From the NCBI GenBank assembly GCA_963733095.1, contig CAVTBV010000013.1, forward strand, positions 64,001-128,000: 64,000 bases of DNA. Reading direction: 5' to 3'. Source of the stretch: Candidatus Bathyarchaeota archaeon (GTDB lineage: Archaea > Thermoproteota > Bathyarchaeia > Bathyarchaeales > Bathycorpusculaceae). The notes beneath the pieces were generated by a model that saw only the letters and a list, made by a program, of their open reading frames with translations, was not told the origin of the DNA and searched no databases. A program made the translations under genes and the position numbers. Positions 1 through 64,000 of the stretch are shown here, piece by piece; within the stretch, counting starts at the first letter, position 1; the number at the start of each line of letters is the position of its first letter.

Positions 1-1
1 T

Positions 2-685
2 GTGTCCAAGGGGCACTTTGGTTGGGACTGGGTGTCCGTAGGTTTCTGTATTTCCTGCGTCGAGTAGTTCCATGGCGCGGATGTTGATTTCTCCGCATTT
101 GAAAACTAAACTGACGAAATCGTTTACAACAAGTGATTTGTTGAATGGGGCTACTAATCCTTCGTGGATGAAGTCAAAGACTTTCTGGTCTTTTTTGCCC
201 AAAAGGTATGCATGGTACGCATACGCTGCGACGCCTTTTAACCCATAGGTCAAAAGCCACTGCAACCCGTGCAAGTCAGGGTCCATGTTGGGTTCAGAGT
301 TTATCCCATGTTGTTTGCCCTGAGCAATTAACCCTTCCATCGTGTTTTCTAAGGGCAAATAGTCAGCTTTGACGCCTAGCTGCTTGTGTAGTTTGTCGTG
401 GAGTTCAGCGGTTTTTCTGATGTACGCAACGATTGCTTCTGGATCAAAATTCACGTTTGTCAAAGTAACAAAAAGAGCTTCAGCTGTGAAAACGCTTGTT
501 TGCTCATCCTTTATTCCCGCTTTTCCTGCTTGGATTACGAGTTGACTAAGTTCGCGTAGTTTGTAGACTAAAAGATCTTGAAGGTTTGAGACGTCAGCGG
601 TTTTTCCGCAGACCCCTACGATTGTGCAGCCTGTGCCTTTGGCTGTTTGTTCACATTGGTAACAGAACATTTGATTTTGGCTCAT
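2..685 (-). CDS. hcp: hydroxylamine reductase / hybrid cluster protein (5' part, truncated by window edge)
   Basis: Manual translation MSQNQMFCYQCEQTAKGTGCTIVGVCGKT...LTNVNFD...YGLKGVAAYAYHA matches the Hcp N-terminal Cys motif; absent from the ORF track because it runs off the edge. Confidence 0.93.
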   Translation of the reverse strand, partial: MSQNQMFCYQCEQTAKGTGCTIVGVCGKTADVSNLQDLLVYKLRELSQLVIQAGKAGIKDEQTSVFTAEALFVTLTNVNFDPEAIVAYIRKTAELHDKLHKQLGVKADYLPLENTMEGLIAQGKQHGINSEPNMDPDLHGLQWLLTYGLKGVAAYAYHAYLLGKKDQKVFDFIHEGLVAPFNKSLVVNDFVSLVFKCGEINIRAMELLDAGNTETYGHPVPTKVPLGH

Positions 686-850
686 TCTTTACACCTTTAC
701 ATACTTATTGTGCAAGTTCCAAAATAGGTATTGTCCCTAACATTTTAGGGATTTAAAAAATAATGTTGCTACCTACAAGAAATAAAAAAGTAAAACCACT
801 ATTTGTCTCTTGTGTTTGAGCCTTAATTGCAAAGTTAGGCGAGCGAAAGG

Positions 851-1480
851 TTGAAAACAACAGGTGAAGAAGATACCCTGTTGGAACAAACAATGGTTGA
901 CACATTCTACCTGCACTTAGAATTCACAGGCAAACAGGGCAACTGGTCGATTAACCTTCCCTTCTTATGCAATAAATGCGGAATCTGCTGTACACTTGAA
1001 GACTTCTTAACCGCTGGAGAAATCAACGCCAACCCCTCGGAACCCCCCGAAGTTCACGCAAAAATAAAAGTGCTTTTTGAATCCTTGGGAAAGATCTGGG
1101 AGGAAGACGTAGCAAAATACGACAAATACGTGATGGACAATCGATGTCCTTTTCTGATAAATAATTCTTGTTCAATCTATGCAATCCGACCTGATGGCTG
1201 TCGGCTCTTTCCAAAAACCGCGTTCGGCATGCAAACCACAGATTGCGAAGCCCTTAACCGATTCAAAAAAATGCGAAGCGCCCTAAAAAAAGGCAGAAAC
1301 ACAAAAGAGGACTATTACTTTACGGGACAAACTACAAAATTAATGCGGGGTAACGAAACGATAAAACCAGCAAAATTCGATGAAAAACAGTTCCTTGCGT
1401 GCATTGTTAAATTGCGCAAATTAGGTATAACAGATGATGAATTGGTTCTGTTTAAATGGTTCAATGAAAACCGAATGTAA
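851..1480 (+). CDS. YkgJ-family cysteine-cluster (CxxCxxCC) protein
   Basis: CNKCGICC ... CPFL ... CSIYAIRPDGCRLFP motif. Confidence 0.8.
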   Translation: MKTTGEEDTLLEQTMVDTFYLHLEFTGKQGNWSINLPFLCNKCGICCTLEDFLTAGEINANPSEPPEVHAKIKVLFESLGKIWEEDVAKYDKYVMDNRCPFLINNSCSIYAIRPDGCRLFPKTAFGMQTTDCEALNRFKKMRSALKKGRNTKEDYYFTGQTTKLMRGNETIKPAKFDEKQFLACIVKLRKLGITDDELVLFKWFNENRM

Positions 1481-1687
1481 CTCTGCAACCTAATTCATTG
1501 GCTTCACTCAATATTTTGATCCTAATATCTAACCTATACAAAGCCCCTTAGAGGAACAGGACAACACGAAACTATTTAGATTCTTAGGGGTTCTATGTTG
1601 AAAAGATGAAGGGTGAGTCAAAAGCCCCTGAAGGGGTAGTCGTATTGACAATAAACCAGTACATTAGCATTTTAAAATATTAGGCTA

Positions 1688-2890
1688 TCAACTATCCAGG
1701 CTTTTTAAACTTAAAACCAAAGGCACAGTTACGAGAGAAATCATGGCCGAAAACACAAAGGCCAACCCATCAAAACCCACAGAAACCCCCAAAGAAAATG
1801 CGCTCGCCGCCAAAACAGGCGCAACTGTCTGCGCTAACCCTGCAATTGCCCAAGCAACCCCCAACGCGCCACCTTGAGCATTCTCAGGAGTATTGGTGGA
1901 AATCAGAGTGTTTAGGGTAACGATTTGGATTCCAAAGCCGATGGAAAATACAGCAGCGATTACGGAGAATACTGCGAGGCTTGACGTTACCGATAGAGCC
2001 ACAAGTCCAATGACCAGAAAGGCGATTCCAAGCAAAGTCAGATTTAATCGGTTAAACAATTTGCCAAGCATAGGCAACAGTACGGCTTGGGTAAGCACGC
2101 TAACCCCGCCTATAAAAAAGAAAACCAGCCCTGTCTCAAATGAACCATAGCCAAAGACTGTTTGCAGCCAAGGCGAGAGAGCAGCCTGCAGAAAAACAAA
2201 CGACACAAAAAACAAAAAGTAAATCGCCAACAGCAAAGCGACCCTCTGCTTTCTAAGGACTCTTAGAAGAGTGCCAAAGGAAACTACCGTTCTTTTTATG
2301 TTAAAACTTGCGGGTTCAGGCAAAAGAAAATACGCTAAAGCAAAATTCGTAAACGCCAAACCAGCCGCTAGAAAAGATGGTACCCCATAGCCAAAGAGGG
2401 TGCTTAGTGTTCCGCCGATTGCTGGACCAAAAATGAACGCTAAACCTGCCGCTGCCCCCAAAAGCCCCAGGTACCTTAACCGCGCGTTTTTGGTGGTAAC
2501 ATCTGCAACGTAGGCTTGGGCAACAGGTACCGTGGCAGCGGTTGTTCCTGACAGCATCCTGCCCAAGAAAAGCAGCCAAATAGCCTGTGCTGCCCCAAAC
2601 AAGAAATAACTAAAACTCGCTACTAACAAAGCGGCAAGCAGGATTTTTCTTCTTCCATACCGATCACTGAATCTTGAGACAAGGGGCGTGAAAATGAAGG
2701 ACATGAGGCTGTATGAAGCCAAGAGTACGCCGTAGAGGATTGTGGAGCCACCCAAGGCAACAACATAGAAGTACAAGTAGGGCACCACTATGGCGAATCC
2801 TAAGTTGTCGAGGAAAACAACGGAGAACAGAACGCTAAAAGTGGAGCGACTAGCCGAAACACCATTGGCGGTTGAGTTGTCGTTGACCAA
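1688..2890 (-). CDS. MFS transporter, TetA/DHA1-like
   Basis: About 12 hydrophobic segments, motif A SDRYGRRKIL, GPAIGG; start trimmed from ORF 1688..3019 (start uncertain). Confidence 0.85.
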   Translation of the reverse strand: MVNDNSTANGVSASRSTFSVLFSVVFLDNLGFAIVVPYLYFYVVALGGSTILYGVLLASYSLMSFIFTPLVSRFSDRYGRRKILLAALLVASFSYFLFGAAQAIWLLFLGRMLSGTTAATVPVAQAYVADVTTKNARLRYLGLLGAAAGLAFIFGPAIGGTLSTLFGYGVPSFLAAGLAFTNFALAYFLLPEPASFNIKRTVVSFGTLLRVLRKQRVALLLAIYFLFFVSFVFLQAALSPWLQTVFGYGSFETGLVFFFIGGVSVLTQAVLLPMLGKLFNRLNLTLLGIAFLVIGLVALSVTSSLAVFSVIAAVFSIGFGIQIVTLNTLISTNTPENAQGGALGVAWAIAGLAQTVAPVLAASAFSLGVSVGFDGLAFVFSAMISLVTVPLVLSLKSLDS

Positions 2891-3060
2891 AACTTTCACT
2901 AACAAGTTAACGACGGCTGAGCAGATAAGCATTTTGAGAACTTGGAATTCTCGGAAGTTGATAGCGGAAACAATAATATTCACTAATACTGTTAGTCTAT
3001 GGGCATTCTTGTGAAGCAAATGCTTAATGGGAATTGAAAAAAATTTTGGATGTGAAAAAT

Positions 3061-4395
3061 ATGGGTGTTTTAATGCAAGGCTTCTATTGGGACTGTCCCA
3101 AGCTTGAAAATGTCGAATTCAACTGGTGGCTATACGTTAAAAATAAACTTCCCACTTTGAAGAAAGCCGGATTCACCGCCATTTGGCTCCCCCCGCCGGG
3201 CAAGGCAGCAAGCAACCCCTCGATGGGATACGACATCTATGACTACTTTGACTTGGGTGAATTCAACCAGAAAGGATCCATGCGCACCTGGTTTGGTTCA
3301 AAAGATGAAATAGTCGATCTAATAAAATCCGCCCACAACAACGGATTACAAGTCTACGCCGACGTCGTTTTAAATCACAACAGCGGCGGCGACCAAGAAG
3401 AACTAAACCCCATCGACCACAAAAAACGATGGACCAAGTTCAACCCAAAAAGCCAAGAATTCGAACGAAACTGGAAATGTTTCCATCCTTCACCATACGA
3501 AAGATGGGACGATAAAACCTTCGGCGCCATGCCCGATTTATGCCACCGAAACCCAAAAGTCCTCGGAAACATGCTCAAATACGTCAGGTGGCTCATCGAA
3601 GAAATTGGATTTGACGGTTACCGCTATGACTTTGTTAAAGGTTACGGCAGCTGGATAGCAACCTCAATCCAAGACCTCCGCGTTAGGAAGAACGGCAAAT
3701 TCATCAACCCCTTCGGCGTAGGGGAATGCTGGGACGAATATTCAGTCATAAAAGAGTGGCTCACCGAAACCAACGTATTGTCAGATAATCCCGCAAGCGC
3801 CTTCGACTTCCCCCTCCACTACAGGCTCAAAAACTTATGCGATACCTTCGGCTACAGCCTAAAGAACCTCACTCAACCTGGAACATTGCTAAACGATTAC
3901 CCCCAATACGCCGTTACATTCGTTGACGACCATGATACAGCACATGAAGAACCAATTGTCAATGATAAAATCTTGGCCTATGCGTTCATCTTGACAAATG
4001 AAGGTTACCCCTGCGTACTTTGGCAGGATTATTTCAACTATCAATTGGCTAAAGAAGACACGGCAAACGGAATAGACGCACTAATCAAAGTTCACGAACA
4101 ACACGCTGGTGGCACAACTTCAGTTCTCTATGTTGACGACGACCTATATATCATGCAGCGAAACGGGGCTGGAGATCAAGAAGGCTTGATTTTTGTTCTC
4201 AACAACCGAGGAGACAGCTGGAACGGACGTTTTGTACCAACAAAGTGGAGAAATACTAAACTCAAAGCAGAAGCCTGGGGAACTAACACAATCAATGTTC
4301 AAGCTCCCTTGGAACAGTTGACGCAGGAGAATGGTTGGGGCGAATTCTATGCGCCGCCAAGAGGATATGCAGTCTACGTACCTCAACGTACCTGA
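3061..4395 (+). CDS. alpha-amylase (GH13)
   Basis: MQGFYWD, GYDIYDYFDLGE, DVVLNH, DGYRYDFVKGY, GECW, FVDDHD. Confidence 0.92.
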   Translation: MGVLMQGFYWDCPKLENVEFNWWLYVKNKLPTLKKAGFTAIWLPPPGKAASNPSMGYDIYDYFDLGEFNQKGSMRTWFGSKDEIVDLIKSAHNNGLQVYADVVLNHNSGGDQEELNPIDHKKRWTKFNPKSQEFERNWKCFHPSPYERWDDKTFGAMPDLCHRNPKVLGNMLKYVRWLIEEIGFDGYRYDFVKGYGSWIATSIQDLRVRKNGKFINPFGVGECWDEYSVIKEWLTETNVLSDNPASAFDFPLHYRLKNLCDTFGYSLKNLTQPGTLLNDYPQYAVTFVDDHDTAHEEPIVNDKILAYAFILTNEGYPCVLWQDYFNYQLAKEDTANGIDALIKVHEQHAGGTTSVLYVDDDLYIMQRNGAGDQEGLIFVLNNRGDSWNGRFVPTKWRNTKLKAEAWGTNTINVQAPLEQLTQENGWGEFYAPPRGYAVYVPQRT

Positions 4396-4409
4396 AACGA
4401 GGGCTGAAT

Positions 4410-4757
4410 ATGAAGTCAAAGTTTGGCTGGATAAAAGCTAACGGCATCAAATACGAAAAAGACATAATTCTACATACAGACGGCTCAATTACCAAACGGC
4501 AGAAGAAAAAATCCAAGGATTTAAAACCAATTTATGGTCACACACCGCTCTCAGAACGTGAACTTGATTTTCTTATGCAAGAAAATCCCAAAGTCGTTTA
4601 CATTGGAATTGGCCATCAGTCAGCACTGCCCATAACGCAAGAAGCCATGGCTATTCTAAAAAAATATGAAACCATTATTCTGCCCACAAATGAGATAACC
4701 GAAAAAATCGACAACGAGGACAGAAAAATGGTGGCGTTAATTCACGTCACCTGTTGA
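4410..4757 (+). CDS. Mth938-like domain protein
   Basis: FGWIKANGIKYEKDII, YGHTPLS, IGIGHQSAL, C-terminal IHVTC; ATG at 4410. Confidence 0.75.
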   Translation: MKSKFGWIKANGIKYEKDIILHTDGSITKRQKKKSKDLKPIYGHTPLSERELDFLMQENPKVVYIGIGHQSALPITQEAMAILKKYETIILPTNEITEKIDNEDRKMVALIHVTC

Positions 4758-4779
4758 CCTCAAAATTAGCTTTAAAAAT

Positions 4780-5283
4780 TTAGGATTGGTGCTGTTTTAT
4801 GAATTTGGTCATGTTAACGATCTCTAAGTCGCCTTGACATCTGGGACAGGTACTTTGGATTTCAGGTCCTTTCAGACCTATTTTCATGGGCGTCCCACAG
4901 TGACAGCAGTAGATGGTTAGATTTTGTCCTTTCTCAACGAGCTTTTTGACGAGGGCAGCGGCTTCTTTTTGCTGTTCCGTTGGTTCATTCTTCTTTTTTA
5001 AGGTGCCTTTATGCTCAGTAGAGAAGTCTTTGCATGTTTCCGCCTGAACAAAATAAGTGTTAAACCCAACCTTCACAGGCGTCAAGTTTTTTCCACGTTT
5101 CTCACAGGATTCCTCATCGAAGAAGCCGCAGTCTTCACAAGCCTTTTTCTGACTGTATTCTTTCTGAAGCTTCCAGAGGCAATCCGCACAATAAGTTCGT
5201 TCCTCACCATTTAGACTTACAATTAAGCCATTGCCGGAGAAGGATTTCTTGCAACCGTAACATTCGGACCGCATAATGTTCAC
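4780..5283 (-). CDS. hypothetical multi-CxxC zinc-finger protein
   Basis: Several CxxC pairs (CYGC, CADC, CEDC, CHC, CPRC). Confidence 0.6.
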   Translation of the reverse strand: MNIMRSECYGCKKSFSGNGLIVSLNGEERTYCADCLWKLQKEYSQKKACEDCGFFDEESCEKRGKNLTPVKVGFNTYFVQAETCKDFSTEHKGTLKKKNEPTEQQKEAAALVKKLVEKGQNLTIYCCHCGTPMKIGLKGPEIQSTCPRCQGDLEIVNMTKFIKQHQS

Positions 5284-5414
5284 TTTGGAAATTACATTTG
5301 TGGGGTTTTATTTATTGTTTGATTTAGGTTTTTTGGAAATGCCCCTTTGTATACTAAAAAGCCGTCAACAGGTTGAAACGGATTAAGCTTTGAAAAAATT
5401 TTATTTAAAGAAAA

Positions 5415-6323
5415 TTATTTGAGGATTTTTTCCCAACCAGCAACCCTGACAAGGACTTCTTGCACAGGTTTTTGCCCATAACTCTTAAGTCTCTCTCTTA
5501 ACTGAGTGTTCCCAACTACAGCTTTCTGGAAATCTAACATTTGGCTTGCACCGTCAGTTAAGTAGAGGAAGCCGTCTGCTCCTGCTCTTGCACAGCGAAC
5601 CGTAACTGTCAGTAGTTCCTCGGAGGTTGGTACATCTTTGGGGTCGTCGCCTGGACCGAAGACGTATAGGCTGATGTGGAAGGGTTTTTTCAGCAGTTTT
5701 TTAAAGCCGCGTGCAAGCATTTCCCAGTACCATGGGGTTGCGTAGTTTTTGCTAAACATTACAACGTTGAATGCATCAGCGTATTTGGCTTGGTCGTCGA
5801 AGTCTACACCGTAACGCTCGCAGGATGTTATGGGGTCAGGCTGGAGGCTTAAGACGAGTTCTTTTTTAACTACGTCTCGGATTTGCGCTATGTATTCGGT
5901 GATTTCTTTTCTGCGCCATTCAAACCAGCCAAGACCACTTTTCTGCCACAGCTCTTTGCATCGTGGGCAGGTGCAGTGTCCATGGTCGGCAAAATATTGG
6001 CTGTTTAACCAAATTCCCGGGGATTGCCTATCCACTTCGGCGATGTATTTGAGTTGCTCTTCTCGATATTCTGGATGTGTTGCGCATATGACGCTCCAGT
6101 AAATGTTGAAGTTGTTGTTTCCAAATTTGGCTGGACCTAGCGGGGATTGGGAAACCCAGTCAGGGTGATTTTGTACGGTTTGTGTGTCTGCGAAGACAGC
6201 TATATTGCTGTACATGTCTTTCACTGGCTGGAGCCTTATGCCAGTTTCAGGTTTGACTCGCAAAACGTGGAAGTCGAAGCCTTGAGGTTTTTGAGGTTGA
6301 AACGTGAATGAACCAAACTTCAT
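5415..6323 (-). CDS. hypothetical protein, glycoside-hydrolase-like TIM barrel with CxCxxC
   Basis: HPDWV, GHCTCPRC, WFEWRR pattern as in putative GH-like proteins; function inferred only. Confidence 0.5.
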   Translation of the reverse strand: MKFGSFTFQPQKPQGFDFHVLRVKPETGIRLQPVKDMYSNIAVFADTQTVQNHPDWVSQSPLGPAKFGNNNFNIYWSVICATHPEYREEQLKYIAEVDRQSPGIWLNSQYFADHGHCTCPRCKELWQKSGLGWFEWRRKEITEYIAQIRDVVKKELVLSLQPDPITSCERYGVDFDDQAKYADAFNVVMFSKNYATPWYWEMLARGFKKLLKKPFHISLYVFGPGDDPKDVPTSEELLTVTVRCARAGADGFLYLTDGASQMLDFQKAVVGNTQLRERLKSYGQKPVQEVLVRVAGWEKILK

Positions 6324-6716
6324 AATCTTGTACGCCTTTTGGGCAAAGAAGCGGTTGTGGTGTTATAAGTTTTTTTGTGCCTTGTGGATTTTGCGGTGTT
6401 TTTGTGTTTGGACCTGTTTTGAAGGCAGAATTGTATATTTCTTAAACAAGTGAATGGTGGTGTACATTTGAAAAGAAGTTTGCGCTGCTGTTATTGATGT
6501 TTTGAGGTTTTGTTGGTTTTTTTGCATGAATTTTTGAATTTTGCCTGAATTGCTGAAAAAGAGTTGGCAAAATCACGTGTTTGGGTATGATATTTGGATT
6601 ATCATCCATAAATATTGGAATTTTACAATCAGATGGATAGTTTTAAATATAAGTTTGAGATAATTGCACAGTCATTATAAAAATAAATCAACAAATGTTA
6701 AATGGTGTATTAAAAA

Positions 6717-7994
6717 ATGAGTGTAACCACTTTGACTTCAAACTCTGGAGATGTAGCATGGGTTCTGACATCAACCGCCCTAGTAATGATAATGACTCCC
6801 GCACTAGGCTTCTTTTACGGCGGCTTAGTGCGCAAGAAAAACCTTGTATCCACAATCGCTCAATGCTTTATCATATTTGCCGTAATCAGTCTAACTTGGG
6901 CGTTGTGGGGCTACAGCATGGCTTTTGGCCCCAGCTACCGCGGAATAATAGGAAACCTGTCTCTGGCAGGGTTAAACGGCGTAGGCATACACGACATCAA
7001 CCCTGCCCTCGCAGCGACAATACCCACACTGCTCGTCTTCGCCTTTCAGCTAAAATTCGCCGCAATCACACCCGCATTAATAATCGGTGCATGCGCAGAA
7101 AGAGTTCGCTTCCGTTCACTGCTAATATTCATAATCCTTTGGTCAACCCTCATCTACGTGCCAATCGCACACTGGGTTTGGAACCCGGATGGCTGGCTCA
7201 AAGGCATAGGCTCAATCGACTTCGCGGGAGGTCTAGTCGTACACATATCCGCAGGTGTCTCAGCTCTTGCAGCAGCGTTAGTCATTGGCAGACGTAAAGG
7301 CTGCGCTGTTCCATGGAAGAAACACATGAAAGAAATCGACCAAAAAGAGAAAGTAGAATTCAAACCAACTAACATTCCCTACGTCCTGTTGGGTGCAGCA
7401 CTGTTGTGGTTTGGCTGGTTCGGATTCAACGCAGGCAGTGCTTTAGCAGCAAACGACCTTGCCGTTTCCGCTCTAGTCGTCACAAACTTAGCCGCTGCAG
7501 CAGCCGCAGTAAGCTGGATGCTTATGGATTGGCTCCTCAAAGGCAAACCATCAGCAGTTGGGATGGCAGTCGGTGCAGTCGTTGGATTAGTCGTCATAAC
7601 CCCTGCTTCGGGCTTCGTTACCCCTCAAGCAGCAATAATCATGGGTTTAATCGGCGGCATAATATCTAACCTCGTTGCAAGCTGGAGAGCTGGCAGATCA
7701 CGAATAGACGATACATTGGATGTCTTTGCGTGCCACGGAGTTGGCGGTATATGGGGTGCAATAGGCACAGGCATATTCGCTTCCATCGGTGCAACAGGAC
7801 TCATATACGGGAACGTTCACCAATTCCTCGCTCAGCTCTTAGCTGTCGGTGTAGTGGTGCCGTTTTCTTTCGTCGGTTCCTGGCTGTTGCTTAAGGCGGT
7901 CAACCTGTTCTCGCCTCTCAGAGTAAGCCCTGAAGCTGAAGATGCAGGCTTAGACCTCAGCGAGCATGGTGAAGAAGCCTTTCAACTAGATTAG
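6717..7994 (+). CDS. amt: ammonium transporter (Amt), copy 1
   Basis: DFAGGLVVH, WFGWFGFNAGS, DDTLDVFACHG, GLDLSEHGE. Confidence 0.96.
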   Translation: MSVTTLTSNSGDVAWVLTSTALVMIMTPALGFFYGGLVRKKNLVSTIAQCFIIFAVISLTWALWGYSMAFGPSYRGIIGNLSLAGLNGVGIHDINPALAATIPTLLVFAFQLKFAAITPALIIGACAERVRFRSLLIFIILWSTLIYVPIAHWVWNPDGWLKGIGSIDFAGGLVVHISAGVSALAAALVIGRRKGCAVPWKKHMKEIDQKEKVEFKPTNIPYVLLGAALLWFGWFGFNAGSALAANDLAVSALVVTNLAAAAAAVSWMLMDWLLKGKPSAVGMAVGAVVGLVVITPASGFVTPQAAIIMGLIGGIISNLVASWRAGRSRIDDTLDVFACHGVGGIWGAIGTGIFASIGATGLIYGNVHQFLAQLLAVGVVVPFSFVGSWLLLKAVNLFSPLRVSPEAEDAGLDLSEHGEEAFQLD

Positions 7995-8260
7995 AGCACT
8001 TCACTGCTCTATTTTTCTCTTTTTTGTTCTTACTGAAATTGGCTGTTTTCATTTTAGACAAGATGCTTTTTTGGCGTAGTTTTTTTGGACAATTTTGCGA
8101 TTATCTGGCTGCATATGAAAAATTGTTGTGTGTTTATGCTGATTGTATGGTAAAGTGTTGTACATTTATCGATTTTTAGCCTTTTATTTAATGCGAATGT
8201 ATAGTTTAAATATTGGTTCTGACAAAAAAGGGGAATAATTAAGCACAAACGGGGAAAGAG

Positions 8261-9550
8261 ATGTCTTACAATCCAGCTGACATTGCATGGGTTCTAACGT
8301 CAACAGCGCTCGTTATGCTGATGACTCCGGCCTTAGCCTTCTTTTACGGCGGCTTAGTCCGAAGAAAAAACCTTGTCTCAACCCTTGTCCAATGTATCGC
8401 CATCTTCGCCGTCGTCAGCTTAGTTTGGTTCTTATGGGGCTACAGCCTCGTTTTTGGACCCAGCATCGGCGGCGTCATCGGAAACTTATCTTTGGCAGGC
8501 TTAAACGGCATTACAATAAACCAAGTTAACACCACCTATGCAGCCGGTATCCCTGAAATCTTGTTCTTCGCGTTCCAGCTAAAATTTGCCGCAATCACAC
8601 CAGCCCTGATCATAGGTGCCTGCGCCGAGCGAATTCGCTTCAAATCCCTGCTTATCTTTGTTGTTTTATGGTCGACTCTCATTTACTCGCCAATAGCCCA
8701 CTGGCTCTGGAACGTCAACGGTTGGTTACACGTTTTAGGCGCCTGGGATTTTGCAGGGGGCATAGTAGTTCACGTCGCGGCTGGGTTGTCAGCCTTGGCA
8801 GCGGCTTTGATTGTAGGTAGACGAAAGGGTTGTGTTTACTGGAAAGACCAAATGAAAGCATTAGACCGCAAAGACGTCAGCGCCCCCGCGATGGGAACCG
8901 AATTCAAACCCACAAACATACCCTATGTGATTTTGGGCGCCGGGCTCCTGTGGTTTGGCTGGTTTGGCTTCAACGGAGGCAGCGCATTAGCAGCTGATAG
9001 CATCGCCGTTTCCGCAGTGGTCGCAACCAACTTGGCGGCGGCGGCAGCGGCGGTAAGTTGGATGCTTATGGATTGGGTAATTAAAGGCAAACCATCCGCC
9101 ATTGGAATCTCTGTTGGTGCAGTTTGTGGTATGGCAGCGGTTACGGCAGCTGCAGGATACATTAACTTCACAGACGCAGTAATCATTGGGTTATCTGCGG
9201 GCATAATCTCAAACTTGGTTGCTAACTGGCGTGCCGGCAGATCGCGAATAGACGACACACTCGACGTTTTTGCCTGCCACGGAATCGGCGGCATCATTGG
9301 CGCGGTGGCGGTTGGTTTGTTTGCTACTGCAGCTGTGAACCCTCTTGTTCGAGGATTATTCTATGGTAACGCGGCTCAGCTCGGCATTCAAGCGCTCGCT
9401 GTCACGGTTGTGGCTGCCTTCGCATTCGTCGGCTCCTACCTTCTTCTAAGGCTGGTGGACGTTTTTTCGCCATTGCGTGTTAGTCCCAAAGAAGAGGATG
9501 AAGGCTTAGATATGAGCCAACACGGCGAAGAAGCCTATCACCTAGATTAA
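8261..9550 (+). CDS. amt: ammonium transporter (Amt), copy 2
   Basis: Same signature motifs; close paralog of copy 1. Confidence 0.96.
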   Translation: MSYNPADIAWVLTSTALVMLMTPALAFFYGGLVRRKNLVSTLVQCIAIFAVVSLVWFLWGYSLVFGPSIGGVIGNLSLAGLNGITINQVNTTYAAGIPEILFFAFQLKFAAITPALIIGACAERIRFKSLLIFVVLWSTLIYSPIAHWLWNVNGWLHVLGAWDFAGGIVVHVAAGLSALAAALIVGRRKGCVYWKDQMKALDRKDVSAPAMGTEFKPTNIPYVILGAGLLWFGWFGFNGGSALAADSIAVSAVVATNLAAAAAAVSWMLMDWVIKGKPSAIGISVGAVCGMAAVTAAAGYINFTDAVIIGLSAGIISNLVANWRAGRSRIDDTLDVFACHGIGGIIGAVAVGLFATAAVNPLVRGLFYGNAAQLGIQALAVTVVAAFAFVGSYLLLRLVDVFSPLRVSPKEEDEGLDMSQHGEEAYHLD

Positions 9551-9770
9551 AAGCTGCAGCCTAAGCTGCATGAGTCCCAATTTAACCACAAAATTTTACT
9601 TGTGAATGGGCTGGTGCATTTTTCTGTCAATACCAACGTACCTCTATAAGGTTTCTCAAAATGAGATTCTTTTAGGATTGGGCCCGTGGAGTAAGCGCTT
9701 CTGACCCAGGTTTAAATGGTTTATAATTTAGACTGGGAGCGCTTTAGTCCACATCGGCAGAATTATGAAA

Positions 9771-9840
9771 TGCCGCGGGATGTTTAGATTTACACCCACG
9801 TTCAAATTCCCCACGAAGAAACAAGAAAAGGGTAGTAGAA
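9771..9840. repeat. degenerate tRNA-Ser 3'-end att copy A plus right arm shared with copy C
   Basis: TGCCGCGGGATGTTTAGATTTACACCCACG vs tRNA TGGCGCGGGATGTGGGAATTGAACCCACG; downstream TTCAAATTCCCCACGAAGAAACAAG resembles 21106-21130. Confidence 0.8.
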
Positions 9841-9993
9841 CTTCCCTCTCCAAACTCAGACGAGATCAAACCCTATAACGCTAAATGGGGGAAACTAACA
9901 CAAATTTACCTGATAAAAAGATATCAAGGTAGGAACGAACCTAACTTACCCGCGGGTGGGTATGCTTGTGCTACAGTTTCAAGGTAAGTAGCC

Positions 9994-10764
9994 TCAATCA
10001 ATCTGAATGCCTGGATACCATTTTCTTGCTGTTTCCCAATAATATGTAAAGAGGTCCCGGCATAATTTGAGGAACTTCTCGTCTTTCCCAAAAAAACCAA
10101 TGTAATCCAGACCGCCGTTATGCGTGCGAAGAACAATATTAGCTTCTTTTTCACTGATTAACAGTGCAACAGGGACTTGTTCTATATACCTACTGCCCAC
10201 CAAAAGCTCTTCCTTGCTGTTTTTAAATTTTTTTGCTAGGGCTTTTGGCATAATGAACTTGAAGTCAAGACCCTTAGATACTTTTTCTTTTGTTGGTTGA
10301 ACGTGACTTGATTCAACCGTTTCACCCATGGCATAAATGAATTTTTCTGCGTCATAAACGATTTTTCGAACCCCGTTTAGGGTGGCTAAAGTGTCTCCAC
10401 AAAACTCTCCACCCGACAACTCACCAAGCCTGTTAACGAACTCATATGGAAGGGCGGAAACATTGTGTTCCAAGAAGTAATCTCCATTTTTCAAAATGAA
10501 ATTGAAACTTGACAGAAGACCCGTCGCCAAACTGCCCAAAGACGTTATTGCGTAGGTGCCGTCAACTTTTTTCTCCACCAACTTGGCTTCACTTAGCCTT
10601 TGCAGGTGCCTGAATGTCTCAGTTACTGTCATGTCAAGTGATTTGGATATTTGCTGCATCTTGAAACCTTGTTTTTCCACCTCAAAAAGTATGCTTGCCC
10701 TTCGGTTGCTGGCAAGCTCAAAAAGAACCTTGGAGATTTCCGATTCTTCTTCGCTCTTGGACAT
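9994..10764 (-). CDS. archaeal ArsR-like winged-HTH transcriptional regulator (DUF1724-type C-terminus), paralog 1
   Basis: LFELASNRRASIL...ETFRHLQRLSEAKLVEKKVDGTYAIT; YFLEHNVSALPYEFVNRLGEL. Confidence 0.8.
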   Translation of the reverse strand: MSKSEEESEISKVLFELASNRRASILFEVEKQGFKMQQISKSLDMTVTETFRHLQRLSEAKLVEKKVDGTYAITSLGSLATGLLSSFNFILKNGDYFLEHNVSALPYEFVNRLGELSGGEFCGDTLATLNGVRKIVYDAEKFIYAMGETVESSHVQPTKEKVSKGLDFKFIMPKALAKKFKNSKEELLVGSRYIEQVPVALLISEKEANIVLRTHNGGLDYIGFFGKDEKFLKLCRDLFTYYWETARKWYPGIQID

Positions 10765-10857
10765 GCTTATTTTTTCGCATCCTTGCAAACTTATTCGTAT
10801 TAACGTCAAATAAATCTTATCACAAAAGTTCGCTATCATTAATTCTGAGGAACAAAC

Positions 10858-11121
10858 ATGAACAACAAAGAAAGCGAAAATGATGAACGCGACTTCTCCA
10901 TCGAACTCGCCTCAAACAGGTATCTGATGCGGTTCTCAACCTCCTCAAACGGCGGTGCCTGCGGCGTCTTAATAGAAGGAACGCTTGGAAGACTTCGACA
11001 TGCCCTCTTTGTGGAACCTCAAATACTGGAAGTTAAGGGCAGCTGCGGAGTTCTCAGATTAAACTTGACATTTAACGAAGTTAAAGATCCAGTTAAAAAA
11101 ACTGGAGGTGAAGAACTATGA
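10858..11121 (+). CDS. hypothetical protein, paralog of 18438..18695
   Basis: FSIEL...VLIEGTLG...ILEVKGSCGVLRL shared with the second copy. Confidence 0.75.
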   Translation: MNNKESENDERDFSIELASNRYLMRFSTSSNGGACGVLIEGTLGRLRHALFVEPQILEVKGSCGVLRLNLTFNEVKDPVKKTGGEEL

Positions 11122-11351
11122 AGTTAAAAGAAAAAGTCATGTTCACCGTATTTGGAGTATTGATTTTCTTCATATCAGGCGGTGTTGCTTGCACATACGG
11201 TAGTACAGGCGCCGTTAACCCAGTCTTGGCAGTCACGCTAGGCGTTTTGGTTTTCTTCATTGCAGGTGCAGCCGCATGCACATACAGCAACAATAGAATT
11301 GCCCAACAGAAAATAAACCAAACCGTGCCTAAAGCAAGCGCTGAGGCATGA
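11118..11351 (+). CDS. small two-TM membrane protein with internal repeat
   Basis: ATGA overlap with upstream gene, GGAGGTGA RBS; repeat LIFFISGGVACTY / LVFFIAGAAACTY. Confidence 0.7.
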   Translation: MKLKEKVMFTVFGVLIFFISGGVACTYGSTGAVNPVLAVTLGVLVFFIAGAAACTYSNNRIAQQKINQTVPKASAEA

Positions 11352-11575
11352 AAGGAGCCGACTTGTAATTACTGAGATCAAAAGTCCTCCAAAGCTTTCT
11401 CTTTTTCTGTCGTAGCTGCAGTTTTGATTTTAAGTAATGCAGTACTCCTTGGCGTTGTAGCAGGGTGGTTTATTGGAATAATCCCTACCCTTCCAGGGTC
11501 CGCTGGTAATGATCCGGTGGTTCTGTACTGTCTTTCAGTTGCGGGGTCGGTGTTTGGGGTTCTGGTTTTACTTGG

Positions 11576-11902
11576 ATGGAAAAAGAAGTACTTCTTAAGG
11601 GGTATCAGAGTTTTGATACCTTTAGATCAGTCATTAAGACTATAGCTGGAGACACTATAAAGGAAGTAATTCCACACAAGTCAGAAGAAAATGTCTTGGA
11701 GTTCATAAGAAAACATGGACAAGTTGCACCAGTTGAAATTCAGGTCTCTTTTGACTATTCAAATAAGGAAGTTCAGTCTATTATTGAAAGTTTAAACGCA
11801 AGGAATCTAATTCAAGTCATTCCGGCAGGAAATGGATCTCTAATAAAACTTTCAAAGGAACCTTCTTCTTGTGATTCAAATTCTGGTGTTTGCAGCATTT
11901 AA
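11576..11902 (+). CDS. hypothetical winged-helix-like protein
   Basis: 108-aa ORF, VLEFIRKHGQV...IIESLNARNLI pattern, C-terminal CDSNSGVC. Confidence 0.45.
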   Translation: MEKEVLLKGYQSFDTFRSVIKTIAGDTIKEVIPHKSEENVLEFIRKHGQVAPVEIQVSFDYSNKEVQSIIESLNARNLIQVIPAGNGSLIKLSKEPSSCDSNSGVCSI

Positions 11903-11970
11903 GAGTCGTGTAGCTTACTTTGAGCAAAACCTGACAAAGACAAACTTGAAAGACTTGGAATTTATGAAGT

Positions 11971-12050
11971 CAATTTAAGCTTAATTATTGAAAATATCTT
12001 CAAAAATAGGATTAAAATGAAAATAATGGCGCGGATTGTGAGAATTGAAC
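11971..12050. repeat. degenerate att copy B plus left arm shared with copy C
   Basis: TGGCGCGGATTGTGAGAATTGAAC at 12027-12050 (21/24 to att core); upstream CAATTTAAGCTTAATTATTGAAAATATCTTCAAAAATAGG resembles 21024-21063. Confidence 0.8.
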
Positions 12051-12735
12051 ACCTTGTTTTTCCGCGGGTTATTTAATTTTTCCATGGTCGGTTATTATTT
12101 GACATGTGTGGTAGCCCGGAAGTTACCCTTCCCAGACTCGAATTTATTTCGAAAAATCCCTTTTTTATCTTATTGAAATCTACTATTAAAAAAGGTCACA
12201 ATTAAAACTAGAGTTAGGAATTGGAGTTGAACCCATATATGTTGGCGACATCGCCAATTCTGCTTCTCCTAAGCAGCTACTTTCTCTTTTTTTAACAATT
12301 CCTTCTATTCATTGGCGGGTATGGCAGGTTATCGCTCATGAACACAGGTCATTTGTACTTTTTCCCCTTTTTAGTATAAAAAAAAGTTTTTCGTGGAACT
12401 ACTATGAACTCCTGGCGTTATGCGATTTTAGTTTTCATTTAAGGCGTTCAAACTGGGCTGTGTAGGCTTCTTGTTAACGTTTACGATATTTGCATTATCG
12501 TAATGATTTTTTTCTCCTTAAGAATCTTTCCAGAAGCCTCAACAAACCATTGGAAGCAAAAATCTTTTCCGGTCAGATATATGACTGATTCGCGTTTCTC
12601 GCTTCATTTGATTTCCGCATTATTTATTTCGCTTTTAATTGGTAAGTACTGTCCTCTTTTTGAGACTCGCTACAAATAAGCAAAGCTTATTAGCCGGGTA
12701 TTAAACGCTTTTGTACCCAAAAGGAGAGAAGAAAA

Positions 12736-15435
12736 ATGCAATTTAAAACAAAAACAACTATTTTGATCGCAACATTTCTGATATTGACAATGGCTATACC
12801 TGCCATAATTCATCCTGCTAACGCACAGACTTCTAGCCAAATGAAATCATACGCTTTCATGGCGGTTGAGCCAAACCCAGTTGGTGTAGGTCAAACCACC
12901 TACATCGCAATGTGGGTTGACGTTCCACTACCTGGAGCATCAGAAGCCAACGATATCCGAAAGCATAACTATCTACTCACTATTACTGCACCCGACGGTA
13001 CTACACAAACACAAACTTGGGCTGTAGTTGCAGACACAACCGGTGCTCAATCAACATCCTTCACACCTACCCAAGTAGGAACCTACAAATTCGCCTTTAG
13101 CTACCCCAACCAAAATTACACATGGACCTCAGCAACTTACTTAGGTAACAACGCCTACACTGGCGTCATATTCTTAGGTGCCAATGCAACCGCAACCCTA
13201 ACAGTCCAAGAAAATCCAGTACCTCAAACACCAAATTCACCTCTGCCAAGTGAATACTGGACAAGACCAATTTACGGAGAAGATTTCAACTGGTACACTA
13301 TAGGATCACAATGGCTTGGAAGTGGTAGTTCCTATACTGCTGCCAGTAGCAACTACTTCGGCTCCTTCCAGCAAGGTGGTATGAACTTATGGCAACAAGG
13401 TGGAACAGGACCAGAAAGTTCACACGTTGTCTGGACAGCTCCATTTGAAGATGGAGGAGTCGTCGGCGGAATAAACACAGGTATCACTGGCGCAACCTTC
13501 TATTCAGGCGGTTCTTACGAAGGCAGATTCCAAAACGCATTGATTATAGACGGTAGACTCTACTACAAAGCACCATTAGGTGACCAAGTCAGCACAACTG
13601 CTACCGGCGCAGGGACCTATACATGCAGAGACTTACGTACAGGCGAAGTCCTTTGGACTAACGACAACATCAACCCAACATTCGGCGAACTATATGACTA
13701 CGAATCTCCAAACCAGCATGGAGTAGTTCCAAATGGCTACCTATGGCAAGCAGTAAGCCAATCATCTACAACACAGACATGGATAGCTTATGACTCATTA
13801 ACTGGCAAATGGTTATTCAATATTACCGATGTACCATCAACAGGCACAATCGCATATACCAGCCAAGGTGAAATCGTCAAATACATTCTAAGTTACAACA
13901 ACGCTGCAAAATCAGGTTGGCTAGCACTCTGGAACTGGACAAGTGCAAACGGAGTTCCTGCAAGTTCTACAACTGCTAATGGGGTACAATTAAATGGACC
14001 CGGATCAGGTACTAACTATCTACAGTTCAGACCAGTCGGCAGAATCATAAACGCAAGCACAGCATACTCATGGAACGTCACAATCGGCGACATAATGGGT
14101 CCATCAAACTCACAACTCGTTCCAGGCACTACAACAACGCAAAACCCAACAATACAGTATGTACTTCCAGGCGATTTACTATTTGGCACAACACCAAACA
14201 TTGCACCAGGTGTTCTATCAATAAGAGGCACCCCTAACCCATACACAGTTTGGACAATTAGCTTAGCAGACAGCGACAAAGGCACAATCATGTGGAAGAA
14301 AACATACGATGCACCAACAGGCAATATGACGCTCAATCTTGGCCCAATAGACCCAGTGAACCGCGTCTGGACCACGACTACCGCTGAAGACATGCAATAC
14401 CAAGGCTATAGTCTGGCTGACGGAAGTAAACTGTGGTCAACTAATACCGATGTACGCGCATTCCAATGGTTCAGCAGCGGCTCAGGCGCAGGCCAAAGAT
14501 GTGTAACTGCATACGGAAACATCTATACCCAAGGCTTCGGCGGCGAAATGTTTGCCTATGCAGCAAACAACGGCACTCTACTGTGGAAATTCAATGACAC
14601 AGCCAGCGGCATGGACACCCCTTGGGGTAACGTACCAATATTCATCGCTGCAATTGCAGACGGCAAAGTCTATGCATTCAACAACGAACACTCACCTAAC
14701 TCACCACTATACAAAGGATACAGCATCTACAGTCTAAACGCTACCACAGGCGAGGAAATCTACAAGATGCTCAGCTGGGCAGGACAAACCGGCGGACAAG
14801 GCTTAAGCACCTCTGTTCTAGCAGACGGCACACTAGTTTACTACAACTACTATGACAACTCACTCTATGCAATCGCTAAAGGTCCAAGTCAAACCACCGT
14901 AACCGCTTCACCGAAAGTCTCAACAAACGGTGACAAAGTCCTGGTAGAAGGCACAGTCACCGACATATCAGCAGGTACAAAACAAAACGAGCAAGCGGCA
15001 AGATTCCCTGCAGGCGTTCCAGCAGTCTCTGATGCAAGCCAAGCAGCATGGATGGAATACGTTTACATGAAACAAGAACGGCCAACCAATGCGACAGGCG
15101 TTCCAGTAACCTTAAGCGTACTCGACCCCAACGGCAACTACTACACTGTCGGCACAACCACAAGCGATTCAATGGGCAACTTCAAGCTGGCATTCACTCC
15201 ACAGGTACCGGGCGAATACAATATCTACGCAAACTTTGCAGGTTCTGGTGCATACTATGGTTCAGGCGCTGAAACCGCAATCGTCGTCGACAATACTGCA
15301 GCATCACCCACACCAGTCGCAACACAAGCACCATCAATGGCTGACCTATACTTTGTCCCAGGCATAATCGGCGTTATCATTGCGATAATCGTCGTTGGTG
15401 CGGTTCTACTCTTAGCTCTTAGAAAGCGTCCATAA
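12736..15435 (+). CDS. secreted, membrane-anchored PQQ-like beta-propeller surface protein
   Basis: Signal peptide, PNPVGVGQ, LPSEYWTRPI, repeated W-containing blades, C-terminal TM plus RKRP. Confidence 0.85.
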   Translation: MQFKTKTTILIATFLILTMAIPAIIHPANAQTSSQMKSYAFMAVEPNPVGVGQTTYIAMWVDVPLPGASEANDIRKHNYLLTITAPDGTTQTQTWAVVADTTGAQSTSFTPTQVGTYKFAFSYPNQNYTWTSATYLGNNAYTGVIFLGANATATLTVQENPVPQTPNSPLPSEYWTRPIYGEDFNWYTIGSQWLGSGSSYTAASSNYFGSFQQGGMNLWQQGGTGPESSHVVWTAPFEDGGVVGGINTGITGATFYSGGSYEGRFQNALIIDGRLYYKAPLGDQVSTTATGAGTYTCRDLRTGEVLWTNDNINPTFGELYDYESPNQHGVVPNGYLWQAVSQSSTTQTWIAYDSLTGKWLFNITDVPSTGTIAYTSQGEIVKYILSYNNAAKSGWLALWNWTSANGVPASSTTANGVQLNGPGSGTNYLQFRPVGRIINASTAYSWNVTIGDIMGPSNSQLVPGTTTTQNPTIQYVLPGDLLFGTTPNIAPGVLSIRGTPNPYTVWTISLADSDKGTIMWKKTYDAPTGNMTLNLGPIDPVNRVWTTTTAEDMQYQGYSLADGSKLWSTNTDVRAFQWFSSGSGAGQRCVTAYGNIYTQGFGGEMFAYAANNGTLLWKFNDTASGMDTPWGNVPIFIAAIADGKVYAFNNEHSPNSPLYKGYSIYSLNATTGEEIYKMLSWAGQTGGQGLSTSVLADGTLVYYNYYDNSLYAIAKGPSQTTVTASPKVSTNGDKVLVEGTVTDISAGTKQNEQAARFPAGVPAVSDASQAAWMEYVYMKQERPTNATGVPVTLSVLDPNGNYYTVGTTTSDSMGNFKLAFTPQVPGEYNIYANFAGSGAYYGSGAETAIVVDNTAASPTPVATQAPSMADLYFVPGIIGVIIAIIVVGAVLLLALRKRP

Positions 15436-15654
15436 ATGAAAATCAATGGGAAATATTTTCCCTCCCTTTTTTAGTCTTAGTCTAAGCGTTTTAAATGGGC
15501 TCAGAGTGCTTCTGGAATAAATTTACGAAGTTCTTCCATCAAGGTACAATCGTAAAGTACGGTTTGGGTTCCACCCAAAGATTCCATAAAAAAATTACAG
15601 CTTTTGAACCTTAGAAAACAGCAGACAACTATATAGGATTCGGTCGTGGAGCTG

Positions 15655-15716
15655 GGGATGGATGGGAGTTGCATCCCTTTCAGTTGGAGACGTCTCCCTC
15701 AAGACTCCCATTTTTG
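15655..15716 (+). ncRNA. candidate hairpin sRNA
   Basis: TATATA at 15630, 9-bp stem ATGGGAGTT/GACTCCCAT followed by a T-run, C/T-rich interior. Confidence 0.35.
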
Positions 15717-15783
15717 TTAATTCAAGAGAAAAGAGAGATGGTAGAACAATCCAGTTTTTCTGATTGGAATAGCAATTAAGTTT

Positions 15784-16074
15784 TTATTTGCTGTAATCCT
15801 TTATCGGTGCAAGTGGTATGGTGGAAGTTTCAGTAACGCCTTCTATTAACCGAATCTTGTCTGCCACAAAATCTAAGGCGTTCGTGTTGGTGTCTGCTTG
15901 AAATAGAAGAGCGAAATCCCATTGTCCAAAAGCTCGGTATGCTTCCTCCAGCTTCACGCCTTCCACAGGTTTTTCGGTGAATTCCATTAATGGTTCATAA
16001 ACTTTTGCAGTCATATTAGGACTTAGTTTAATCATCAACAGATATTTCTGAACTGTTTTTTCCGTTTTAATCAC
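15784..16074 (-). CDS. GYD / Lrp-AsnC ligand-binding-type domain protein
   Basis: AYRAFGQWDFALL...IEGVTETSTIP. Confidence 0.7.
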   Translation of the reverse strand: MIKTEKTVQKYLLMIKLSPNMTAKVYEPLMEFTEKPVEGVKLEEAYRAFGQWDFALLFQADTNTNALDFVADKIRLIEGVTETSTIPLAPIKDYSK

Positions 16075-16398
16075 CTTACGAAAACTTGAAGGTGTTTGAA
16101 TCTAAAAAATGTGTTGCTTAGCAGTTTAAAGTGAGAAAATCTGCCTCAAAACCCCTTTTTTAGTAGTTCTGTCACTTTGGATAATTAGAAATAAAGAGAC
16201 TTTTCACACAATCTGATTTGGGTTCAAATCCCCGGGGTCTTTACAGGTACTGATTTAACTGTAAATAGCAAATCTTAAGTGCAAATTCCAATAAACTTCT
16301 GTAAGCGGCGAGTTACATACAACATTTTTCATTGAGAATAGTAAGGATGAAATCTTTTTAAATCAGATTATATTAACTTAATAAAGAATCAAAAAGTT

Positions 16399-16578
16399 AT
16401 GTCTCATAATACGGGAAAAGAAGAACTTGTTAATACCCCTGCTGGACCAAGACCAAAAAATTCTGTGCACGCGATAAAACCTGGCGGAGTTATCCTAGAA
16501 GAGAAAGGCAGAATAAGTATCCAAGTCTGTAAAACCATAAAAAATCTCCAAGGCGAGCATAACGTTGACTTATCGTAA
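16399..16578 (+). CDS. short hypothetical ORF or gene fragment (59 aa)
   Basis: MSHNTGKEELVNTPAGPRPKNSVHAIKPGG..., below the ORF-track cutoff; overlaps start of next gene. Confidence 0.35.
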   Translation: MSHNTGKEELVNTPAGPRPKNSVHAIKPGGVILEEKGRISIQVCKTIKNLQGEHNVDLS

Positions 16579-16921
16579 GATCAAAAGATGTGACTGGACA
16601 AAATCATTAACTTTCATAGGAATCTATGTAGCAGTCATTTCAATTACCGCTTTTATTCTGCTTGTCACATACTGGTATCTCTGGATAGTATTGGTAGTGG
16701 GCGGATTGTTTATCCTTGTCTTGTGGCACAAAAAATCCACTGCATATCACTGCCCAATATGCGGCAACGAATTCGAAATATCCTTCTTAACCGACTTCTT
16801 TAGCCCCCACGGAGTAACCAAAAACGGGGGCGGTTGGACCTACCTAAAATGTCCCAAATGCTCTAACAGAACAAAAATGGAAATACTTGTAAAGACAAAA
16901 AAACAAATAAAAACTAATTGA
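16565..16921 (+). CDS. membrane protein with zinc ribbon
   Basis: Two TM helices then YHCPICG...YLKCPKC. Confidence 0.7.
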   Translation: MTYRKIKRCDWTKSLTFIGIYVAVISITAFILLVTYWYLWIVLVVGGLFILVLWHKKSTAYHCPICGNEFEISFLTDFFSPHGVTKNGGGWTYLKCPKCSNRTKMEILVKTKKQIKTN

Positions 16922-17073
16922 AACAGAAGAATGGAAGCAGGCCAACGCAGAGGCAAAAAATTAAACGCTTAATCCAATTAGGCAAAAAACACGAGAAAAA
17001 ATAAATAGGATTGGGCTCAAATAAAAAAATTGGTTTGCGAGTAAAATCACGCGCGATAACCGGAAGACCGAAA

Positions 17074-17985
17074 ATGTCCTTTAGATTCAATATTAAACAG
17101 AACATTTACACAATAGGCAAAGTAAAGGTAGGCGGCCAGCCGGGGGAGCTTCCCACTTTTCTGATAGGCTCATTATTTTGGCTAGGTCAGAAAATCGTTC
17201 AAGACGCAAACAAAGGCCTTTTTGATGAACAGCAAGCAGAAAAAATAATCAACACCATGCAAACGCAAAGCGACATAACAGGCATAAAATTTGGCTTTGA
17301 CATAGTTGGAACAACCGAGATTGCCTTTGAGAAATACATAGACTTTGTAGCAAAACATACTGACGCCCCGTTGGTATTAGACGCGATGAGTCCTAAAGCT
17401 CGTATGGCAGCATCGAGCATGGTTAAAAAAATGGGGCTTGCAGACAAGTGCATATACGACTCAGTCTACAAGGGCGTTACAGAATCAGAAATTGCAAAGT
17501 TGAAGGAAAGTGGAATAGAGGCAGCAATTGTTTTAGCAGATAACCAAAAAGACAACAGCTTGGACGGAAAAATGGCTATAGTGCAGGAGGCGCTTGCATT
17601 AGCCAAAAGAGCCGGGATCACAAAACCGCTTATAGATACAGCTATTCCAGCATTTGCACCAGATATGGGTACATCAGTTAGAGCCATACCTGCCATGAAA
17701 GAGAAGTATGGTCATCCTGTAGGCTTGGGTAGCGGGAACGTTGTTACAACCATGGGTTGGGTAAAAGCCAACGTTGCTAAAGAATTTCGTAAGGGATGTG
17801 TAACCGCAACCAACTCGATAATGCAAACGGCAGGCGCTAACTATTTAATGTTCGGACCAGCTGAACAAGCTGAATGGGTATTCCCAGCCGTCGCAGTAAC
17901 TGTCACATACATTGCTTCAGCAGCAGCCGACCTTGGAACAAGACCCCTCGAAGAGTCTCATCCAATCTACAAAGCCTTCCTTTAA
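17074..17985 (+). CDS. mtrH: MtrH-family methyltransferase (stand-alone)
   Basis: KVGGQPGELPTFLIGSLF, ITKPLID, YGHPVG, GANYLMFGP, HPIYK. Confidence 0.85.
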   Translation: MSFRFNIKQNIYTIGKVKVGGQPGELPTFLIGSLFWLGQKIVQDANKGLFDEQQAEKIINTMQTQSDITGIKFGFDIVGTTEIAFEKYIDFVAKHTDAPLVLDAMSPKARMAASSMVKKMGLADKCIYDSVYKGVTESEIAKLKESGIEAAIVLADNQKDNSLDGKMAIVQEALALAKRAGITKPLIDTAIPAFAPDMGTSVRAIPAMKEKYGHPVGLGSGNVVTTMGWVKANVAKEFRKGCVTATNSIMQTAGANYLMFGPAEQAEWVFPAVAVTVTYIASAAADLGTRPLEESHPIYKAFL

Positions 17986-18228
17986 ATTGCATAGCATCGC
18001 CCTCTTTTAGTTCTGTCTGAACACGACAAATTAGATGTATCCAAAAGCGCGCCTGATTGGTTCTCAATGACACGAGACCCAGTTTCTAGTTATAAACTTT
18101 TCAATTTAGGGACAAGCCAGCGCGGCGTTTCAAGGTTTGGTCAGGAAATCCATTTCTACGTCGCTCATGAACAAAGAAAAGCGAACATTGTAGCGGTCAA
18201 CGCTTTCAGTCGGTAATTCTGCTTTTGG

Positions 18229-18441
18229 TTATCCCGTCAACAATGCCTTTGAAACGAAGATAACGATTACGTCTGCGACTACCAAGATTCCAGTGCTTAT
18301 GGGCGTGAAGGTGCAGGTTGCTCTGTACCCTAATAGGCATGGTTTACTTGCTTGAGCGTTGGGTATAACTGTCTTAGCTGCCGCAACCGTCAGTGCAAGA
18401 ATGACTAATGCAAAAACTGCGATGAGTGTTGTTGCATTTAT
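18229..18441 (-). CDS. small two-TM protein with CLLGYxxxCxFTP motif, probable ATA start
   Basis: Manual translation (I/M)NATTLIAVFALVILALTVAAAKTVIPNAQASKPCLLGYRATCTFTPISTGILVV...; ATA overlaps the TAA of the upstream gene. Confidence 0.6.
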   Translation of the reverse strand: MNATTLIAVFALVILALTVAAAKTVIPNAQASKPCLLGYRATCTFTPISTGILVVADVIVIFVSKALLTG

Positions 18442-18695
18442 TTCACCCCTTTAATCTCTTTCGGCAGTGCCATCTTGAACTCCTGTGGGCTGACGTCTAC
18501 ACGCAAAACGCCGTTGCTACCAACTATCTCCACGATTATCGCTTCAGCAAAATTCACTCGTTCCAAATCGCCTAAGACGCCGTCGATAAGAACGTTCTGA
18601 GATAAGTCATTGGTCAACGTTAGATTTTTGAGGTTAGCTTTTGATCTGAGTTCGATTGAGAAAGAACATGTTTTGTTTCTGGTTTCTTTTTCCAT
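18438..18695 (-). CDS. hypothetical protein, paralog of 10858..11121
   Basis: SFSIELRS...VLIDGVLG...IVEIVGSNGVLRV. Confidence 0.75.
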   Translation of the reverse strand: MEKETRNKTCSFSIELRSKANLKNLTLTNDLSQNVLIDGVLGDLERVNFAEAIIVEIVGSNGVLRVDVSPQEFKMALPKEIKGVK

Positions 18696-18754
18696 CTTTT
18701 GGTGCCTCAATAGCAGTAGAGGTAACGGAATGTGATTAGTTTTATTTGCTAAGC

Positions 18755-18772
18755 ATGTGTAATATTTCACAT
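18755..18772. promoter_or_regulatory. imperfect palindrome, candidate operator between divergent genes
   Basis: ATGTGTAATATTTCACAT. Confidence 0.35.
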
Positions 18773-18804
18773 TGAATCCAAATTCTTAACAAGAGTGGTT
18801 CGAA

Positions 18805-19524
18805 TTGAAGGAAGTTGAAGAGTTGGACAGGTTGTTCTTTGAGTTTGCGAGCGAAAGCAGGCTCAGTATACTCCGCATATTGCAGACTGAGAATTTAAAA
18901 ATGCAGGAAGTTGCTCGTCGACTAGACTTGACAGCGACGGAGGCTTTCAGACAGCTAGAAAGGCTCAGTGTCGCGATTCTGGTGCAAAGGCAACCCGATG
19001 GCTCTTACGCTCTAACACCATCCGGCAGACTCGAGCTGCACCTTGCCTCTTCGATGGGCTTCATTCTTAGCCACAAGCAGTACTTTTTAACCCATGACAT
19101 CTGGGAACTTCCCATGCAATTCGTAAATCGCATTGGCGAGCTCTCGCAAGCAATGCTGAAGATGGGCCTCATAGAAAGTACGTTTAAGTCTTCCCAGCTA
19201 ATTGGAGAAGCCAAGCACTATATGTGGGCCGTTTCACCTGAACTGCTACCCCAAACTTTTGAGGCGATAGCAAAACAAATCCCCAAAGGCGTACAATACA
19301 GAATCCTTTCTCCTCAGTCACCTGTGAAACTGCCGAATCTGGAAAACCGGACTCTGATTGACTGCCCAGCAATCTTTGCAATCACCGAAAATGAGGCCGC
19401 CTTGTGTTTCCGGTTTCTTGACGGAAGAGTGGATTATGCAGGCTTCATTGGGAATGACGATACCTTCCTCAGATGGGTCACAGACCTATTTCTTTACTAC
19501 TGGGATAAGGGAAAACGAGCGTGA
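18805..19524 (+). CDS. archaeal ArsR-like winged-HTH regulator, paralog 2
   Basis: FFEFASESRLSIL...EAFRQLERLS; YFLTHDIWELPMQFVNRIGEL. Confidence 0.8.
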   Translation: MKEVEELDRLFFEFASESRLSILRILQTENLKMQEVARRLDLTATEAFRQLERLSVAILVQRQPDGSYALTPSGRLELHLASSMGFILSHKQYFLTHDIWELPMQFVNRIGELSQAMLKMGLIESTFKSSQLIGEAKHYMWAVSPELLPQTFEAIAKQIPKGVQYRILSPQSPVKLPNLENRTLIDCPAIFAITENEAALCFRFLDGRVDYAGFIGNDDTFLRWVTDLFLYYWDKGKRA

Positions 19525-19881
19525 CGCAGCCCCAATTATTTCCAGCGTTATTTTGGGCTCATTTTCGTCCTTGGCGCGCTACTTTACCCCGATATTAAGT
19601 TTGAAGAATGTTGGTGATATCGCCTTATCTGGTCTTCCGAGGTTTTAAGATGCTTCTCCGTTTAAAATCAACTAACTCTATTCCCACTTGCCATTTGTTT
19701 GTTTAAACTGCATCTGAACCACACGGCAATCCTCGCACCAAAACATGCGCATCTTCGAGACAGGACTATAATGAGTGTCTTTGGTGTATCCTCTGGGTCG
19801 ATAAACTAGTTGGTTCGATTAAAGTTTGGGTCCCCCAATCAAAAGCGCGTGCCGTAACCGTAACTCACATCTGGATTTCTA

Positions 19882-20761
19882 TTAGAGATTTGAGAAAATT
19901 CCAATGAAGATGGGTATGTCGGTTCCTGCGTGCAATAGAATTGGTCCGATTATGCTGTCTGTTCTCCGCATAACATAACCTAACACCAAACCGAGAAGAA
20001 ACGTAGCGACAACAAGAACTGAAATGTATTGTGTGTACTGTGTTATGCCAATTCCAGCTACCGAGTGGCTGAGGGAAAAAATCAGCGCTTGCAAAAGGAT
20101 GGATAGACCGTTTCCCAGCAAACCCTCGAATTTTCTCAAGAAGAGACCAACGATACAACAGTTCCTCTCTCAATCCGTTAGCTAAAACAATTGGTAGTAT
20201 CCAAGGCATCCAGGAAACCAATTTTGATATCGTGAGGTTTTGACCCTCAAATAGATAATTGGCTCCTGGAATGGATAATGCAACAAACACAAGGAAACCT
20301 GCCAATCCAACGAGAACTCCAAGTCTTATTTTTCCCTTCGATAAAAAGACAGAGTACATGCTGCCACCGGAGAATCTCGTTAATACAATTATTGAGGTAA
20401 CTACTAGTGCAGTGCTTGATAGCATGGCTAAGACTATTCCATTCATTGTGGTGGTTTCAAAACCTAACCAGCCGCTAATTGCTTGCAAATTCAGTGCGAA
20501 AGAGGCGATGAAAAAAGCTATCGCGATTTGCCAATATTTCTTGAAACGCTTGTTTCTATAGAAAAATACTGCCAATGTTAGAAAGAAAAATGAGAGGATA
20601 ATTAAGTAAATTTGCCATAGACTATTTGGTATCAATGAGAAAGGAAAAATCAACAAACCAGACAGTGCCGGAAGACTTAGACCAAATACTAAGAAGATCA
20701 CGAACAACTCGACTCGGTACGCTGAAATGTGAATGGTTCCCATTGGTTTACCCGTCAACAA
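19882..20761 (-). pseudogene. CPBP (CAAX/Abi) intramembrane metalloprotease, frameshifted
   Basis: EELLYR in one frame; FSLSH and ILLHAGTD in another; one extra T near 20150 (TAT CGT T GGT CTC TTC). Confidence 0.8.
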
Positions 20762-21023
20762 TAACTTCTAAGATTGCATATAAAATTAACCACCTTAGTG
20801 TAAAGGCTTGAATCGGTCCCAATTGGAGATTTTTCTTGAATGCTTGCTTATTGTTTTTTGGTATTATTCGTTTTTCTTTTCAGTGCTTATTCGCACGTTT
20901 CTGGTCTCACACCACGAATGGTGCAAGTCTCTGCGCGGAGCTCAGCCCCAAAACTTGGAACAGATTTGAGTTGGAGTGGCTTCAAACAATAGACCGTAGG
21001 GTATAGTGCATTTTTTCCTATCG

Positions 21024-21145
21024 CAATTTGAGCTTAATTATTAAAAAGAGGTTCATAAATAGGTTGAATTTGGTAATGGCGCGGGATGTTAGATTTACAC
21101 CCACGTTTAAATTCCACACGAAAAAATAAAAAGACGGTTAGGAGA
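21024..21145. repeat. degenerate att copy C with both shared arms
   Basis: TGGCGCGGGATGTTAGATTTACACCCACG at 21077-21105; left arm like copy B, right arm like copy A. Confidence 0.85.
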
Positions 21146-21148
21146 AGG

Positions 21149-21550
21149 CTAACCTTCCTGTTTAGGCCACTTCCATGCATGCCAAACAATTAGTGCAATA
21201 AACACAACTTCTAAAATCTCATAAAATGAATAATAAGCCCAAGTCTCTCCTGGGACAAGCAGTGCAGGGACCAAAACACCAGCATAGACTATACCTACAA
21301 TGATGTTTACCCAGCGATTCACTTTAGCCGGCAATGCCAGGGACAAGAAAATCATAAAAATCGGAATCGCCATTAATATTGCAGCTAAAAACAAGGATAC
21401 TTGATTAAGTGCGATTTCTCCTGATAGTACTTTCTCCACTATATCTTGCCTATAGAATCCGAAAACATCGTTATACAAATAAAAAAACATTAAAGCTACC
21501 CATAATGCTGAAAGCTTAATCTTCACATTTATCTTCACATCTTCTAACAT
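21149..21550 (-). CDS. DUF6326-family membrane protein
   Basis: KLSALWVALMFFYLYNDVFG...IVWHAWKWP. Confidence 0.8.
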   Translation of the reverse strand: MLEDVKINVKIKLSALWVALMFFYLYNDVFGFYRQDIVEKVLSGEIALNQVSLFLAAILMAIPIFMIFLSLALPAKVNRWVNIIVGIVYAGVLVPALLVPGETWAYYSFYEILEVVFIALIVWHAWKWPKQEG

Positions 21551-21818
21551 AGGCTTCTCTCTCTCCTCATTCGAGTATTTAGGGCATTACCTGTTGATTT
21601 GGATTTAACACTATTGGTCAAATACACTAAGAAAGGAAAGAAACTCTTCCTATAAAATGTCAAGAAACTTAAGTGCTCTCTAGCAGTCCTTACGGTATAG
21701 TTCATCAATTGGTTAAATTGGAAGAAAGCAAGGCCAGCACAATACCAAACATGGCAGACTCAACTCAATAGGGACGGCATTAAAGAAAACCGTTTTTATG
21801 TTCATTAGAGTAGCAATT

Positions 21819-22790
21819 TTACTCCACAGCTATTACTATTTTTCCTCGTTGTTTTCCTTCCTCGAGATACCGTAGAGCCTCAGCAGTCTCACTCAACGAA
21901 TAACATCTATCTATAACAGGCACCACATTGCCGGATTCAATAAGCTCTTTTACAAAAACCAAATCTTCTCTTTTGTTTGGTTCCATAGGAATACCCATTT
22001 TCTTGCTTCCAGTCATTGAAATCAACGGACCTATGAACAAAGCTTGGAAAATTGCAGTCCTAGAACCTCCGACTATAAGATAAATGCCCTTGGAACTCAA
22101 AGCACACTTGTAATCGAAAATAGAGTGATGTGCCGCAACATCAAGAATCAGGTCATATGTCTGCCCATTTTTGGTGAAATCTTCTTTAGTGTAATCAATG
22201 ACGTGGTCTGCACCAATTGAGCGCAGCATGTCCAATTTATCCGTGCTATCCACGCCAGTCACCTCAGCCCCAAAGTACTTGGCAATCTGCACCGCGAATG
22301 TACCTATACCACCGCCTGCACCATTAATCAAAACTTTTTGTCCTTGCTCAATTTTTCTTTTAGCACGAAGATACTTCATGGCGATAGCGGCTCTTGAGGT
22401 TACGGTCGCTGCTTCTGCAAATTTCATGCTGACTGGTTTTAGTACTAAAGCATCTTCAGGTGCACATACATACTCTGCAAAAGCGCCAAAACCATAGTTG
22501 GTTAAGTCTCCGAATACGTCATCACCTGGCTGAAACTGCTGTATGTTTCTGCCAACCGCTTCAACCCGCCCCGCTATGTCAGAACCGAGTATCTTGTATT
22601 TTGGTCTTAAAGGCCCAATTAAGCGGACAGCGATCGTACCTCTCAGGTGTTCTAAGTCATCTACGTTTACAGATGCTGCATATACTTTTACCAGCACTTC
22701 GTTGTCCATTGGAATGGTTTTTTCTACCTCTTTGAGCTGGAGAACATCTGGTGATCCGTATTTAGTGCGTATAATTGCTTTCATTTTCAC
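21819..22790 (-). CDS. NAD(P)-dependent MDR oxidoreductase (quinone-oxidoreductase-like)
   Basis: YGSPDVL, GAGGGIGTFAVQIAK, GADHVIDYT, GKIVI. Confidence 0.9.
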   Translation of the reverse strand: MKMKAIIRTKYGSPDVLQLKEVEKTIPMDNEVLVKVYAASVNVDDLEHLRGTIAVRLIGPLRPKYKILGSDIAGRVEAVGRNIQQFQPGDDVFGDLTNYGFGAFAEYVCAPEDALVLKPVSMKFAEAATVTSRAAIAMKYLRAKRKIEQGQKVLINGAGGGIGTFAVQIAKYFGAEVTGVDSTDKLDMLRSIGADHVIDYTKEDFTKNGQTYDLILDVAAHHSIFDYKCALSSKGIYLIVGGSRTAIFQALFIGPLISMTGSKKMGIPMEPNKREDLVFVKELIESGNVVPVIDRCYSLSETAEALRYLEEGKQRGKIVIAVE

Positions 22791-23129
22791 ACATGCTAAT
22801 CACTTTTAACGTATATAAGAGCGCTCGCTAACCAGACCAAAATTATGCTTGTCCGTACAGCTTTTTGTATAGATAGCCAACAACTATTCCTGGGAAGAGA
22901 AACCTTGGAATGTTCATTACTGTGTCGACCAAAAGTAGACATAGGTATTGCTTAGATTGCCAAAAGTTGAAAGGACTTCGATGATGACTAAGGCAACAAA
23001 GCTAAGGATCAAGGCTTATAGAATTGGGCTGAAAAATTCAGAAATTTGCAAGCACAATGATTTTTATCTTTTTCCTGAGCCCTTTTTTGGTAAATAACAA
23101 AAAATTAAGCTCTGTTTGGCAAAAGGAGC

Positions 23130-24017
23130 GTGGCGCGGGATGTGGGAATTGAACATACTGCTCCTGAGTTTATGGTCTATCTTAAACAGAATATTAGGGA
23201 AGTTACTGCTAAAACATACGTTAAACGGCTAGGACTTCTTAGTAAGGTAGCTAATCTGGATGATGCTGAGAAGACTAAAAATGTGATTTGTAGTTATCCA
23301 TGTACCGAATCGTTTAAGGAATTAATGGCTAGTGCATATGATTACTATGTTCGTTACAAAGGTCTAACTTGGAATAAACCCAGATTCACAAGAGATGATA
23401 AACCATTCTTTATTCCGTTAGAAACTGAGATAGACCAACTAATCAGTAAATCTAGAAAGAAGATGTCTGTGTTTCTACAGTTGCTTAAGGAGACTGGTGC
23501 CGATTCTGGTGAAGCATGGAAACTAAGATGGCTTGATGTTAACCTTGAAAATAAAACTGTTGCTATCACACCTACAAAGAATCATAATTCTAGGGTATTG
23601 CCGATTTCTAATAATTTGCTGTCTAGAATGCTAAGTTTGCAACGTGAGAATGAAAGAGTATTTGGTTGTAATGCTCATACGCTCGATGATTTCAGACGTA
23701 GATTTGAAGACATGAAGAATGCGCTTAGTATAAAACTAGAGAATCCCAGATTAAAGGAGATAGCATTCCGTTCATTTAGGCATTGGAAAGCAACAACTGA
23801 GTACCATAAAACAAAGGATATTTTGCATGTTAAATGGTTGCTGGGTCATAAACGGATTGAGAACACGTTAGTCTATACGCATCTAGTAAACTTTGATAGT
23901 GATGAATACGTCTGTAAGGTTGCTAAGACTCTTGATGAGGCTTCTGTTCTGATTGAATCTGGATTTGAATATGTTACGGAGATGAATAGTGTTAAATTGT
24001 TCAAAAAACGCAAATAG
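23130..24017 (+). CDS. tyrosine integrase, C-terminal fragment int(C)
   Basis: Begins inside att; ETGxxxGE, TKNH, RSFRHWKAT, LLGHK, TLVYTH. Confidence 0.9.
   Translation: MARDVGIEHTAPEFMVYLKQNIREVTAKTYVKRLGLLSKVANLDDAEKTKNVICSYPCTESFKELMASAYDYYVRYKGLTWNKPRFTRDDKPFFIPLETEIDQLISKSRKKMSVFLQLLKETGADSGEAWKLRWLDVNLENKTVAITPTKNHNSRVLPISNNLLSRMLSLQRENERVFGCNAHTLDDFRRRFEDMKNALSIKLENPRLKEIAFRSFRHWKATTEYHKTKDILHVKWLLGHKRIENTLVYTHLVNFDSDEYVCKVAKTLDEASVLIESGFEYVTEMNSVKLFKKRK
23131..23154. repeat. attL (24 bp, identical to tRNA-Ser 3' end)
   Basis: TGGCGCGGGATGTGGGAATTGAAC. Confidence 0.95.
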
Positions 24018-24108
24018 TTAATTTAAATAGTAGCTTCCAACAAATGCTTTCTTGTCTGGCGAAATTAGTTTGGCTGTTAGACCAATAAAAAAATAACGGA
24101 CTAGGCAA

Positions 24109-24684
24109 ATGAGCGACATAAACAATAATTGGAGATTTACTCGAACACCAGTAGCCCCAGACAAACTAAAACAACTAAAGCAACAATCAAAAGCAAAAAC
24201 TATTGAGTTTTTAATATCTCAAGTACCACAGGGAATTGAACTTTGCAAACAAAATATTGCAGATTTTATAAATGATGCGAGAATCATAAATGAGAAAGGC
24301 AGACTTTGTCACGCATATGTATCTTTCGAGTTTGCTCTTGAAGAATTTGGGAAAATAATGATGTTAAAAGAAGCACTAATTAATTCGGTAGTCAACGATA
24401 AAATTGTTGTAAGTAAAGACTTTTTTAAACACAATAGAAAGTGTGAGAAAGCGATTGAAAAATTGGGTGCTGAGTTCAAATCTGTGTATGATATGAATTG
24501 GTTTCTAAGAGAAACGCTCGGACTATATCCTTTATGGTATGGCACTAAAACCAGCCACGAGACAAGAACAGACTGTGCTTTTGTAAATTATAGAAACGAT
24601 GAATTTGTAATTGGAAGACCAATTGACTCCGTGAAATTTATTAAACTCATAAATCAATTAGAAGAAAAAACAATGTTGGAATAA
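24109..24684 (+). CDS. AbiV-family (HEPN) abortive-infection-like protein
   Basis: FINDARII...AYVSFEFALEEFGK...FFKHNRK pattern. Confidence 0.7.
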   Translation: MSDINNNWRFTRTPVAPDKLKQLKQQSKAKTIEFLISQVPQGIELCKQNIADFINDARIINEKGRLCHAYVSFEFALEEFGKIMMLKEALINSVVNDKIVVSKDFFKHNRKCEKAIEKLGAEFKSVYDMNWFLRETLGLYPLWYGTKTSHETRTDCAFVNYRNDEFVIGRPIDSVKFIKLINQLEEKTMLE

Positions 24685-24836
24685 TTTACTGCAAGGACGA
24701 ATTCCCGTAAATGTTTTCATAAGACACTACTGGAGTCCTAAGTTAGTTGAGTTGCGAGACAGAATCCTTAAGGCATTAGAGCTTTTAGATAAAGAACGAC
24801 AGCAACCATTAGTAACAAGATGACGTATTCTGGAAA

Positions 24837-25349
24837 CTAAGTAAACGTAAATCGATTTGATGACTTATGTTCTTCCTGTTTTTTTGTTATTTGTTTAAAT
24901 TCGTTTTGTAATGGTATATAAACTGTTGTTATCGAAACTATTCCAACATAAAAGAATGCGGCAGAAGCTACCATGAAAATACCCACTATATAATAGCCTC
25001 CTGTATTGTCGGGATTTTGAACAGTTAACCAAAGAGCATCAATTACTACCGAACCTAAATAAAGTACAAAAGTAATTATAACTCCAAAGAACAGACGTAC
25101 AGGCATTTTTTTCAAGTAATTTATGTCTTTACGCAATTTGGTAAGTTGCTTCATTTCTTTATTATTGGAAACAGGTGTAATATTACTTTTGACTTCTTCA
25201 AATTTCGCTAACTTATCGTTTAACTCCGTATTTAATTCTTCAAAAACTCGATGAAACATTGGTATAATCAGCGCGTATGCAGCAAGAACCAATCCAGCTC
25301 CAGTTATACTCGCTTCCATGAAACCAATAACAATGGATGAGTCTATCAA
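24837..25349 (-). CDS. hypothetical membrane protein (3 TM plus coiled coil)
   Basis: Hydrophobic segments flanking a charged helix. Confidence 0.65.
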   Translation of the reverse strand: MIDSSIVIGFMEASITGAGLVLAAYALIIPMFHRVFEELNTELNDKLAKFEEVKSNITPVSNNKEMKQLTKLRKDINYLKKMPVRLFFGVIITFVLYLGSVVIDALWLTVQNPDNTGGYYIVGIFMVASAAFFYVGIVSITTVYIPLQNEFKQITKKQEEHKSSNRFTFT

Positions 25350-26448
25350 ATTCTCGTCCCTACACCATTATATTTCAATGATGCTCGCATTTAAGACTTC
25401 TCACTAACAGAACATACGAGTTAGAATTTCATAAACTATCCCTTACTAACGCCATAACCCAATACTCAATAACCGTATATACAACTACAGATGCCCATCT
25501 GACTGTATCGACACCTTCTAGTCGATTATGTTTATTCACTAAGATGTCAATTTTATTTCTCTCATTCATATATTTGTTTATTTGTGTTATTTCATTACAA
25601 AGATTTCTTGTCTAGATTCCAACTGCATTTGCTCTATCGTCACATAATAGCATTTATATTATAGATTTGCTTATCTTTACATGCTACAAGGGTGTTACGG
25701 AAATCGTTTTACTCATGGAGTAGTCGGTTTAAAAACCTATTACAGAAGCGTCTGTACCTCAATGAGGCTAAGTGTGGATTAATGGCTAGTTCCCCTAGGC
25801 ATAGGCTTCAGGATATTAAGAACTAGTAAACAAGCAGATTAGTAAAACCGCTAGTGAAATTGCTATTAGGATAAACTATGTCTCTAGTGATGTATTATTT
25901 CTCTATTGATATAGTATGTCTTTAGTGTGTCTAAGTATATGCATTTATCCAAACCGTTCATCTAGCTTGGTTATCTGTCTGTTTTAGTTACCGACTTATT
26001 TTTATTAAACGGATTTTTGTAGTTAAATTGGGAAAATGATGTGGGAAGCATCTTTCGTTGTGTGAAATCTTGGTTAAAAGTTGAGTGTGGGTAAAATCTC
26101 TATGAAAGGTTGTTTTTGTAATTGTTATAAGAAAAAGAATAACTGTTGGAGAGATAAAAACCATTGCTACATGGATGAAACGAAACAAATCTCTAACAGG
26201 CATATTTAGTTGATGTAAGAGTGGTGAATTATTTAAGGGTTAGTGGTGAGTTGGTATAGATGCAAAGAAATCTCTAATTGTTGGTGTATTAGTTGGAATG
26301 TATTTTGTTGGAAATCTTTAGATGTGGGAAGTATAATTTTAGTGTAGATGAACATCTGGTAAATTAATCGATGAAGTGATTATAGGTCTATTTAGGTACA
26401 TATATTAGGGGGCATTTAGTAGTGTTTAAGTATGGGGGATAAGATGAT

Positions 26449-26811
26449 ATGAGTGAAATTGGGGATAATTATATAGCAGTTATTAATTCAGAAATAAAAG
26501 CTGGATTGTTAAAGTGTGATAAGTTGCAAACTATTGTAAAAGATGCTTTAGGAGAAGATGACTACCAAACGGCACGGCGGGCTGGGAATGAATTCCGAAT
26601 GGAAATTGCAGTTATAATGCAGAAGAATGATGAGCAGATGGTTGAGGTACTTAAAAGACAACGTGTAGATGCATTTGGTGGGTATATGCCAACAACGCTC
26701 TCAGGTGGGTCAAAAAACAGAGATGTTACAAAAAGTGATGATGAAAGTGAAATTATCAGCAGAATATTAAGAGGAGAAATCAAAAGTGTTAGAACGGCTA
26801 TGGAATCGTAA
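26449..26811 (+). CDS. hypothetical protein (element operon gene 1)
   Basis: 120-aa ORF with G-rich RBS upstream. Confidence 0.6.
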   Translation: MSEIGDNYIAVINSEIKAGLLKCDKLQTIVKDALGEDDYQTARRAGNEFRMEIAVIMQKNDEQMVEVLKRQRVDAFGGYMPTTLSGGSKNRDVTKSDDESEIISRILRGEIKSVRTAMES

Positions 26812-27016
26812 AAAAACGGGTAAAAAGGCAGTTGAGGTTACAGAAATGCAAACAGCAATTCCTAAAGTGAATAGAGGCTGTGTTCGTTGTAGATATGCGA
26901 TTATAAAAGATGGTTGGCACGTTGAGTTAAACCGATGCCTTTCGAGGGGTTTGGTATTAGGCAAAGATATAACGAAAGAGGATGGCTGTGAGAAATTCAG
27001 TCCTTTGGAGGGTTAA
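26786..27016 (+). CDS. small Cys-containing protein
   Basis: CVRC...C...C; overlaps neighbours. Confidence 0.5.
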   Translation: MLERLWNRKKTGKKAVEVTEMQTAIPKVNRGCVRCRYAIIKDGWHVELNRCLSRGLVLGKDITKEDGCEKFSPLEG

Positions 27017-27018
27017 AA

Positions 27019-27201
27019 TTGCCGAGGCGTATGGGGATTTATCCAAGAAAACCAATAAGCATAACTTTAGACGTTGAAACGATAGCAATGTTGCAAGCGG
27101 TTAAAACCGTAATGGGTATGAGTTCTTTGAGTTCTACGATTGAGGACTTATGTATTATTGGAATCAAGAATTCAAAATTTCCGCAAGGGAGTAGAGATTA
27201 A
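27019..27201 (+). CDS. ribbon-helix-helix-like DNA-binding protein
   Basis: RKPISITLDVETIAML...LSSTIEDL. Confidence 0.55.
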   Translation: MPRRMGIYPRKPISITLDVETIAMLQAVKTVMGMSSLSSTIEDLCIIGIKNSKFPQGSRD

Positions 27202-27202
27202 A

Positions 27203-27712
27203 ATGAGCGGAAACTTAATCGTAAAAGATTCATGCATAGAATGTAAACACGTTTCAGAAAAAATAGAGTTTGGTTACTGTGACTGTGACACTAACGATTA
27301 TTCAAAAGGAGAAAAATCGCAAGCCGAAATATCTTGGCTAAGACGACACGGCAAACTGTCAGAAATTAAAAAACCGTTAAGCTATACGATTGCTTCGGTT
27401 GAACAACCCTTAGAAAACGTAATTTCTGCAATGCAGAGGCTATCTGACGAAAGCGCTAGACTACACGGAATCACAAAATCGCTCAGTGATGACTTACAGA
27501 GAAAAAATCGTAAGAGAAAACTTAGATATACAAAATTGAAATTGGAAGTCTCAGTTTCTAAAAGGCTAGAAAAATCAAAGACGCAATTAGAAAAGGGTAA
27601 AAATGAGGTGCTGAAGAAAAGTGACAACTTTGTGGTTTTGGGTGCGCTTAATGGCATGAAAGGCGTTGAAATTACTGGATGGATTGAAAAGAAATTAGTG
27701 GATGGTAACTAA
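27203..27712 (+). CDS. hypothetical protein with CxxC/CxC and basic coiled coil
   Basis: ATG directly after RHH stop; CIEC, CDC. Confidence 0.55.
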   Translation: MSGNLIVKDSCIECKHVSEKIEFGYCDCDTNDYSKGEKSQAEISWLRRHGKLSEIKKPLSYTIASVEQPLENVISAMQRLSDESARLHGITKSLSDDLQRKNRKRKLRYTKLKLEVSVSKRLEKSKTQLEKGKNEVLKKSDNFVVLGALNGMKGVEITGWIEKKLVDGN

Positions 27713-27713
27713 A

Positions 27714-28112
27714 ATGGTTGGTAAGACAGAGAAGTTTATTTTAACTAGTGGGTTGCAGACTGTAGCGTCTGGGTTAGCAACTGCTTTTAGTGTCGATGGT
27801 ACGGGTAAGCTAAGGCATCTTAACATATTGAATGATGGTACGTCTGGTACAGTAACAGTTTGTATTTATTCTGATTCTGGGTTAGTAGTGACTTATGGCA
27901 CAGCTACGCTTGGTTCTGGTGGTTTCGTTCCTGATGTGGATATTATTGGGAGTGCATTGCAGGGGTCTGGTGCGGTTTTAGTTTCAGGTTCTCCAACATT
28001 GAATCAAGAAATAAGTTTCGTGACTAATTTGACAGTGCAGTATTTTAAAACTAGTGGTACAGTGACTTTGACGGGAATAGCGGACATTAACAAAAACATC
28101 ATTCAAACTTGA
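27714..28112 (+). CDS. beta-strand-rich hypothetical protein (possible virion/jelly-roll protein)
   Basis: G/S/T/V-rich alternating pattern, few charged residues, no TM; structural role is inference. Confidence 0.5.
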   Translation: MVGKTEKFILTSGLQTVASGLATAFSVDGTGKLRHLNILNDGTSGTVTVCIYSDSGLVVTYGTATLGSGGFVPDVDIIGSALQGSGAVLVSGSPTLNQEISFVTNLTVQYFKTSGTVTLTGIADINKNIIQT

Positions 28113-28136
28113 GCGAAATGAAGGAAGTAAATCTCT

Positions 28137-28385
28137 ATGGTAGTTTCACTCGGAATTTTACATAATAAAGTGAGACCTCGAAAGGCATGGGGTAGTCAAG
28201 ATTCCGTAAAATGCAGTGGATGCGGTAGGGTGCTTTTGACGAATGAACAGGTTTATCGTATTGGTAAACTCAGACAATCGTATGTTTATAGAGGATTTAA
28301 AATTGATTCAAAACAAGGATACCGCCTTAGATATTTTGGGGATTGTTGCATTAATCAAGTTTATGTTGATGGAGATGAAAAGTAA
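28137..28385 (+). CDS. small zinc-binding protein
   Basis: CSGC ... DCC. Confidence 0.55.
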   Translation: MVVSLGILHNKVRPRKAWGSQDSVKCSGCGRVLLTNEQVYRIGKLRQSYVYRGFKIDSKQGYRLRYFGDCCINQVYVDGDEK

Positions 28386-28804
28386 TGAAAGATAAACCTA
28401 TTGTCCCAACCGAAAAAGAGTTGAAAGAGGATTATGGAAAGGCTAATTTACGTGAAAAGCATTTTAGGATTCATCCCGATATTGACGATTTGATTAAAAA
28501 ATACTCTAAGATTCTGAGACGTTCAGAGGCAGATATAGCTAATGAAATGATGAGAATTGGCATTTTATCGTTTCAATTGAAGCACGGGTTGCGGTCTAAG
28601 TTGGCACCGTTGATGATTGGTCGGGATTCAGATTTAACTAAACAGTTGAACGACAGAGTTAATTTGATTCTGGAAAAGAAAAAAGCGGAACGTGCAAAGA
28701 AGGCAAATGACCTAAGCGATGCGTTTAGTAAAAAGATAGCTCATGGTTCAAAGGAAGACTGGGAACAGTATAATGATTATAGCGGTAACGTTGAAGAGCA
28801 TTAA
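28385..28804 (+). CDS. RHH-like DNA-binding protein
   Basis: KHFRIHPDIDDLIKKYS...SEADIANEMMRIG; TAATG coupling. Confidence 0.55.
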   Translation: MKDKPIVPTEKELKEDYGKANLREKHFRIHPDIDDLIKKYSKILRRSEADIANEMMRIGILSFQLKHGLRSKLAPLMIGRDSDLTKQLNDRVNLILEKKKAERAKKANDLSDAFSKKIAHGSKEDWEQYNDYSGNVEEH

Positions 28805-29140
28805 TTTACTAGGTAATCTAAGATAGGGGGATTTTTAAGAGTAAAAAAACGGTTATTGTGATACATCTTTCCATGGAAAAACAGATAGAGATTGAATAGA
28901 ACAGTAATGAATAGCATGGTAAAATCCCTATGTAATAACCTATGTGTCAATGTCAATAGGGGTATGGCTGGGACTGTGGACGATGGTATTTCTTATTTAG
29001 TGAATTTATGTTCTCGGTTATTTTTGAGGTTTGCTGTTTAGTTAACAGGTCGGGGGCTACAGTATTACGTGTTTCTGGGATTTTTGTGAGTTTTTTGTCC
29101 TGCAACATTTTAAATACCTAAAGCAATAATAGGAGATTTT

Positions 29141-29818
29141 ATGAGTGAAGAGGATTCTATTTTTGACAAGCTAATGGATAGAATTATTTATGTTCTTATA
29201 ATAGTCGCTGTGATAACAGGAGTTGCTGATTATTTTCGTGATTCTTTAGGCACTTGGTTTCGTCAAAATTGGATAGGTGTTACAGTAGCGGTTGGTGTAT
29301 CTTTTCTAGTATGGTTTTTAGTTTTGATATTGCAAGTTTTCTTAGAAGGCTCAAGTGAATATGGTAAGAAAGTGAAGTTAAAGAAATCAATTATAAGAAA
29401 AAGAATTCTGAAGGAAAGACTCAAAGAACTTGAAGGTCTTGATTTGACAACAGAAGAAAAAGAGTTACAGATTAGTGAATGGGTTGAGAAGGCGTATCAT
29501 AACGAAATTTTAGGTATCTCTACATCAGCATCAACGGAGTCTAAAATAGAACCAGATGTCGAAAAAGTCCCATCTTTATCACAGAGAGAGAAAGAAATAA
29601 TGATAAACAAAGTTAGTACTCGATGCTGTTATCCGAATTGTAGGGAGTCCATCTCTTTAGAGGTACACCATATAATACCGAGAAGTGAAGGCGGAACAAA
29701 CAAAGAAAATAACTTAATTGTTTTATGCAATAATCACCATCATTTAGCAGACAGAGGCGCAATTTCAAGAGATAGATTAAAAATGTACAGCGTAGCAAAA
29801 ATGAAAGATGAATTTTGA
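29141..29818 (+). CDS. HNH endonuclease with two N-terminal TM helices
   Basis: CCYPNC...LEVHHIIPRSEGGTNKENNLIVLCNNHH. Confidence 0.85.
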   Translation: MSEEDSIFDKLMDRIIYVLIIVAVITGVADYFRDSLGTWFRQNWIGVTVAVGVSFLVWFLVLILQVFLEGSSEYGKKVKLKKSIIRKRILKERLKELEGLDLTTEEKELQISEWVEKAYHNEILGISTSASTESKIEPDVEKVPSLSQREKEIMINKVSTRCCYPNCRESISLEVHHIIPRSEGGTNKENNLIVLCNNHHHLADRGAISRDRLKMYSVAKMKDEF

Positions 29819-29991
29819 AGTATTAGAATATTCAATTATTAAGGCATATCTGATATGATTGGATTACGTATGGGCTCTAGCAAAATAGCTAGGCAATACA
29901 TCTGAGTTAATGGGTTAATTTTTAGGACTTTTATTGGGTGGAAACTCTTATATGCTTATAGGTGTATGATTATGTTGGAAGGGATAAGAAA

Positions 29992-30303
29992 ATGGTTAAC
30001 GATTATGAATTTGAAGAAGTGGAAAATCTCCCTACAGTAAAAAGAAATAGAATTGGATTGTACACGACTCTTTTAGAACAGTTTAATGCTAGCGGTAAAT
30101 CTAAGGTTCGGTTGAATTGGAAAGGCAAAGCCGCTCTAGACACGGTGGCTGTCAGTTTAAGAAAAGCAGTTAAGATTAATCCATCGTTGAAAGTTGACGT
30201 TATGTCTGTAAGCAAAATAAATCCAGATAGCAAAAAACGAGAAGTCTGTGAAATCTATCTGTCTAAAACTGTAGAAACAGAACATAAAAAGAAGAGTAGG
30301 TGA
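29992..30303 (+). CDS. small basic hypothetical protein upstream of int(N) (possible excisionase/regulator)
   Basis: Lys/Arg-rich 103-aa ORF, 6 bp before int(N); role inferred from position. Confidence 0.55.
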   Translation: MVNDYEFEEVENLPTVKRNRIGLYTTLLEQFNASGKSKVRLNWKGKAALDTVAVSLRKAVKINPSLKVDVMSVSKINPDSKKREVCEIYLSKTVETEHKKKSR

Positions 30304-30309
30304 GTAAAC

Positions 30310-30388
30310 ATGAAAGACTCTGCTAATAATGGTCAAACACTAAAGACGCTGTGGGTTCAAGGAATGGCGCGGGATGTGGGAATTGAAC
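30310..30388 (+). CDS. integrase N-terminal fragment int(N)
   Basis: MKDSANNGQTLKTLWVQGMARDVGIE reads into attR in the same frame as int(C); GGTGA RBS. Confidence 0.8.
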
Positions 30389-30451
30389 CCACGCGGCCTT
30401 TCGACCACAGACTTAGCAGGCCTGCCCCATACCAGGCTTGGGGAATCCCGC
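30365..30451 (-). tRNA. tRNA-Ser(GCT), CCA encoded
   Basis: GCGGGAT/ATCCCGC acceptor, CAGGC-CTGCTAA-GTCTG anticodon arm, long variable arm, GGTTCAATTCC T-arm, discriminator G. Confidence 0.96.
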
Positions 30452-30615
30452 ACGCTAGTTCAGCCAATCCATTATGCTGTATTTCAATTAAACCTTTCTG
30501 GAAATTAAAACTAGCGGATTCGACAAACATTCTTCGCCCATACTTACCATTAAATCTAAATCTGACAAGCCAAAAATAAACAGAGGACAACTACCTTGTT
30601 TTGTGTGGGAAGCAT

Positions 30616-30978
30616 ATGGCGCCTAAGAAACAATTTAAAAATATAGATGACTACCTCTCAATTTTTCCTAAAGAAGTCCAAATTATTTTAGAAGAGATGC
30701 GGCAAGAGATTCGAGCGGCTGCACCGGAAGCGGAAGAGGTGATTAGTTATCAGATGCCTGCTTTCAAACAGAAAGGCGTTTTGGTGTGGTTTGCAGCATT
30801 TAAAGATCACATCGGGTTTTTTCCAACCGCTTTAGGTGTTGAAGCGTTTAAAGAGGAATTGTCCGGTTACGAAACAAGCAAGGGAACAATCCGATTTCCC
30901 ATAGATAAGCCAATTCCACTCGATTTGGTGAAGAAGATAGTGGAGTTTCGTGTGAAGGAAAATTTGGGTAAACGCTAA
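30616..30978 (+). CDS. DUF1801 (YdhG-like) protein
   Basis: IDDYL, AEEVISYQMPAF, HIGFFP, SKGTIRFP. Confidence 0.88.
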   Translation: MAPKKQFKNIDDYLSIFPKEVQIILEEMRQEIRAAAPEAEEVISYQMPAFKQKGVLVWFAAFKDHIGFFPTALGVEAFKEELSGYETSKGTIRFPIDKPIPLDLVKKIVEFRVKENLGKR

Positions 30979-31111
30979 TTTATGTAAGCTAATGGAGATA
31001 GATTTTTTAGAAGGATTTGGTTTAGCTGTTTCAATATAGTTTAAAAGGTTGACCTTGTTAACTATTGTCTTGCAGGTTTTTCTGCAAAAATAATGCCGTG
31101 TTGGTGCCAGA

Positions 31112-31543
31112 ATGGGGATTAAACTTTCAAAGTCAGATATAGCGTTTGTTAAACAATTACCAGTTTGCCGACTTGCAACAGCAACCGAAGAATGCGAACC
31201 CGTCGTACGCCCAGTCTGGGCTATTTTCGATGGCGCAAACATCTACATAGCCTCTGACCCCGATACACCCAAGCTGGAGCACATCGAAGCAAACCCACAG
31301 GTGTCGCTGGTCTTTGACGATTACGACGAGAAAAACTGGTCAATTATCAAAGGCATCCGTGTGCAGGGTGAAGCAGAGATTATGTGGAATGGCAAAGAAT
31401 ACCGTTACGCCCATGACCTTCTCAAAGAAAAGTACCCTGAATATGCGAGCCCCGAAGGAAGCTGGAAAGAAGGAGACGTGCCGATAATCAAGGTTACGCC
31501 GACATCTTTTAACAAGTGGTCTTTTGGGCAATGGAAAAAATAA
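31112..31543 (+). CDS. pyridoxamine 5'-phosphate oxidase-like (F420/FMN split-barrel) protein
   Basis: RLATA...PVVRPVW...KLEHIEANPQVSLVFD. Confidence 0.85.
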   Translation: MGIKLSKSDIAFVKQLPVCRLATATEECEPVVRPVWAIFDGANIYIASDPDTPKLEHIEANPQVSLVFDDYDEKNWSIIKGIRVQGEAEIMWNGKEYRYAHDLLKEKYPEYASPEGSWKEGDVPIIKVTPTSFNKWSFGQWKK

Positions 31544-31569
31544 TCGCGCCCAATGGTCATTCCTTTCTT

Positions 31570-32380
31570 TAATCAGCGCTTAGCTTAAAGACGCTTACCC
31601 AAAAAATTTTGAAGCCCAGACCAACTAAACGGAATTATTCAAAACATCGGGGCCTGATGGTTTATTGATATTTGAAACGCTGCTTTCACAAAGAAGTTTG
31701 GATGTACTCGCTAATCACTTACGGAGTCGCCATCGCCTTGAAGTATTCGGTGCAGATTCCAACTATAAACCAAGTAACCAACATCTTTGGAGCTCACAGC
31801 GTTGGATTAGGATTCTACTATGGGTTGCAAACGGATAGTTTTTGAAGTCGGCTTAGCCTTCGTGGTTGCTTGGTGGGCGGTTTCGAAGGACAAACTTGAT
31901 AGGCGGGACGCAGAAGCATACGGTCCGGGTTAGCTTTTTTGGAAAACGCCGCATTCCTAAGTGCCTTGTCACTATTCAACCTGGTTACTACTATGTTATT
32001 CTTTCCGGCAACAGTTCTCTGATACAACCCCTCTTCAACCAGTTAAATACGACTGCGCCTGGACTTTTTGCACCAGCTTCCGAAGCGTTGCGTTCTGTAA
32101 CTTTGGGAATCATTGAGAGGGTTTCATCTATTATGATTCATTTTGCATGAGGATACCTTTGCTCTATGGCGGCTATCTACCGTAAGAAACGGTTGTTTTT
32201 GATTGCATTGCCTTTTGGGGTTTATCGATTTTTTGGTACCTTTCGCTCAGGGCTCTATTGATGCTTTTGAGACTGTTGTGTTTGCGTTGTCTGTCCTCTC
32301 TGTTGCGGTAGCATGGTATGTAACCAGATGGATCCTAAAAAGCACTAAAACCCAGACACTAGCGTCTCAAGTCAGCTTTA
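31570..32380 (+). pseudogene. degraded YhfC/PrsW-like intramembrane metalloprotease
   Basis: Fragments in several frames: YYGLQT / FEVGLAF / LAFLEN / IERVSSIMIHFA*GYL; several frameshifts and an in-frame TGA; ends approximate. Confidence 0.65.
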
Positions 32381-32449
32381 ATTTTTGTGCTATCGAAAAG
32401 CTTATCCCTGAACCGCATCAAATATGAATTGAACTATTGGTGGGTAGGT

Positions 32450-33217
32450 ATGTCGTTTGAATCGGGCAGAAAACTTGGCTATTATGCCAGTTTAATTTAC
32501 CTTATTTTGCCAGTTGTTGCCATAGTAGGCGGAGTGGTTTTTGTTTTTTCCCTTATTGCTAGTGCCGCAACGGGAGTTGCCAACGGCACAGTTGTGCCAG
32601 CATTCGCGACTTTTTTCGGCGGATTCATCATATACATAATCGCTATTGCGATCATAGGCATAGTGGGTTTCATCCTGTTTATCGTGGCGATGTATCATTT
32701 GTCCAATTATTACAGTGAACCAACCATCTTCAAAAATATTCTGTATGCCTTCCTGATAAGCATCATTTCAACCATAGTCGTTTATGCCTTAGAATTTGCC
32801 TTCATACTATCGTCAATAACAAGGATTTCGCAGACAGGTACACCATCCACCGTCTTTCCCTTTTTTGCCTTGATAGGCGTAATCGGTGTGGGGCTAGTTT
32901 TCGCAATAGTTAACGGTTTGCTCTACATGCGTGCATTCAACAAGTTAAAAGAAAAATCTGGAGTAGACAATTTCGGGACTGCTGGTCTACTTTATTTAAT
33001 CGGCGCAATAATTCCGATAATTGCTTGGATAGCTTGGATTTTTGCCGCAATGGGATTCCACAAACTTCAACCACCCCCAGCAACCACTTCGACTGGTTAC
33101 TATCACATCCCTCCGCCGCCGACAAACTCATTGCAAATCAAGCATTGCCCGCGCTGCGGAACAGAAAACACTGTCAACTCACTTTTCTGCACATCGTGCG
33201 GCAACCCACTGCAGTAA
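32450..33217 (+). CDS. DUF996 membrane protein with C-terminal zinc ribbon
   Basis: LSNYYSEPTIFKN, SGVDNFGTAGLL, CPRCG...FCTSCG. Confidence 0.8.
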   Translation: MSFESGRKLGYYASLIYLILPVVAIVGGVVFVFSLIASAATGVANGTVVPAFATFFGGFIIYIIAIAIIGIVGFILFIVAMYHLSNYYSEPTIFKNILYAFLISIISTIVVYALEFAFILSSITRISQTGTPSTVFPFFALIGVIGVGLVFAIVNGLLYMRAFNKLKEKSGVDNFGTAGLLYLIGAIIPIIAWIAWIFAAMGFHKLQPPPATTSTGYYHIPPPPTNSLQIKHCPRCGTENTVNSLFCTSCGNPLQ

Positions 33218-33324
33218 AGCATAAAAATTCAAGCAAGTAAACGCTTCCACATCGCACAAGTACATCTGCTACAAAAAATTTTATATCTTGGGTGTTGCTC
33301 CTTTTAAATATAAGTTGTGATTAT

Positions 33325-34305
33325 ATGGCAGTCAAAATTTCCCCAGACTATATTGATTTGCTCAACAAAGCAGTTGAAAGAGAATTTCAAGTTTCTCTCC
33401 AATACATTCTTCAACACGCAAAAATGGAGAAGTTGGTCCGTAGAACTATCCCAGAAAATATACTTTTAGAAAAAACAATATACGATGCAGTTGGCAAGTT
33501 TCTGCGTGAAATTGCCATCCAGGAAATGAAGCATGCCGCTTCTATAATGGAGCGCATCTACTATCTTGGCGGACAAGCAACAACCAAAGCCAGTAAAGTA
33601 ACCGTTGGCGATAGCATCAGCGAATTTGCTAACCTTGGCGTAAAAGCTGAAGAAGAAGCCTTGGTTCTATACCGCCAAATCATCGACACCTCAGGGAAAA
33701 TGGGCGATTGGGAAACGCGGGAAGTCTTCGAGAAAATCTACGCTGAAGAAGAAGGACACCTCTTCAAGTTCCAAGAATACACAAAGTTCCAAGACGAAAA
33801 AGACGAACCCAGCAAAGTGCCATTGCCAGAATGGCGTAAAATTTACACAGACGACTACTTTGCGCTCTTAAACAAAGCGGTTTCTGCTGAAATCACAGGC
33901 ATAATCCAGTATACTAACCAGCATGAGAAGATGGCTTTCCTTGAACTAAGAATGAAAAACACCGCGCTCGAAGCAATCACGGAAACCAACAAAGCCGCCG
34001 TCGTAAGCAAAATTCTCAAAGACGTCTTCATGCAGGAAATGGACCACCTAGAAAAAATCAGCGAACGCATCTTCCTCCTCGAAGGCGAAGCCACATGGAA
34101 ACCCGACCCACTGCCAGTCGTCGGCAACACCGCACAGGACTTTCTGGTTTTAGACCACGCATTGGAAAGCAGCGCAATAACACTCTACCGACAAATCATT
34201 GCAGAAGCACTCAAACGCGGCGACACAACCACAAGACGCATGTTCGAAGACATAATCCTCCAAGAAGAAGACCACTTCTGGACCTTCGACGACTTCGTAA
34301 GATAA
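33325..34305 (+). CDS. tandem two-domain ferritin-like (bacterioferritin-type) protein
   Basis: Two repeats with E...QY, EMxH, EExH di-iron motifs. Confidence 0.85.
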   Translation: MAVKISPDYIDLLNKAVEREFQVSLQYILQHAKMEKLVRRTIPENILLEKTIYDAVGKFLREIAIQEMKHAASIMERIYYLGGQATTKASKVTVGDSISEFANLGVKAEEEALVLYRQIIDTSGKMGDWETREVFEKIYAEEEGHLFKFQEYTKFQDEKDEPSKVPLPEWRKIYTDDYFALLNKAVSAEITGIIQYTNQHEKMAFLELRMKNTALEAITETNKAAVVSKILKDVFMQEMDHLEKISERIFLLEGEATWKPDPLPVVGNTAQDFLVLDHALESSAITLYRQIIAEALKRGDTTTRRMFEDIILQEEDHFWTFDDFVR

Positions 34306-34443
34306 ACTCCTTCCCCCTACTTTTTAGGGCTTAATTTTTTTCTTTTTAACTATTTTTATACATATACGGGTCTACTCTCTTTGGATTTTGGGAAAACTTA
34401 AAATCCCTTTAACTCCAACAGTAATATAGCAGAGGCGAAGAGG

Positions 34444-34581
34444 ATGAGCGAAGAAAAGCAGCCTCGTTGTATGAACTGCGGGAACTTTATCGATGATTGC
34501 AATTGCGTGTGCCCATATTGTGGCGAAACTGAAAAATGCACATGTTGCATTGGACATGATAAAGCAACTGGCGGCGGATAG
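34444..34581 (+). CDS. 45-aa Cys-rich microprotein
   Basis: MSEEKQPRCMNCGNFIDDCNCVCPYCGETEKCTCCIGHDKATGGG; purine-rich RBS; below ORF cutoff. Confidence 0.75.
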   Translation: MSEEKQPRCMNCGNFIDDCNCVCPYCGETEKCTCCIGHDKATGGG

Positions 34582-34617
34582 TACCGCAAACAAAAAATTT
34601 TCAAAGTGAGAGACAAA

Positions 34618-37495
<2,878 letters not shown>

Positions 37496-37606
37496 CCCTC
37501 TTTTTTTGGTTAAAGAAGAAAACGTAAGGAGCTTCTCCTTTCTCCTCAAAACACATATCGCTGCTACAGCTTATAAACCACTATTTCAACAATCGATATA
37601 TTTCGT

Positions 37607-37996
37607 TTAAGGTTGCTTTTCTGCTTCATCGTCAAAATAGTAATCTTCAATGAACCTTGGCGTGCAAACGCAATAGAACACTAGATCAGTTTGGCCTGTG
37701 TTGGTTATTCTCTGTGATGCCCCCGCTGGAATGATGATGACATCACCCGCACCGACTATAGTTGGTTCCAAACCGGTAAAAGACACTTCGCCCTTCCCTG
37801 CAGTTATGATGTAGATTTCCTGGATGCCTTTTAAGTGGTGTGCTTTGGTTGTTACGCCTGGCTTAACTGTGGCTACAGCGATTGAAACGTCTCTGTCGCT
37901 AAAGTTTTCCGCTATATAGCAGCGTTCAGGCGTTAAATATGGGTTTAATGAGTGGGCTTTTACTATTTTCGGTTGCAAAGTTTCGCCTTTTCTCAT
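37607..37996 (-). CDS. cupin domain protein
   Basis: HHLKGIQEIYII..G.G; GDVIIIPAG. Confidence 0.85.
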   Translation of the reverse strand: MRKGETLQPKIVKAHSLNPYLTPERCYIAENFSDRDVSIAVATVKPGVTTKAHHLKGIQEIYIITAGKGEVSFTGLEPTIVGAGDVIIIPAGASQRITNTGQTDLVFYCVCTPRFIEDYYFDDEAEKQP

Positions 37997-38219
37997 GTTT
38001 GGTTTAGAAGCTAAAAGGTAACTATTGAATATGACTGTTTTTAATTATATTGATTGCGCAAGGCTTAACCAAAGATGTATTTGCTTGAAAATGGGGTTTT
38101 TTGGTGAAAAAGGGCTTGTTTCGGATTTTTTTATTTGGTGTTTTTTGTTTAAACTTTATGGAGTCGGCTGCGGGTTTGCTGGTTGTTTTGTGTGTTTGAT
38201 GTGAAAATAACTTATATAT

Positions 38220-38267
38220 GCGCTAACTGTAGTGTGTAGAGAAGACCATTAACACTATATCTATATC
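38220..38267 (+). promoter_or_regulatory. tandem NrdR boxes directly downstream of TATA
   Basis: GCGCTAACTGTAGTGT (38220) and ACACTATATCTATATC (38252), 32 bp apart, resembling acaCwAtATaTwGtg; TTATATAT at 38212. Confidence 0.6.
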
Positions 38268-38289
38268 TCAGGAAGAGCATGTATTAACT

Positions 38290-38739
38290 ATGAGATGCCC
38301 CTACTGCAACTCCGAAAATTCAAAAACCCTCGAAACACGCGACTCCCCAGACAACACCACACGAAGACGACGAGAATGCATCAACTGCGGAAAACGCTAC
38401 ACCACCTACGAATACCTCGAAACCGTCGAACTTATGGTCAGAAAAAAAGGCGGCGAACTCCAACGCTTCGACGAAAACAAAATTATCCGCGGCCTACAGA
38501 AAGCATGCGAAAAAAGACCCGTAACCATGAGCCAAATCAACGAGTTAGCAGGGAAAGTACGCCAAGACCTTATGCTTAAAGGCACCGGGGAAGTTGCATC
38601 AGGAGAAATCGGCGACTTAATCATGAAATACCTAAAGACTGTGGACCGCATCGCATACATTCGGTTCGCTTCAGTTTACAAGCAGTTTGAAGAACCTGAA
38701 GATTTCAGGAAATTACTCTTAGAAGTGAAAAAACAATGA
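38290..38739 (+). CDS. nrdR: transcriptional repressor NrdR
   Basis: MRCPYC...RRRREC..CGKRYTTYE, ATP cone, AYIRFASVY. Confidence 0.95.
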   Translation: MRCPYCNSENSKTLETRDSPDNTTRRRRECINCGKRYTTYEYLETVELMVRKKGGELQRFDENKIIRGLQKACEKRPVTMSQINELAGKVRQDLMLKGTGEVASGEIGDLIMKYLKTVDRIAYIRFASVYKQFEEPEDFRKLLLEVKKQ

Positions 38740-40862
38740 AGTTTGTACTAAAACGTGATAGTAAATTAGAACCTTTCGATCAAGAACGAATTACAGTCGC
38801 CATTTGGAAAGCTGCTAAAGCTGTGGGTGGAAGAGACAAAGAACAGGCTAAGCGAGTCAGCGACGAAGTCGTAACTTTACTTAACAAGCAGTACGGCGAC
38901 GATGGCGTGCCCACGGTTGAGGAAATCCAAGATCTCGTTGAAAAACGACTAATCGAAAACGGACATGCTTCAACAGCGAAAGCCTACATACTCTACCGTA
39001 AGCAGCATACCGACATGCGCGAGTTAGCGGCGCTGCTTAGCTCCTCCGACATGGTCGACCAGTATCTTGAGGTTGAGGACTGGCGGGTAAAAGAAAACAG
39101 CAACATGAGCTATTCGCTACAGGGACTCAACAATTATCTCTCATCCACAGTCATCGCCAAGTACTGGATTGCCCGAATTTATCCCTCAAAGATTGCTGAA
39201 GCCCACTTTTCAGGAGACCTGCACATTCACGATTTAGGTGTTCTTGGTCCGTACTGTGTAGGTTGGGATGTAAGCGACCTGTTACTTTCAGGGTTTGGTG
39301 GTGTAGCAGGCAAAATAGAGAGCAAACCTGCAAAACACTTCCGCACAGCGCTAGGACAAGTCGTAAACTTCTTCTATACCTTGCAGGGTGAGGCAGCAGG
39401 TGCACAGGCATTCAGTAATTTTGACACATATCTTGCCCCGTTCATACGCTATGACCACCTAAGTCAAAAAGAGGTGGAGCAGGCGTTGCAGGAATTCTTC
39501 TTCAACATGAACGTGCCAACTCGCGTCGGTTTCCAAACACCCTTCACCAACCTAACACTTGACTTAACCGTTCCAGACTTCATGAAGAACGAGGCTGTGC
39601 TCTACAACGGCAAAGTCACCCAAGACACCTACGGCGACATGACAAAAGAGATGGAAATGTTCAACATCGCCTTCGCCGAGGGCATGCGCCAAGGCGACTC
39701 AAAAGGCAGAGTATTCACATTCCCAATTCCAACATACAACATAACCAAAGACTTCGACTGGGATTCACCAGTTTCTCAAGCTATCTTTGAAGTCACAGCC
39801 AAATACGGCGTGCCATACTTCAGCAACTTCGTTAACAGCGACATGAAACCAGAAGATGTACGCAGCATGTGCTGCCGCCTACGCATAGATAACCGCGAAC
39901 TACGCAAGCGAGGCGGAGGATTCTTCGGCGCCAACCCCTTAACGGGCAGCATAGGCGTCGTCACGTTGAACCTCCCAAGAATCGGCTACCTGTCCAAAGA
40001 TGAGGACGAATTCTTTGAGCGACTTGAAACCTTGATGGAAACAGCCAAATCCAGCCTAGAAATTAAACGTAAAGTGCTTGAGGCATTCACAGATAACGGT
40101 TTATACCCCTATTCAAGGCGTTATTTGCGTCACGTTAAAGATGGATATGACAAGTACTGGAAGAACCACTTCTCCACCATAGGTATAGTGGGCGTTAACG
40201 AAGCAATCATCAATTTGCTGGGACAAAACATAGCGTCGCGCGATGGGCAAGCCTTCGCCATGAAGATGCTCACATTTATGCGGGACCGCTTAGCGGACTA
40301 CCAAGAGGAGACAGGCTGCATCTACAACCTTGAAGCCACTCCAGCCGAAGGAACATCCTATCGTCTTGCACGATTAGACAAAAAACGCTATCGAGACATT
40401 ATATTCGCTAATCAGAAACAAATCAACGCAAACCGAGCAGAACCTTTCTACACTAACTCTTCCCAGTTGCCAGTGGACTTCTCAGGCGACCTCTTCGATG
40501 CGCTTGAACACCAAGAAACTCTGCAGTCACTCTATACTGGAGGCACAGTATTCCACATATTCCTAGGTGAGCGCTTGCCATCTTGGAAATCAGCTGCGGA
40601 ACTAATCAAAAAAGTCGCTTGGAACTCAAAGCTGCCCTACTTCACCCTATCGCCAACGTTTAGTATTTGCCCAACCCACGGCTACACAAGCGGCGAACAC
40701 AAACTATGCCCCGTCTGTGAAGCACCCAGCGAAGTGTACTCGCGAGTCGTCGGGTACCTGCGACCAGTTGACCAATGGAACGATGGAAAACAAGCAGAAT
40801 TCGGCATACGCAAAACCTTCGACCGCTCAACCATAATGAAATCAGTCCCCATAACCGTATAG
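38736..40862 (+). CDS. nrdD: anaerobic (class III) ribonucleoside-triphosphate reductase
   Basis: ATP cone, SMCCRL, EATPAEG, CPTHG..CPVC, YSRVVGYL glycyl loop. Confidence 0.95.
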   Translation: MKFVLKRDSKLEPFDQERITVAIWKAAKAVGGRDKEQAKRVSDEVVTLLNKQYGDDGVPTVEEIQDLVEKRLIENGHASTAKAYILYRKQHTDMRELAALLSSSDMVDQYLEVEDWRVKENSNMSYSLQGLNNYLSSTVIAKYWIARIYPSKIAEAHFSGDLHIHDLGVLGPYCVGWDVSDLLLSGFGGVAGKIESKPAKHFRTALGQVVNFFYTLQGEAAGAQAFSNFDTYLAPFIRYDHLSQKEVEQALQEFFFNMNVPTRVGFQTPFTNLTLDLTVPDFMKNEAVLYNGKVTQDTYGDMTKEMEMFNIAFAEGMRQGDSKGRVFTFPIPTYNITKDFDWDSPVSQAIFEVTAKYGVPYFSNFVNSDMKPEDVRSMCCRLRIDNRELRKRGGGFFGANPLTGSIGVVTLNLPRIGYLSKDEDEFFERLETLMETAKSSLEIKRKVLEAFTDNGLYPYSRRYLRHVKDGYDKYWKNHFSTIGIVGVNEAIINLLGQNIASRDGQAFAMKMLTFMRDRLADYQEETGCIYNLEATPAEGTSYRLARLDKKRYRDIIFANQKQINANRAEPFYTNSSQLPVDFSGDLFDALEHQETLQSLYTGGTVFHIFLGERLPSWKSAAELIKKVAWNSKLPYFTLSPTFSICPTHGYTSGEHKLCPVCEAPSEVYSRVVGYLRPVDQWNDGKQAEFGIRKTFDRSTIMKSVPITV

Positions 40863-40878
40863 GAGAAAAAACATTACT

Positions 40879-41556
40879 ATGAAGTTTAGCGGATTACAAA
40901 AAATCAGCCTAGTCGACTACCCCGATAAGATAGCATCGGTGCTGTTTACGCCTGGCTGCAACTTACGCTGCCCTTTCTGCCACAACTGGCGCATAGCCGT
41001 TGACCCGCAACCACCGTTTCTGCAAGAAGGCTTGGCACTAGAGATTTTGGAGAGCCGCAAAAAATACGTTGATGCCGTCGTGGTCACGGGCGGTGAACCA
41101 TGCATGCACAAAGAACTGCCTAAATTCTTAGGTAAACTTAAGGAACGCGGCTTTATGGTAAAGTTGGATACAAACGGTTTCTTCCCAAACGTCCTTGAAG
41201 AATGCTTGGGAAGCGTGGATTACGTGGCTATGGATGTTAAAACCTGCGCTGAAAAATACAAGCTGCTGGGTGCCAAAGACACAACGGAACTGATGCGTAC
41301 TGTGGAAATTCTAAAAATGGGTAAAGTGCCATACGAATTCCGCACCACTGCGGTTCCAGAACTCGTTACGGCCCAGGATGCTACATGCATCGGAGAGATG
41401 GTTAAAGGCTCAAAAACCCATGCACTCCAACAATTCGTCCCTCAAGACACGCTCGACAAACGCTATCAGACCTTCAAGCCTTATGCGCCGGACACAATCA
41501 ATGACTTCGCAAAAATAATTCAGCCTTTTACCGAAAAAGTCGTTGTCCGCATCTAA
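40879..41556 (+). CDS. nrdG: anaerobic RNR activase (radical SAM)
   Basis: CNLRCPFCHN, TGGEP, KLDTNG. Confidence 0.92.
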   Translation: MKFSGLQKISLVDYPDKIASVLFTPGCNLRCPFCHNWRIAVDPQPPFLQEGLALEILESRKKYVDAVVVTGGEPCMHKELPKFLGKLKERGFMVKLDTNGFFPNVLEECLGSVDYVAMDVKTCAEKYKLLGAKDTTELMRTVEILKMGKVPYEFRTTAVPELVTAQDATCIGEMVKGSKTHALQQFVPQDTLDKRYQTFKPYAPDTINDFAKIIQPFTEKVVVRI

Positions 41557-41623
41557 AATTTTCTATTTTTTCTTGAAAATTTTTAGCTAAACCTTTGTGC
41601 CTCTTTAGTTTTTTCTTAAATTA

Positions 41624-41955
41624 ATGCAAAATGCAAAAAACAGAACTATTGCTATTTTAATTGTGGCAATTTTAGCAATTCTATAGGAGGTTCAGTGACT
41701 ACTTCTGGACTCAGCAAAGTAACTGTTGACGCACCCAGCGTGACATGACAACCTCAATGCCAGTGACTGTACCAGGCACGATTATTATATCAACAGCTTT
41801 CCACGAAAGCTAACAATCACTGGAGCAACCCTGTTCCAACCACAGTGTCATCAATGGCTGACCAATACTTCGCCGCAATGATTGCGATGAATAGTCTTGC
41901 AATTGCCATAGTTGGAGAAGTACTGGCCGTTCTGTTGGTAAGAAAAAGACCATAA
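41624..41955 (+). pseudogene. internally deleted relic of a PQQ-type beta-propeller gene
   Basis: Signal peptide MQNAKNRTIAILIVAIL, fragment GLSKVTVDAPS, C-terminal SMADQYF...VLLVRKRP*. Confidence 0.65.
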
Positions 41956-42107
41956 AAAACTGCAAAAAACAACTTTTTCTCCTTCTTTAATTTCAAAAAC
42001 ATCAATTGTTCAACCCCTACATTTCCCATAGAAACACTTGTTGTAGGCACCTAACAGTCACAACTTCTAAAGAACCTAACAAAACTCTACTATTTTGAGG
42101 CAAAAAT

Positions 42108-42689
42108 ATGAAAATAGCAATCATAGGCAAAGGCAACGTTGGCACAGCGCTCCATACTGGTTTAAGCCGAGCGGGACACGAAACAAAGTTTGGCCATCGC
42201 GACCCAACAGAACCAGTTTCTGAAGCCGCAAAATGGGGCGAAATAATCATCCTCGCCGTTCCACATGAAAACGCAAACAACGCAATAGAAGCAATAGGAC
42301 AGTTTGCTGACGGAAAAATCGTAATCGATGTCATGAACGCCATTGGGCCAAAAATGGATTTAGGAATCAGCTGCACAACATCCAGCGCTGAAGAAACCCA
42401 GAAAAAACTCCCTAAAGCCCATGTAGTAAAAGCATTCAACACAGTGTTTGCCCCAAACCAGAGCACCGCAAAACTTGGAGATGAACAGCTAACAGCTTTC
42501 CTTGCAGGAGACGACCCAAAAGCTAAACAAACCGTAGCTAAACTAACCAAAGACATCGGTTTTGATCCAGTAGACTGTGGACCCCTAAAAGCAGCCCGCT
42601 ACCTTGAAGCCATGGCAATAATGATAATCAATTTAGCATACACATACGGTATGGGCAACAAGATAGGATACAAACTGGTAAAAGCTTAG
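42108..42689 (+). CDS. NADPH-dependent F420 reductase family oxidoreductase
   Basis: GKGNVG, ILAVP, VVKAFNTV, DCGPL..ARYLE. Confidence 0.88.
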   Translation: MKIAIIGKGNVGTALHTGLSRAGHETKFGHRDPTEPVSEAAKWGEIIILAVPHENANNAIEAIGQFADGKIVIDVMNAIGPKMDLGISCTTSSAEETQKKLPKAHVVKAFNTVFAPNQSTAKLGDEQLTAFLAGDDPKAKQTVAKLTKDIGFDPVDCGPLKAARYLEAMAIMIINLAYTYGMGNKIGYKLVKA

Positions 42690-43559
42690 ACCAAAACTCT
42701 TTTTGTGGCGCCATCGTGTGTTTATGAAAATTTTTCTTGCTTGACTGGGTTCAGGTGAGACAGTACCAACCGTCCATGAGCCAGTCACTAAAGATTCCCA
42801 GCTTTGTCAAACACCGTTTGTATCCAGTGAAAGGCACAGATGCCAACCCCCTTAGACTCTGAAGGGTTATGATTCTTTTTGTTAACCTAATGAAAGTTTA
42901 CTGCAACGTAAAAAACTCTGGTACATACAATCTTGGGTTTTATAAACCATAAGATAAATCGAGTCTGGAAACGAATTCATACTTTTTTTACGAATCTTTT
43001 ATTGACCATTTGACCGTTCTTTTGGGGATTTCCAGTGTAGAACAACAACAATCGGAATTTTTTTGGGTGTTGTTGTTCTTTCACAAGCCCTAATTTTATG
43101 AGTTTTGGCGAACCGCTTCTTCGGTGTATTCTCCGTTGAAGCTGAAGGGTAAGACGCCAAGATATCTGGTGGGTTAGCCAAGAAATTTAACTCCTTTTTT
43201 CCCGTGAGAATTTGTTACAAGCCTCAGAGGAGGCGAGGCGATTCACAGATTTCTTACTCGCAACAGAGGCTCTGAGCAACAGCCACACCAATAATTATGG
43301 TCTATGCAATGAAAAAATCTGCCATAAGAAATAGTCATCTCTTGTAGTTGCCTCTCCCCAAAACCAAACCACTTTAGAAATTGAACTCCAAAATCCTGAA
43401 CTCTCTTTAAAATTCTGAAAAGAAAAAAAGTAAGGAAATAGCGAGCAACTTATTCGCTATTTTATAAAGTGTGAATTAAAATCCAGAAGCTTTATACCAT
43501 AAAGTTTAAGGGTAAATGTTTGTTTTAGGTTGCGAGTATTTACGCTTGAGGTTTGTGGT

Positions 43560-44114
43560 TTGAGCACTACTAAAGTTGAAACGATTGAAGAAAGGAAAGC
43601 AGAAGTTCTAATCAAATTAAGAAAATATAAGCTTATCGAAAAAGAAAAATTTGAAGGCGCATATGCCTACATTATCGACATTCCACAGGACAAAGAGAAA
43701 GCAATCGTGTGGTGCATCTTAGGCGAAGCCACAGTCGGCATCGCAGCCATGAACACCCTCTACAAGGTGATGAAGGAAAAAGACCTTGACCGCGCAATAG
43801 TAGTCACCGAAGGGCGATACACTCACGCAGTAAAGTTAGGGGCGAAGAAGAAAAAAGTGGAGTTGTTGCCAAAATCGTTCCCAGTGTTCGACATATTCGA
43901 GCATGCATTAGTCCCATTCCACGAAATCCTCACTGAAAAAGAAAAGAACCAGTTGCTTGCACAGTTCAAAGTTAAACCCTATCAGATGCCGCAGGTTAAA
44001 TCAGGCGACCCAGCTGTCAAAGCGATAGGTGCAAAACCGGGCGATGTTCTGAAAATTACGCGTAAAAGCACAACTGCAGGCGAACACATAACATACAGGT
44101 ATGTTGTAGAATAA
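43560..44114 (+). CDS. rpo5: RNA polymerase subunit Rpo5 (RpoH) with N-terminal Rpb5-like extra domain
   Basis: C-terminal HALVPFHEIL...DPAVKAIGAKPGDVLKITRKSTTAG..ITYRYVV; about 110 extra N-terminal residues. Confidence 0.9.
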   Translation: MSTTKVETIEERKAEVLIKLRKYKLIEKEKFEGAYAYIIDIPQDKEKAIVWCILGEATVGIAAMNTLYKVMKEKDLDRAIVVTEGRYTHAVKLGAKKKKVELLPKSFPVFDIFEHALVPFHEILTEKEKNQLLAQFKVKPYQMPQVKSGDPAVKAIGAKPGDVLKITRKSTTAGEHITYRYVVE

Positions 44115-44127
44115 AATAAAAAATTTT

Positions 44128-44685
44128 TTATTTTGCAATCATGATTTCTGTTGATTTCACGATTGCGGTGACTTCGTCGCCTACTTTTACATCTAATTCT
44201 TCAACTGCTTCTTTTGTTATAACCGCGGTGACGGTTACGGGCATTTTAACTTCAACCTTAACTTTAGCCGTTATCAAGCCTTTTTCAACCGATAAGACTT
44301 TTCCTTTCAACTGATTACGTGCACTTAACTTCAAACCTTTCACCTCCAAACATCCCGGGTCAGACAAAACCCTATCCAAATAAAGCTCCGCCTGCTTATA
44401 CTCGCCCAGCAAACTTTTGCCTAAATCAGTCAGTTTTGCGCCGCCTCCTCCAGATTTGCCGCCCTTATAGGTCTCAACGATCTGTTCTTCCATGGCGTTT
44501 TGGATTTCCTGTACGTAGTTCCAGAGGTAGCGGTAGGACATTCCCAGTGTTTCCGCAGCTCTAGAGAGTGAGTTTTCTTTGTCGATGGCTTCTAAAATTT
44601 CTGCTCCGCCCCTGCCGATTAGGGGTTTTCCTTTGTATTCAAGCCAAGCTTTGCATGAGATTGTGTGTTTTTTGTTGCTGAGCAT
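44128..44685 (-). CDS. modE: ModE-family molybdenum-responsive regulator (HTH + TOBE)
   Basis: SLSRAAETLGMSYR, GGKSGGGAKLT, SARNQLKG. Confidence 0.9.
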   Translation of the reverse strand: MLSNKKHTISCKAWLEYKGKPLIGRGGAEILEAIDKENSLSRAAETLGMSYRYLWNYVQEIQNAMEEQIVETYKGGKSGGGGAKLTDLGKSLLGEYKQAELYLDRVLSDPGCLEVKGLKLSARNQLKGKVLSVEKGLITAKVKVEVKMPVTVTAVITKEAVEELDVKVGDEVTAIVKSTEIMIAK

Positions 44686-44948
44686 TCTGATTATGGCTAT
44701 GTGGTGAAAGCCATATAAAGCTACTTAGCAGCCAAATTTAGAAGTCAAGTTCTCCATTTATGAATTTGCGGGTTATCTCGCTTTTGAGGTGCTCAAAGAA
44801 ATCTTCAGGATTTGCAACCTCAACTATTTCGCCGTTGTGTTTTTCATTTTTTTTCACTGTTTTCCAGTGAGCAGTTTATGCAAATACAACACATATCTGT
44901 TAGCGACTGCGCGAAACCAACATACAAACAAGCCAGAAAGTCTGAAAA

Positions 44949-45164
44949 TTACTTTCTATCCTGCTCTAACTCACTTAAAATAACCAACGCCTCACCAAGA
45001 GGCATCCCTAAGCGCTCCGCAAGCTCAACAGCAGAAACATCCGCCTTCTGAGGAAAAATGCTGTCGCGGGTATAAGCCTTATGAGTCGGGTACATAACCG
45101 ACGCGTGAACTGCCTCAACGAGCAGTTGCCAGAGTTTTTCTTTAGTATAATCATCCAAATTCAT
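44949..45164 (-). CDS. small hypothetical HTH-like protein
   Basis: MYPTHKAYTRD...SAVELAERLGMPLGEALVIL. Confidence 0.65.
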   Translation of the reverse strand: MNLDDYTKEKLWQLLVEAVHASVMYPTHKAYTRDSIFPQKADVSAVELAERLGMPLGEALVILSELEQDRK

Positions 45165-45280
45165 AGGAATCAACCATTGATACACTGATGAGGTTATTAG
45201 TCTACCGCAAACAGGACATTGGGTGGTACAATAAACTTATACCCCCCAATGATGATTCAATTATTAGAGGTTGGCTCTTT

Positions 45281-46252
45281 TTGAAAGCTGCTGTTTATCG
45301 CGGACCGCAATCCATTAAAATTGAAAATGTCCCCGACCCCCAAGTAAAAGCAGGCAGGGTGCTTGTCAATTTTTCTGCTGGAAGCATCTGCGGAACCGAC
45401 ATGCACTTCTATCGGGGCGACTGGAAATGGATGAAGAAAGGTAGAATCATCGGCCACGACGCTTGCGGAACAAGAGCAGATACTGGCGAGCGTGTAGTAA
45501 TGGTTCCTATCGTGAACTGCGGACACTGCTACTTTTGCCAGCGAGGTTTACCAACCTACTGCGTTCGAGGCAAATTCTACGGCTTAACAAGAGACGGCTT
45601 TTTCGCAGAATCCAAAGCGATGCTTCCCCGAAGCCTATTTACCATACCTGCCAATGTAACTGACGAAGAAGCCGCTATAGTGGAACCTGTAGCTTTGGCA
45701 CTTCGAGTCCTAAACCATTTGCAGCCAAATCTGGGCGACTGGGTTACAGTGATTGGTCAGGGAGCTATCGGATTGCTAATGACCCAAATCGCCCTCATGA
45801 AAGGGTGTCGAGTCATTGCAGTTGATTTGGAAGATGACAGATTGGAGCTTGCCGAGAAGTACGGCGCCGATGCGGTCATAAACGCTAAAAAAGAAGATGT
45901 GCGCAGAAAGGTTCGAAAATTGACAAAGATGGGTTCGGATTTTGTGATTGAAGCCGCGGGAACAGTTCAGACGGTTGAGCAGACGCCTTTTCTGGTGCGT
46001 AAAGTAGGGAAAGTTGCTTTGGTCGGTGAATCTAAGGGTTACTTGAATTTGGAGGATGCTGATGAAGCCCAGTTTTTCACAATTTACATCTCACCCGTCG
46101 AGTATCCAGCGGCGGTTGAGTTAATCGCCCGAAAACTTGTGGATGTGAAAGGGCTTATAACACATAGGTTTAAGCTTGAAGAATTCGAGAAGGCGCTAAA
46201 CACAGTGGATAACCCCGCGGAGAAGGCATTGAAAGTGGTAGTAACAAAATAG
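45281..46252 (+). CDS. zinc-binding dehydrogenase (MDR, threonine/sorbitol DH-like)
   Basis: ICGTD, GHD, CGHCYFC...C, GQGAIG. Confidence 0.9.
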   Translation: MKAAVYRGPQSIKIENVPDPQVKAGRVLVNFSAGSICGTDMHFYRGDWKWMKKGRIIGHDACGTRADTGERVVMVPIVNCGHCYFCQRGLPTYCVRGKFYGLTRDGFFAESKAMLPRSLFTIPANVTDEEAAIVEPVALALRVLNHLQPNLGDWVTVIGQGAIGLLMTQIALMKGCRVIAVDLEDDRLELAEKYGADAVINAKKEDVRRKVRKLTKMGSDFVIEAAGTVQTVEQTPFLVRKVGKVALVGESKGYLNLEDADEAQFFTIYISPVEYPAAVELIARKLVDVKGLITHRFKLEEFEKALNTVDNPAEKALKVVVTK

Positions 46253-46391
46253 GCTCAGCAAGTGTATATCAAACTGTATATCATACTGTATAAACAAGCA
46301 CCTTCCTACCCCTTTTCCTGTTTAGAAGATTTTAGCCGTTTTACTTGACCGTAAGGTATATTTCTGTTAGAGAAGTGTTAACCCCAAACTC

Positions 46392-47093
46392 ATGCATATG
46401 GAGCTAACGGTTTTGGCAATAGATGCGGTAATATTCGATTTGGATGGAACACTTGCCAACTTTAACTTGGACTTCAAAGCCATGCGTTCTGAAGTTAGAA
46501 CCTACCTAATGAGCAAAGGTATCCCATCCTCAGTTTTGGATGTTAACGAGAGCATCTTTGAAATGCTAAAAAAAACTGAGATTTACCTGAAAAACAGCTC
46601 TAAATCAAACAGCGCCTTCGAAGAAACACGCAAACAAGCATTATCCATCGCAGAAAAATACGAGATGGAAGCCGCCACAACCACAAACGTGCAAACCGGA
46701 GCCGTTGAAACACTCAAAAACTTACAGAAAATGAACCTAAAAATGGGCCTATGCACAACCAGCAGCGAAAAAGCCTCAAACTATATCCTGCAACGCTTCA
46801 AAATCGACGGCTTCTTCAAAGTCATTGTACCACGCAACAAAGTGAAGTATGTTAAGCCGCATATCGACCAGTTTGAGTTAGCACTAAAAACGTTGGGTAC
46901 ACATGCGAAGTCAGCTCTGATTGTCGGTGACAGCGTGGTCGATATGCAGAGTGCCAAGGAACTCAACGCCATAGCTGTTGGGTTGCCAACGGGGTTATCC
47001 ACAACTGAGCAGTTGATGAGCAGCGGCGCAAACTACATCATAACCTCGCTTAACGATTTGCCTATTCTAATAAAAAAAATAAATAAGGATTAA
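46392..47093 (+). CDS. HAD-family hydrolase
   Basis: FDLDGTL, KP, VGDSVVD. Confidence 0.9.
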   Translation: MHMELTVLAIDAVIFDLDGTLANFNLDFKAMRSEVRTYLMSKGIPSSVLDVNESIFEMLKKTEIYLKNSSKSNSAFEETRKQALSIAEKYEMEAATTTNVQTGAVETLKNLQKMNLKMGLCTTSSEKASNYILQRFKIDGFFKVIVPRNKVKYVKPHIDQFELALKTLGTHAKSALIVGDSVVDMQSAKELNAIAVGLPTGLSTTEQLMSSGANYIITSLNDLPILIKKINKD

Positions 47094-50000
47094 GCAGCAG
47101 TTACTACACCGTCGTCTTTGCAGAGGAGTTTTCTCTCCCGCACCAACCGCTTGAAAACTTCGGAGAACACTGCTTTTGAGCTGTCGCCTGAATGGTTTAT
47201 TCCAAACACCCTGGCGGTTTCAGCAATCAACGAATCATTACTTATCCCTAACGCATACTTAGCAACCATCGTCATGGCTAACTCCACTTCTTCAGGCGCA
47301 ATGTATTCGGGTTTGCGTTTGGATTCCGGAACACCCTTTATCGGCACGCGGATAAGCGTTGCTTTAAGTCCAATCGGCCACAGAAAACTACCCTTAATCA
47401 ATACCTTCTGGGTTCTAATCAGGTTGTTTAGGGCTTCTTTTACAGAATGCGAGATTTTTGGCGTAACATGCTTTATTCCCCATGTCGCCGCTAACCGTTC
47501 AACAGCGTAGTCAAAGTGTACGGGACCTTCGTTCTGTATGATTTCGGCTAAGAGTTTTGTTTGGTTTTCTCGGTTTTCGGGGAAGTGGAACTGGTTTCGT
47601 TGTTTGGAGTCGATGGTGGTTTTGGTGGTGGCTACTTTGATGTAGGGGCTGTAGGTAGCTTTTAGGGGATAAACTTTGTAGGGGACGACGATTTTTTCGA
47701 TGCCTGCGAACGTATTTTTCTGGGTGTCAGTTTTTGGCGCGGCGTCTTCTTTGGTGTCGATGATTGGTTTTTGGGCGTCTTTTTCAAGTTGGTCTCTCTG
47801 GGATTGTTCTATGTTTTCTTTTAGTCTTCTGATTTCTGAGTCGCGTCTTGCAACCCACGCGGGTGACCAGATGCGGTGCAAACGCCAGCCCAGTTGCCGA
47901 AGCACTTGTTCGCGCAATCTGTCACGGTCGCGTGCACTGCTGCTCGATTGGTAAGTCGCGCCATCGCATTCCACACCCAGCAAGAAGCATCCTGGACTAA
48001 CAGGATCCATGACTCCTAAGTCAATTCTGTAGTCGCTACAACCAACTTCTGGAACAACCTCATACCCCATCTTTTTGATTTCAGCAGCCACATCTTCATC
48101 CAAGGCTGAATCGAACGTGCCTTCTTTTGACTTATCGGATAAGGTTTCTGGTCCATGTTCGGCGTAGTCGAGGTAAGTGCGTAGGGTTTGTACTCCGATA
48201 GCTTTGGTGTCTTTGTCGATGTCGGAGGCTTTAATGGACGTTATGAGAACGACTTTTTCCCTTGCGCGAGTAACGGCGACGTTCAAACGGCGCTCGCCCC
48301 CCGGCTTGTTTAACGGACCAAAGTTCATTGCCATTTGCCCCTGCTGGTCAAAGCCGTAGCCTACGCTGAAGAATATGACGTCACGTTCGTCTCCCTGCAC
48401 GTTCTCAAGGTTTTTGACAAAGAAACCTTCTAAGCGATCTTCTTTGAAGAAAGGTTGAAAGTCTGGTTGTTCTTTGAGTTTGTTTTCTATAGCTTCTTCC
48501 ACGGCGTCCATTTGGGCGATGCTGAAGGTTACGACGCCAAGTGTTTTGTGAGGGTAGTTTTTGAAGTGCTCAAAGACGAGTTCGGCGACTTTTTCTGCTT
48601 CTTTGAGGTTGTCGCGTTTGCCACCACGGTCGTAGAGTCCGTCGGGTACATGAACGAGTTTTACTCCTAAACTGTCCGATTCTGCTTTGGCTGATGGGAA
48701 GGTAATCATGGTGTCGTCGTAGAACTGGTGGTTTGAAAAGGCAATAAGCTCTTCGTGTCTGCTGCGGTAGTGCCACCTGAGCGTTTTAACAGGCAACCCA
48801 ATGCCCAAACACTCGTCAAGGATGCTGTCGAAAACCTCCACATCGTCATCGCTGAGTTCATCCCAATCAACGTTGTCGAGCAGGTTCTTCTGGAAAAACG
48901 AAGTGGGTGGTAGCTGTTTGTTGTCACCTGCGACTACAACGGTTTTTCCACGGTAAATAGCACCGATAGCGTCCTCGGGAACAATTTGAGATGCTTCGTC
49001 GAAGAGGACTAAATCAAACTTGTTTTCTGGAGGAAGGAACTGGCTGACCGATATGGGACTCATCAGGAGGCAGGGCTTGAGTTTTACGAGTAGGTTAGGG
49101 ATTTTCTGCATAAGCGTTCGGATGGGCATTAGGCGTCGTTTCTTTGCTGCTTCTTTTAGGAGTATGTTGGCTTCGGTGTCAGCTGCTTGGATGAGTATGT
49201 CTTGGGGTTTACGGCTGTTTGCGGCTTCAATAACCATGCTTGAAGTGAGGTGGATGAGGTCTTGGTCGAGTTTTCTGAAATCCGCAATCAGTTGCTCATG
49301 GTTCTCGCGGCGGAACTTACCCAATTTTTGGTCTTCGTTGCAGATGTTGTTTATCCATTCTTGATAAACGCTCTTGCGGAAAACATCACCAAGGTCAGCT
49401 GAGACAATTTTTTCTTCAACTAAGCGGTTGAAGAATTGGTCGAGGTTTCTTAGGCTAAAGCGGTTTTTGGCATCTTTAAAGTCAATCCAAACCTGCACAT
49501 CGTCCACGCGGTCGCGGAGTGCTTGGATACGTTTGCTTATGACTTTGATTTCTAAGTCCTTGAGCTTCTGGTTCTGATACTTCATTTCTGTTTCAAAGCG
49601 TTTTTCAAAATCTGCCAGAACCTTCAGTGAAACCGCGAGTTGTTGAGTCAACTCCGTGTTGGATGGTGCCACGGTTGGTCCTTGAGCGGCAAGGTCAGCG
49701 AAGGCTTCTGGCACTGCTATGTCGCCGAATGCTGATTGCACTTTTTTGCTCCATTCAAGCACCACAACCATGTCTTGCCAGTTAGTTTCAAGCTCTTGGA
49801 AGCGACTGCCAAATTTCTCTTTCAGTTGAACTTTTTCGCCGACAATTTGAGCTTCTTTCTTTCGTATTTCCTCAGCATTCTTGAGGTCTTCGATGAATTG
49901 TTTGTAGTTTTGGGGTTCTTGCTTGCTTATTGCTAGGGTGTCTTTGGTGAGTGCGCAGAGGGGGTTGAGTTGTTTTTCTGTTTCATTCGCCCATTCCTCA

Positions 50001-52780
50001 ACTATCGACAGCGGCGTCCAACTTATGGCTGCGTCTGATTTCGGCAAACTCGGGGGAACAAGTGATTCCACCTCTTTGCCCTGCTCTTCCCATTTGTCGA
50101 CTGACGCTTGGAGTTCGAAACCCAAATTCTTAATCATGGGAGATGGGCTCGATGATGCGGTTAGCAATTTTAGGAGGGTTTCAGGAATCTGGGTTCCCCA
50201 CGACAACTTTTTAATTTCTTCAGTTAGAACTAAGGCTTTTTCTGCGCCTTGGAAGTCTGTTCGGGTCTTACGGTAATAGTGGCCCATCAAAGTGCGGACG
50301 GTTTCCGCGGAGGCGTCAATTTTCGCTTGGAGCTTTTTGACTTTGCGTGCATCAATTAGGTCCTGTTTTATTGTTTTAGGGACTTTGCCGTCGTTTGTTA
50401 ACCGCGCAATCGCTTTTTGGTCGTTGCGGTAAGTTGCGTTGAAGATTTTTAGGCCGCTCTGGTATTCTCCGTTGTACCTTTCAATCATGCCGTCTAGGTC
50501 TAACTCGTAGATGCCGTCGCTGTAGGTTTCGTCAAGGCGGCTTTTTGTGAGGTGGTGTTCTTGGTAGAGTTGTTTGGCTTTTGTGACGATTTCTTGGACT
50601 TGTTCGAGGTATTTGGCATCGAACCATTCGGGCTCGGGTTTGTCTTCTGCAAAGCATAGGTTCGCTACGCGGGAGAGTTGTTTTAGTTGTGTAACTGTTA
50701 AGTCGGTGCCGTCTAAGCCGAGGAGTTGGGCAAGGGCTTGAGAGGTTTCACGCCACTTGCGGGATACCAATTGTGTGCTTCTGAGGTAAGATAGGACTTT
50801 TTCGCGTTTAGCAAGCAGTTCGCCCTCTTCCACGTTGATAGATGGAAGCAACTTGCCCACTGCCGATACTGCATGCTGCATTTCCGCTGACCTATTAAGA
50901 ACCAAAGTGAAAAGGGCGGGTTGGTAGTGTTCCATGAGATTGGTACGGGTATTCTTTATCCAGATGCTCGTTTCAAGGTAATTTTTGGCTTCGTAAAGGA
51001 GTTTGGCTAAGTCTGGGTTTGTTAGCCAGTAGGCTTCGGGCTTGGGGCTTTCAAAGAGAAACTTGCTTACGTCTATGAGCCATTGTATGCGGGCGAAGCT
51101 TTCTGGCGGAAACACTCCGAGTTTAGCAGAAAAATCTTCAGTCTTTATTTCAAGCTCCCGTAAAGTTTCATTTATCCATTCGAGTGTTGTGAGGAGTTCG
51201 CTTCGGATTTCAAGGTTGTATTTGTCAGCGCGGTATCCTAGCCATGGAAAATCTGTCTCCTCGATTACCTGCCACACTTTGCTGAGCTGCGAGACAAGTT
51301 CTTCGAGTTCACGCATCTTCTGCGGAGTCAACGTTCCCAGATCAGTTAGACCCACAGGAACAAAAGGAACCCGCTCAAGGCTCGAGATGATGCTTAGAAC
51401 TTCGTAGACGCTTCTCTGAAGGTACGGGCGCTTCTCATGCAATGCGGTGACGTAGCCGTTTAAGGCTTCGCGATACTCTACCATTCGTTCGAACTCATTG
51501 GTTGAGGGGAGTTTGCGGGGAATCAGGTTTTCTTCGAGGCTGCGTTTAAGCTCCGCCACCACCTGCTGCTTGTTGGCTTTGCTACTGTGGAGTTCCAAGC
51601 AGAAATGCGCCAAACCAACCTCACTTAATCGTTTGTAAACAACTTCCAATGCCGCCATCTTGTCACTCACAAACAGCACGCTTTTGCCGTTGGCGATACA
51701 CTCAGAAATGATGTTGGCTATTGTTTGGCTCTTGCCTGTTCCCGGTGGACCCTTCATTACGAAGCTTTGTCCACACAGTGCGTATTCGATGGAGACGCGT
51801 TGGCTGCTATCGGCGTCGAGGACCTGGTATGTTTTAGCTGGCGCCTCGATTTTGTCAACATCTTTCTCGTCAGGCAAGCCGCTTAGAATGAGATTGTCTT
51901 CTTTTATCCCCGCTATAGCCTTGATTATTGGGTGCTGAGTAACTAGGGCAGCGTTGGATTCGAGGTCTTTGTAGATGACTAGTTTCTGGAAGGAAAACAA
52001 TCCCAAATCAACCGAAACCTCGGTTTTCCAGCCCATCTCAGCGACCATTTGATCCACCAAAATGAAGTAGTCTGCCAGTTTCTGTTCTTCCCATTCCTCA
52101 GGTAGTGGGGGCAATTCGATTTTGTAGTCGTTCTTCAGTTTTGCTTGCAGGGCAGGGTTTAGGACAGCTTCATCTTCAACTGGCGGTACAGCTATGGTGT
52201 AGGGTTGGCGAATTGTGTCTCTTGTTAATTCTAAAGGTACAAGAATAATGGGCGATTGCATGTTTTCTTTTGTCTCCATATCCGCCCAGTTTAGGGTTCC
52301 AAAAGCTGCGTACAGTATGCGGACGCCTCGCTCCATATAATCGAGAAGTGAGCGACTCTGCAAAATCTTTAAGCTGCGTTCAAGCTCCAACTTACTTAGG
52401 TTCCCGCTGACCAGTTGGTTTGCTGTGGGGCGCTTGGATTCTTCAGGGGTTGTTGCGGCTTTCACTGGGGCTTTTGTCGTCTTAGCCTCCGCTTCTACAA
52501 CTTTAGCTTTTCCTTTGCCTTTGGCTTTTGGTTTTTCAATAGTTTCTGGCGCTTTGGCTTCTTCGGGTGGAACAAAGAATTCCAAACTTTTCTTCTTTAA
52601 AACCAGCACATCAAAAATTTTCTGTGCGTCAGGTTGGCTGATGGGTAGGTTTCCTCGTTTACTCTTGCGGAAATAGAGCAGGTTGTTTTTTCTTGAAAAA
52701 TCAATTAACCTTGATTTCCAATCTTCCACACGTTTCATGGGCGTCGAGGGAGTGATTTCAGTCATTACAGGCACATCCAA
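47090..52780 (-). CDS. DUF4011 - SF1 (UPF1-like) helicase - Vsr-like nuclease - DUF3320 protein (Hhe-like)
   Basis: WKSRLIDFSRKNNLL, GPPGTGKSQT, DEASQ, GDNKQLPPT, HYRS, QGDERD, RRLNVAVTRAR, GVECDG...GWRLHRIWS. Confidence 0.9.
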   Translation of the reverse strand: MDVPVMTEITPSTPMKRVEDWKSRLIDFSRKNNLLYFRKSKRGNLPISQPDAQKIFDVLVLKKKSLEFFVPPEEAKAPETIEKPKAKGKGKAKVVEAEAKTTKAPVKAATTPEESKRPTANQLVSGNLSKLELERSLKILQSRSLLDYMERGVRILYAAFGTLNWADMETKENMQSPIILVPLELTRDTIRQPYTIAVPPVEDEAVLNPALQAKLKNDYKIELPPLPEEWEEQKLADYFILVDQMVAEMGWKTEVSVDLGLFSFQKLVIYKDLESNAALVTQHPIIKAIAGIKEDNLILSGLPDEKDVDKIEAPAKTYQVLDADSSQRVSIEYALCGQSFVMKGPPGTGKSQTIANIISECIANGKSVLFVSDKMAALEVVYKRLSEVGLAHFCLELHSSKANKQQVVAELKRSLEENLIPRKLPSTNEFERMVEYREALNGYVTALHEKRPYLQRSVYEVLSIISSLERVPFVPVGLTDLGTLTPQKMRELEELVSQLSKVWQVIEETDFPWLGYRADKYNLEIRSELLTTLEWINETLRELEIKTEDFSAKLGVFPPESFARIQWLIDVSKFLFESPKPEAYWLTNPDLAKLLYEAKNYLETSIWIKNTRTNLMEHYQPALFTLVLNRSAEMQHAVSAVGKLLPSINVEEGELLAKREKVLSYLRSTQLVSRKWRETSQALAQLLGLDGTDLTVTQLKQLSRVANLCFAEDKPEPEWFDAKYLEQVQEIVTKAKQLYQEHHLTKSRLDETYSDGIYELDLDGMIERYNGEYQSGLKIFNATYRNDQKAIARLTNDGKVPKTIKQDLIDARKVKKLQAKIDASAETVRTLMGHYYRKTRTDFQGAEKALVLTEEIKKLSWGTQIPETLLKLLTASSSPSPMIKNLGFELQASVDKWEEQGKEVESLVPPSLPKSDAAISWTPLSIVEEWANETEKQLNPLCALTKDTLAISKQEPQNYKQFIEDLKNAEEIRKKEAQIVGEKVQLKEKFGSRFQELETNWQDMVVVLEWSKKVQSAFGDIAVPEAFADLAAQGPTVAPSNTELTQQLAVSLKVLADFEKRFETEMKYQNQKLKDLEIKVISKRIQALRDRVDDVQVWIDFKDAKNRFSLRNLDQFFNRLVEEKIVSADLGDVFRKSVYQEWINNICNEDQKLGKFRRENHEQLIADFRKLDQDLIHLTSSMVIEAANSRKPQDILIQAADTEANILLKEAAKKRRLMPIRTLMQKIPNLLVKLKPCLLMSPISVSQFLPPENKFDLVLFDEASQIVPEDAIGAIYRGKTVVVAGDNKQLPPTSFFQKNLLDNVDWDELSDDDVEVFDSILDECLGIGLPVKTLRWHYRSRHEELIAFSNHQFYDDTMITFPSAKAESDSLGVKLVHVPDGLYDRGGKRDNLKEAEKVAELVFEHFKNYPHKTLGVVTFSIAQMDAVEEAIENKLKEQPDFQPFFKEDRLEGFFVKNLENVQGDERDVIFFSVGYGFDQQGQMAMNFGPLNKPGGERRLNVAVTRAREKVVLITSIKASDIDKDTKAIGVQTLRTYLDYAEHGPETLSDKSKEGTFDSALDEDVAAEIKKMGYEVVPEVGCSDYRIDLGVMDPVSPGCFLLGVECDGATYQSSSSARDRDRLREQVLRQLGWRLHRIWSPAWVARRDSEIRRLKENIEQSQRDQLEKDAQKPIIDTKEDAAPKTDTQKNTFAGIEKIVVPYKVYPLKATYSPYIKVATTKTTIDSKQRNQFHFPENRENQTKLLAEIIQNEGPVHFDYAVERLAATWGIKHVTPKISHSVKEALNNLIRTQKVLIKGSFLWPIGLKATLIRVPIKGVPESKRKPEYIAPEEVELAMTMVAKYALGISNDSLIAETARVFGINHSGDSSKAVFSEVFKRLVRERKLLCKDDGVVTAA

Positions 52781-52881
52781 CGGTACAGGTTAGCATTATT
52801 GTAGGGATGTTTCTTTAATACTTACGGTAGTTTCAAAGGTATCTAAACAATCAGGAAGAAAATTTCTTGGAACTAAAAGAG

Positions 52882-53505
52882 TCAGTTGCCTACATTTGAC
52901 CGGTTTATTGCATCTTCAATTACCTGCTTAACATTTTCTAAACCTACTTTTCTTATTTCAAGGACTGTGAGGTTCATACCGGATTTTTCCATGTCTTCTT
53001 TGCATTTTTCTGGGTAACCACAAGTATCTAAAATTACAGCGCCTTTAATGCCGCTGAACATGTTTGCAAACACTGCTTTATCAAACCCTTCTTTCTGCAA
53101 CTGTTCCTTGGCGTATTTAAAGAAACCAATCATGCCCGGACCCATAAACATCAGGTTATGCTCGGGGTCAGCCTCAAAGAACTTGCCTTTGCCGCCGAGT
53201 TGGCAGTCGATGCAGTTGACCGCATCAACCTTAACCACGCCGTACTCCTCAGCGAGCTTTTTCATTTCATTATCTTGCCCCAAACATAAGTCGCCGTAGA
53301 CCAACACTATCTTGCCTTTGAATCTTTTTTGGGTTTGTTTTATAACTTTACGCACATTGTTCTCTAACGCGGCATAGTCGATGTGAAAAAATTTGCTCAC
53401 ATAAACCACATCTGCGTCAAGGTCGCCCTGTTTGATGAGTTGCTGGATTTCTTCTTTTAGGACACTGCACGCTACTAGGCAAATCTTCGTTTTTCCATTT
53501 ACCAT
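52882..53505 (-). CDS. DUF1638 domain protein
   Basis: ACSVLKEEI, LVYGDLC, NCIDCQLG. Confidence 0.75.
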   Translation of the reverse strand: MVNGKTKICLVACSVLKEEIQQLIKQGDLDADVVYVSKFFHIDYAALENNVRKVIKQTQKRFKGKIVLVYGDLCLGQDNEMKKLAEEYGVVKVDAVNCIDCQLGGKGKFFEADPEHNLMFMGPGMIGFFKYAKEQLQKEGFDKAVFANMFSGIKGAVILDTCGYPEKCKEDMEKSGMNLTVLEIRKVGLENVKQVIEDAINRSNVGN

Positions 53506-53646
53506 TAAGTTCAGCTTCAAAAGCAACCTACATATTTATTGGAAATAAAGATTTTCTTAAAATAAGTAAACCGGACTTATTCCGAGCAATGACATATTGC
53601 GTCTTTTGGGTCAAAATTTATATTAAGCGAGCAAGCACTTAGTTGT

Positions 53647-53745
53647 GGGATGTATCCTGCCGGGTGGTTGGAATGTATTTCCCTCTCTTCCTGAAAATTG
53701 AGGTTTATTTTTCAACCGTTCGGTAGGTACCTCCCAAATTTCTTT
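53647..53745 (+). ncRNA. candidate structured sRNA (long hairpin)
   Basis: TTTATATT at 53617; 25-bp stem 53647-53673 / 53710-53735 with five G-U pairs; T-rich tail. Confidence 0.6.
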
Positions 53746-53778
53746 GTTCAGGCAAAAACCAAGCGTTTTTGCTCCAAA

Positions 53779-54180
53779 TCAGGGTTTAAAGCAGTACCTT
53801 TGCCACTGTGGCCATTTATGCGGCGTGCTGCATGTACCAAAATCCAACGTTAAATCCATCCCTATCTTTAGGTGCTCCTGCGTGGTGCCCTGTATCATTC
53901 CAGGAATTTTTAAGCCATTCTCCAACTCCACAATACCCACTGCATAAGGCGTTAATGCTTGGAACTGTTCCGGGGCAATGTGGATGACGGTGTAAGTTAG
54001 TAACTTTCCTTTACCAGAAACTTGAACCCACTCAAACTCCTGAGAATAACAGTTGTCACATAGGGGACGCGGTGGAAGATGGATTTTTCCACATTTGAGG
54101 CATTTTCCAGCCATCAACTTCTGCTGCCCCAAGAACTTGTAGAACTGTTCAATCGTAAAAGGCTCTATTGTACTCATCAT
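53779..54180 (-). CDS. DUF35 Zn-ribbon/OB-fold protein (thiolase partner)
   Basis: CLKCG..HLPPRPLCDNC, PYAVGIVEL. Confidence 0.9.
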   Translation of the reverse strand: MMSTIEPFTIEQFYKFLGQQKLMAGKCLKCGKIHLPPRPLCDNCYSQEFEWVQVSGKGKLLTYTVIHIAPEQFQALTPYAVGIVELENGLKIPGMIQGTTQEHLKIGMDLTLDFGTCSTPHKWPQWQRYCFKP

Positions 54181-55352
54181 TGTGCGCTCCTGTAGATATG
54201 AACTGCTGCCGTGGCTCCTGAACCACCGACATTATGGGTTAAGCCGACTTTTGCATCCTTTACTTGGCGTTTATCCGCCTGTCCTGTCAGTTGAAGGTAC
54301 ATTTCGTAGGCTTGTGCGGTACCTGTTGCGCCGACTGGGTGACCCTTAGCTTTTAAGCCTCCGCTGGTGTTAACTGGGATTCTTCCGCCAAGTCGGGTTG
54401 CGCCGCTTTCTATGAATTTTCCGCTTTCTCCAGGTTTGCAGATGCCGAGGTCTTCATATGCCATGAGTTCTGCGAAGGTGAAGCAGTCATGGACTTCTGC
54501 CAAGTTCACTTGTTGCGGGGTTATTTGTGCCATTTCATAGGCGTTTTTTGCCGCTAACTTTGTGGCGTTTAGTGATGTGAGGCTTTTACGTTGGTATAAG
54601 CCGATGGTGTCGCTGGCTTGTCCGCTGCCAACGATGTGCACTGGCTGGTCAGTGTATTTTCCTGCGAGTTCAGGTTTGGTTAAGATTATGCAGCTTGCGC
54701 CGTCAGTTATAAGCGAACAATCGTAGAGTTTAAGGGGCCATGCGACGTAACGTGATGACATGACAGTTTCAAGGGTGATTTCTTTTTGCATGTGCGCTTT
54801 GGGGTTCATGCTGCCGTGGTAGTGGTTTTTGATGGCTGCCAAAGCAATTTGCTGCTCCGTAGTGCCGTAAGCATGCATGTGCGCAGTCGCCATCAAAGCA
54901 AACAACCCTGGAAAAGTGATTCCGTGCCACTGCTCAAAGGGATAGTCCGAAGCCATAGCGAGGTATTCTGTTACTTCAGCTGTGGTGCGATGCGTCATCT
55001 TTTCAACGCCGCCAACAACAACCACATCTGCCAATCCTGACAAAACAGCGTAGATTCCTGACCTGAGCGCTGCACCTGAAGATGCACATGCGGCTTCAGT
55101 TCGGGTTGCTGGAATACCTGTTAATCCTGCCCAATCTGCGATGGCGCTTCCTGTGTGCCCTTGGTGCTCGTAGGCTTCACCCATGTGCCCGATGAAAATG
55201 GCTTTGATGTCTTTTTTTGGTTCAAGCTTGGGGCAGCGACTAAACGCTTCATAGGCGGCTTGGGAGAAGATTTCTCTTGTTAGTAAGCCGTCGTGTTTGC
55301 CAAACTTGGACATGCCAGCGCTGATTATGCTGACGAGCGGTTTCCCATTCAA
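54177..55352 (-). CDS. thiolase (acetyl-CoA acetyltransferase family)
   Basis: EAACASS, GGVEKM, EVHDCF, SGGLKAKGHPVGATG, HNVGG. Confidence 0.93.
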   Translation of the reverse strand: MNGKPLVSIISAGMSKFGKHDGLLTREIFSQAAYEAFSRCPKLEPKKDIKAIFIGHMGEAYEHQGHTGSAIADWAGLTGIPATRTEAACASSGAALRSGIYAVLSGLADVVVVGGVEKMTHRTTAEVTEYLAMASDYPFEQWHGITFPGLFALMATAHMHAYGTTEQQIALAAIKNHYHGSMNPKAHMQKEITLETVMSSRYVAWPLKLYDCSLITDGASCIILTKPELAGKYTDQPVHIVGSGQASDTIGLYQRKSLTSLNATKLAAKNAYEMAQITPQQVNLAEVHDCFTFAELMAYEDLGICKPGESGKFIESGATRLGGRIPVNTSGGLKAKGHPVGATGTAQAYEMYLQLTGQADKRQVKDAKVGLTHNVGGSGATAAVHIYRSAQ

Positions 55353-55552
55353 ACCCCATGTACCTCTTTAATTGCTATACATTGATGCCAAGCCAGAATA
55401 AAAACCACATCATAATTTCTCCCTCTCAATGCCCATACAATTCAGGGAAATGCCTTTTTTGTGATAGTTGTATCATATTGCCTAAAAATTATCTCGACTC
55501 ACCATTAAAGGAAATATTAAGATTAAAAAATTTTTTGAGATTGGGTGAACGC

Positions 55553-56524
55553 TTAGAGCCCAAACACATAGATTCTTAACGCCAAAACAGGCACCACAAC
55601 GACTAACCCGAACAATGCAGCTGTCACAGTCATGACACGTAGAGCTTTTGGAATATGTTCATGCGATATTCCATGGTCGTCGCCAAGGGTGTAGTGCCCT
55701 TGTTTTTCAAGTTGGATGTTTAAGGCTCCAGCCATAGCTGAGATTGTGAAGCCAGCGTTTGGGCTTGCAGTCTTGTGTTTATCACGTTGTAAGATGCGAT
55801 ACGATTCTCGCCAATCCTCGCGTAACAGGAAAGATGCAGCAACCATAAGGTAAGAGGTTACTCTTGCAGGAATGTAGTTGGCTATTGTGTCTAGGTTTGC
55901 TGAGAACCAGCCGATATTGCGGTTTTCCACGTTCTTGTAGCCAACCATCGAATCCAACGTGTTCACAACGCGATAAGCAAAAGCGCCTGGAACACCAAAA
56001 AACGCAAAAAAGAAGAACGGCGCAGTTATCCCATCAGTTGTGCTTTCGGCGATGGATTCGACGGCGGCAGAAATAATCTGACGCTCATTGAGGCTGTTTG
56101 GGTCCCGCCGAACAATGTAGGGCAACCATTTTCGTGCCACAACCAAATCGTTCTGTTTCAAGGCTTTTGCGATGGGTATGGTGTATTGCCCCATGCCTCT
56201 AATTGCGAAGGTTGCTTTAAACAGGATTGCGCCAACGACTATGTAGAGGATTTCTCCGTAGGGCAGGGTTATTAGCCAGAAAAGGAGCAGAAACACCGGA
56301 AGCTCAACAACCAGCATTATTGTTATCACCATTAAAACCCCGTTTACTTTCTCTACACTGGGATTGGCGTTTTTGGATTTGTGTTTGAGGTACGAAATCA
56401 TTTTTCCTATGCCGATGGTCGGATGAATCCTATCGGGGTACTCTCCAAAAACCATGTCAATCAAAAAAGCTAACGCAAAAATCAAAACGGAATCAGCAAG
56501 CAGTGAGATGTCAAGGATAAACAT
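55553..56524 (-). CDS. cbiB: adenosylcobinamide-phosphate synthase
   Basis: ESIAESTTDG, YRVVNTLDSMVGY, SPNAG. Confidence 0.92.
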   Translation of the reverse strand: MFILDISLLADSVLIFALAFLIDMVFGEYPDRIHPTIGIGKMISYLKHKSKNANPSVEKVNGVLMVITIMLVVELPVFLLLFWLITLPYGEILYIVVGAILFKATFAIRGMGQYTIPIAKALKQNDLVVARKWLPYIVRRDPNSLNERQIISAAVESIAESTTDGITAPFFFFAFFGVPGAFAYRVVNTLDSMVGYKNVENRNIGWFSANLDTIANYIPARVTSYLMVAASFLLREDWRESYRILQRDKHKTASPNAGFTISAMAGALNIQLEKQGHYTLGDDHGISHEHIPKALRVMTVTAALFGLVVVVPVLALRIYVFGL

Positions 56525-56534
56525 AGGTCACGAC

Positions 56535-57665
56535 TCAAACTGCCTTTACTGTCCGCTTTAATGCTTCAATCAACCGCTCATTTTCCACATGGGTTTTGAC
56601 GGCGACCCGAACATAAAATTCATTCAGCCCCTTAAAGGAGGTGCAGTCCCGAATCAGAATACCCTGTTTTAGCATTTTATTTTTCATTTCCGCCGCAGTT
56701 AACCCAGACCCCTCAATGTTGATGAAGAAAAAGTTGGCGTCTGGCTCAGAAAACTTGAACGGTCGAAATTTGCCCAGTTCGTCCTGTAACCATGCTTTTT
56801 CTTTTTTAATGAGTTCGTGCGTAACACGCAGATGCTCCTCGTCTTTCAACGCCGCCACAGCAGCTTCCTGTGCTAGACAGTTGACATTCCACGGAATCTT
56901 TGCACAAGAGATCACATTTATGATTTCAGTATTGGCTATGCCATAACCAACGCGCAAGCCTGTTAACCCAAAAATTTTGGTAAATGACCGCAAGATGAAG
57001 AGGTTAGGGTATTTTTTGATTTTTCCAATCATGGTGAGGTTTTTTTCGTCTTCTACGAACTCTAAAAAGTCTTCATCGAGGAAAACCAGCGTATCCTGTT
57101 CCATCGCGGATTCGATGATGTTTGTTAGTGTTTGTTGTGGGATGAGCATACTTGTGGGGTTGTTGGGGTTGCACAGGAAAACAATTTTTGCTCCAGACAT
57201 TTCACGTTTAAACGCATCAGATTCTATGGTGAAGTTTTTGTCTAATTTGATAAATTTGGGGGCTTCCCCGGTCTTGAGAACTGCGCTCTCGTATTCTCCA
57301 AAGGTTGGTGCTGGCATAACTGCTTTGTCGCCATTCTTAAGGAAAGCCTCTGCAAAAAGGTACATCAATTCCGTGGAGCCGTTTCCAATCACAACGTTGC
57401 CTTTAGTGATTCCGAAGTGGCTTGCAATAACCTGCCTAAGCTTATTCGAGTTTGTATCTGGATAAGCTGCGATTTGGCTGAAGGCTTTTTTGGCTGCATC
57501 AAGCGCTTTTTTTGATGGCCCCAGCGGGTTTACGCTTGAGCTAAAATCTAAAATATCCTGCGGTAAAAGCCCGCTTTCCTCTGCGGCACCTAAAACTTCG
57601 GCGCCATGGACGCATGGCTTGAGATTTTTCACGTTATCCCTGACTAGGCTCTCAATGGGCTTCAT
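56535..57665 (-). CDS. cobD: threonine-phosphate decarboxylase
   Basis: HGA, DFSSSVNPLG, CNPNNPT, RSFTKIFGLTGLRVGY, IRDC; adjacent to cbiB. Confidence 0.85.
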   Translation of the reverse strand: MKPIESLVRDNVKNLKPCVHGAEVLGAAEESGLLPQDILDFSSSVNPLGPSKKALDAAKKAFSQIAAYPDTNSNKLRQVIASHFGITKGNVVIGNGSTELMYLFAEAFLKNGDKAVMPAPTFGEYESAVLKTGEAPKFIKLDKNFTIESDAFKREMSGAKIVFLCNPNNPTSMLIPQQTLTNIIESAMEQDTLVFLDEDFLEFVEDEKNLTMIGKIKKYPNLFILRSFTKIFGLTGLRVGYGIANTEIINVISCAKIPWNVNCLAQEAAVAALKDEEHLRVTHELIKKEKAWLQDELGKFRPFKFSEPDANFFFINIEGSGLTAAEMKNKMLKQGILIRDCTSFKGLNEFYVRVAVKTHVENERLIEALKRTVKAV

Positions 57666-57826
57666 TGTGTTTTTCCTTCAGTTTTGCCGCTAAATTATAG
57701 GGTTTCTTTTTGACGTTAATCATATAAATGTTTGGTTGGATATTCCATCCAAAAGACTTTTCAGCAAAAGGCTTTTTGAGAAGGCAAAACAATGGTATAA
57801 GTTATAAGTTGATAGTTATTGCAAGG

Positions 57827-58018
57827 ATGATTTTGTTGACTGACAAATTAGACAAACACAAAATCCAAGAACTAAGAGAGATGATAGAGCAAAGAGCCCC
57901 TGACCAGCCAGTCGAGAAAGTTCTCGCAATATTCTGCGAACGACATGCACTTTCTCCTGAAACATGCATGTACTACTATAACCTATTAGTTAAAGAGGGA
58001 GTCATTAAAGAAAAATAA
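57827..58018 (+). CDS. small hypothetical protein
   Basis: PVEKVLAIFCERHALSPETC. Confidence 0.6.
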   Translation: MILLTDKLDKHKIQELREMIEQRAPDQPVEKVLAIFCERHALSPETCMYYYNLLVKEGVIKEK

Positions 58019-58059
58019 CTTTAAGTTTTAAACTCTTAATTACTGTGCAGGGTCCAGCG

Positions 58060-58857
58060 TTGAACGAACTTGTCTTCATAGGTTTAGGGTTAAACGACGA
58101 GAAAGGCATTACTGTCAAGGGTTTAGAAGAAACCAAATCAGCGGATGACGTGTTCATGGAAACCTACACGAGTCTTATGCCCGACTTCTCCATGGAGCGC
58201 TTTGAGGCCTTATGCGGCAAGAAAATACAAGTGTTGTCCAGGCGTGACCTTGAAGAAGAAAATGGAACCCAAATTCTCCAAGCTGCCAAAGTAGGTAAAG
58301 CAGTGTTCCTGGTTCCTGGCGACCCATTCATCGCAACAACCCACGTTATCCTGCGGATTGATGCTGAAAAGCTGGGAATAAAAACCCGAGTGATCCATGG
58401 CACCTCTATAATGTCGGCAATCGTTAGCTTATCAGGTTTACATAATTATAAATTTGGAAAAACCGTCACCGTTCCATTTTCCGAGAACTTTTCCGAAACG
58501 CCCTACAATGTCATCGCCCAAAACAAAAAGATGGGGTTGCATACTCTCTGCCTTTTAGATTTGAAGGCTAAAGAAAACCTGTTTTTAAAAATTAACCAAG
58601 CCATCCAAGTGCTAGCAGAAGTTGAAGGGAAAAAGAAGCAAGGAATAATCACTCCTGAAACGGTTGCAGTTGGAATCGCACGGGCAGGCGGCAACAACCC
58701 TACATTAAAAGCAGATTACATCAAAGATTTGGTAAACTATGATTTTGGGGAACCGCCATATAGCCTGATTTTTCCTGGAGATTTGCATTTTATGGAGGTT
58801 GATTCATTGATTGCGTTTGCAGGAGCACCAGCTGATTTTAGGAGGCTTGCCAAATAA
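58060..58857 (+). CDS. dph5: diphthine synthase
   Basis: FIGLGL, ETYTS, GDPFIATTH, YKFGKTVT, HTLCLLD. Confidence 0.95.
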   Translation: MNELVFIGLGLNDEKGITVKGLEETKSADDVFMETYTSLMPDFSMERFEALCGKKIQVLSRRDLEEENGTQILQAAKVGKAVFLVPGDPFIATTHVILRIDAEKLGIKTRVIHGTSIMSAIVSLSGLHNYKFGKTVTVPFSENFSETPYNVIAQNKKMGLHTLCLLDLKAKENLFLKINQAIQVLAEVEGKKKQGIITPETVAVGIARAGGNNPTLKADYIKDLVNYDFGEPPYSLIFPGDLHFMEVDSLIAFAGAPADFRRLAK

Positions 58858-59141
58858 GTTTAGAAACACTAACTACCAAGTACATTTCAATGGCTGAGAA
58901 AGTCTTCCGCGAACTCAAAAAAACCCAAACACCCATCGGTCTAACAGAGGCGATGGTTTCTTCTGTTTTGAGTTATGCCTCTGATTATTTGGAAGATGCA
59001 AAGTATTATAAGGTTCAGGGTAACCTTGAAACCAGCTTAACCTCGGTAGCTTACTGTGAAGGGCTACTTGATGCGTTAAGGTTAATCGGCGCTGTGAAAT
59101 TTGAATGGCCAACAAACAAAGAAAACAAAAAGTTGTATTAG
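58854..59141 (+). CDS. DUF357 domain protein (probable ATA start; first ATG at 58890)
   Basis: YLEDAKYY...SVAYCEGLLDALR; frame open back to ATA overlapping the dph5 TAA. Confidence 0.8.
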   Translation: MSLETLTTKYISMAEKVFRELKKTQTPIGLTEAMVSSVLSYASDYLEDAKYYKVQGNLETSLTSVAYCEGLLDALRLIGAVKFEWPTNKENKKLY

Positions 59142-59563
59142 CTTCAGGCGTTTTTGACTTGCTGCATTTGGGGCATGTCCGGTTTCTGGAAGCAGCCAAG
59201 AAAGCAGGTGGACCAAAAGCTAAACTCATAGTTATTGTCGCCAGAGACAGCACCGTTGAGAAAACCAAGGGAAGAAAACCTATAATGTCTGAGGATCAGC
59301 GCTGTGCACTCGTTGAGTCATTGAGGGTTGTAGATGAATCAGTCCTTGGTTATGAAGACATGGACATCGGCGAAGTCATTGGCAAAGTTAAGCCAGATAT
59401 AATCGCTTTAGGCTATGACCAAGCAGACATGGAGATGGAAGTTAAAACATACATTGCAAAGCATGAATTGCCAGTTGAGGTTGTTAGAATCGACAAGTTT
59501 GCGGAGAATGCTTTAGATAGTTCATCCAAGATTAAACAGAAAATAATCGATAAACTCACCTAA
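59105..59563 (+). CDS. ribL: FAD synthase (cytidylyltransferase family)
   Basis: GVFDLLHLGH, VARD, ALGYDQ, SSSKIK. Confidence 0.9.
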   Translation: MANKQRKQKVVLASGVFDLLHLGHVRFLEAAKKAGGPKAKLIVIVARDSTVEKTKGRKPIMSEDQRCALVESLRVVDESVLGYEDMDIGEVIGKVKPDIIALGYDQADMEMEVKTYIAKHELPVEVVRIDKFAENALDSSSKIKQKIIDKLT

Positions 59564-59578
59564 TAAGGTTTGCAGGCT

Positions 59579-60193
59579 ATGGGTTGTGAGAAGTATAAGC
59601 CAACGTACATTCTGATTGCGTTAAACGTAGCCATCTATATCATAGGCGCAATCGTCGGAGGAGACGCGATCCAAACAACCCCCAATATCTATGTTCACTG
59701 GGGACAAGTTAACGGCTTAGTATTGTATGAAGGCGCCTACTACCAACTGCTCACATCCATGTTCATCCACGCCTCAATATTCCACCTATTTGGTAACATG
59801 CTCTTTCTGCTCATTTTCGGATTAAGAGGCGAAGAAATGTTCTCATTGCCTGAATATCTCGGCATCTACCTTCTTGGCGGGTTAGCGGGCAACCTTCTGT
59901 ACTTAGAGTTTGGACCCCTCAACGTAGCAGGCATAGGAGCTTCGGGCGCAATATTTGCACTTTTTGGAGCATGTGTGATTTACGACAGGCGGTCTGTGAG
60001 GCAATCAATTCTGGGCGGATTGGTTTTCGCGTTCTTTCTGTTCTTCATTAACGTGGAGCCAGGCGTTAACATTTTGGCACACTTAGGTGGCTTAGTCTTC
60101 GGTTTAGTGGCTGGTTACTTGATAGCTTCCCGACGTAAGCCCAAATATGAGCGGACTCAGTTCAGGTATAGGCAATCTAACTTGCCATTTTAG
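59579..60193 (+). CDS. rhomboid intramembrane serine protease
   Basis: HLFGNM, GASGA, AHLGG. Confidence 0.92.
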   Translation: MGCEKYKPTYILIALNVAIYIIGAIVGGDAIQTTPNIYVHWGQVNGLVLYEGAYYQLLTSMFIHASIFHLFGNMLFLLIFGLRGEEMFSLPEYLGIYLLGGLAGNLLYLEFGPLNVAGIGASGAIFALFGACVIYDRRSVRQSILGGLVFAFFLFFINVEPGVNILAHLGGLVFGLVAGYLIASRRKPKYERTQFRYRQSNLPF

Positions 60194-60882
60194 CTGCTTT
60201 GAGTGAAGATTTCCACTTTTACTTTGTTGCTGTCTTTTATGCACAGAGCTTTTCGAAGGCATACAGGCGCAATTATTTCTAAAACTGAAGCGTCGTAGTG
60301 GCTACGCAAAGCCGTTATCAACGCACCTTTAACTTCGCCGTCGATGACTGCAGGGTAAGCTTTTACTAAGCCAAACGTGCGATCCTCGTTTTTGAAGCCT
60401 TTAACTTCAATCGCCGGGTACGCGTCAAGTTCCATGCGAGTCTTAACGTCATAATCCGTTTGCAGTTTCAGGTTAAGAGTGCCGGGATAAGGTTCAAACC
60501 CTAACTTTTCAACAATTTGGCCCCGATAATGCTCCTTTCCTATGTAGTAAGCGCCCTCACCTAAACCCGTGAAGACTGTTCCCTCCAAAGTAACAGAGGG
60601 CGGATAAGATTTCTCCATCAAAACCTTGAGTTCAGAATACAATTTCTGCAGCTCTTTGGTGCCTTGCTCTTCAATCTTGATCAGGCTACCGTCTGGAGTA
60701 ATGTTACGGTTTATCCAGCTTTTGCGTTCAAGCTCGATTAGGTAGCGTGAGGCGGTCTGCTGGGAAATACAAAGTTTTTTGGCTAGGTATTCAGTTGAGA
60801 TTTTGGCGGTTCGCCTGTAAGCGCCCATCTCGGCGAGTTTTAGGAGCATGTAGAGATGTTGCCACTGCTGTTTCTCGGTCAA
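60190..60882 (-). CDS. ribK: CTP-dependent riboflavin kinase with N-terminal HTH (RbkR-type)
   Basis: SQQTASRYL, GLGEGAYY, PYPGTLN, LEIIAP. Confidence 0.92.
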   Translation of the reverse strand: MTEKQQWQHLYMLLKLAEMGAYRRTAKISTEYLAKKLCISQQTASRYLIELERKSWINRNITPDGSLIKIEEQGTKELQKLYSELKVLMEKSYPPSVTLEGTVFTGLGEGAYYIGKEHYRGQIVEKLGFEPYPGTLNLKLQTDYDVKTRMELDAYPAIEVKGFKNEDRTFGLVKAYPAVIDGEVKGALITALRSHYDASVLEIIAPVCLRKALCIKDSNKVKVEIFTQSS

Positions 60883-61065
60883 TGCATGGTTCTCCAGTAG
60901 CTTAGAAAATGGCTGGTTGAATATTTAAGCGGCTCGAAACCAAACCGCTTGTTTTTTCCTCGATTCTGGTGGTTTATTTTTTTTAACCAATGAAGTCTTT
61001 TAGTTTTTTATTAGTCTTCTTTCGATTACAAGTGACCTTGGTTTACAAAGTACCAAACACATTCG

Positions 61066-61260
61066 ATGACTGATTATCTCCTTAAAATTGTCCTTGACAA
61101 TCCAGAATTGTTTCCTGAGATTGCCCAGCTTACAAATTATCAGACCAAAACAAAAAATAGCAAAGCTGAATTGACAGAGCTTTTTGGAAAGTACGATAAC
61201 GAAGTAACCACACAAATATTGAGCAGAGGTGACCAAGGACTTAATCCCATCCTCTTTTAA
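61066..61260 (+). CDS. hypothetical protein
   Basis: 64-aa ORF. Confidence 0.35.
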   Translation: MTDYLLKIVLDNPELFPEIAQLTNYQTKTKNSKAELTELFGKYDNEVTTQILSRGDQGLNPILF

Positions 61261-61357
61261 AGAAAACATTATAGACCATTTATAACTACAGATGATCTAA
61301 CCAAAAAAAAGAAGCCTCCAAAAAAAGAAAAAGAGAGTATGTTCTATTATTATGTTA

Positions 61358-61756
61358 TTATTTTTCTGGTCTTTCAAGCAGTTCTATATAGCCAAAAACA
61401 GGCAGTTCCAAATCTTCTCGTCTATATCCTTTGAACGCAACGTGTTTTTCCCATCTGTCAGGGTCTACCAGAACAGTTCTGTGGTCAACGTAGATTAGTT
61501 TTTCAAAGGGAACGATTTTTTCAGAAACTTCTTTGTCGGGTAATTCTTCGCCAAGCTTACATCTTTCCATTGCCCAACGTTTAGCTTCTTCTTCAGTCAA
61601 TTTGAAACCGCTAATAGTATCAATTCCTATTTCCTCATTCAGTATCCAATCTTCTACGTGACCTTTGAGTTGATGCACATGCCCTGTTTTGGAATATTCT
61701 TCAAGGTCGATGTCCCTATTGTCATCTATGACTAATAACAGATAGATTTTGTTCAT
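61358..61756 (-). CDS. hypothetical protein
   Basis: 132-aa acidic ORF. Confidence 0.6.
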   Translation of the reverse strand: MNKIYLLLVIDDNRDIDLEEYSKTGHVHQLKGHVEDWILNEEIGIDTISGFKLTEEEAKRWAMERCKLGEELPDKEVSEKIVPFEKLIYVDHRTVLVDPDRWEKHVAFKGYRREDLELPVFGYIELLERPEK

Positions 61757-61922
61757 AATTTCAGCCTAATTGATATTCTACTCAATGCAGAATTAAGACT
61801 TTTTGTTTCGCACTGATTAGGTTCATAGCCTTAAACTGCAATAAGTCACAAGTCTACGCTATTCGCTGTTTCGTATGTTAAACTTTTAAGCAATAGGTTG
61901 TTTAGATAGTAGGGGGAAATGT

Positions 61923-62036
61923 GTGGATAAAAAACCTATTACCGTCGCCGAAGCAGGAAGGTTAGTCTCACGGAAATTAAAAGGGAGAAAAATCCCACAC
62001 CAAGTTAACAGAACCCATTTTAGTATCCCTCAATAG
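61923..62036 (+). CDS. 37-aa basic microprotein
   Basis: GTG start after GGGGG RBS; MDKKPITVAEAGRLVSRKLKGRKIPHQVNRTHFSIPQ. Confidence 0.35.
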   Translation: MDKKPITVAEAGRLVSRKLKGRKIPHQVNRTHFSIPQ

Positions 62037-62061
62037 GGGTTATAGAAGAAAAAGATATTGG

Positions 62062-62421
62062 TTATCGGGCTTTTTCGTTGTCTTTTTTCTCTTCAAGTTT
62101 TCTGGCTTCTCTTTGAATCTGTTCTTGAGCATATGCAATCAACAGACACAAACCGTTGTTTGCCACACACATTTCGCTGTCTTTTAATGAAATTGCCATA
62201 TCATAGAAAATGTTTTCAATTTCTTCTTCGGCATCTGGCTGCAACTTTAGTGATGATAAGTCGAGGTGTGTTTCTGCAAAAGGAAATCGCCCCTGCAACT
62301 CTTGAAGTATTGTTCTTTTTTCGCACAACTGCCTAGTCTCTTTTATCGGCATACCTTTTCCTATGTCAACGAGCATGTTCAAATTGAAAGTCAAATAAGT
62401 CAATAGGTTGATTTTTACCAT
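62062..62421 (-). CDS. hypothetical protein
   Basis: 119-aa ORF with GAGGGG RBS. Confidence 0.6.
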   Translation of the reverse strand: MVKINLLTYLTFNLNMLVDIGKGMPIKETRQLCEKRTILQELQGRFPFAETHLDLSSLKLQPDAEEEIENIFYDMAISLKDSEMCVANNGLCLLIAYAQEQIQREARKLEEKKDNEKAR

Positions 62422-62480
62422 TTATTGGACCCCCTCGCAGTATCATTCGAAGCGATCATTAGTTTACCTATCTTCATGCT

Positions 62481-62684
62481 TCAGCACGCAGAATCTAAAC
62501 AATTAAGCTTTTGTTTTTCGTCCTTCAAAACGAACTTGTAACATTCACAGTTAGGTTTAATACATACTCTATCTAGAAAAATCGAGTGCTCACTTTTAAG
62601 ATGCCCACACGTGCACATTTCATCTTTAATTTTAGCTTTATCCATCAAAATTTCTCTTGTTAAATAAACAACCTTAGCCTTCAA
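62481..62684 (-). CDS. small Cys/His zinc-finger protein
   Basis: CTCGHLKSEH...C...CEC. Confidence 0.55.
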   Translation of the reverse strand: MKAKVVYLTREILMDKAKIKDEMCTCGHLKSEHSIFLDRVCIKPNCECYKFVLKDEKQKLNCLDSAC

Positions 62685-62690
62685 AAAGCT

Positions 62691-62888
62691 TTAGGTGTGG
62701 TTATAATTAAATTTTAGTACTGATAACAAAAAAGAAAGAATACAAAAACCTCGTGTAATTATATTACACACTCTATCAGCCCTATTAAAATAGGCAATTT
62801 TATTGTATGTTCCATTTATAGGCTTAAAAAAAGGTAGTGTTACTACTACGTAACCTAGGAAACTAAACGTAACATATTTTTCACCCAA
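62691..62888 (-). CDS. small hypothetical membrane protein
   Basis: 65-aa hydrophobic ORF. Confidence 0.3.
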   Translation of the reverse strand: MGEKYVTFSFLGYVVVTLPFFKPINGTYNKIAYFNRADRVCNIITRGFCILSFLLSVLKFNYNHT

Positions 62889-62905
62889 AAGAGTGTCTCT
62901 ATTCT

Positions 62906-63082
62906 TTACTTAACAAGTTCGTCACTTGGAACAAGAATTGTGGGATACTCTAGTGAACCACTTGATTTGTTACCTGTTTTCGTGTGACCCTTCGTGCATC
63001 TCATTCCGATTCTTGTTTTGGCTGCATTTTCCCAAATCTTTTCCGTTGGTCCACCACATATTGGGCACTTAAAATCTTTCAT
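62906..63082 (-). CDS. 58-aa zinc-ribbon protein (not in ORF track)
   Basis: MKDFKCPICGGPTEKIW...MRCTKGH; GGTGA RBS. Confidence 0.6.
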   Translation of the reverse strand: MKDFKCPICGGPTEKIWENAAKTRIGMRCTKGHTKTGNKSSGSLEYPTILVPSDELVK

Positions 63083-63212
63083 ATAATTTCACCAAAACCA
63101 AAAAATCAAGAGTGAATAAAACGTAACTGTGTATTTCCAATTTTTTTCTCTCCTTTAGAGTTATGTTGACTTGTTTTCTTAAGTCTTCCTACCAAAGAAA
63201 AAGAGTTAAGGC

Positions 63213-63524
63213 TCAAGTTTTTTTATTCATCTTACGCTCTAACGCTTTATCGTAAGTAAAGTCATAGTCTGTTATCCACTGTTGCCAACTTTTCTTTTTT
63301 ACGGGATCAATATGTTTCGCTATATCTGGGGCTGTCCACAAACACCGGATACACATATTAACAGTTTCAAGGCCATCTTCTTGATCCTCTTTTGCGATTG
63401 TCTTAATTGCAGCTTCCTTTTTTGAATAGAAGCGACCACATAAAGGACACTTAACGTCGCTGAGTTCGCCAACCACTTCTCTAATTTCCCTATTTTGTTT
63501 TCCGTTAGCCTTCTTCTTGGCCAT
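63213..63524 (-). CDS. zinc-finger hypothetical protein
   Basis: CPLCG...CIRC; TAATG-coupled. Confidence 0.65.
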   Translation of the reverse strand: MAKKKANGKQNREIREVVGELSDVKCPLCGRFYSKKEAAIKTIAKEDQEDGLETVNMCIRCLWTAPDIAKHIDPVKKKSWQQWITDYDFTYDKALERKMNKKT

Positions 63525-63856
63525 TATTTAGCGCCTTCTTTTTCAAGTTTTTCTATAGATTCCGTGAGTTGTTTTTGAAGTTTCTGTAGTGTTGGATGCT
63601 TTGCTAAATTGGGATTTTCTTCTATTAATGGGACCAATTCCGAAAAAGCTTTCTCTAAATAATTTCCTATAACTTCAAGGTATAAATTCCAAAGCTTGGG
63701 CATAAGCATATTGTAGATGTCATCGTCGGTAAATCCTTCTTGACGCATTTTTGTAAAAATATCCGTTTCTACATTATCAATTAGGATGTTTTTAGCTGCT
63801 TTACTTGCTTCTATGAACTCTCTAAAAGTCATTTCAGATGTTTTCTTGCTTATCAT
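63524..63856 (-). CDS. hypothetical protein
   Basis: 110-aa helical ORF. Confidence 0.6.
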   Translation of the reverse strand: MISKKTSEMTFREFIEASKAAKNILIDNVETDIFTKMRQEGFTDDDIYNMLMPKLWNLYLEVIGNYLEKAFSELVPLIEENPNLAKHPTLQKLQKQLTESIEKLEKEGAK

Positions 63857-64000
63857 GGTTTAGAGCCTTCGACTTTAGCAAGGAATTGCTTGATTAATTC
63901 CAGATCACTGTTTATTGATTCCTTAATTTGCAACTTTGTTTTTTATTTTATTTGAAAAAGGCTTTTTACATCATAAACACTATAATAGGTAGCAGCCTTC

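Follow-up and report, generated by a model that had tools for sequence, protein, structure and literature searches.

The window, which is the entire analysed stretch of 64,000 nucleotides from a Candidatus Bathyarchaeota genome, contains a single tRNA gene called by ARAGORN, a tRNA-Ser(GCT) with encoded CCA on the minus strand (30365–30451), the putative attachment target of the array described here. A repeat search placed the 3' end of this tRNA in five co-oriented copies that form one family and are located at 9771 (site A), 12027 (B), 21077 (C), 23131 (D) and 30365 (the tRNA itself), with spacings of approximately 2255, 9050, 2054 and 7234 bp. This agrees with the first-pass annotation, which had described five tRNA-Ser ends delimiting consecutive blocks. 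When up to one mismatch was allowed, a 13-nt core of the tRNA end matched the whole 2.84-Mb genome seven times in forward and zero times in reverse orientation (reversed control pattern: two and three matches), and four of the seven matches lie in the array; site B has two mismatches to the 13-mer and falls outside this count.

At its distal end, the array starts with site A (9771–9818, plus strand), the left flank of which is the region downstream of amt2. The site consists of a degenerate core with one mismatch and one extra T, followed by a right arm; altered core and right arm together form a 48-nt unit that we call x. Block A-B (cargo 9819–11949, annotated with Pfam and NCBIfam) encodes a FilR1/ArsR-like wHTH regulator (9994–10839, minus strand), small membrane ORFs and a DUF7343-like wHTH protein (11576–11902, plus strand). 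It ends with a left arm of type y (11950–12026, plus strand), a homologue of which adjoins the tRNA in the related genome G012. The DUF7343 gene and the y arm recur with 87% identity in G111, where core and x follow instead of the right arm z that is found at site B (12027–12166, plus strand) behind a degenerate tRNA-like core (22/27 nt, by eye). The z arm is 82–92% identical to G000:C13:450169-450310 and is rare in the genus, with partial matches in 5 of 100 other genomes. Block B-C (cargo 12167–20939) contains genes for a secreted PQQ-type propeller (12736–15435), a Zn-ribbon membrane protein, MtrH (17011–17985, Pfam), a second FilR1-like regulator (FilR1/HVO_A0261-like, 18805–19524, Pfam) and a CPBP-like protein (19865–20761). 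Its right end is again a y-type arm (20940–21076, plus strand), which leads into site C (21077–21124, plus strand) with an exact 13-nt core and x, in which the motif TTTAAATTCCACACGAA comes after a diverged version of the tRNA 3' half; this is the site that is conserved genus-wide. Block C-D (cargo 21125–23030, minus strand) carries genes for a DUF6326 protein (21149–21550) and an MDR Zn-dehydrogenase (21819–22790), both on the minus strand and recognised by Pfam, and a dispersed repeat (22852–22914). It is closed by a w-type arm (23031–23130, plus strand) ending in ...GCAAAAGGAGCG; in G108 and the metagenome contig L107, the same arm borders directly on the intact tRNA. The 24-nt core of site D (23131–23154, plus strand) matches the tRNA 3' end without a single difference (24/24 nt).

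The cargo listed in the first-pass annotation was recovered by Pfam with respect to the regulators, the propeller, MtrH, DUF6326 and the MDR protein. The ORF named as a CPBP protease had no Pfam match in the window and looks frameshifted in comparison to its orthologue in G010, which matches an Rce1-like family. Repeat search and blastn both reproduced the proposed sharing of arms: the left arm common to B and C extends over 54 nt with 78% identity (83 bp and 76% by blastn), and the right arm that A and C have in common together with the altered core covers 50 nt with 86% identity (82 bp and 83% by blastn). In the region 9771–23131, tblastn with the block-4 integrase as query (E ≤ 10) detected no integrase remnant, and no integrase domain turned up when 36 of the 75 stop-to-stop frames (≥ 55 aa), namely those outside large annotated genes, were scanned with Pfam. 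The three older blocks are att-delimited and integrase-free, as had been claimed, and are devoid of recognisable decayed integrases. An Rfam search of positions 9000–31000 at E ≤ 1 returned just the tRNA and one chance miRNA match, and three orphan-site loci gave tRNA-Val, so we rejected the arms as a known RNA. The idea that y-core-x is a MITE, a transposon ending in inverted repeats, was rejected too, because distal sites have x but no y and no target duplication was seen by eye.

The newest block and its integrase

Block 4, or E4 (23131–30364, plus strand), spans 7234 bp and encodes an integrase, a HEPN/AbiV protein, a membrane protein, small unknown ORFs and an HNH nuclease, besides approximately 1.1 kb that are free of ORFs. 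Its GC content is 0.33–0.39, compared with 0.40–0.51 in the surroundings. G108 and L107 represent the empty site: they lack E4 and otherwise match, with the w arm joined straight to the intact tRNA. Block 4 is a recent self-contained element, the integrase gene of which starts inside the att core. Among ten block-4 proteins, PHROGs recognised the integrase, the HNH nuclease and one weak match of unknown function, and no replication gene was recognised by either Pfam or PHROGs. A search of viral contigs with the integrase yielded two distant relatives with 42–43% identity and no circular parent of the block. The left arm of E4 (30310–30364, plus strand) contains an 18-codon open frame, antisense to the tRNA gene, that extends into core and tRNA sequence.

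The tyrosine integrase (23130–24017, plus strand) has 295 aa and a GTG start, matches Pfam PF00589 with an E-value of 2.4e-14 and is classified as integrase by PHROGs. Its N-terminus, (V/M)ARDVGIE, corresponds to the tRNA-Ser 3' end read in antisense direction, and the attP site lies inside the ORF, with core D forming codons 1–8. MARDVG(I/L)E was found at the start or two residues after it in 5 of 20 fetched homologues. The protein stays whole on integration, its length being equal to that of 293–295-aa homologues that cover it to 100%; integration changes the start codon from ATG to GTG and swaps the upstream region only. Conservation does not extend to the 18 codons upstream at the tRNA end; among the homologues, P0003 has two such codons. 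Unlike this enzyme, the other integrases of the source genome lack a start derived from a tRNA; their N-terminal part is a long Zn-ribbon region.

Gene capture by SSV-type (suicidal) integrases in archaea was reportedly described by She et al. in 2001, and the first-pass annotation had assigned the block-4 enzyme to this type. The assignment did not hold: at E ≤ 0.01, the enzyme matched PF00589 alone and not PF16795, and of 119 listed homologues (the window's own protein excluded), 118 carry a precomputed PF00589 domain and one is domain-free. [quoted passage not shown] The block-4 enzyme has in common with them the att site within the integrase ORF, but differs in its domain and in that its ORF remains intact, with just start codon and upstream region being swapped. 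The host is different as well: the titles of related records suggest a Bathyarchaeon of mesophile type living in soil or peat.

The 48-nt site and its cassettes in related genomes

The x sequence was present at 26 sites in 18 of 61 genomes of the genus (reversed control: 0 matches), whereas homologues of the block-4 integrase with at least 60% identity occurred in two of the 61 (G000 and G016). With this distribution, nothing indicates that the older blocks were moved by the block-4 integrase, as had been suggested. Exact x stretches were found 23 times in species genomes of GTDB, with Bathyarchaeota or Bathyarchaeia as label in all cases but one, and 0 times in IMG/VR. Every arm occurrence that we examined was accompanied by a core, and arms scattered over the genome independently of att cores were not seen. 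Homology ends at one common point in all 26 copies, approximately 48 nt from the core start, which led us to reject x as the degraded 5' terminus of an integrase gene. One pair of the 26 sites had the full right flank in common and four further pairs shared just stretches of 39–198 bp at a distance of approximately 0.7–1.4 kb; one additional match was the overlap of two loci on one contig. No integrase was detected within 1.5 kb of the 26 sites at E ≤ 1e-3 or, using five integrase queries, within 2 kb of the 23 GTDB stretches. PF00589 was likewise absent from 47 ORFs of the relatives' blocks, and NCBIfam revealed nothing integrase-like in ten unknown proteins of these blocks. Thus, core and x form a site, newly found here, that recurs in the genus around unrelated cargo and had no integrase nearby in the search of 26 sites. 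An exception among blocks with x-like borders adjoins the tRNA in G002 and contains a frameshifted integrase; judged from this sequence, some of the x-type units may originally have been able to move on their own.

Where the left flank was orthologous, as was the case in four genomes, core and x were 88–98% identical, which is better conserved than the adjacent 3' end of a Fic gene (76–93%) and the trailer (29–81%), and the right flanks were unrelated (20–39%). Such conservation above the surroundings might also be expected if core+x and the tRNA were mere homology anchors between which imported DNA replaces the resident stretch, with the sites being kept as tRNA trailer or terminator or as a TATA-like promoter. 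The motif TTTAAAT in core+x resembles, in our own reading, an archaeal TATA box, and by eye the left arms carry T-runs on the tRNA strand. However, 48 nt is short for an anchor, and homologous exchange explains neither the origin of new co-oriented site copies between cassettes nor the hybrid junction structure expected of site-specific integration, which makes this explanation improbable.

The right flank of the tRNA was syntenic in seven of ten relatives examined and its 3' side was different in all ten; in G011, amt is located approximately 300 bp from the tRNA. This bears out the prediction that relatives differ in which genes adjoin tRNA-Ser(GCT) and in their order. A second co-oriented x-like core lay 1.2–2.0 kb away on eight contigs, and the tRNA itself was 0.9–1.9 kb from an x site on three contigs. 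The eleven cassettes thus delimited, 881–1980 nt long, contain one or two genes each, including those for ArsB, an MFS protein, an ABC ATPase, a Zn-ADH, chagasin plus papain, DUF2807, PNPOx, a metallophosphoesterase, a lipocalin and Fic; none of their 18 scanned ORFs was an integrase. In G012, a block is reduced to approximately 175 nt.

Block C-D recurs with 98–99% identity in other populations, where it adjoins the tRNA directly. Relative to L107, identity was 96% in the w arm, 99.2% in the block and 98% in core+x, and fell to 63% in the y arm, exactly at the core. Logan contigs from four runs, each approximately 99% identical, covered 21077–23092 alone, and contigs X1 and X3 diverged from the window exactly at 21077/78 into two other left flanks. 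The Logan comparison used assembled contigs of four of the 23 listed runs, the best of which contained 14% of the sampled words, so that uncovered parts, block 4 included, do not indicate absence. No excision or circle junctions were seen in these assemblies from runs with at most 14% of the sampled words; a joint of 21111 to 30365 was discounted, as it was present in a single contig with 26 letters on the shorter side and 90% likeness. The small one- or two-gene blocks of 0.9–2 kb in relatives, together with a C-D block that is nearly identical elsewhere beside another left neighbour and breaks off at the core, strengthen the idea of cassettes. Some observations point in the other direction: the GC content of the older cargo is host-like, the left arms are heterogeneous among sites, three x- or z-type sites of the source genome (C16:121 kb, C12:506 kb and C13:450 kb) are remote from every tRNA that was detected, and the DUF6326-MDR pair, which was matched in 33 of 100 other genomes searched, lacked an att core at 10 of 11 fetched loci, the exception being G108/L094 with an intact tRNA.

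Alternatively, the blocks could be eroded elements that were once autonomous and had integrases of their own, with no mobilisation in trans and with x preserved only through the continued integration of related autonomous elements that have a conserved attP. Tandem arrays of tyrosine-recombinase elements are described in PMC6563490 and in the tycheposon preprint, and the source genome has elsewhere at least eight full-length and at least eight fragmentary integrase paralogues. The frameshifted integrase in G002, the remnant in G012 and the decayed appearance of the CPBP gene also fit. Yet erosion would have had to delete the integrase while sparing both arms each time, leaving none near the 26 sites or the 23 stretches and only one or two ordinary genes in eleven cassettes with both ends kept; it also has to accommodate the 2-kb C-D block that is approximately 99% identical between populations next to different left neighbours. 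We therefore regard this alternative as unlikely.

Probable assembly of the array and comparison with known systems

The data support a cassette array assembled by site-specific recombination. We consider it rather probable that the region arose as a tandem array by repeated insertion of the tyrosine-recombinase type into the 3' end of tRNA-Ser(GCT), based on its anatomy, the conservation of the site, the unrelated cargo, the lack of integrases, the identity break at the core and the empty site of block 4. Incoming DNA would bring a copy of the tRNA end that restores the tRNA, and would displace the previous end and everything behind it, so that the newest unit comes to lie next to the tRNA. 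Every internal junction would then consist of the older unit's left arm, the core and the newer unit's right arm. The hybrid nature of site C, with a left arm like that of B and a right arm like that of A, had been taken as a mosaic that needs recombination between cassettes; an ordinary junction from serial integration suffices. The crossover would occur within the 13-nt core, presumably via circular intermediates. The older blocks would represent small integrase-free units that combine the 48-nt site, i.e. crossover core and x, with unrelated host-like genes, and a recombinase supplied in trans would insert, and probably also exchange, them.

Such an array resembles the tandem accretion of integrative elements at tRNA or tmRNA genes in bacteria, including cis-mobilizable elements (CIMEs) with att sites and no integrase (PMC5704250), and the ssrA islands of Dehalococcoides (PMC3146451), as far as these accounts describe units bounded by direct repeats of the target 3' end, with the newest unit next to the intact gene and some units being recombinase-less. 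Here too, direct repeats of the target core delimit units that lack their own recombinase at the sensitivity of BLAST and Pfam, with G002 as exception. Compared with these accounts, the array differs in that its units are mostly 0.9–2.3 kb long with one or two genes, use one 48-nt site throughout the genus and reside in an archaeon. In the tycheposons of Prochlorococcus, as presented in the preprint (10.1101/2020.12.28.424599), tRNA-targeted cargo units with niche genes such as transporters are likewise pushed inward by newcomers, leaving scattered partial tRNAs. According to the same preprint, tycheposons carry by definition an inward-facing integrase and usually replication genes, and their islands keep fragmented integrases. 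In contrast, the x-bounded blocks are without inward-facing integrase, replication genes or fragmented integrases, and only block 4 has an integrase.

Bacterial integrons and the array share the stepwise capture, at a single site, of small cassettes that lack an integrase and each have their own recombination site; the array differs in having no platform integrase or Pc promoter, in the tRNA end as target, in mixed gene orientation and in a site that appears to be conserved by sequence rather than by fold. The first-pass label of an integron-like system therefore stands by analogy only: single co-oriented promoterless ORFs are not the rule, with genes in both orientations and one to approximately six genes per block, often several. 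A dedicated platform, in which a fixed integrase captures promoterless cassettes via a structured attC-like site, would account for small integrase-less cassettes in tandem at one site with the newest one proximal, and two of four y-core-x sites contain inverted repeats of 17–20 nt at a distance of 115–127 nt, with single-strand fold z scores of −2.5 and −2.6. Apart from cassette-borne ones, however, integrases were absent from both sides of the tRNA in the window and in ten relatives. Moreover, of 53 distinct left arms just 11 contain the inverted-repeat motif, with all five arms of the window lacking it, and x, unlike attC, is conserved in sequence. Together with the orientation and gene number of the blocks, this renders a dedicated platform very improbable.

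Building on serial insertion at the tRNA, we tentatively propose as a possibility a genus-wide, integron-like gene capture at tRNA-Ser(GCT), in which free cassettes of one or two genes with a 48-nt mimic of the tRNA 3' half might be inserted, excised and reshuffled at any core by a transient, tRNA-templated tyrosine integrase from small elements like block 4. If the proposal is true, these archaea would have a pool of transporters, oxidoreductases and regulators in common. How the abundant, uncultured Bathyarchaeia exchange genes is poorly known. A tRNA-anchored array of tiny recombinase-less cassettes, with one conserved site in common and with cargo of arsenic, drug and solute transporters, dehydrogenases and regulators, would be the archaeal equivalent of integrons and tycheposons. 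With the 48-nt site as a convenient marker, the cassette pool could be catalogued in metagenomes, and the integrase family with first codons copied from its target tRNA provides candidate enzymes.

The tRNA-Ser(GCT) array and its sites

The array is real. The only tRNA gene in the window, a tRNA-Ser(GCT) on the minus strand with an encoded CCA end (30365-30451), belongs to a single repeat family of five co-oriented copies of its 3' end, which a repeat search of the window placed at about 9770, 12025, 21075, 23129 and 30363, with spacings of about 2255, 9050, 2054 and 7234 nt. We refer to the four copies apart from the tRNA as sites A to D, to the older intervals A-B, B-C and C-D as blocks 1 to 3, and to the interval between D and the tRNA as block 4. 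The array is best read as one recent autonomous element, block 4, in front of older integrase-less cassettes, the latter being members of a family that occurs across the genus and has a conserved 48-nt site as its hallmark. With at most one mismatch, the 13-nt core occurs seven times in forward and never in reverse orientation in the whole 2.84-Mb assembly (four of the seven within the array), compared to two forward and three reverse occurrences of a reversed control pattern. At the stringency of the last 20 nt, an array is present only at the tRNA-Ser(GCT) locus of the source genome. Four other tRNA genes of this genome, on contigs C1, C6, C9 and C12 (Ser-CGA twice, Thr-GGT and Ser-GGA), have a single co-oriented last-20-nt copy 3-13 kb downstream, which suggests further integrated elements.

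Site D equals the tRNA 3' end over 24 of 24 nt. Sites B and C have a left arm in common (54 nt at 78% in the repeat search, 83 bp at 76% in a second comparison), and A and C share an altered core and right arm (50 nt at 86% and 82 bp at 83%). The coordinates and description of the array in the first-pass annotation hold, and the shared arms that it reported are real. It had further explained site C as a mosaic arising by recombination between cassettes; serial insertion alone would yield the same arrangement. Integration at a minus-strand tRNA would leave a distal junction of old trailer, core and the insert's right arm, and a proximal junction of the insert's left arm, core and tRNA body. After a further insertion, the internal site would consist of the older unit's left arm, the core and the newer unit's right arm. 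Site C, with a left arm of type y and the right arm x of sites A and C, would follow given a y-type arm at the end of blocks 1 and 2 and x at the start of blocks 1 and 3, so that, judged from the arms, the hybrid would need no recombination between cassettes. A composite circle with a y-core-x junction that inserted into a resident x site would be a second route to the same picture. Three orphan att-like sites lie elsewhere in the source genome, far from tRNA-Ser(GCT): y-core-x at C16:120977-121038, core-x at C12:505905-505937, a site that the relatives G001 and G016 retain at the corresponding locus, and core-z (z being the right arm of B) at C13:450169-450310. No tRNA or Rfam RNA was detected beside them.

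A tandem pair of ammonium-transporter genes (6717-9550), about 68% identical as proteins, flanks the array. In relatives, the pair may have either orientation, its distance to the tRNA ranges from 0.3 to 25 kb, and one genome (G011) has a single copy broken over several frames.

Block 4 and its integrase

At 0.33-0.39, the GC content of block 4 (23131-30364, 7234 bp) is below that of both sides (0.40-0.51). The block encodes a tyrosine integrase (PF00589 at 2.4e-14 in Pfam), a HEPN/AbiV protein, a membrane protein, an HNH nuclease and several unknown proteins. An ORF-poor stretch of ~1.1 kb (25350-26448, no ORF >71 aa) is possibly an origin or a regulatory region of this element. In the genus genome G108 and the metagenome contig L107, the left arm that precedes site D in the window (type w, ending ...AAAAGGAGCG) directly abuts an intact tRNA-Ser; both show the pre-insertion state for block 4.

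Core D contains the start of the integrase ORF (23130-24017), whose first residues are therefore the tRNA end translated in antisense. An 18-codon open frame at the opposite boundary of the block continues into the core and tRNA. Integration keeps the full-length ORF and only changes ATG to GTG and replaces the upstream region. Of 3025 candidates, 2480 proteins belong to the integrase family at E<=1e-5, with PF00589 in 119 of the 120 homologues listed. Five of 20 fetched homologues, with lengths of 293-295 aa, have MARDVG(I/L)E either as their first residues or two residues further in, and the starts of most others can, in our reading, be derived from the translated T-arm of other tRNAs in sense orientation. 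Such tRNA-derived starts indicate that the att core supplies the start of the gene. The source genome's other integrases carry an N-terminal Zn-ribbon and lack a start derived from a tRNA. The designation as SSV-type integrase in the first-pass annotation is not supported: the layout is like that of SSV/suicidal integrases, yet the enzyme lacks two of the family's defining features as given in a review (PMC8371274).

A conserved 48-nt site and the units joined at it

The altered core and right arm of A and C form a 48-nt unit in which 13 nt identical to the tRNA are followed by 16 T-arm-like nt with five changes and ~19 nt ending TTTAAATTCCACACGAA. A 34-nt x pattern with up to three mismatches had 26 occurrences in 18 of 61 genus genomes, and its reversed control had none in the same genomes. 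Homologues of the block-4 integrase with at least 60% identity were confined to the source genome and G016 among these 61, compared to 18 genomes with x. The analysis gives partial support to the cassette idea of the first-pass annotation, but none to its SSV-type label, to its account of the mosaic or to the mobilising enzyme that it named. In GTDB species genomes, an exact 33-nt x pattern was found in 23 stretches, 22 of which are labelled Bathyarchaeota or Bathyarchaeia. One of the 23 stretches, on a 6.4-kb contig (L121) of an acidobacterium-labelled MAG titled Candidatus Acidoferrum sp., is likely due to mis-binning.

The x homology stops at the same point in every aligned copy. Only one pair among the 26 sites shares the full right flank; four further pairs have short common stretches (39-198 bp) about 0.7-1.4 kb away, and one further match is an overlap between two loci of one contig. 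In four genomes with orthologous left flanks, identity was 76-93% in the 3' end of a Fic gene, 29-81% in the 30-nt trailer, 88-98% in core and x, and 20-39% in the unrelated right flank. If core and x were a passive relic, they would be expected to have decayed as far as the trailer, which they have not. In the GTDB contig L112, a diverged x-like core precedes the Fic gene, 1743 nt left of the x site, and Fic, first taken as native flank, may therefore be an old cassette itself. The left arms fall into several types. Eleven of 53 distinct arms contain the x motif in inverted form, in ten of them 102-125 nt from the core, and none of the five left arms of the window passed this search.

No integrase was found within 1.5 kb of the 26 x sites or, using five integrase queries, within 2 kb of the 23 exact stretches, and PF00589 had no match among 47 ORFs from relatives' blocks. 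A frameshifted integrase in an x-like-bounded block adjoining the tRNA in G002 makes autonomous ancestry possible for some units.

Contig L107 matches window positions 20984-23154 with 97.7% identity overall, composed of 63% in the y arm, 98% in core and x, 99.2% in the block and 96% in the left arm of type w. The GTDB contig L130 has the same identity step (57%, then 100%, then 92% and 82%). Logan contigs from four runs of four studies cover only 21077-23092 at ~99% identity. Those of X1 and X3 depart from the window sequence exactly at 21077/78 into two different left flanks, which in our comparison resemble a Fic-type trailer and a G010-type arm, and one in X6 begins at 21077. These assembled contigs, from runs holding at most 14% of the sampled words, contained no junction of a circle or of an excision. 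In G111, counterparts of block 1's DUF7343 gene and y arm (87% identity) are followed by core and x, where the window has the z arm. These identity steps and swapped flanks indicate that units of different histories meet at the core; at least one of them, the integrase-less 2-kb C-D unit, has recently been brought together with different neighbours.

Small cassettes also occur in relatives: a second co-oriented x-like core lies 1.2-2.0 kb from x in eight contigs, and the tRNA itself 0.9-1.9 kb from x in three. These 11 cassettes (881-1980 nt) carry one or two genes each, in either orientation, encoding ArsB, an MFS transporter, an ABC ATPase, a Zn-dehydrogenase, DUF2807, PNPOx, a chagasin inhibitor alongside a papain-like protease, a metallophosphoesterase, an apparently split lipocalin and Fic; no integrase was present among the 18 ORFs scanned. 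Larger blocks in G001, G003, G010 and G023 contain genes for MrfA-type helicase, ABC transporters, GNAT, MDR, DUF4386, Rieske and flavodoxin proteins. The window's older blocks, of about 2256, 9050 and 2054 bp, fit this series.

CIMEs are a bacterial precedent for att-bounded units without integrase. Integrons are similar in the serial capture of small cassettes, but their platform integrase and promoter have no counterpart in the array described here, and their folded attC sites probably have none either. Both archaea and bacteria are known to harbour arrays of tyrosine-recombinase elements at a single target (PMC6563490). Tycheposons (bioRxiv 10.1101/2020.12.28.424599) similarly push older inserts into the island and scatter partial tRNAs, but in contrast to the integrase-less blocks they have integrases, fragments of which remain in the islands. 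A literature search of limited scope found no publication on such an array in Bathyarchaeia.

Cargo, decay and dispersed repeats

The older blocks have host-like GC. The C-D cargo, a DUF6326 gene and an MDR Zn-dehydrogenase gene, has matches as a pair in 33 of 100 other genus genomes; the gene order varies, and the att core is absent at 10 of 11 fetched loci. The exception is G108, where x is accompanied by a paralogous MDR, DUF6326 in inverted orientation, the w arm and the tRNA. MtrH and propeller genes of block B-C have paralogues elsewhere in the source genome. The CPBP/Rce1-like gene of the same block (19865-20761, minus strand) has no Pfam match and aligns in two frames to an intact G010 orthologue with an Rce1-like domain, and is probably a frameshifted pseudogene. 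In G012, a block is reduced to ~175 nt from a degenerate x to the tRNA. Together, host-like GC, paralogues, the frameshift and the G012 remnant indicate that the cassettes carry ordinary cellular genes and can decay.

Several repeats lie within the older blocks. Upstream of the MDR gene, 22852-22914 (within 22830-23028) is a short dispersed repeat with a 90% identical copy at C7:79191-79251 of the source genome; copies are found in many genomes of the genus, and in some (G076, for example) they flank the DUF6326-MDR pair on both sides. Block A-B contains a 45-nt direct repeat (11154-11285, 76% identity, 87 nt apart) in a region of small membrane proteins. Short intergenic repeats at 16933-17048, 18054-18124 and 19644-19788 have several copies across the genome, with 97% identity between 18054-18124 and C13:453474-453544 and 91% between 16941-17027 and C3:82375-82462.

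Follow-up and report, generated by a model that had tools for sequence, protein, structure and literature searches.

A small integrated element at a Bathyarchaeia tRNA-Ser(GCT) gene with its attachment site inside the reading frame of a Xer-like integrase

The window analysed here is the whole 64,000-nucleotide stretch of a Candidatus Bathyarchaeota contig (CAVTBV010000013.1, positions 64,001 to 128,000), and all coordinates refer to it. An exact direct repeat of 24 nt is found at 23131-23154 and 30365-30388 (24 of 24 positions identical, 7,234 nt start to start), the right copy of which is the 3' end of tRNA-Ser(GCT), CCA included. This was the sole tRNA identified in the window by ARAGORN and was matched by the Rfam tRNA model with 50.7 bits. 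A search of the window with the 23-nt att pattern returned two exact matches and a third with three mismatches at 12028-12050, the chance expectation over 100 shuffles being 0.00 matches; with one at 21078, this makes two decayed att copies downstream of tRNA-Ser. The GC fraction is 0.33-0.39 within the element against 0.40-0.48 in the flanks. The DNA left of attL aligns with the sequence adjoining an intact tRNA-Ser in four genomes (G003, G019, G010 and G016), indicating that the 7.2 kb are an insertion. One copy is present in its own genome, and the element was absent from the 40 relatives and from the 400 other genomes of the class that were searched, and the fraction of the sampled words present in any one public sequencing run was at most 0.07. 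As neither attP nor an empty attB for this element occurs in any read or contig, we infer excision and the circular form. Positions 23131-30388 are likely to be a single integrated copy of a small Bathyarchaeia mobile element in the 3' end of tRNA-Ser(GCT), with att inside the 5' coding end of its own recombinase, so that integration cuts off the promoter side and the start. The features of the locus are listed in Table 1.

Table 1. Features of the element and its tRNA target, in window coordinates
Feature	Position	Strand	Remarks
int(C), 295-codon tyrosine recombinase body	23130-24017	+	PF00589; all conserved core-binding and catalytic regions
attL	23131-23154		copy of the 3' 24 nt of tRNA-Ser within the 5' end of the integrase frame
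HEPN/AbiV-family protein, 191 aa	24109-24684	+	variable cargo; PF18728, TIGR04498
SSV-family (PF16795) integrase relic	24686-24823	+	last 45 codons and stop; upstream part replaced
170-aa membrane protein	24837-25349	-	convergent with HEPN gene; variable cargo
1.1-kb stretch upstream of small-gene operon	25350-26448		promoter or origin candidate
Operon of seven small ORFs	26449-28804	+	120, 76, 60, 190, 136, 82 and 139 aa
Non-coding stretch or micro-ORF of 30-41 codons	28822-29039	+	after 139-aa gene; 69% identical to L119
225-aa protein, hydrophobic N-terminal part and C-terminal HNH nuclease	29141-29818	+	PF01844, 3.1e-7; variable cargo
113-aa conserved orphan	29962-30303	+	directly before int(N); homologue in L120
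int(N), ATG and 17 more codons (18 in total)	30310-30364	+	AGGTGA before ATG; in frame into attR
tRNA-Ser(GCT)	30365-30451	-	ARAGORN, Rfam; its 3' 24 nt (30365-30388) are attR

The integrase gene is divided between the two ends of the element. The preliminary description had placed the 24-bp att within the integrase frame and joined int(N) at 30310 to int(C) at 23130, and both frames were indeed found to read through att: the ORF from the ATG at 30310 runs for 18 codons and then through attR in the frame that the 295-aa ORF follows across attL. The att sequence supplies codons 2-9 of the 295-codon ORF, the frame extends upstream at attR, and on a 7,234-bp circle the two parts would add up to 313 codons (18 + 295). 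In the integrated state, GTG 23130 is a possible start for int(C). What integration severs is 18 codons without a conserved domain, together with the promoter side. The att-encoded Met/Val codon (ATG in attR, GTG 23130 in attL) is itself a possible true start, with which zero amino acids would be lost.

Between the two integrase parts, an operon of seven orphan ORFs and defence-like cargo had been described, and the database searches agreed with this: none of the seven small ORFs gave a significant Pfam, PHROG or NCBIfam family, and the cargo includes an AbiV-type HEPN protein and an HNH nuclease. The 191-aa protein scored above the AbiV cut-offs (TIGR04498, 38.6 bits against 27; PF18728, 2.8e-9 and 37.7 bits against 27.1) and was unmatched in PADLOC. 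The N-terminal part of the 170-aa gene is 78% identical at the DNA level to G415:C82, and the 1.1-kb stretch beside it was searched for ORFs of at least 47 aa, Rfam matches and notable repeats, none of which was found. Within the operon, the 60-aa protein is RHH-like by eye with a weak NikR match, the 190-aa protein has a Zn-finger and one long helix, the 136-aa protein is predicted to be all-beta, and the 82-aa and 139-aa proteins are, by eye, Zn-ribbon-like and RHH-like, respectively. The 60-, 190-, 136- and 139-aa genes are syntenic in metagenome relatives, and the conserved core of the element is a set of small DNA-binding-like proteins and one weakly jelly-roll-like protein. A 15-nt motif occurs twice beyond the operon, at 28828 and 29077. 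Next to the HEPN gene, at whose stop codon it is truncated, lies a relic that is identical at 34 of 45 residues to the C-terminus of L258:598-1620 (E 6e-24). A remnant of a true SSV-family integrase within the element points to an exchange of the integrase module in which an SSV-family enzyme was replaced.

The absence of Rep, primase, MCM, terminase and packaging ATPase, noted previously by inspection, was confirmed using Pfam, PHROGs, NCBIfam and PADLOC, none of which detected a Rep (RCR Rep included), primase, prim-pol, MCM or protein-primed PolB, nor a terminase, packaging ATPase or capsid protein; the largest ORF of the element is the 295-aa integrase. With regard to the larger relatives with replication genes that the preliminary description had thought would speak against a minimal element, replicases were found in elements having an integrase of the same clade (protein-primed PolB in L170, prim-pol in L131), but these elements are of similar size, all known relatives of the gene core of the present element lie on contigs of 1-3.5 kb, and no known Rep was detected. 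One reading, which we consider rather unlikely, is that the window copy is defective, a larger element having decayed through deletion and recombination into an immobile remnant deprived of its replicase and of some of its integrase system. The similar-sized elements with PolB or prim-pol, the relic cut off at the HEPN stop codon, the 1.1-kb stretch free of ORFs and the decayed att copies downstream of the tRNA are all consistent with it, and the window copy may indeed be reduced relative to elements of the L119/L120 type: its int(N) is without the Zn-ribbon-like part present in L120, P0019 and P0086, and the element is without the 62-65-aa gene present in L119 and L120. Against decay, however, the att copies are fully identical, neither the integrase nor any conserved core gene is interrupted or frameshifted, identity to relatives being 46-81%, and the GC content still differs sharply from that of the host. 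Moreover, a replicase was not detected in L127 (3.3 kb), L126 (5.1 kb) or L132 (10.7 kb) either, and its absence is therefore common in these elements.

The position of att relative to the integrase frame was compared across the closest integrase clade (57-74% identity to the window integrase). Among the 53 close-clade proteins with at least 20 residues before the core motif, 44 carry a tRNA-derived 6-mer before the core (35 in forward and nine in reverse tRNA orientation), separated from the first conserved helix by a median of 15 residues (9-19 in 40 of the 44); in the control, such a 6-mer was found anywhere in the remaining ~270 residues in 15 of 120 proteins. The frame extends at least five residues upstream of the tRNA-derived stretch in 15 of the 44, and by N-terminal parts of about 85-100 residues in P0019 and P0086, most database N-termini being automatic gene calls that are extended upstream through any open frame. 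At the DNA level, the int frame is open through att in five close-clade loci, whose elements measure 3.3-10.7 kb and whose att repeats are 16-32 nt long, and likewise in the window and in L125, for which there are two candidate 18-nt copies at the distal end. Starts in the same frame occur 12-66 codons ahead of the distal att in L126, L127, L131, L170, L125 (with either candidate copy) and the window; none was found in L132. The sister element L120, which has the 190-, 136-, 139- and 113-aa genes of the window, is integrated at tRNA-Val(TAC) with the same layout, and directly after its 113-aa homologue comes an ORF that extends 58 codons into the tRNA, the int(N) of this element. These comparisons support att within the integrase frame as a probable trait of the whole close clade.

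A classical pNOB8-like arrangement was weighed against this and appears improbable. Translation would then begin no earlier than att (at GTG 23130, the att Met or ATG 23172), att would simply adjoin the gene, and the 18 codons of int(N) would be open by chance. Relatives at 41-50% identity have intact genes, 53 of 118 loci having a tRNA no more than 150 bp beyond the stop codon, and upstream att repeats were confirmed for L054 and L057. Gene callers place the start of P0010 and P0012-P0014 at the Met encoded by att. The other two frames upstream of the distal att also often have start codons in the loci examined, and an in-frame start alone is for this reason weak evidence. However, eight att-encoded codons lie inside the ORF even under the classical reading, ATG 23172 sits within the first conserved helix, past the conserved Phe, and in translations of L126, L127, L170, L131 and L133 examined by eye an ATG between att and the first helix was not seen. 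The AGGTGA stands at normal spacing before ATG 30310, whereas GGAG ends 1 nt before GTG 23130. The fixed position of the tRNA-derived peptide and the direct coupling of the L120 int(N) to its upstream gene likewise argue for a gene that begins before att.

The 295-aa ORF was matched by PF00589 at 2.4e-14 (53.9 bits against a curated cut-off of 27.1), as were 39 of 39 close clade members, while PF16795 (Phage_integr_3) was found in none of the 39 at E<=1. The best PDB matches are archaeal XerA, and the SSV1 integrase is missing among the 20 PDB matches at E<=10. The XerA model NF040815 gave the top score, which at 63.3 bits against an equivalog cut-off of 220 does not make the enzyme an equivalog. 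Judged by these profile matches, the enzyme is not of the SSV family but Xer-like, in a separate Bathyarchaeia-specific clade. The tyrosine recombinase catalytic tetrad is given as R...HxxR...Y (PMC8371274); in the window integrase K150, R217, H240 and Y249 are present, whereas the canonical first Arg (Arg I) aligns with Asp125 and the first His (His II) with Arg214. The same pattern of Asp for Arg I and a changed first His is seen in about 100 of the 110 clade members having the motif, and RxxRH or KxxRH in 115 of 120. Asp at Arg I could suggest an inactive enzyme, the sole counter-argument being the precise att duplications around elements with such enzymes.

In suicidal integrases, as outlined in PMC7253208 and PMC8371274, a tRNA-segment att lies inside the ORF near its 5' end, and after integration int(N) stands at one end of the element and int(C) at the other, the catalytic domain of the pTN3-like, pT26-2-like and SSV families being PF16795 (PMC8371274). 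The SSV1/pTN3 mechanism proposed earlier for the window element stands in its topology, which is that of the type I integrases of SSV1, pTN3 and pT26-2: att is inside the frame near its 5' end, the 5' piece is separated and the trait is clade-wide. It fails for the enzyme family, PF00589 rather than PF16795 with XerA as the closest solved structure, and the implied 'suicidal' inactivation, with both fragments inactive after integration, is conjectural here, the severed piece being just 18 codons without a conserved domain and Int(C) keeping all conserved regions. Further differences are the Asp for Arg I, the att of 24 nt compared with the 40-50 nt quoted for suicidal integrases (PMC8371274), and the host, a Bathyarchaeia lineage of mesophilic habitats with relatives from wetland, peat and sediment MAGs. 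Integrases of the pNOB8 type (type II), including Zn-ribbon Bathyarchaeia integrases at 41-50% identity, belong to the same superfamily, are homologous over residues ~13-295 and likewise target tRNA 3' ends, but their gene stays whole with att after the stop codon, whereas the window att is inside the ORF and thus outside the type II definition. These Bathyarchaeia relatives mostly have an N-terminal 4-Cys Zn-ribbon of 100-170 residues and a canonical active site (TGxRxGE; HxxRH in 105 of 118). In bacteria, myxophage Mx8 carries attP within the coding sequence of its integrase gene intP, which integration alters; there the site is near the 3' end and the C-terminus is changed.

We tentatively propose, with slightly less than even confidence, that the att-in-gene architecture has a second origin, separate from that in the SSV family, in a Bathyarchaeia-specific Xer-like clade with a rebuilt active site (Asp for the near-universal first Arg, Arg or Lys for the first His, new His152 and Arg166). 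The enzymes would be active and would be used by a pool of elements 3-11 kb in size, between which and the true SSV-family integrases of the same hosts integrase modules are exchanged, and the split would be an expression switch, severing promoter and start codon, rather than gene destruction. As part of the likely reading of the locus given at the outset, a plus-strand operon would run, in the circular form, from the small genes through the 113-aa gene, the integrase start at ATG 30310, attP and the integrase body to the HEPN gene. Integration, documented by the repeats, would cut this transcription unit, leaving the promoter side, ribosome-binding site and first 18 codons beside the tRNA and placing the whole recombinase body 7.2 kb away behind host-side DNA. 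Integrase expression would probably be off or much lowered as a result, and since Int(C) keeps every conserved domain, a switch of expression is favoured over destruction of the protein.

As regards the nature of the element, the Thaumarchaeota cryptic integrated elements are described as small, att-flanked and integrase-bearing, with mostly orphan genes and often with no replication or virion genes that could be identified (Krupovic et al. 2019, PMC6563490), and one of them, NitEve-E3, as having an SSV1-like split integrase (PMC6563490). The window element resembles them in size class, att flanks and orphan content and differs in host class and integrase clade. Whether virus, plasmid or satellite, it is most suitably classed among the cryptic integrated elements, its propagation relying on host or helper functions. 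A tiny virus or virus satellite, packaged alone or by a helper with the 136-aa protein as capsid or virion protein, is doubtful: this best-conserved core gene (64-81% identity) yields an all-beta AF2 model with jelly-roll or TNF-like folds as top Foldseek matches (IBDV VP2, E 5.4e-4), further matches to small uncharacterised phage proteins (TM up to 0.63-0.73) and nearest ESM Atlas clusters (score 0.91) that are 86-100% viral, but the model pLDDT of 53.6 makes the fold matches unreliable, Pfam and PHROG searches with the protein were empty, and hallmarks in the form of a packaging ATPase, portal or membrane protein were not found. IMG/VR likewise gave 0 confirmed matches for the nearest integrase clade or the 136-aa family and just two distant integrase matches, and of 10 loci retrieved around DNA matches from the class-wide search of 401 genomes, 0 contained a CRISPR-like array.

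The element itself is the more ordinary part of the finding: small cryptic integrated elements in which replication genes are not recognisable form a large class, to which it is added, and the window copy also points to integrase replacement within one element. Self-splitting integrases are treated in the accounts of PMC7253208 (a 2020 paper) and PMC8371274 (a 2021 review) as one family (PF16795) of single origin, mainly of hyperthermophiles, and here the same gene topology is found in a different recombinase clade, in Bathyarchaeia with wetland and sediment relatives. If the proposal is true, the self-splitting architecture would be a convergent solution with a simpler rationale, namely that on integration the integrase loses its connection to promoter and start codon. 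A clade that is without the first catalytic Arg and yet stands beside precise att duplications departs from the textbook active site in a way that can be tested.

The element is delimited by a 24-nt exact direct repeat whose copies, attL and attR, start 7,234 nt apart, and a 23-base query from this repeat recovered two full copies and one with 3 mismatches at 12028-12050, compared with 0 in 100 shuffles. attR constitutes the 3' end, including CCA, of tRNA-Ser(GCT) (Rfam tRNA, 50.7 bits), the sole tRNA of the window. Rfam searching of the element identified no family except tRNA, and a repeat search found none except att and a pair of 15-nt motifs. GC content is 0.33-0.39 between the repeats and 0.40-0.48 outside. 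The host is a Bathyarchaeia archaeon, its flanking ammonium-transporter gene being 90-94% identical to that of many Bathyarchaeota MAGs. The interior of the element is present as one copy in its own genome and was not found in the 40 relatives and the 400 other genomes of the class that were searched. To the left of attL, approximately 75 nt can be aligned to sequence touching the intact tRNA-Ser in three genomes (G003, G019 and G010); in a fourth (G016), the alignment is to the end of a contig. The 7.2-kb unit is thus an insertion. Among 14 public sequencing runs, the best contained a share of 0.07 of the sampled words; in four runs (word share ≤0.07), the pieces recovered came from the host flank and the tRNA, none of them spanned the element or attP, and no attP, attB or coverage evidence emerged; one read contig (X3, record 20) stops 6 letters past attL and is uninformative. 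The features of the element and of comparable loci are collected in the table.

Features of the element, its surroundings and related loci (window coordinates unless a locus is named)
Feature	Location	Strand	Details
attL	23131-23154		24-nt repeat
attR	30365-30388		24-nt repeat
tRNA-Ser(GCT)	30365-30451	-	3' end forms attR
Integrase body	23130-24017		295 aa; PF00589, 2.4e-14
Integrase 5' part	ATG 30310		18 codons, then attR
SSV-family integrase relic	24686-24823	+	45 codons + stop, directly past HEPN gene
Conserved stretch	28822-29039		~220 nt, after 139-aa gene
Decayed tRNA-Ser 3' copy	21078-21107		~2 kb left of attL
Decayed tRNA-Ser 3' copy	12028-12050		~11 kb left of attL
AbiV-family HEPN protein			variable cargo
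170-aa membrane protein			variable cargo; convergent
225-aa protein			variable cargo; hydrophobic N-terminus, HNH nuclease domain
60-aa protein			core; RHH-like by eye; weak NikR match (0.022)
190-aa protein			core; poorly resolved Zn-finger region + one 87-residue helix; pLDDT 70, pTM 0.31
136-aa protein			core; all-beta model, pLDDT 53.6; 7 homologues, 64-81% identity
Zn-ribbon-like small protein			core
139-aa protein			core; RHH-like by eye
113-aa protein			core orphan; ESM Atlas best score 0.86, no family
Close-clade element	L126		repeat 26 nt; element 5,084 bp
Close-clade element	L127		repeat 24 nt; element 3,285 bp
Close-clade element	L132		repeat 32 nt; element 10,685 bp
Close-clade element	L170		repeat 26 nt; element 6,724 bp
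Close-clade element	L131		repeat 16 nt; element 7,723 bp
Protein-primed PolB	L170:1107-3317	-	1.3e-22
Prim-pol/PriCT protein	L131:12562-14661	+	7.7-kb element

Across the genus, tRNA-Ser(GCT) is a hotspot of integration. Partial tRNA-Ser 3' copies lie 1.4-6.6 kb from the tRNA in G003, G015 and G019, enclosing islands without an integrase, and the island genes (L110, L111 and L109, on G003:C1, G015:C18 and G019:C5, respectively) encode an ABC transporter, an OLD-like ATPase, and Fic-like and PIN-like proteins, as read from their translations. The two decayed copies in the window suggest earlier integrations whose integrases have since gone. Because of these partial and decayed copies in the genus and the window, the DNA left of attL is probably older island material. 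Three further repeats or compositional features were observed in the window. Beside the 21078 relic, a 24-33-nt stretch at 21100-21132 recurs at 91-100% identity in several genomes, with two copies within the G003 island and three on G016:C4. Further copies of a 60-85-nt sequence at ~22830-22914 are present in its own genome (on C7, and elsewhere on C13) and, at 81-90% identity, in five or more additional genomes of the genus; this repeat may be regulatory or MITE-like. GC is also low (0.35-0.36) in a stretch with small ORFs on the minus strand at 61000-64000, which continues past the window end and is possibly another mobile element.

The integrase body is a tyrosine recombinase. As the preliminary description proposed, the direct repeat lies inside its frame: all 24 of 24 nt are shared, the short 5' ORF crosses attR in the same frame by which the 295-codon ORF crosses attL, and the frames are continuous through both copies. 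Close relatives (57-74% identity) were sampled as 120 of 2,451 proteins with E≤1e-30, and the 53 of these with at least 20 residues ahead of the first conserved helix were screened for peptides of six or more residues exactly identical to translated tRNAs of this genome or of the fetched loci. Such a peptide was present in 44 of the 53 (forward orientation in 35, reverse in 9), its end preceding the helix by a median of 15 residues (9-19 in 40 of 44); as a control, 15 of the 120 proteins had a tRNA 6-mer at some position in their other ~270 residues. In 15 of the 44, the protein continues for 5 or more residues ahead of the tRNA-derived part, and two proteins (P0019 and P0086) carry N-terminal parts of ~85-100 residues with a CxxC...H...H pattern. 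In 8 of 13 close-clade loci, the 5' end of the integrase frame overlaps the 3' end of a tRNA on the same strand, and 5 of those 8 contain this tRNA 3' end a second time. The frame is open across att in L126, L127, L132, L170, L131, L125 (which has two alternative 18-nt distal att copies) and the window. An in-frame start 12-66 codons ahead of the distal att is present in all of these except L132, a count that alone is weak evidence because the two other frames often contain starts as well. The metagenome contig L120 shares the 190-, 136-, 139- and 113-aa genes with the element, and the stop of its 113-aa homologue is directly followed by an ATG ORF running 58 codons into an opposite-strand tRNA-Val(TAC); apart from the different tRNA and the longer 5' integrase part, this is how the window is arranged.

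The organisation is different in distant relatives (41-50% identity). Confirmation by tblastn yielded 244 stretches from one scan and 508 from another, and the analysis covered 118 loci. Their genes are whole, and in 53 of 118 an opposite-strand tRNA starts within 150 bp past the stop; a same-strand tRNA is there in 6 and an upstream tRNA in 2, with none in range in 57. Most carry an N-terminal 4-Cys Zn-ribbon of 100-170 residues, and the layout is the classical pNOB8-like one; upstream att repeats were confirmed in L054 and L057 only. In a midpoint-rooted FastTree phylogeny with 115 distant sequences, the 82 close ones grouped as one clade (support 0.77); since membership of either set depended on identity to the query, this is partly circular. 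We conclude from these comparisons that att within the coding sequence is a trait of the close clade and of the element family. Translation of the window integrase may include the 18 upstream codons or begin at an att-encoded Met; several close-clade loci have no ATG from att to the conserved helix (translations, by eye), and the window ATG at 23172 is within that helix. With either start, integration swaps everything upstream of codon 19, which comprises the start region with its AGGTGA ribosome-binding site as well as the promoter side.

The preliminary description had assigned this gene to the SSV1-type split integrases. Its topology agrees with this, att being in frame clade-wide, but its family does not: PF00589 matched 39 of 39 aligned close-clade members and PF16795, the Pfam family of SSV integrases, matched 0 of 39, even at E≤1. 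The clade profile searched against the PDB matched archaeal XerA best (5hxy, 9.2e-14; 4a8e, 1.1e-12), followed by P2-type, integron, XerH, HP1 and XerD recombinases, and the SSV1 integrase was not among the 20 matches at E≤10. The best NCBIfam model of the window integrase was likewise archaeal XerA (63 bits, cut-off 220). The enzyme is thus SSV1-type in topology without being an SSV-family member. The pTN3-like, pT26-2-like and SSV suicidal integrases are described as carrying PF16795, with a single origin suggested (PMC8371274), and suicidal integrases as coming for the most part from hyperthermophiles, five being from Methanosarcinales (PMC7253208). A thaumarchaeal survey mentions one SSV1-like split integrase (PMC6563490), and the integrase passages of a Bathyarchaeia virus paper mention no split (PMC10848311). 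A full-text search returned no paper on an SSV-type integrase in Bathyarchaeota; the integrase datasets of PMC8371274 and PMC7253208 may include Bathyarchaeia sequences.

HMMER alignment to XerA and a P2-type integrase placed Asp125 of the window protein at the first catalytic Arg and Arg214 at the His of HxxR. In the 120 close proteins (P0009-P0128) the first motif is dominantly TGxDxGE (TGADSGE in 47, TGVDSGE in 32, TGADAGE in 12, and minor variants) and is not present in 10, and the second reads RxxRH in 85 proteins and KxxRH in a further 30; the distant relatives are canonical, with TGxRxGE and, in 105 of 118, HxxRH. Close to the catalytic Lys, the close clade also has Thr149 in place of Glu, His152 in place of Ser and Arg166 in place of Met. 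Lys150, Arg217, His240 and Tyr249 are kept. The Asp-bearing enzymes are probably functional, since they are conserved over more than 100 sequences and precise att duplications flank the elements bearing them.

A class-wide DNA search showed ~24676-24808 of the window to be similar to sequences in several genomes, which proved on alignment to be gene 3' ends. Two of the corresponding proteins, from G400 (341 aa) and G020 (284 aa), match PF16795 at 29.3 and 28.6 bits (cut-off 27), and each carries a tRNA-like peptide, either right at the N-terminus or close to it. The relic at 24686-24820 is identical to the G400 C-terminus in 34 of 45 residues (76%, E 6e-24) with a common stop, and the homology ends at the HEPN gene stop codon. 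The element therefore formerly had an SSV-family integrase, or recombined with an element having one. PF16795 is widespread, being found in 114 of 401 genomes of the class at E≤0.001, in 94 above cut-off. A tRNA-like N-terminal peptide, as present in both PF16795 proteins that were examined (L258, the G400 locus, and L084), is what would be expected of split forms.

The remaining genes comprise variable cargo and a conserved core common to six metagenome contigs. tblastn with 11 cargo proteins gave no match in 81 integrase loci or 13 close-clade loci. For the 190-aa core protein, HMMER searching of 1.84 billion representatives gave 9 matches at E≤0.001, all of 46-190 aa, with no fused forms among them. 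The 136-aa model weakly matched jelly-roll or TNF-like folds and small phage proteins, which, given its pLDDT, is no more than a lead, and its nearest Atlas clusters (score 0.91) are viral. This family had 0 confirmed matches in genome_contigs and IMG/VR, and a metagenome scan located it on six contigs, each 1-3.5 kb long. Contigs of 7-14 kb bear the nearest homologues of the integrase (P0010, P0011 and P0012) and of the 136-aa protein (P0002 and P0004). The ~220-nt stretch that follows the 139-aa gene equals the coding DNA in conservation, being 69% identical to L119, and is kept with L120. Within it lie a 9-bp inverted repeat that is invariant and what may be an ORF of 30-41 codons, and the 15-nt motif occurs at 28828 and again at 29077. 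No RNA-fold signal was obtained for it (z-score +0.93; the 9-bp stem never varies), and it may be a micro-ORF or a protein-binding site.

The largest element protein is 295 aa, and searches of Pfam, PHROGs, NCBIfam and PADLOC identified no replicase, helicase, packaging ATPase or known capsid family, which bears out the earlier statement that no replicase or packaging ATPase is recognisable. Replication genes vary among similar-sized elements with a close-clade integrase. In L170 (6.7 kb, at a tRNA-Leu), the polymerase is accompanied by a dATP/dGTP diphosphohydrolase domain and a Cas4-like nuclease, and a further replication protein is encoded in L131; a replicase was not detectable in L126, L127 and L132. 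CRISPR-array-like repeats were absent from the 10 loci fetched around DNA matches of the 401-genome search, which also listed 27 other short matches. The unit is best classed as a cryptic element integrated at a tRNA hotspot, and it is possible that it represents a virus, a plasmid, a satellite or a remnant. In its free form, the operon would drive the integrase and the HEPN gene behind it, and integration would most likely cut off both genes from the operon driving them.
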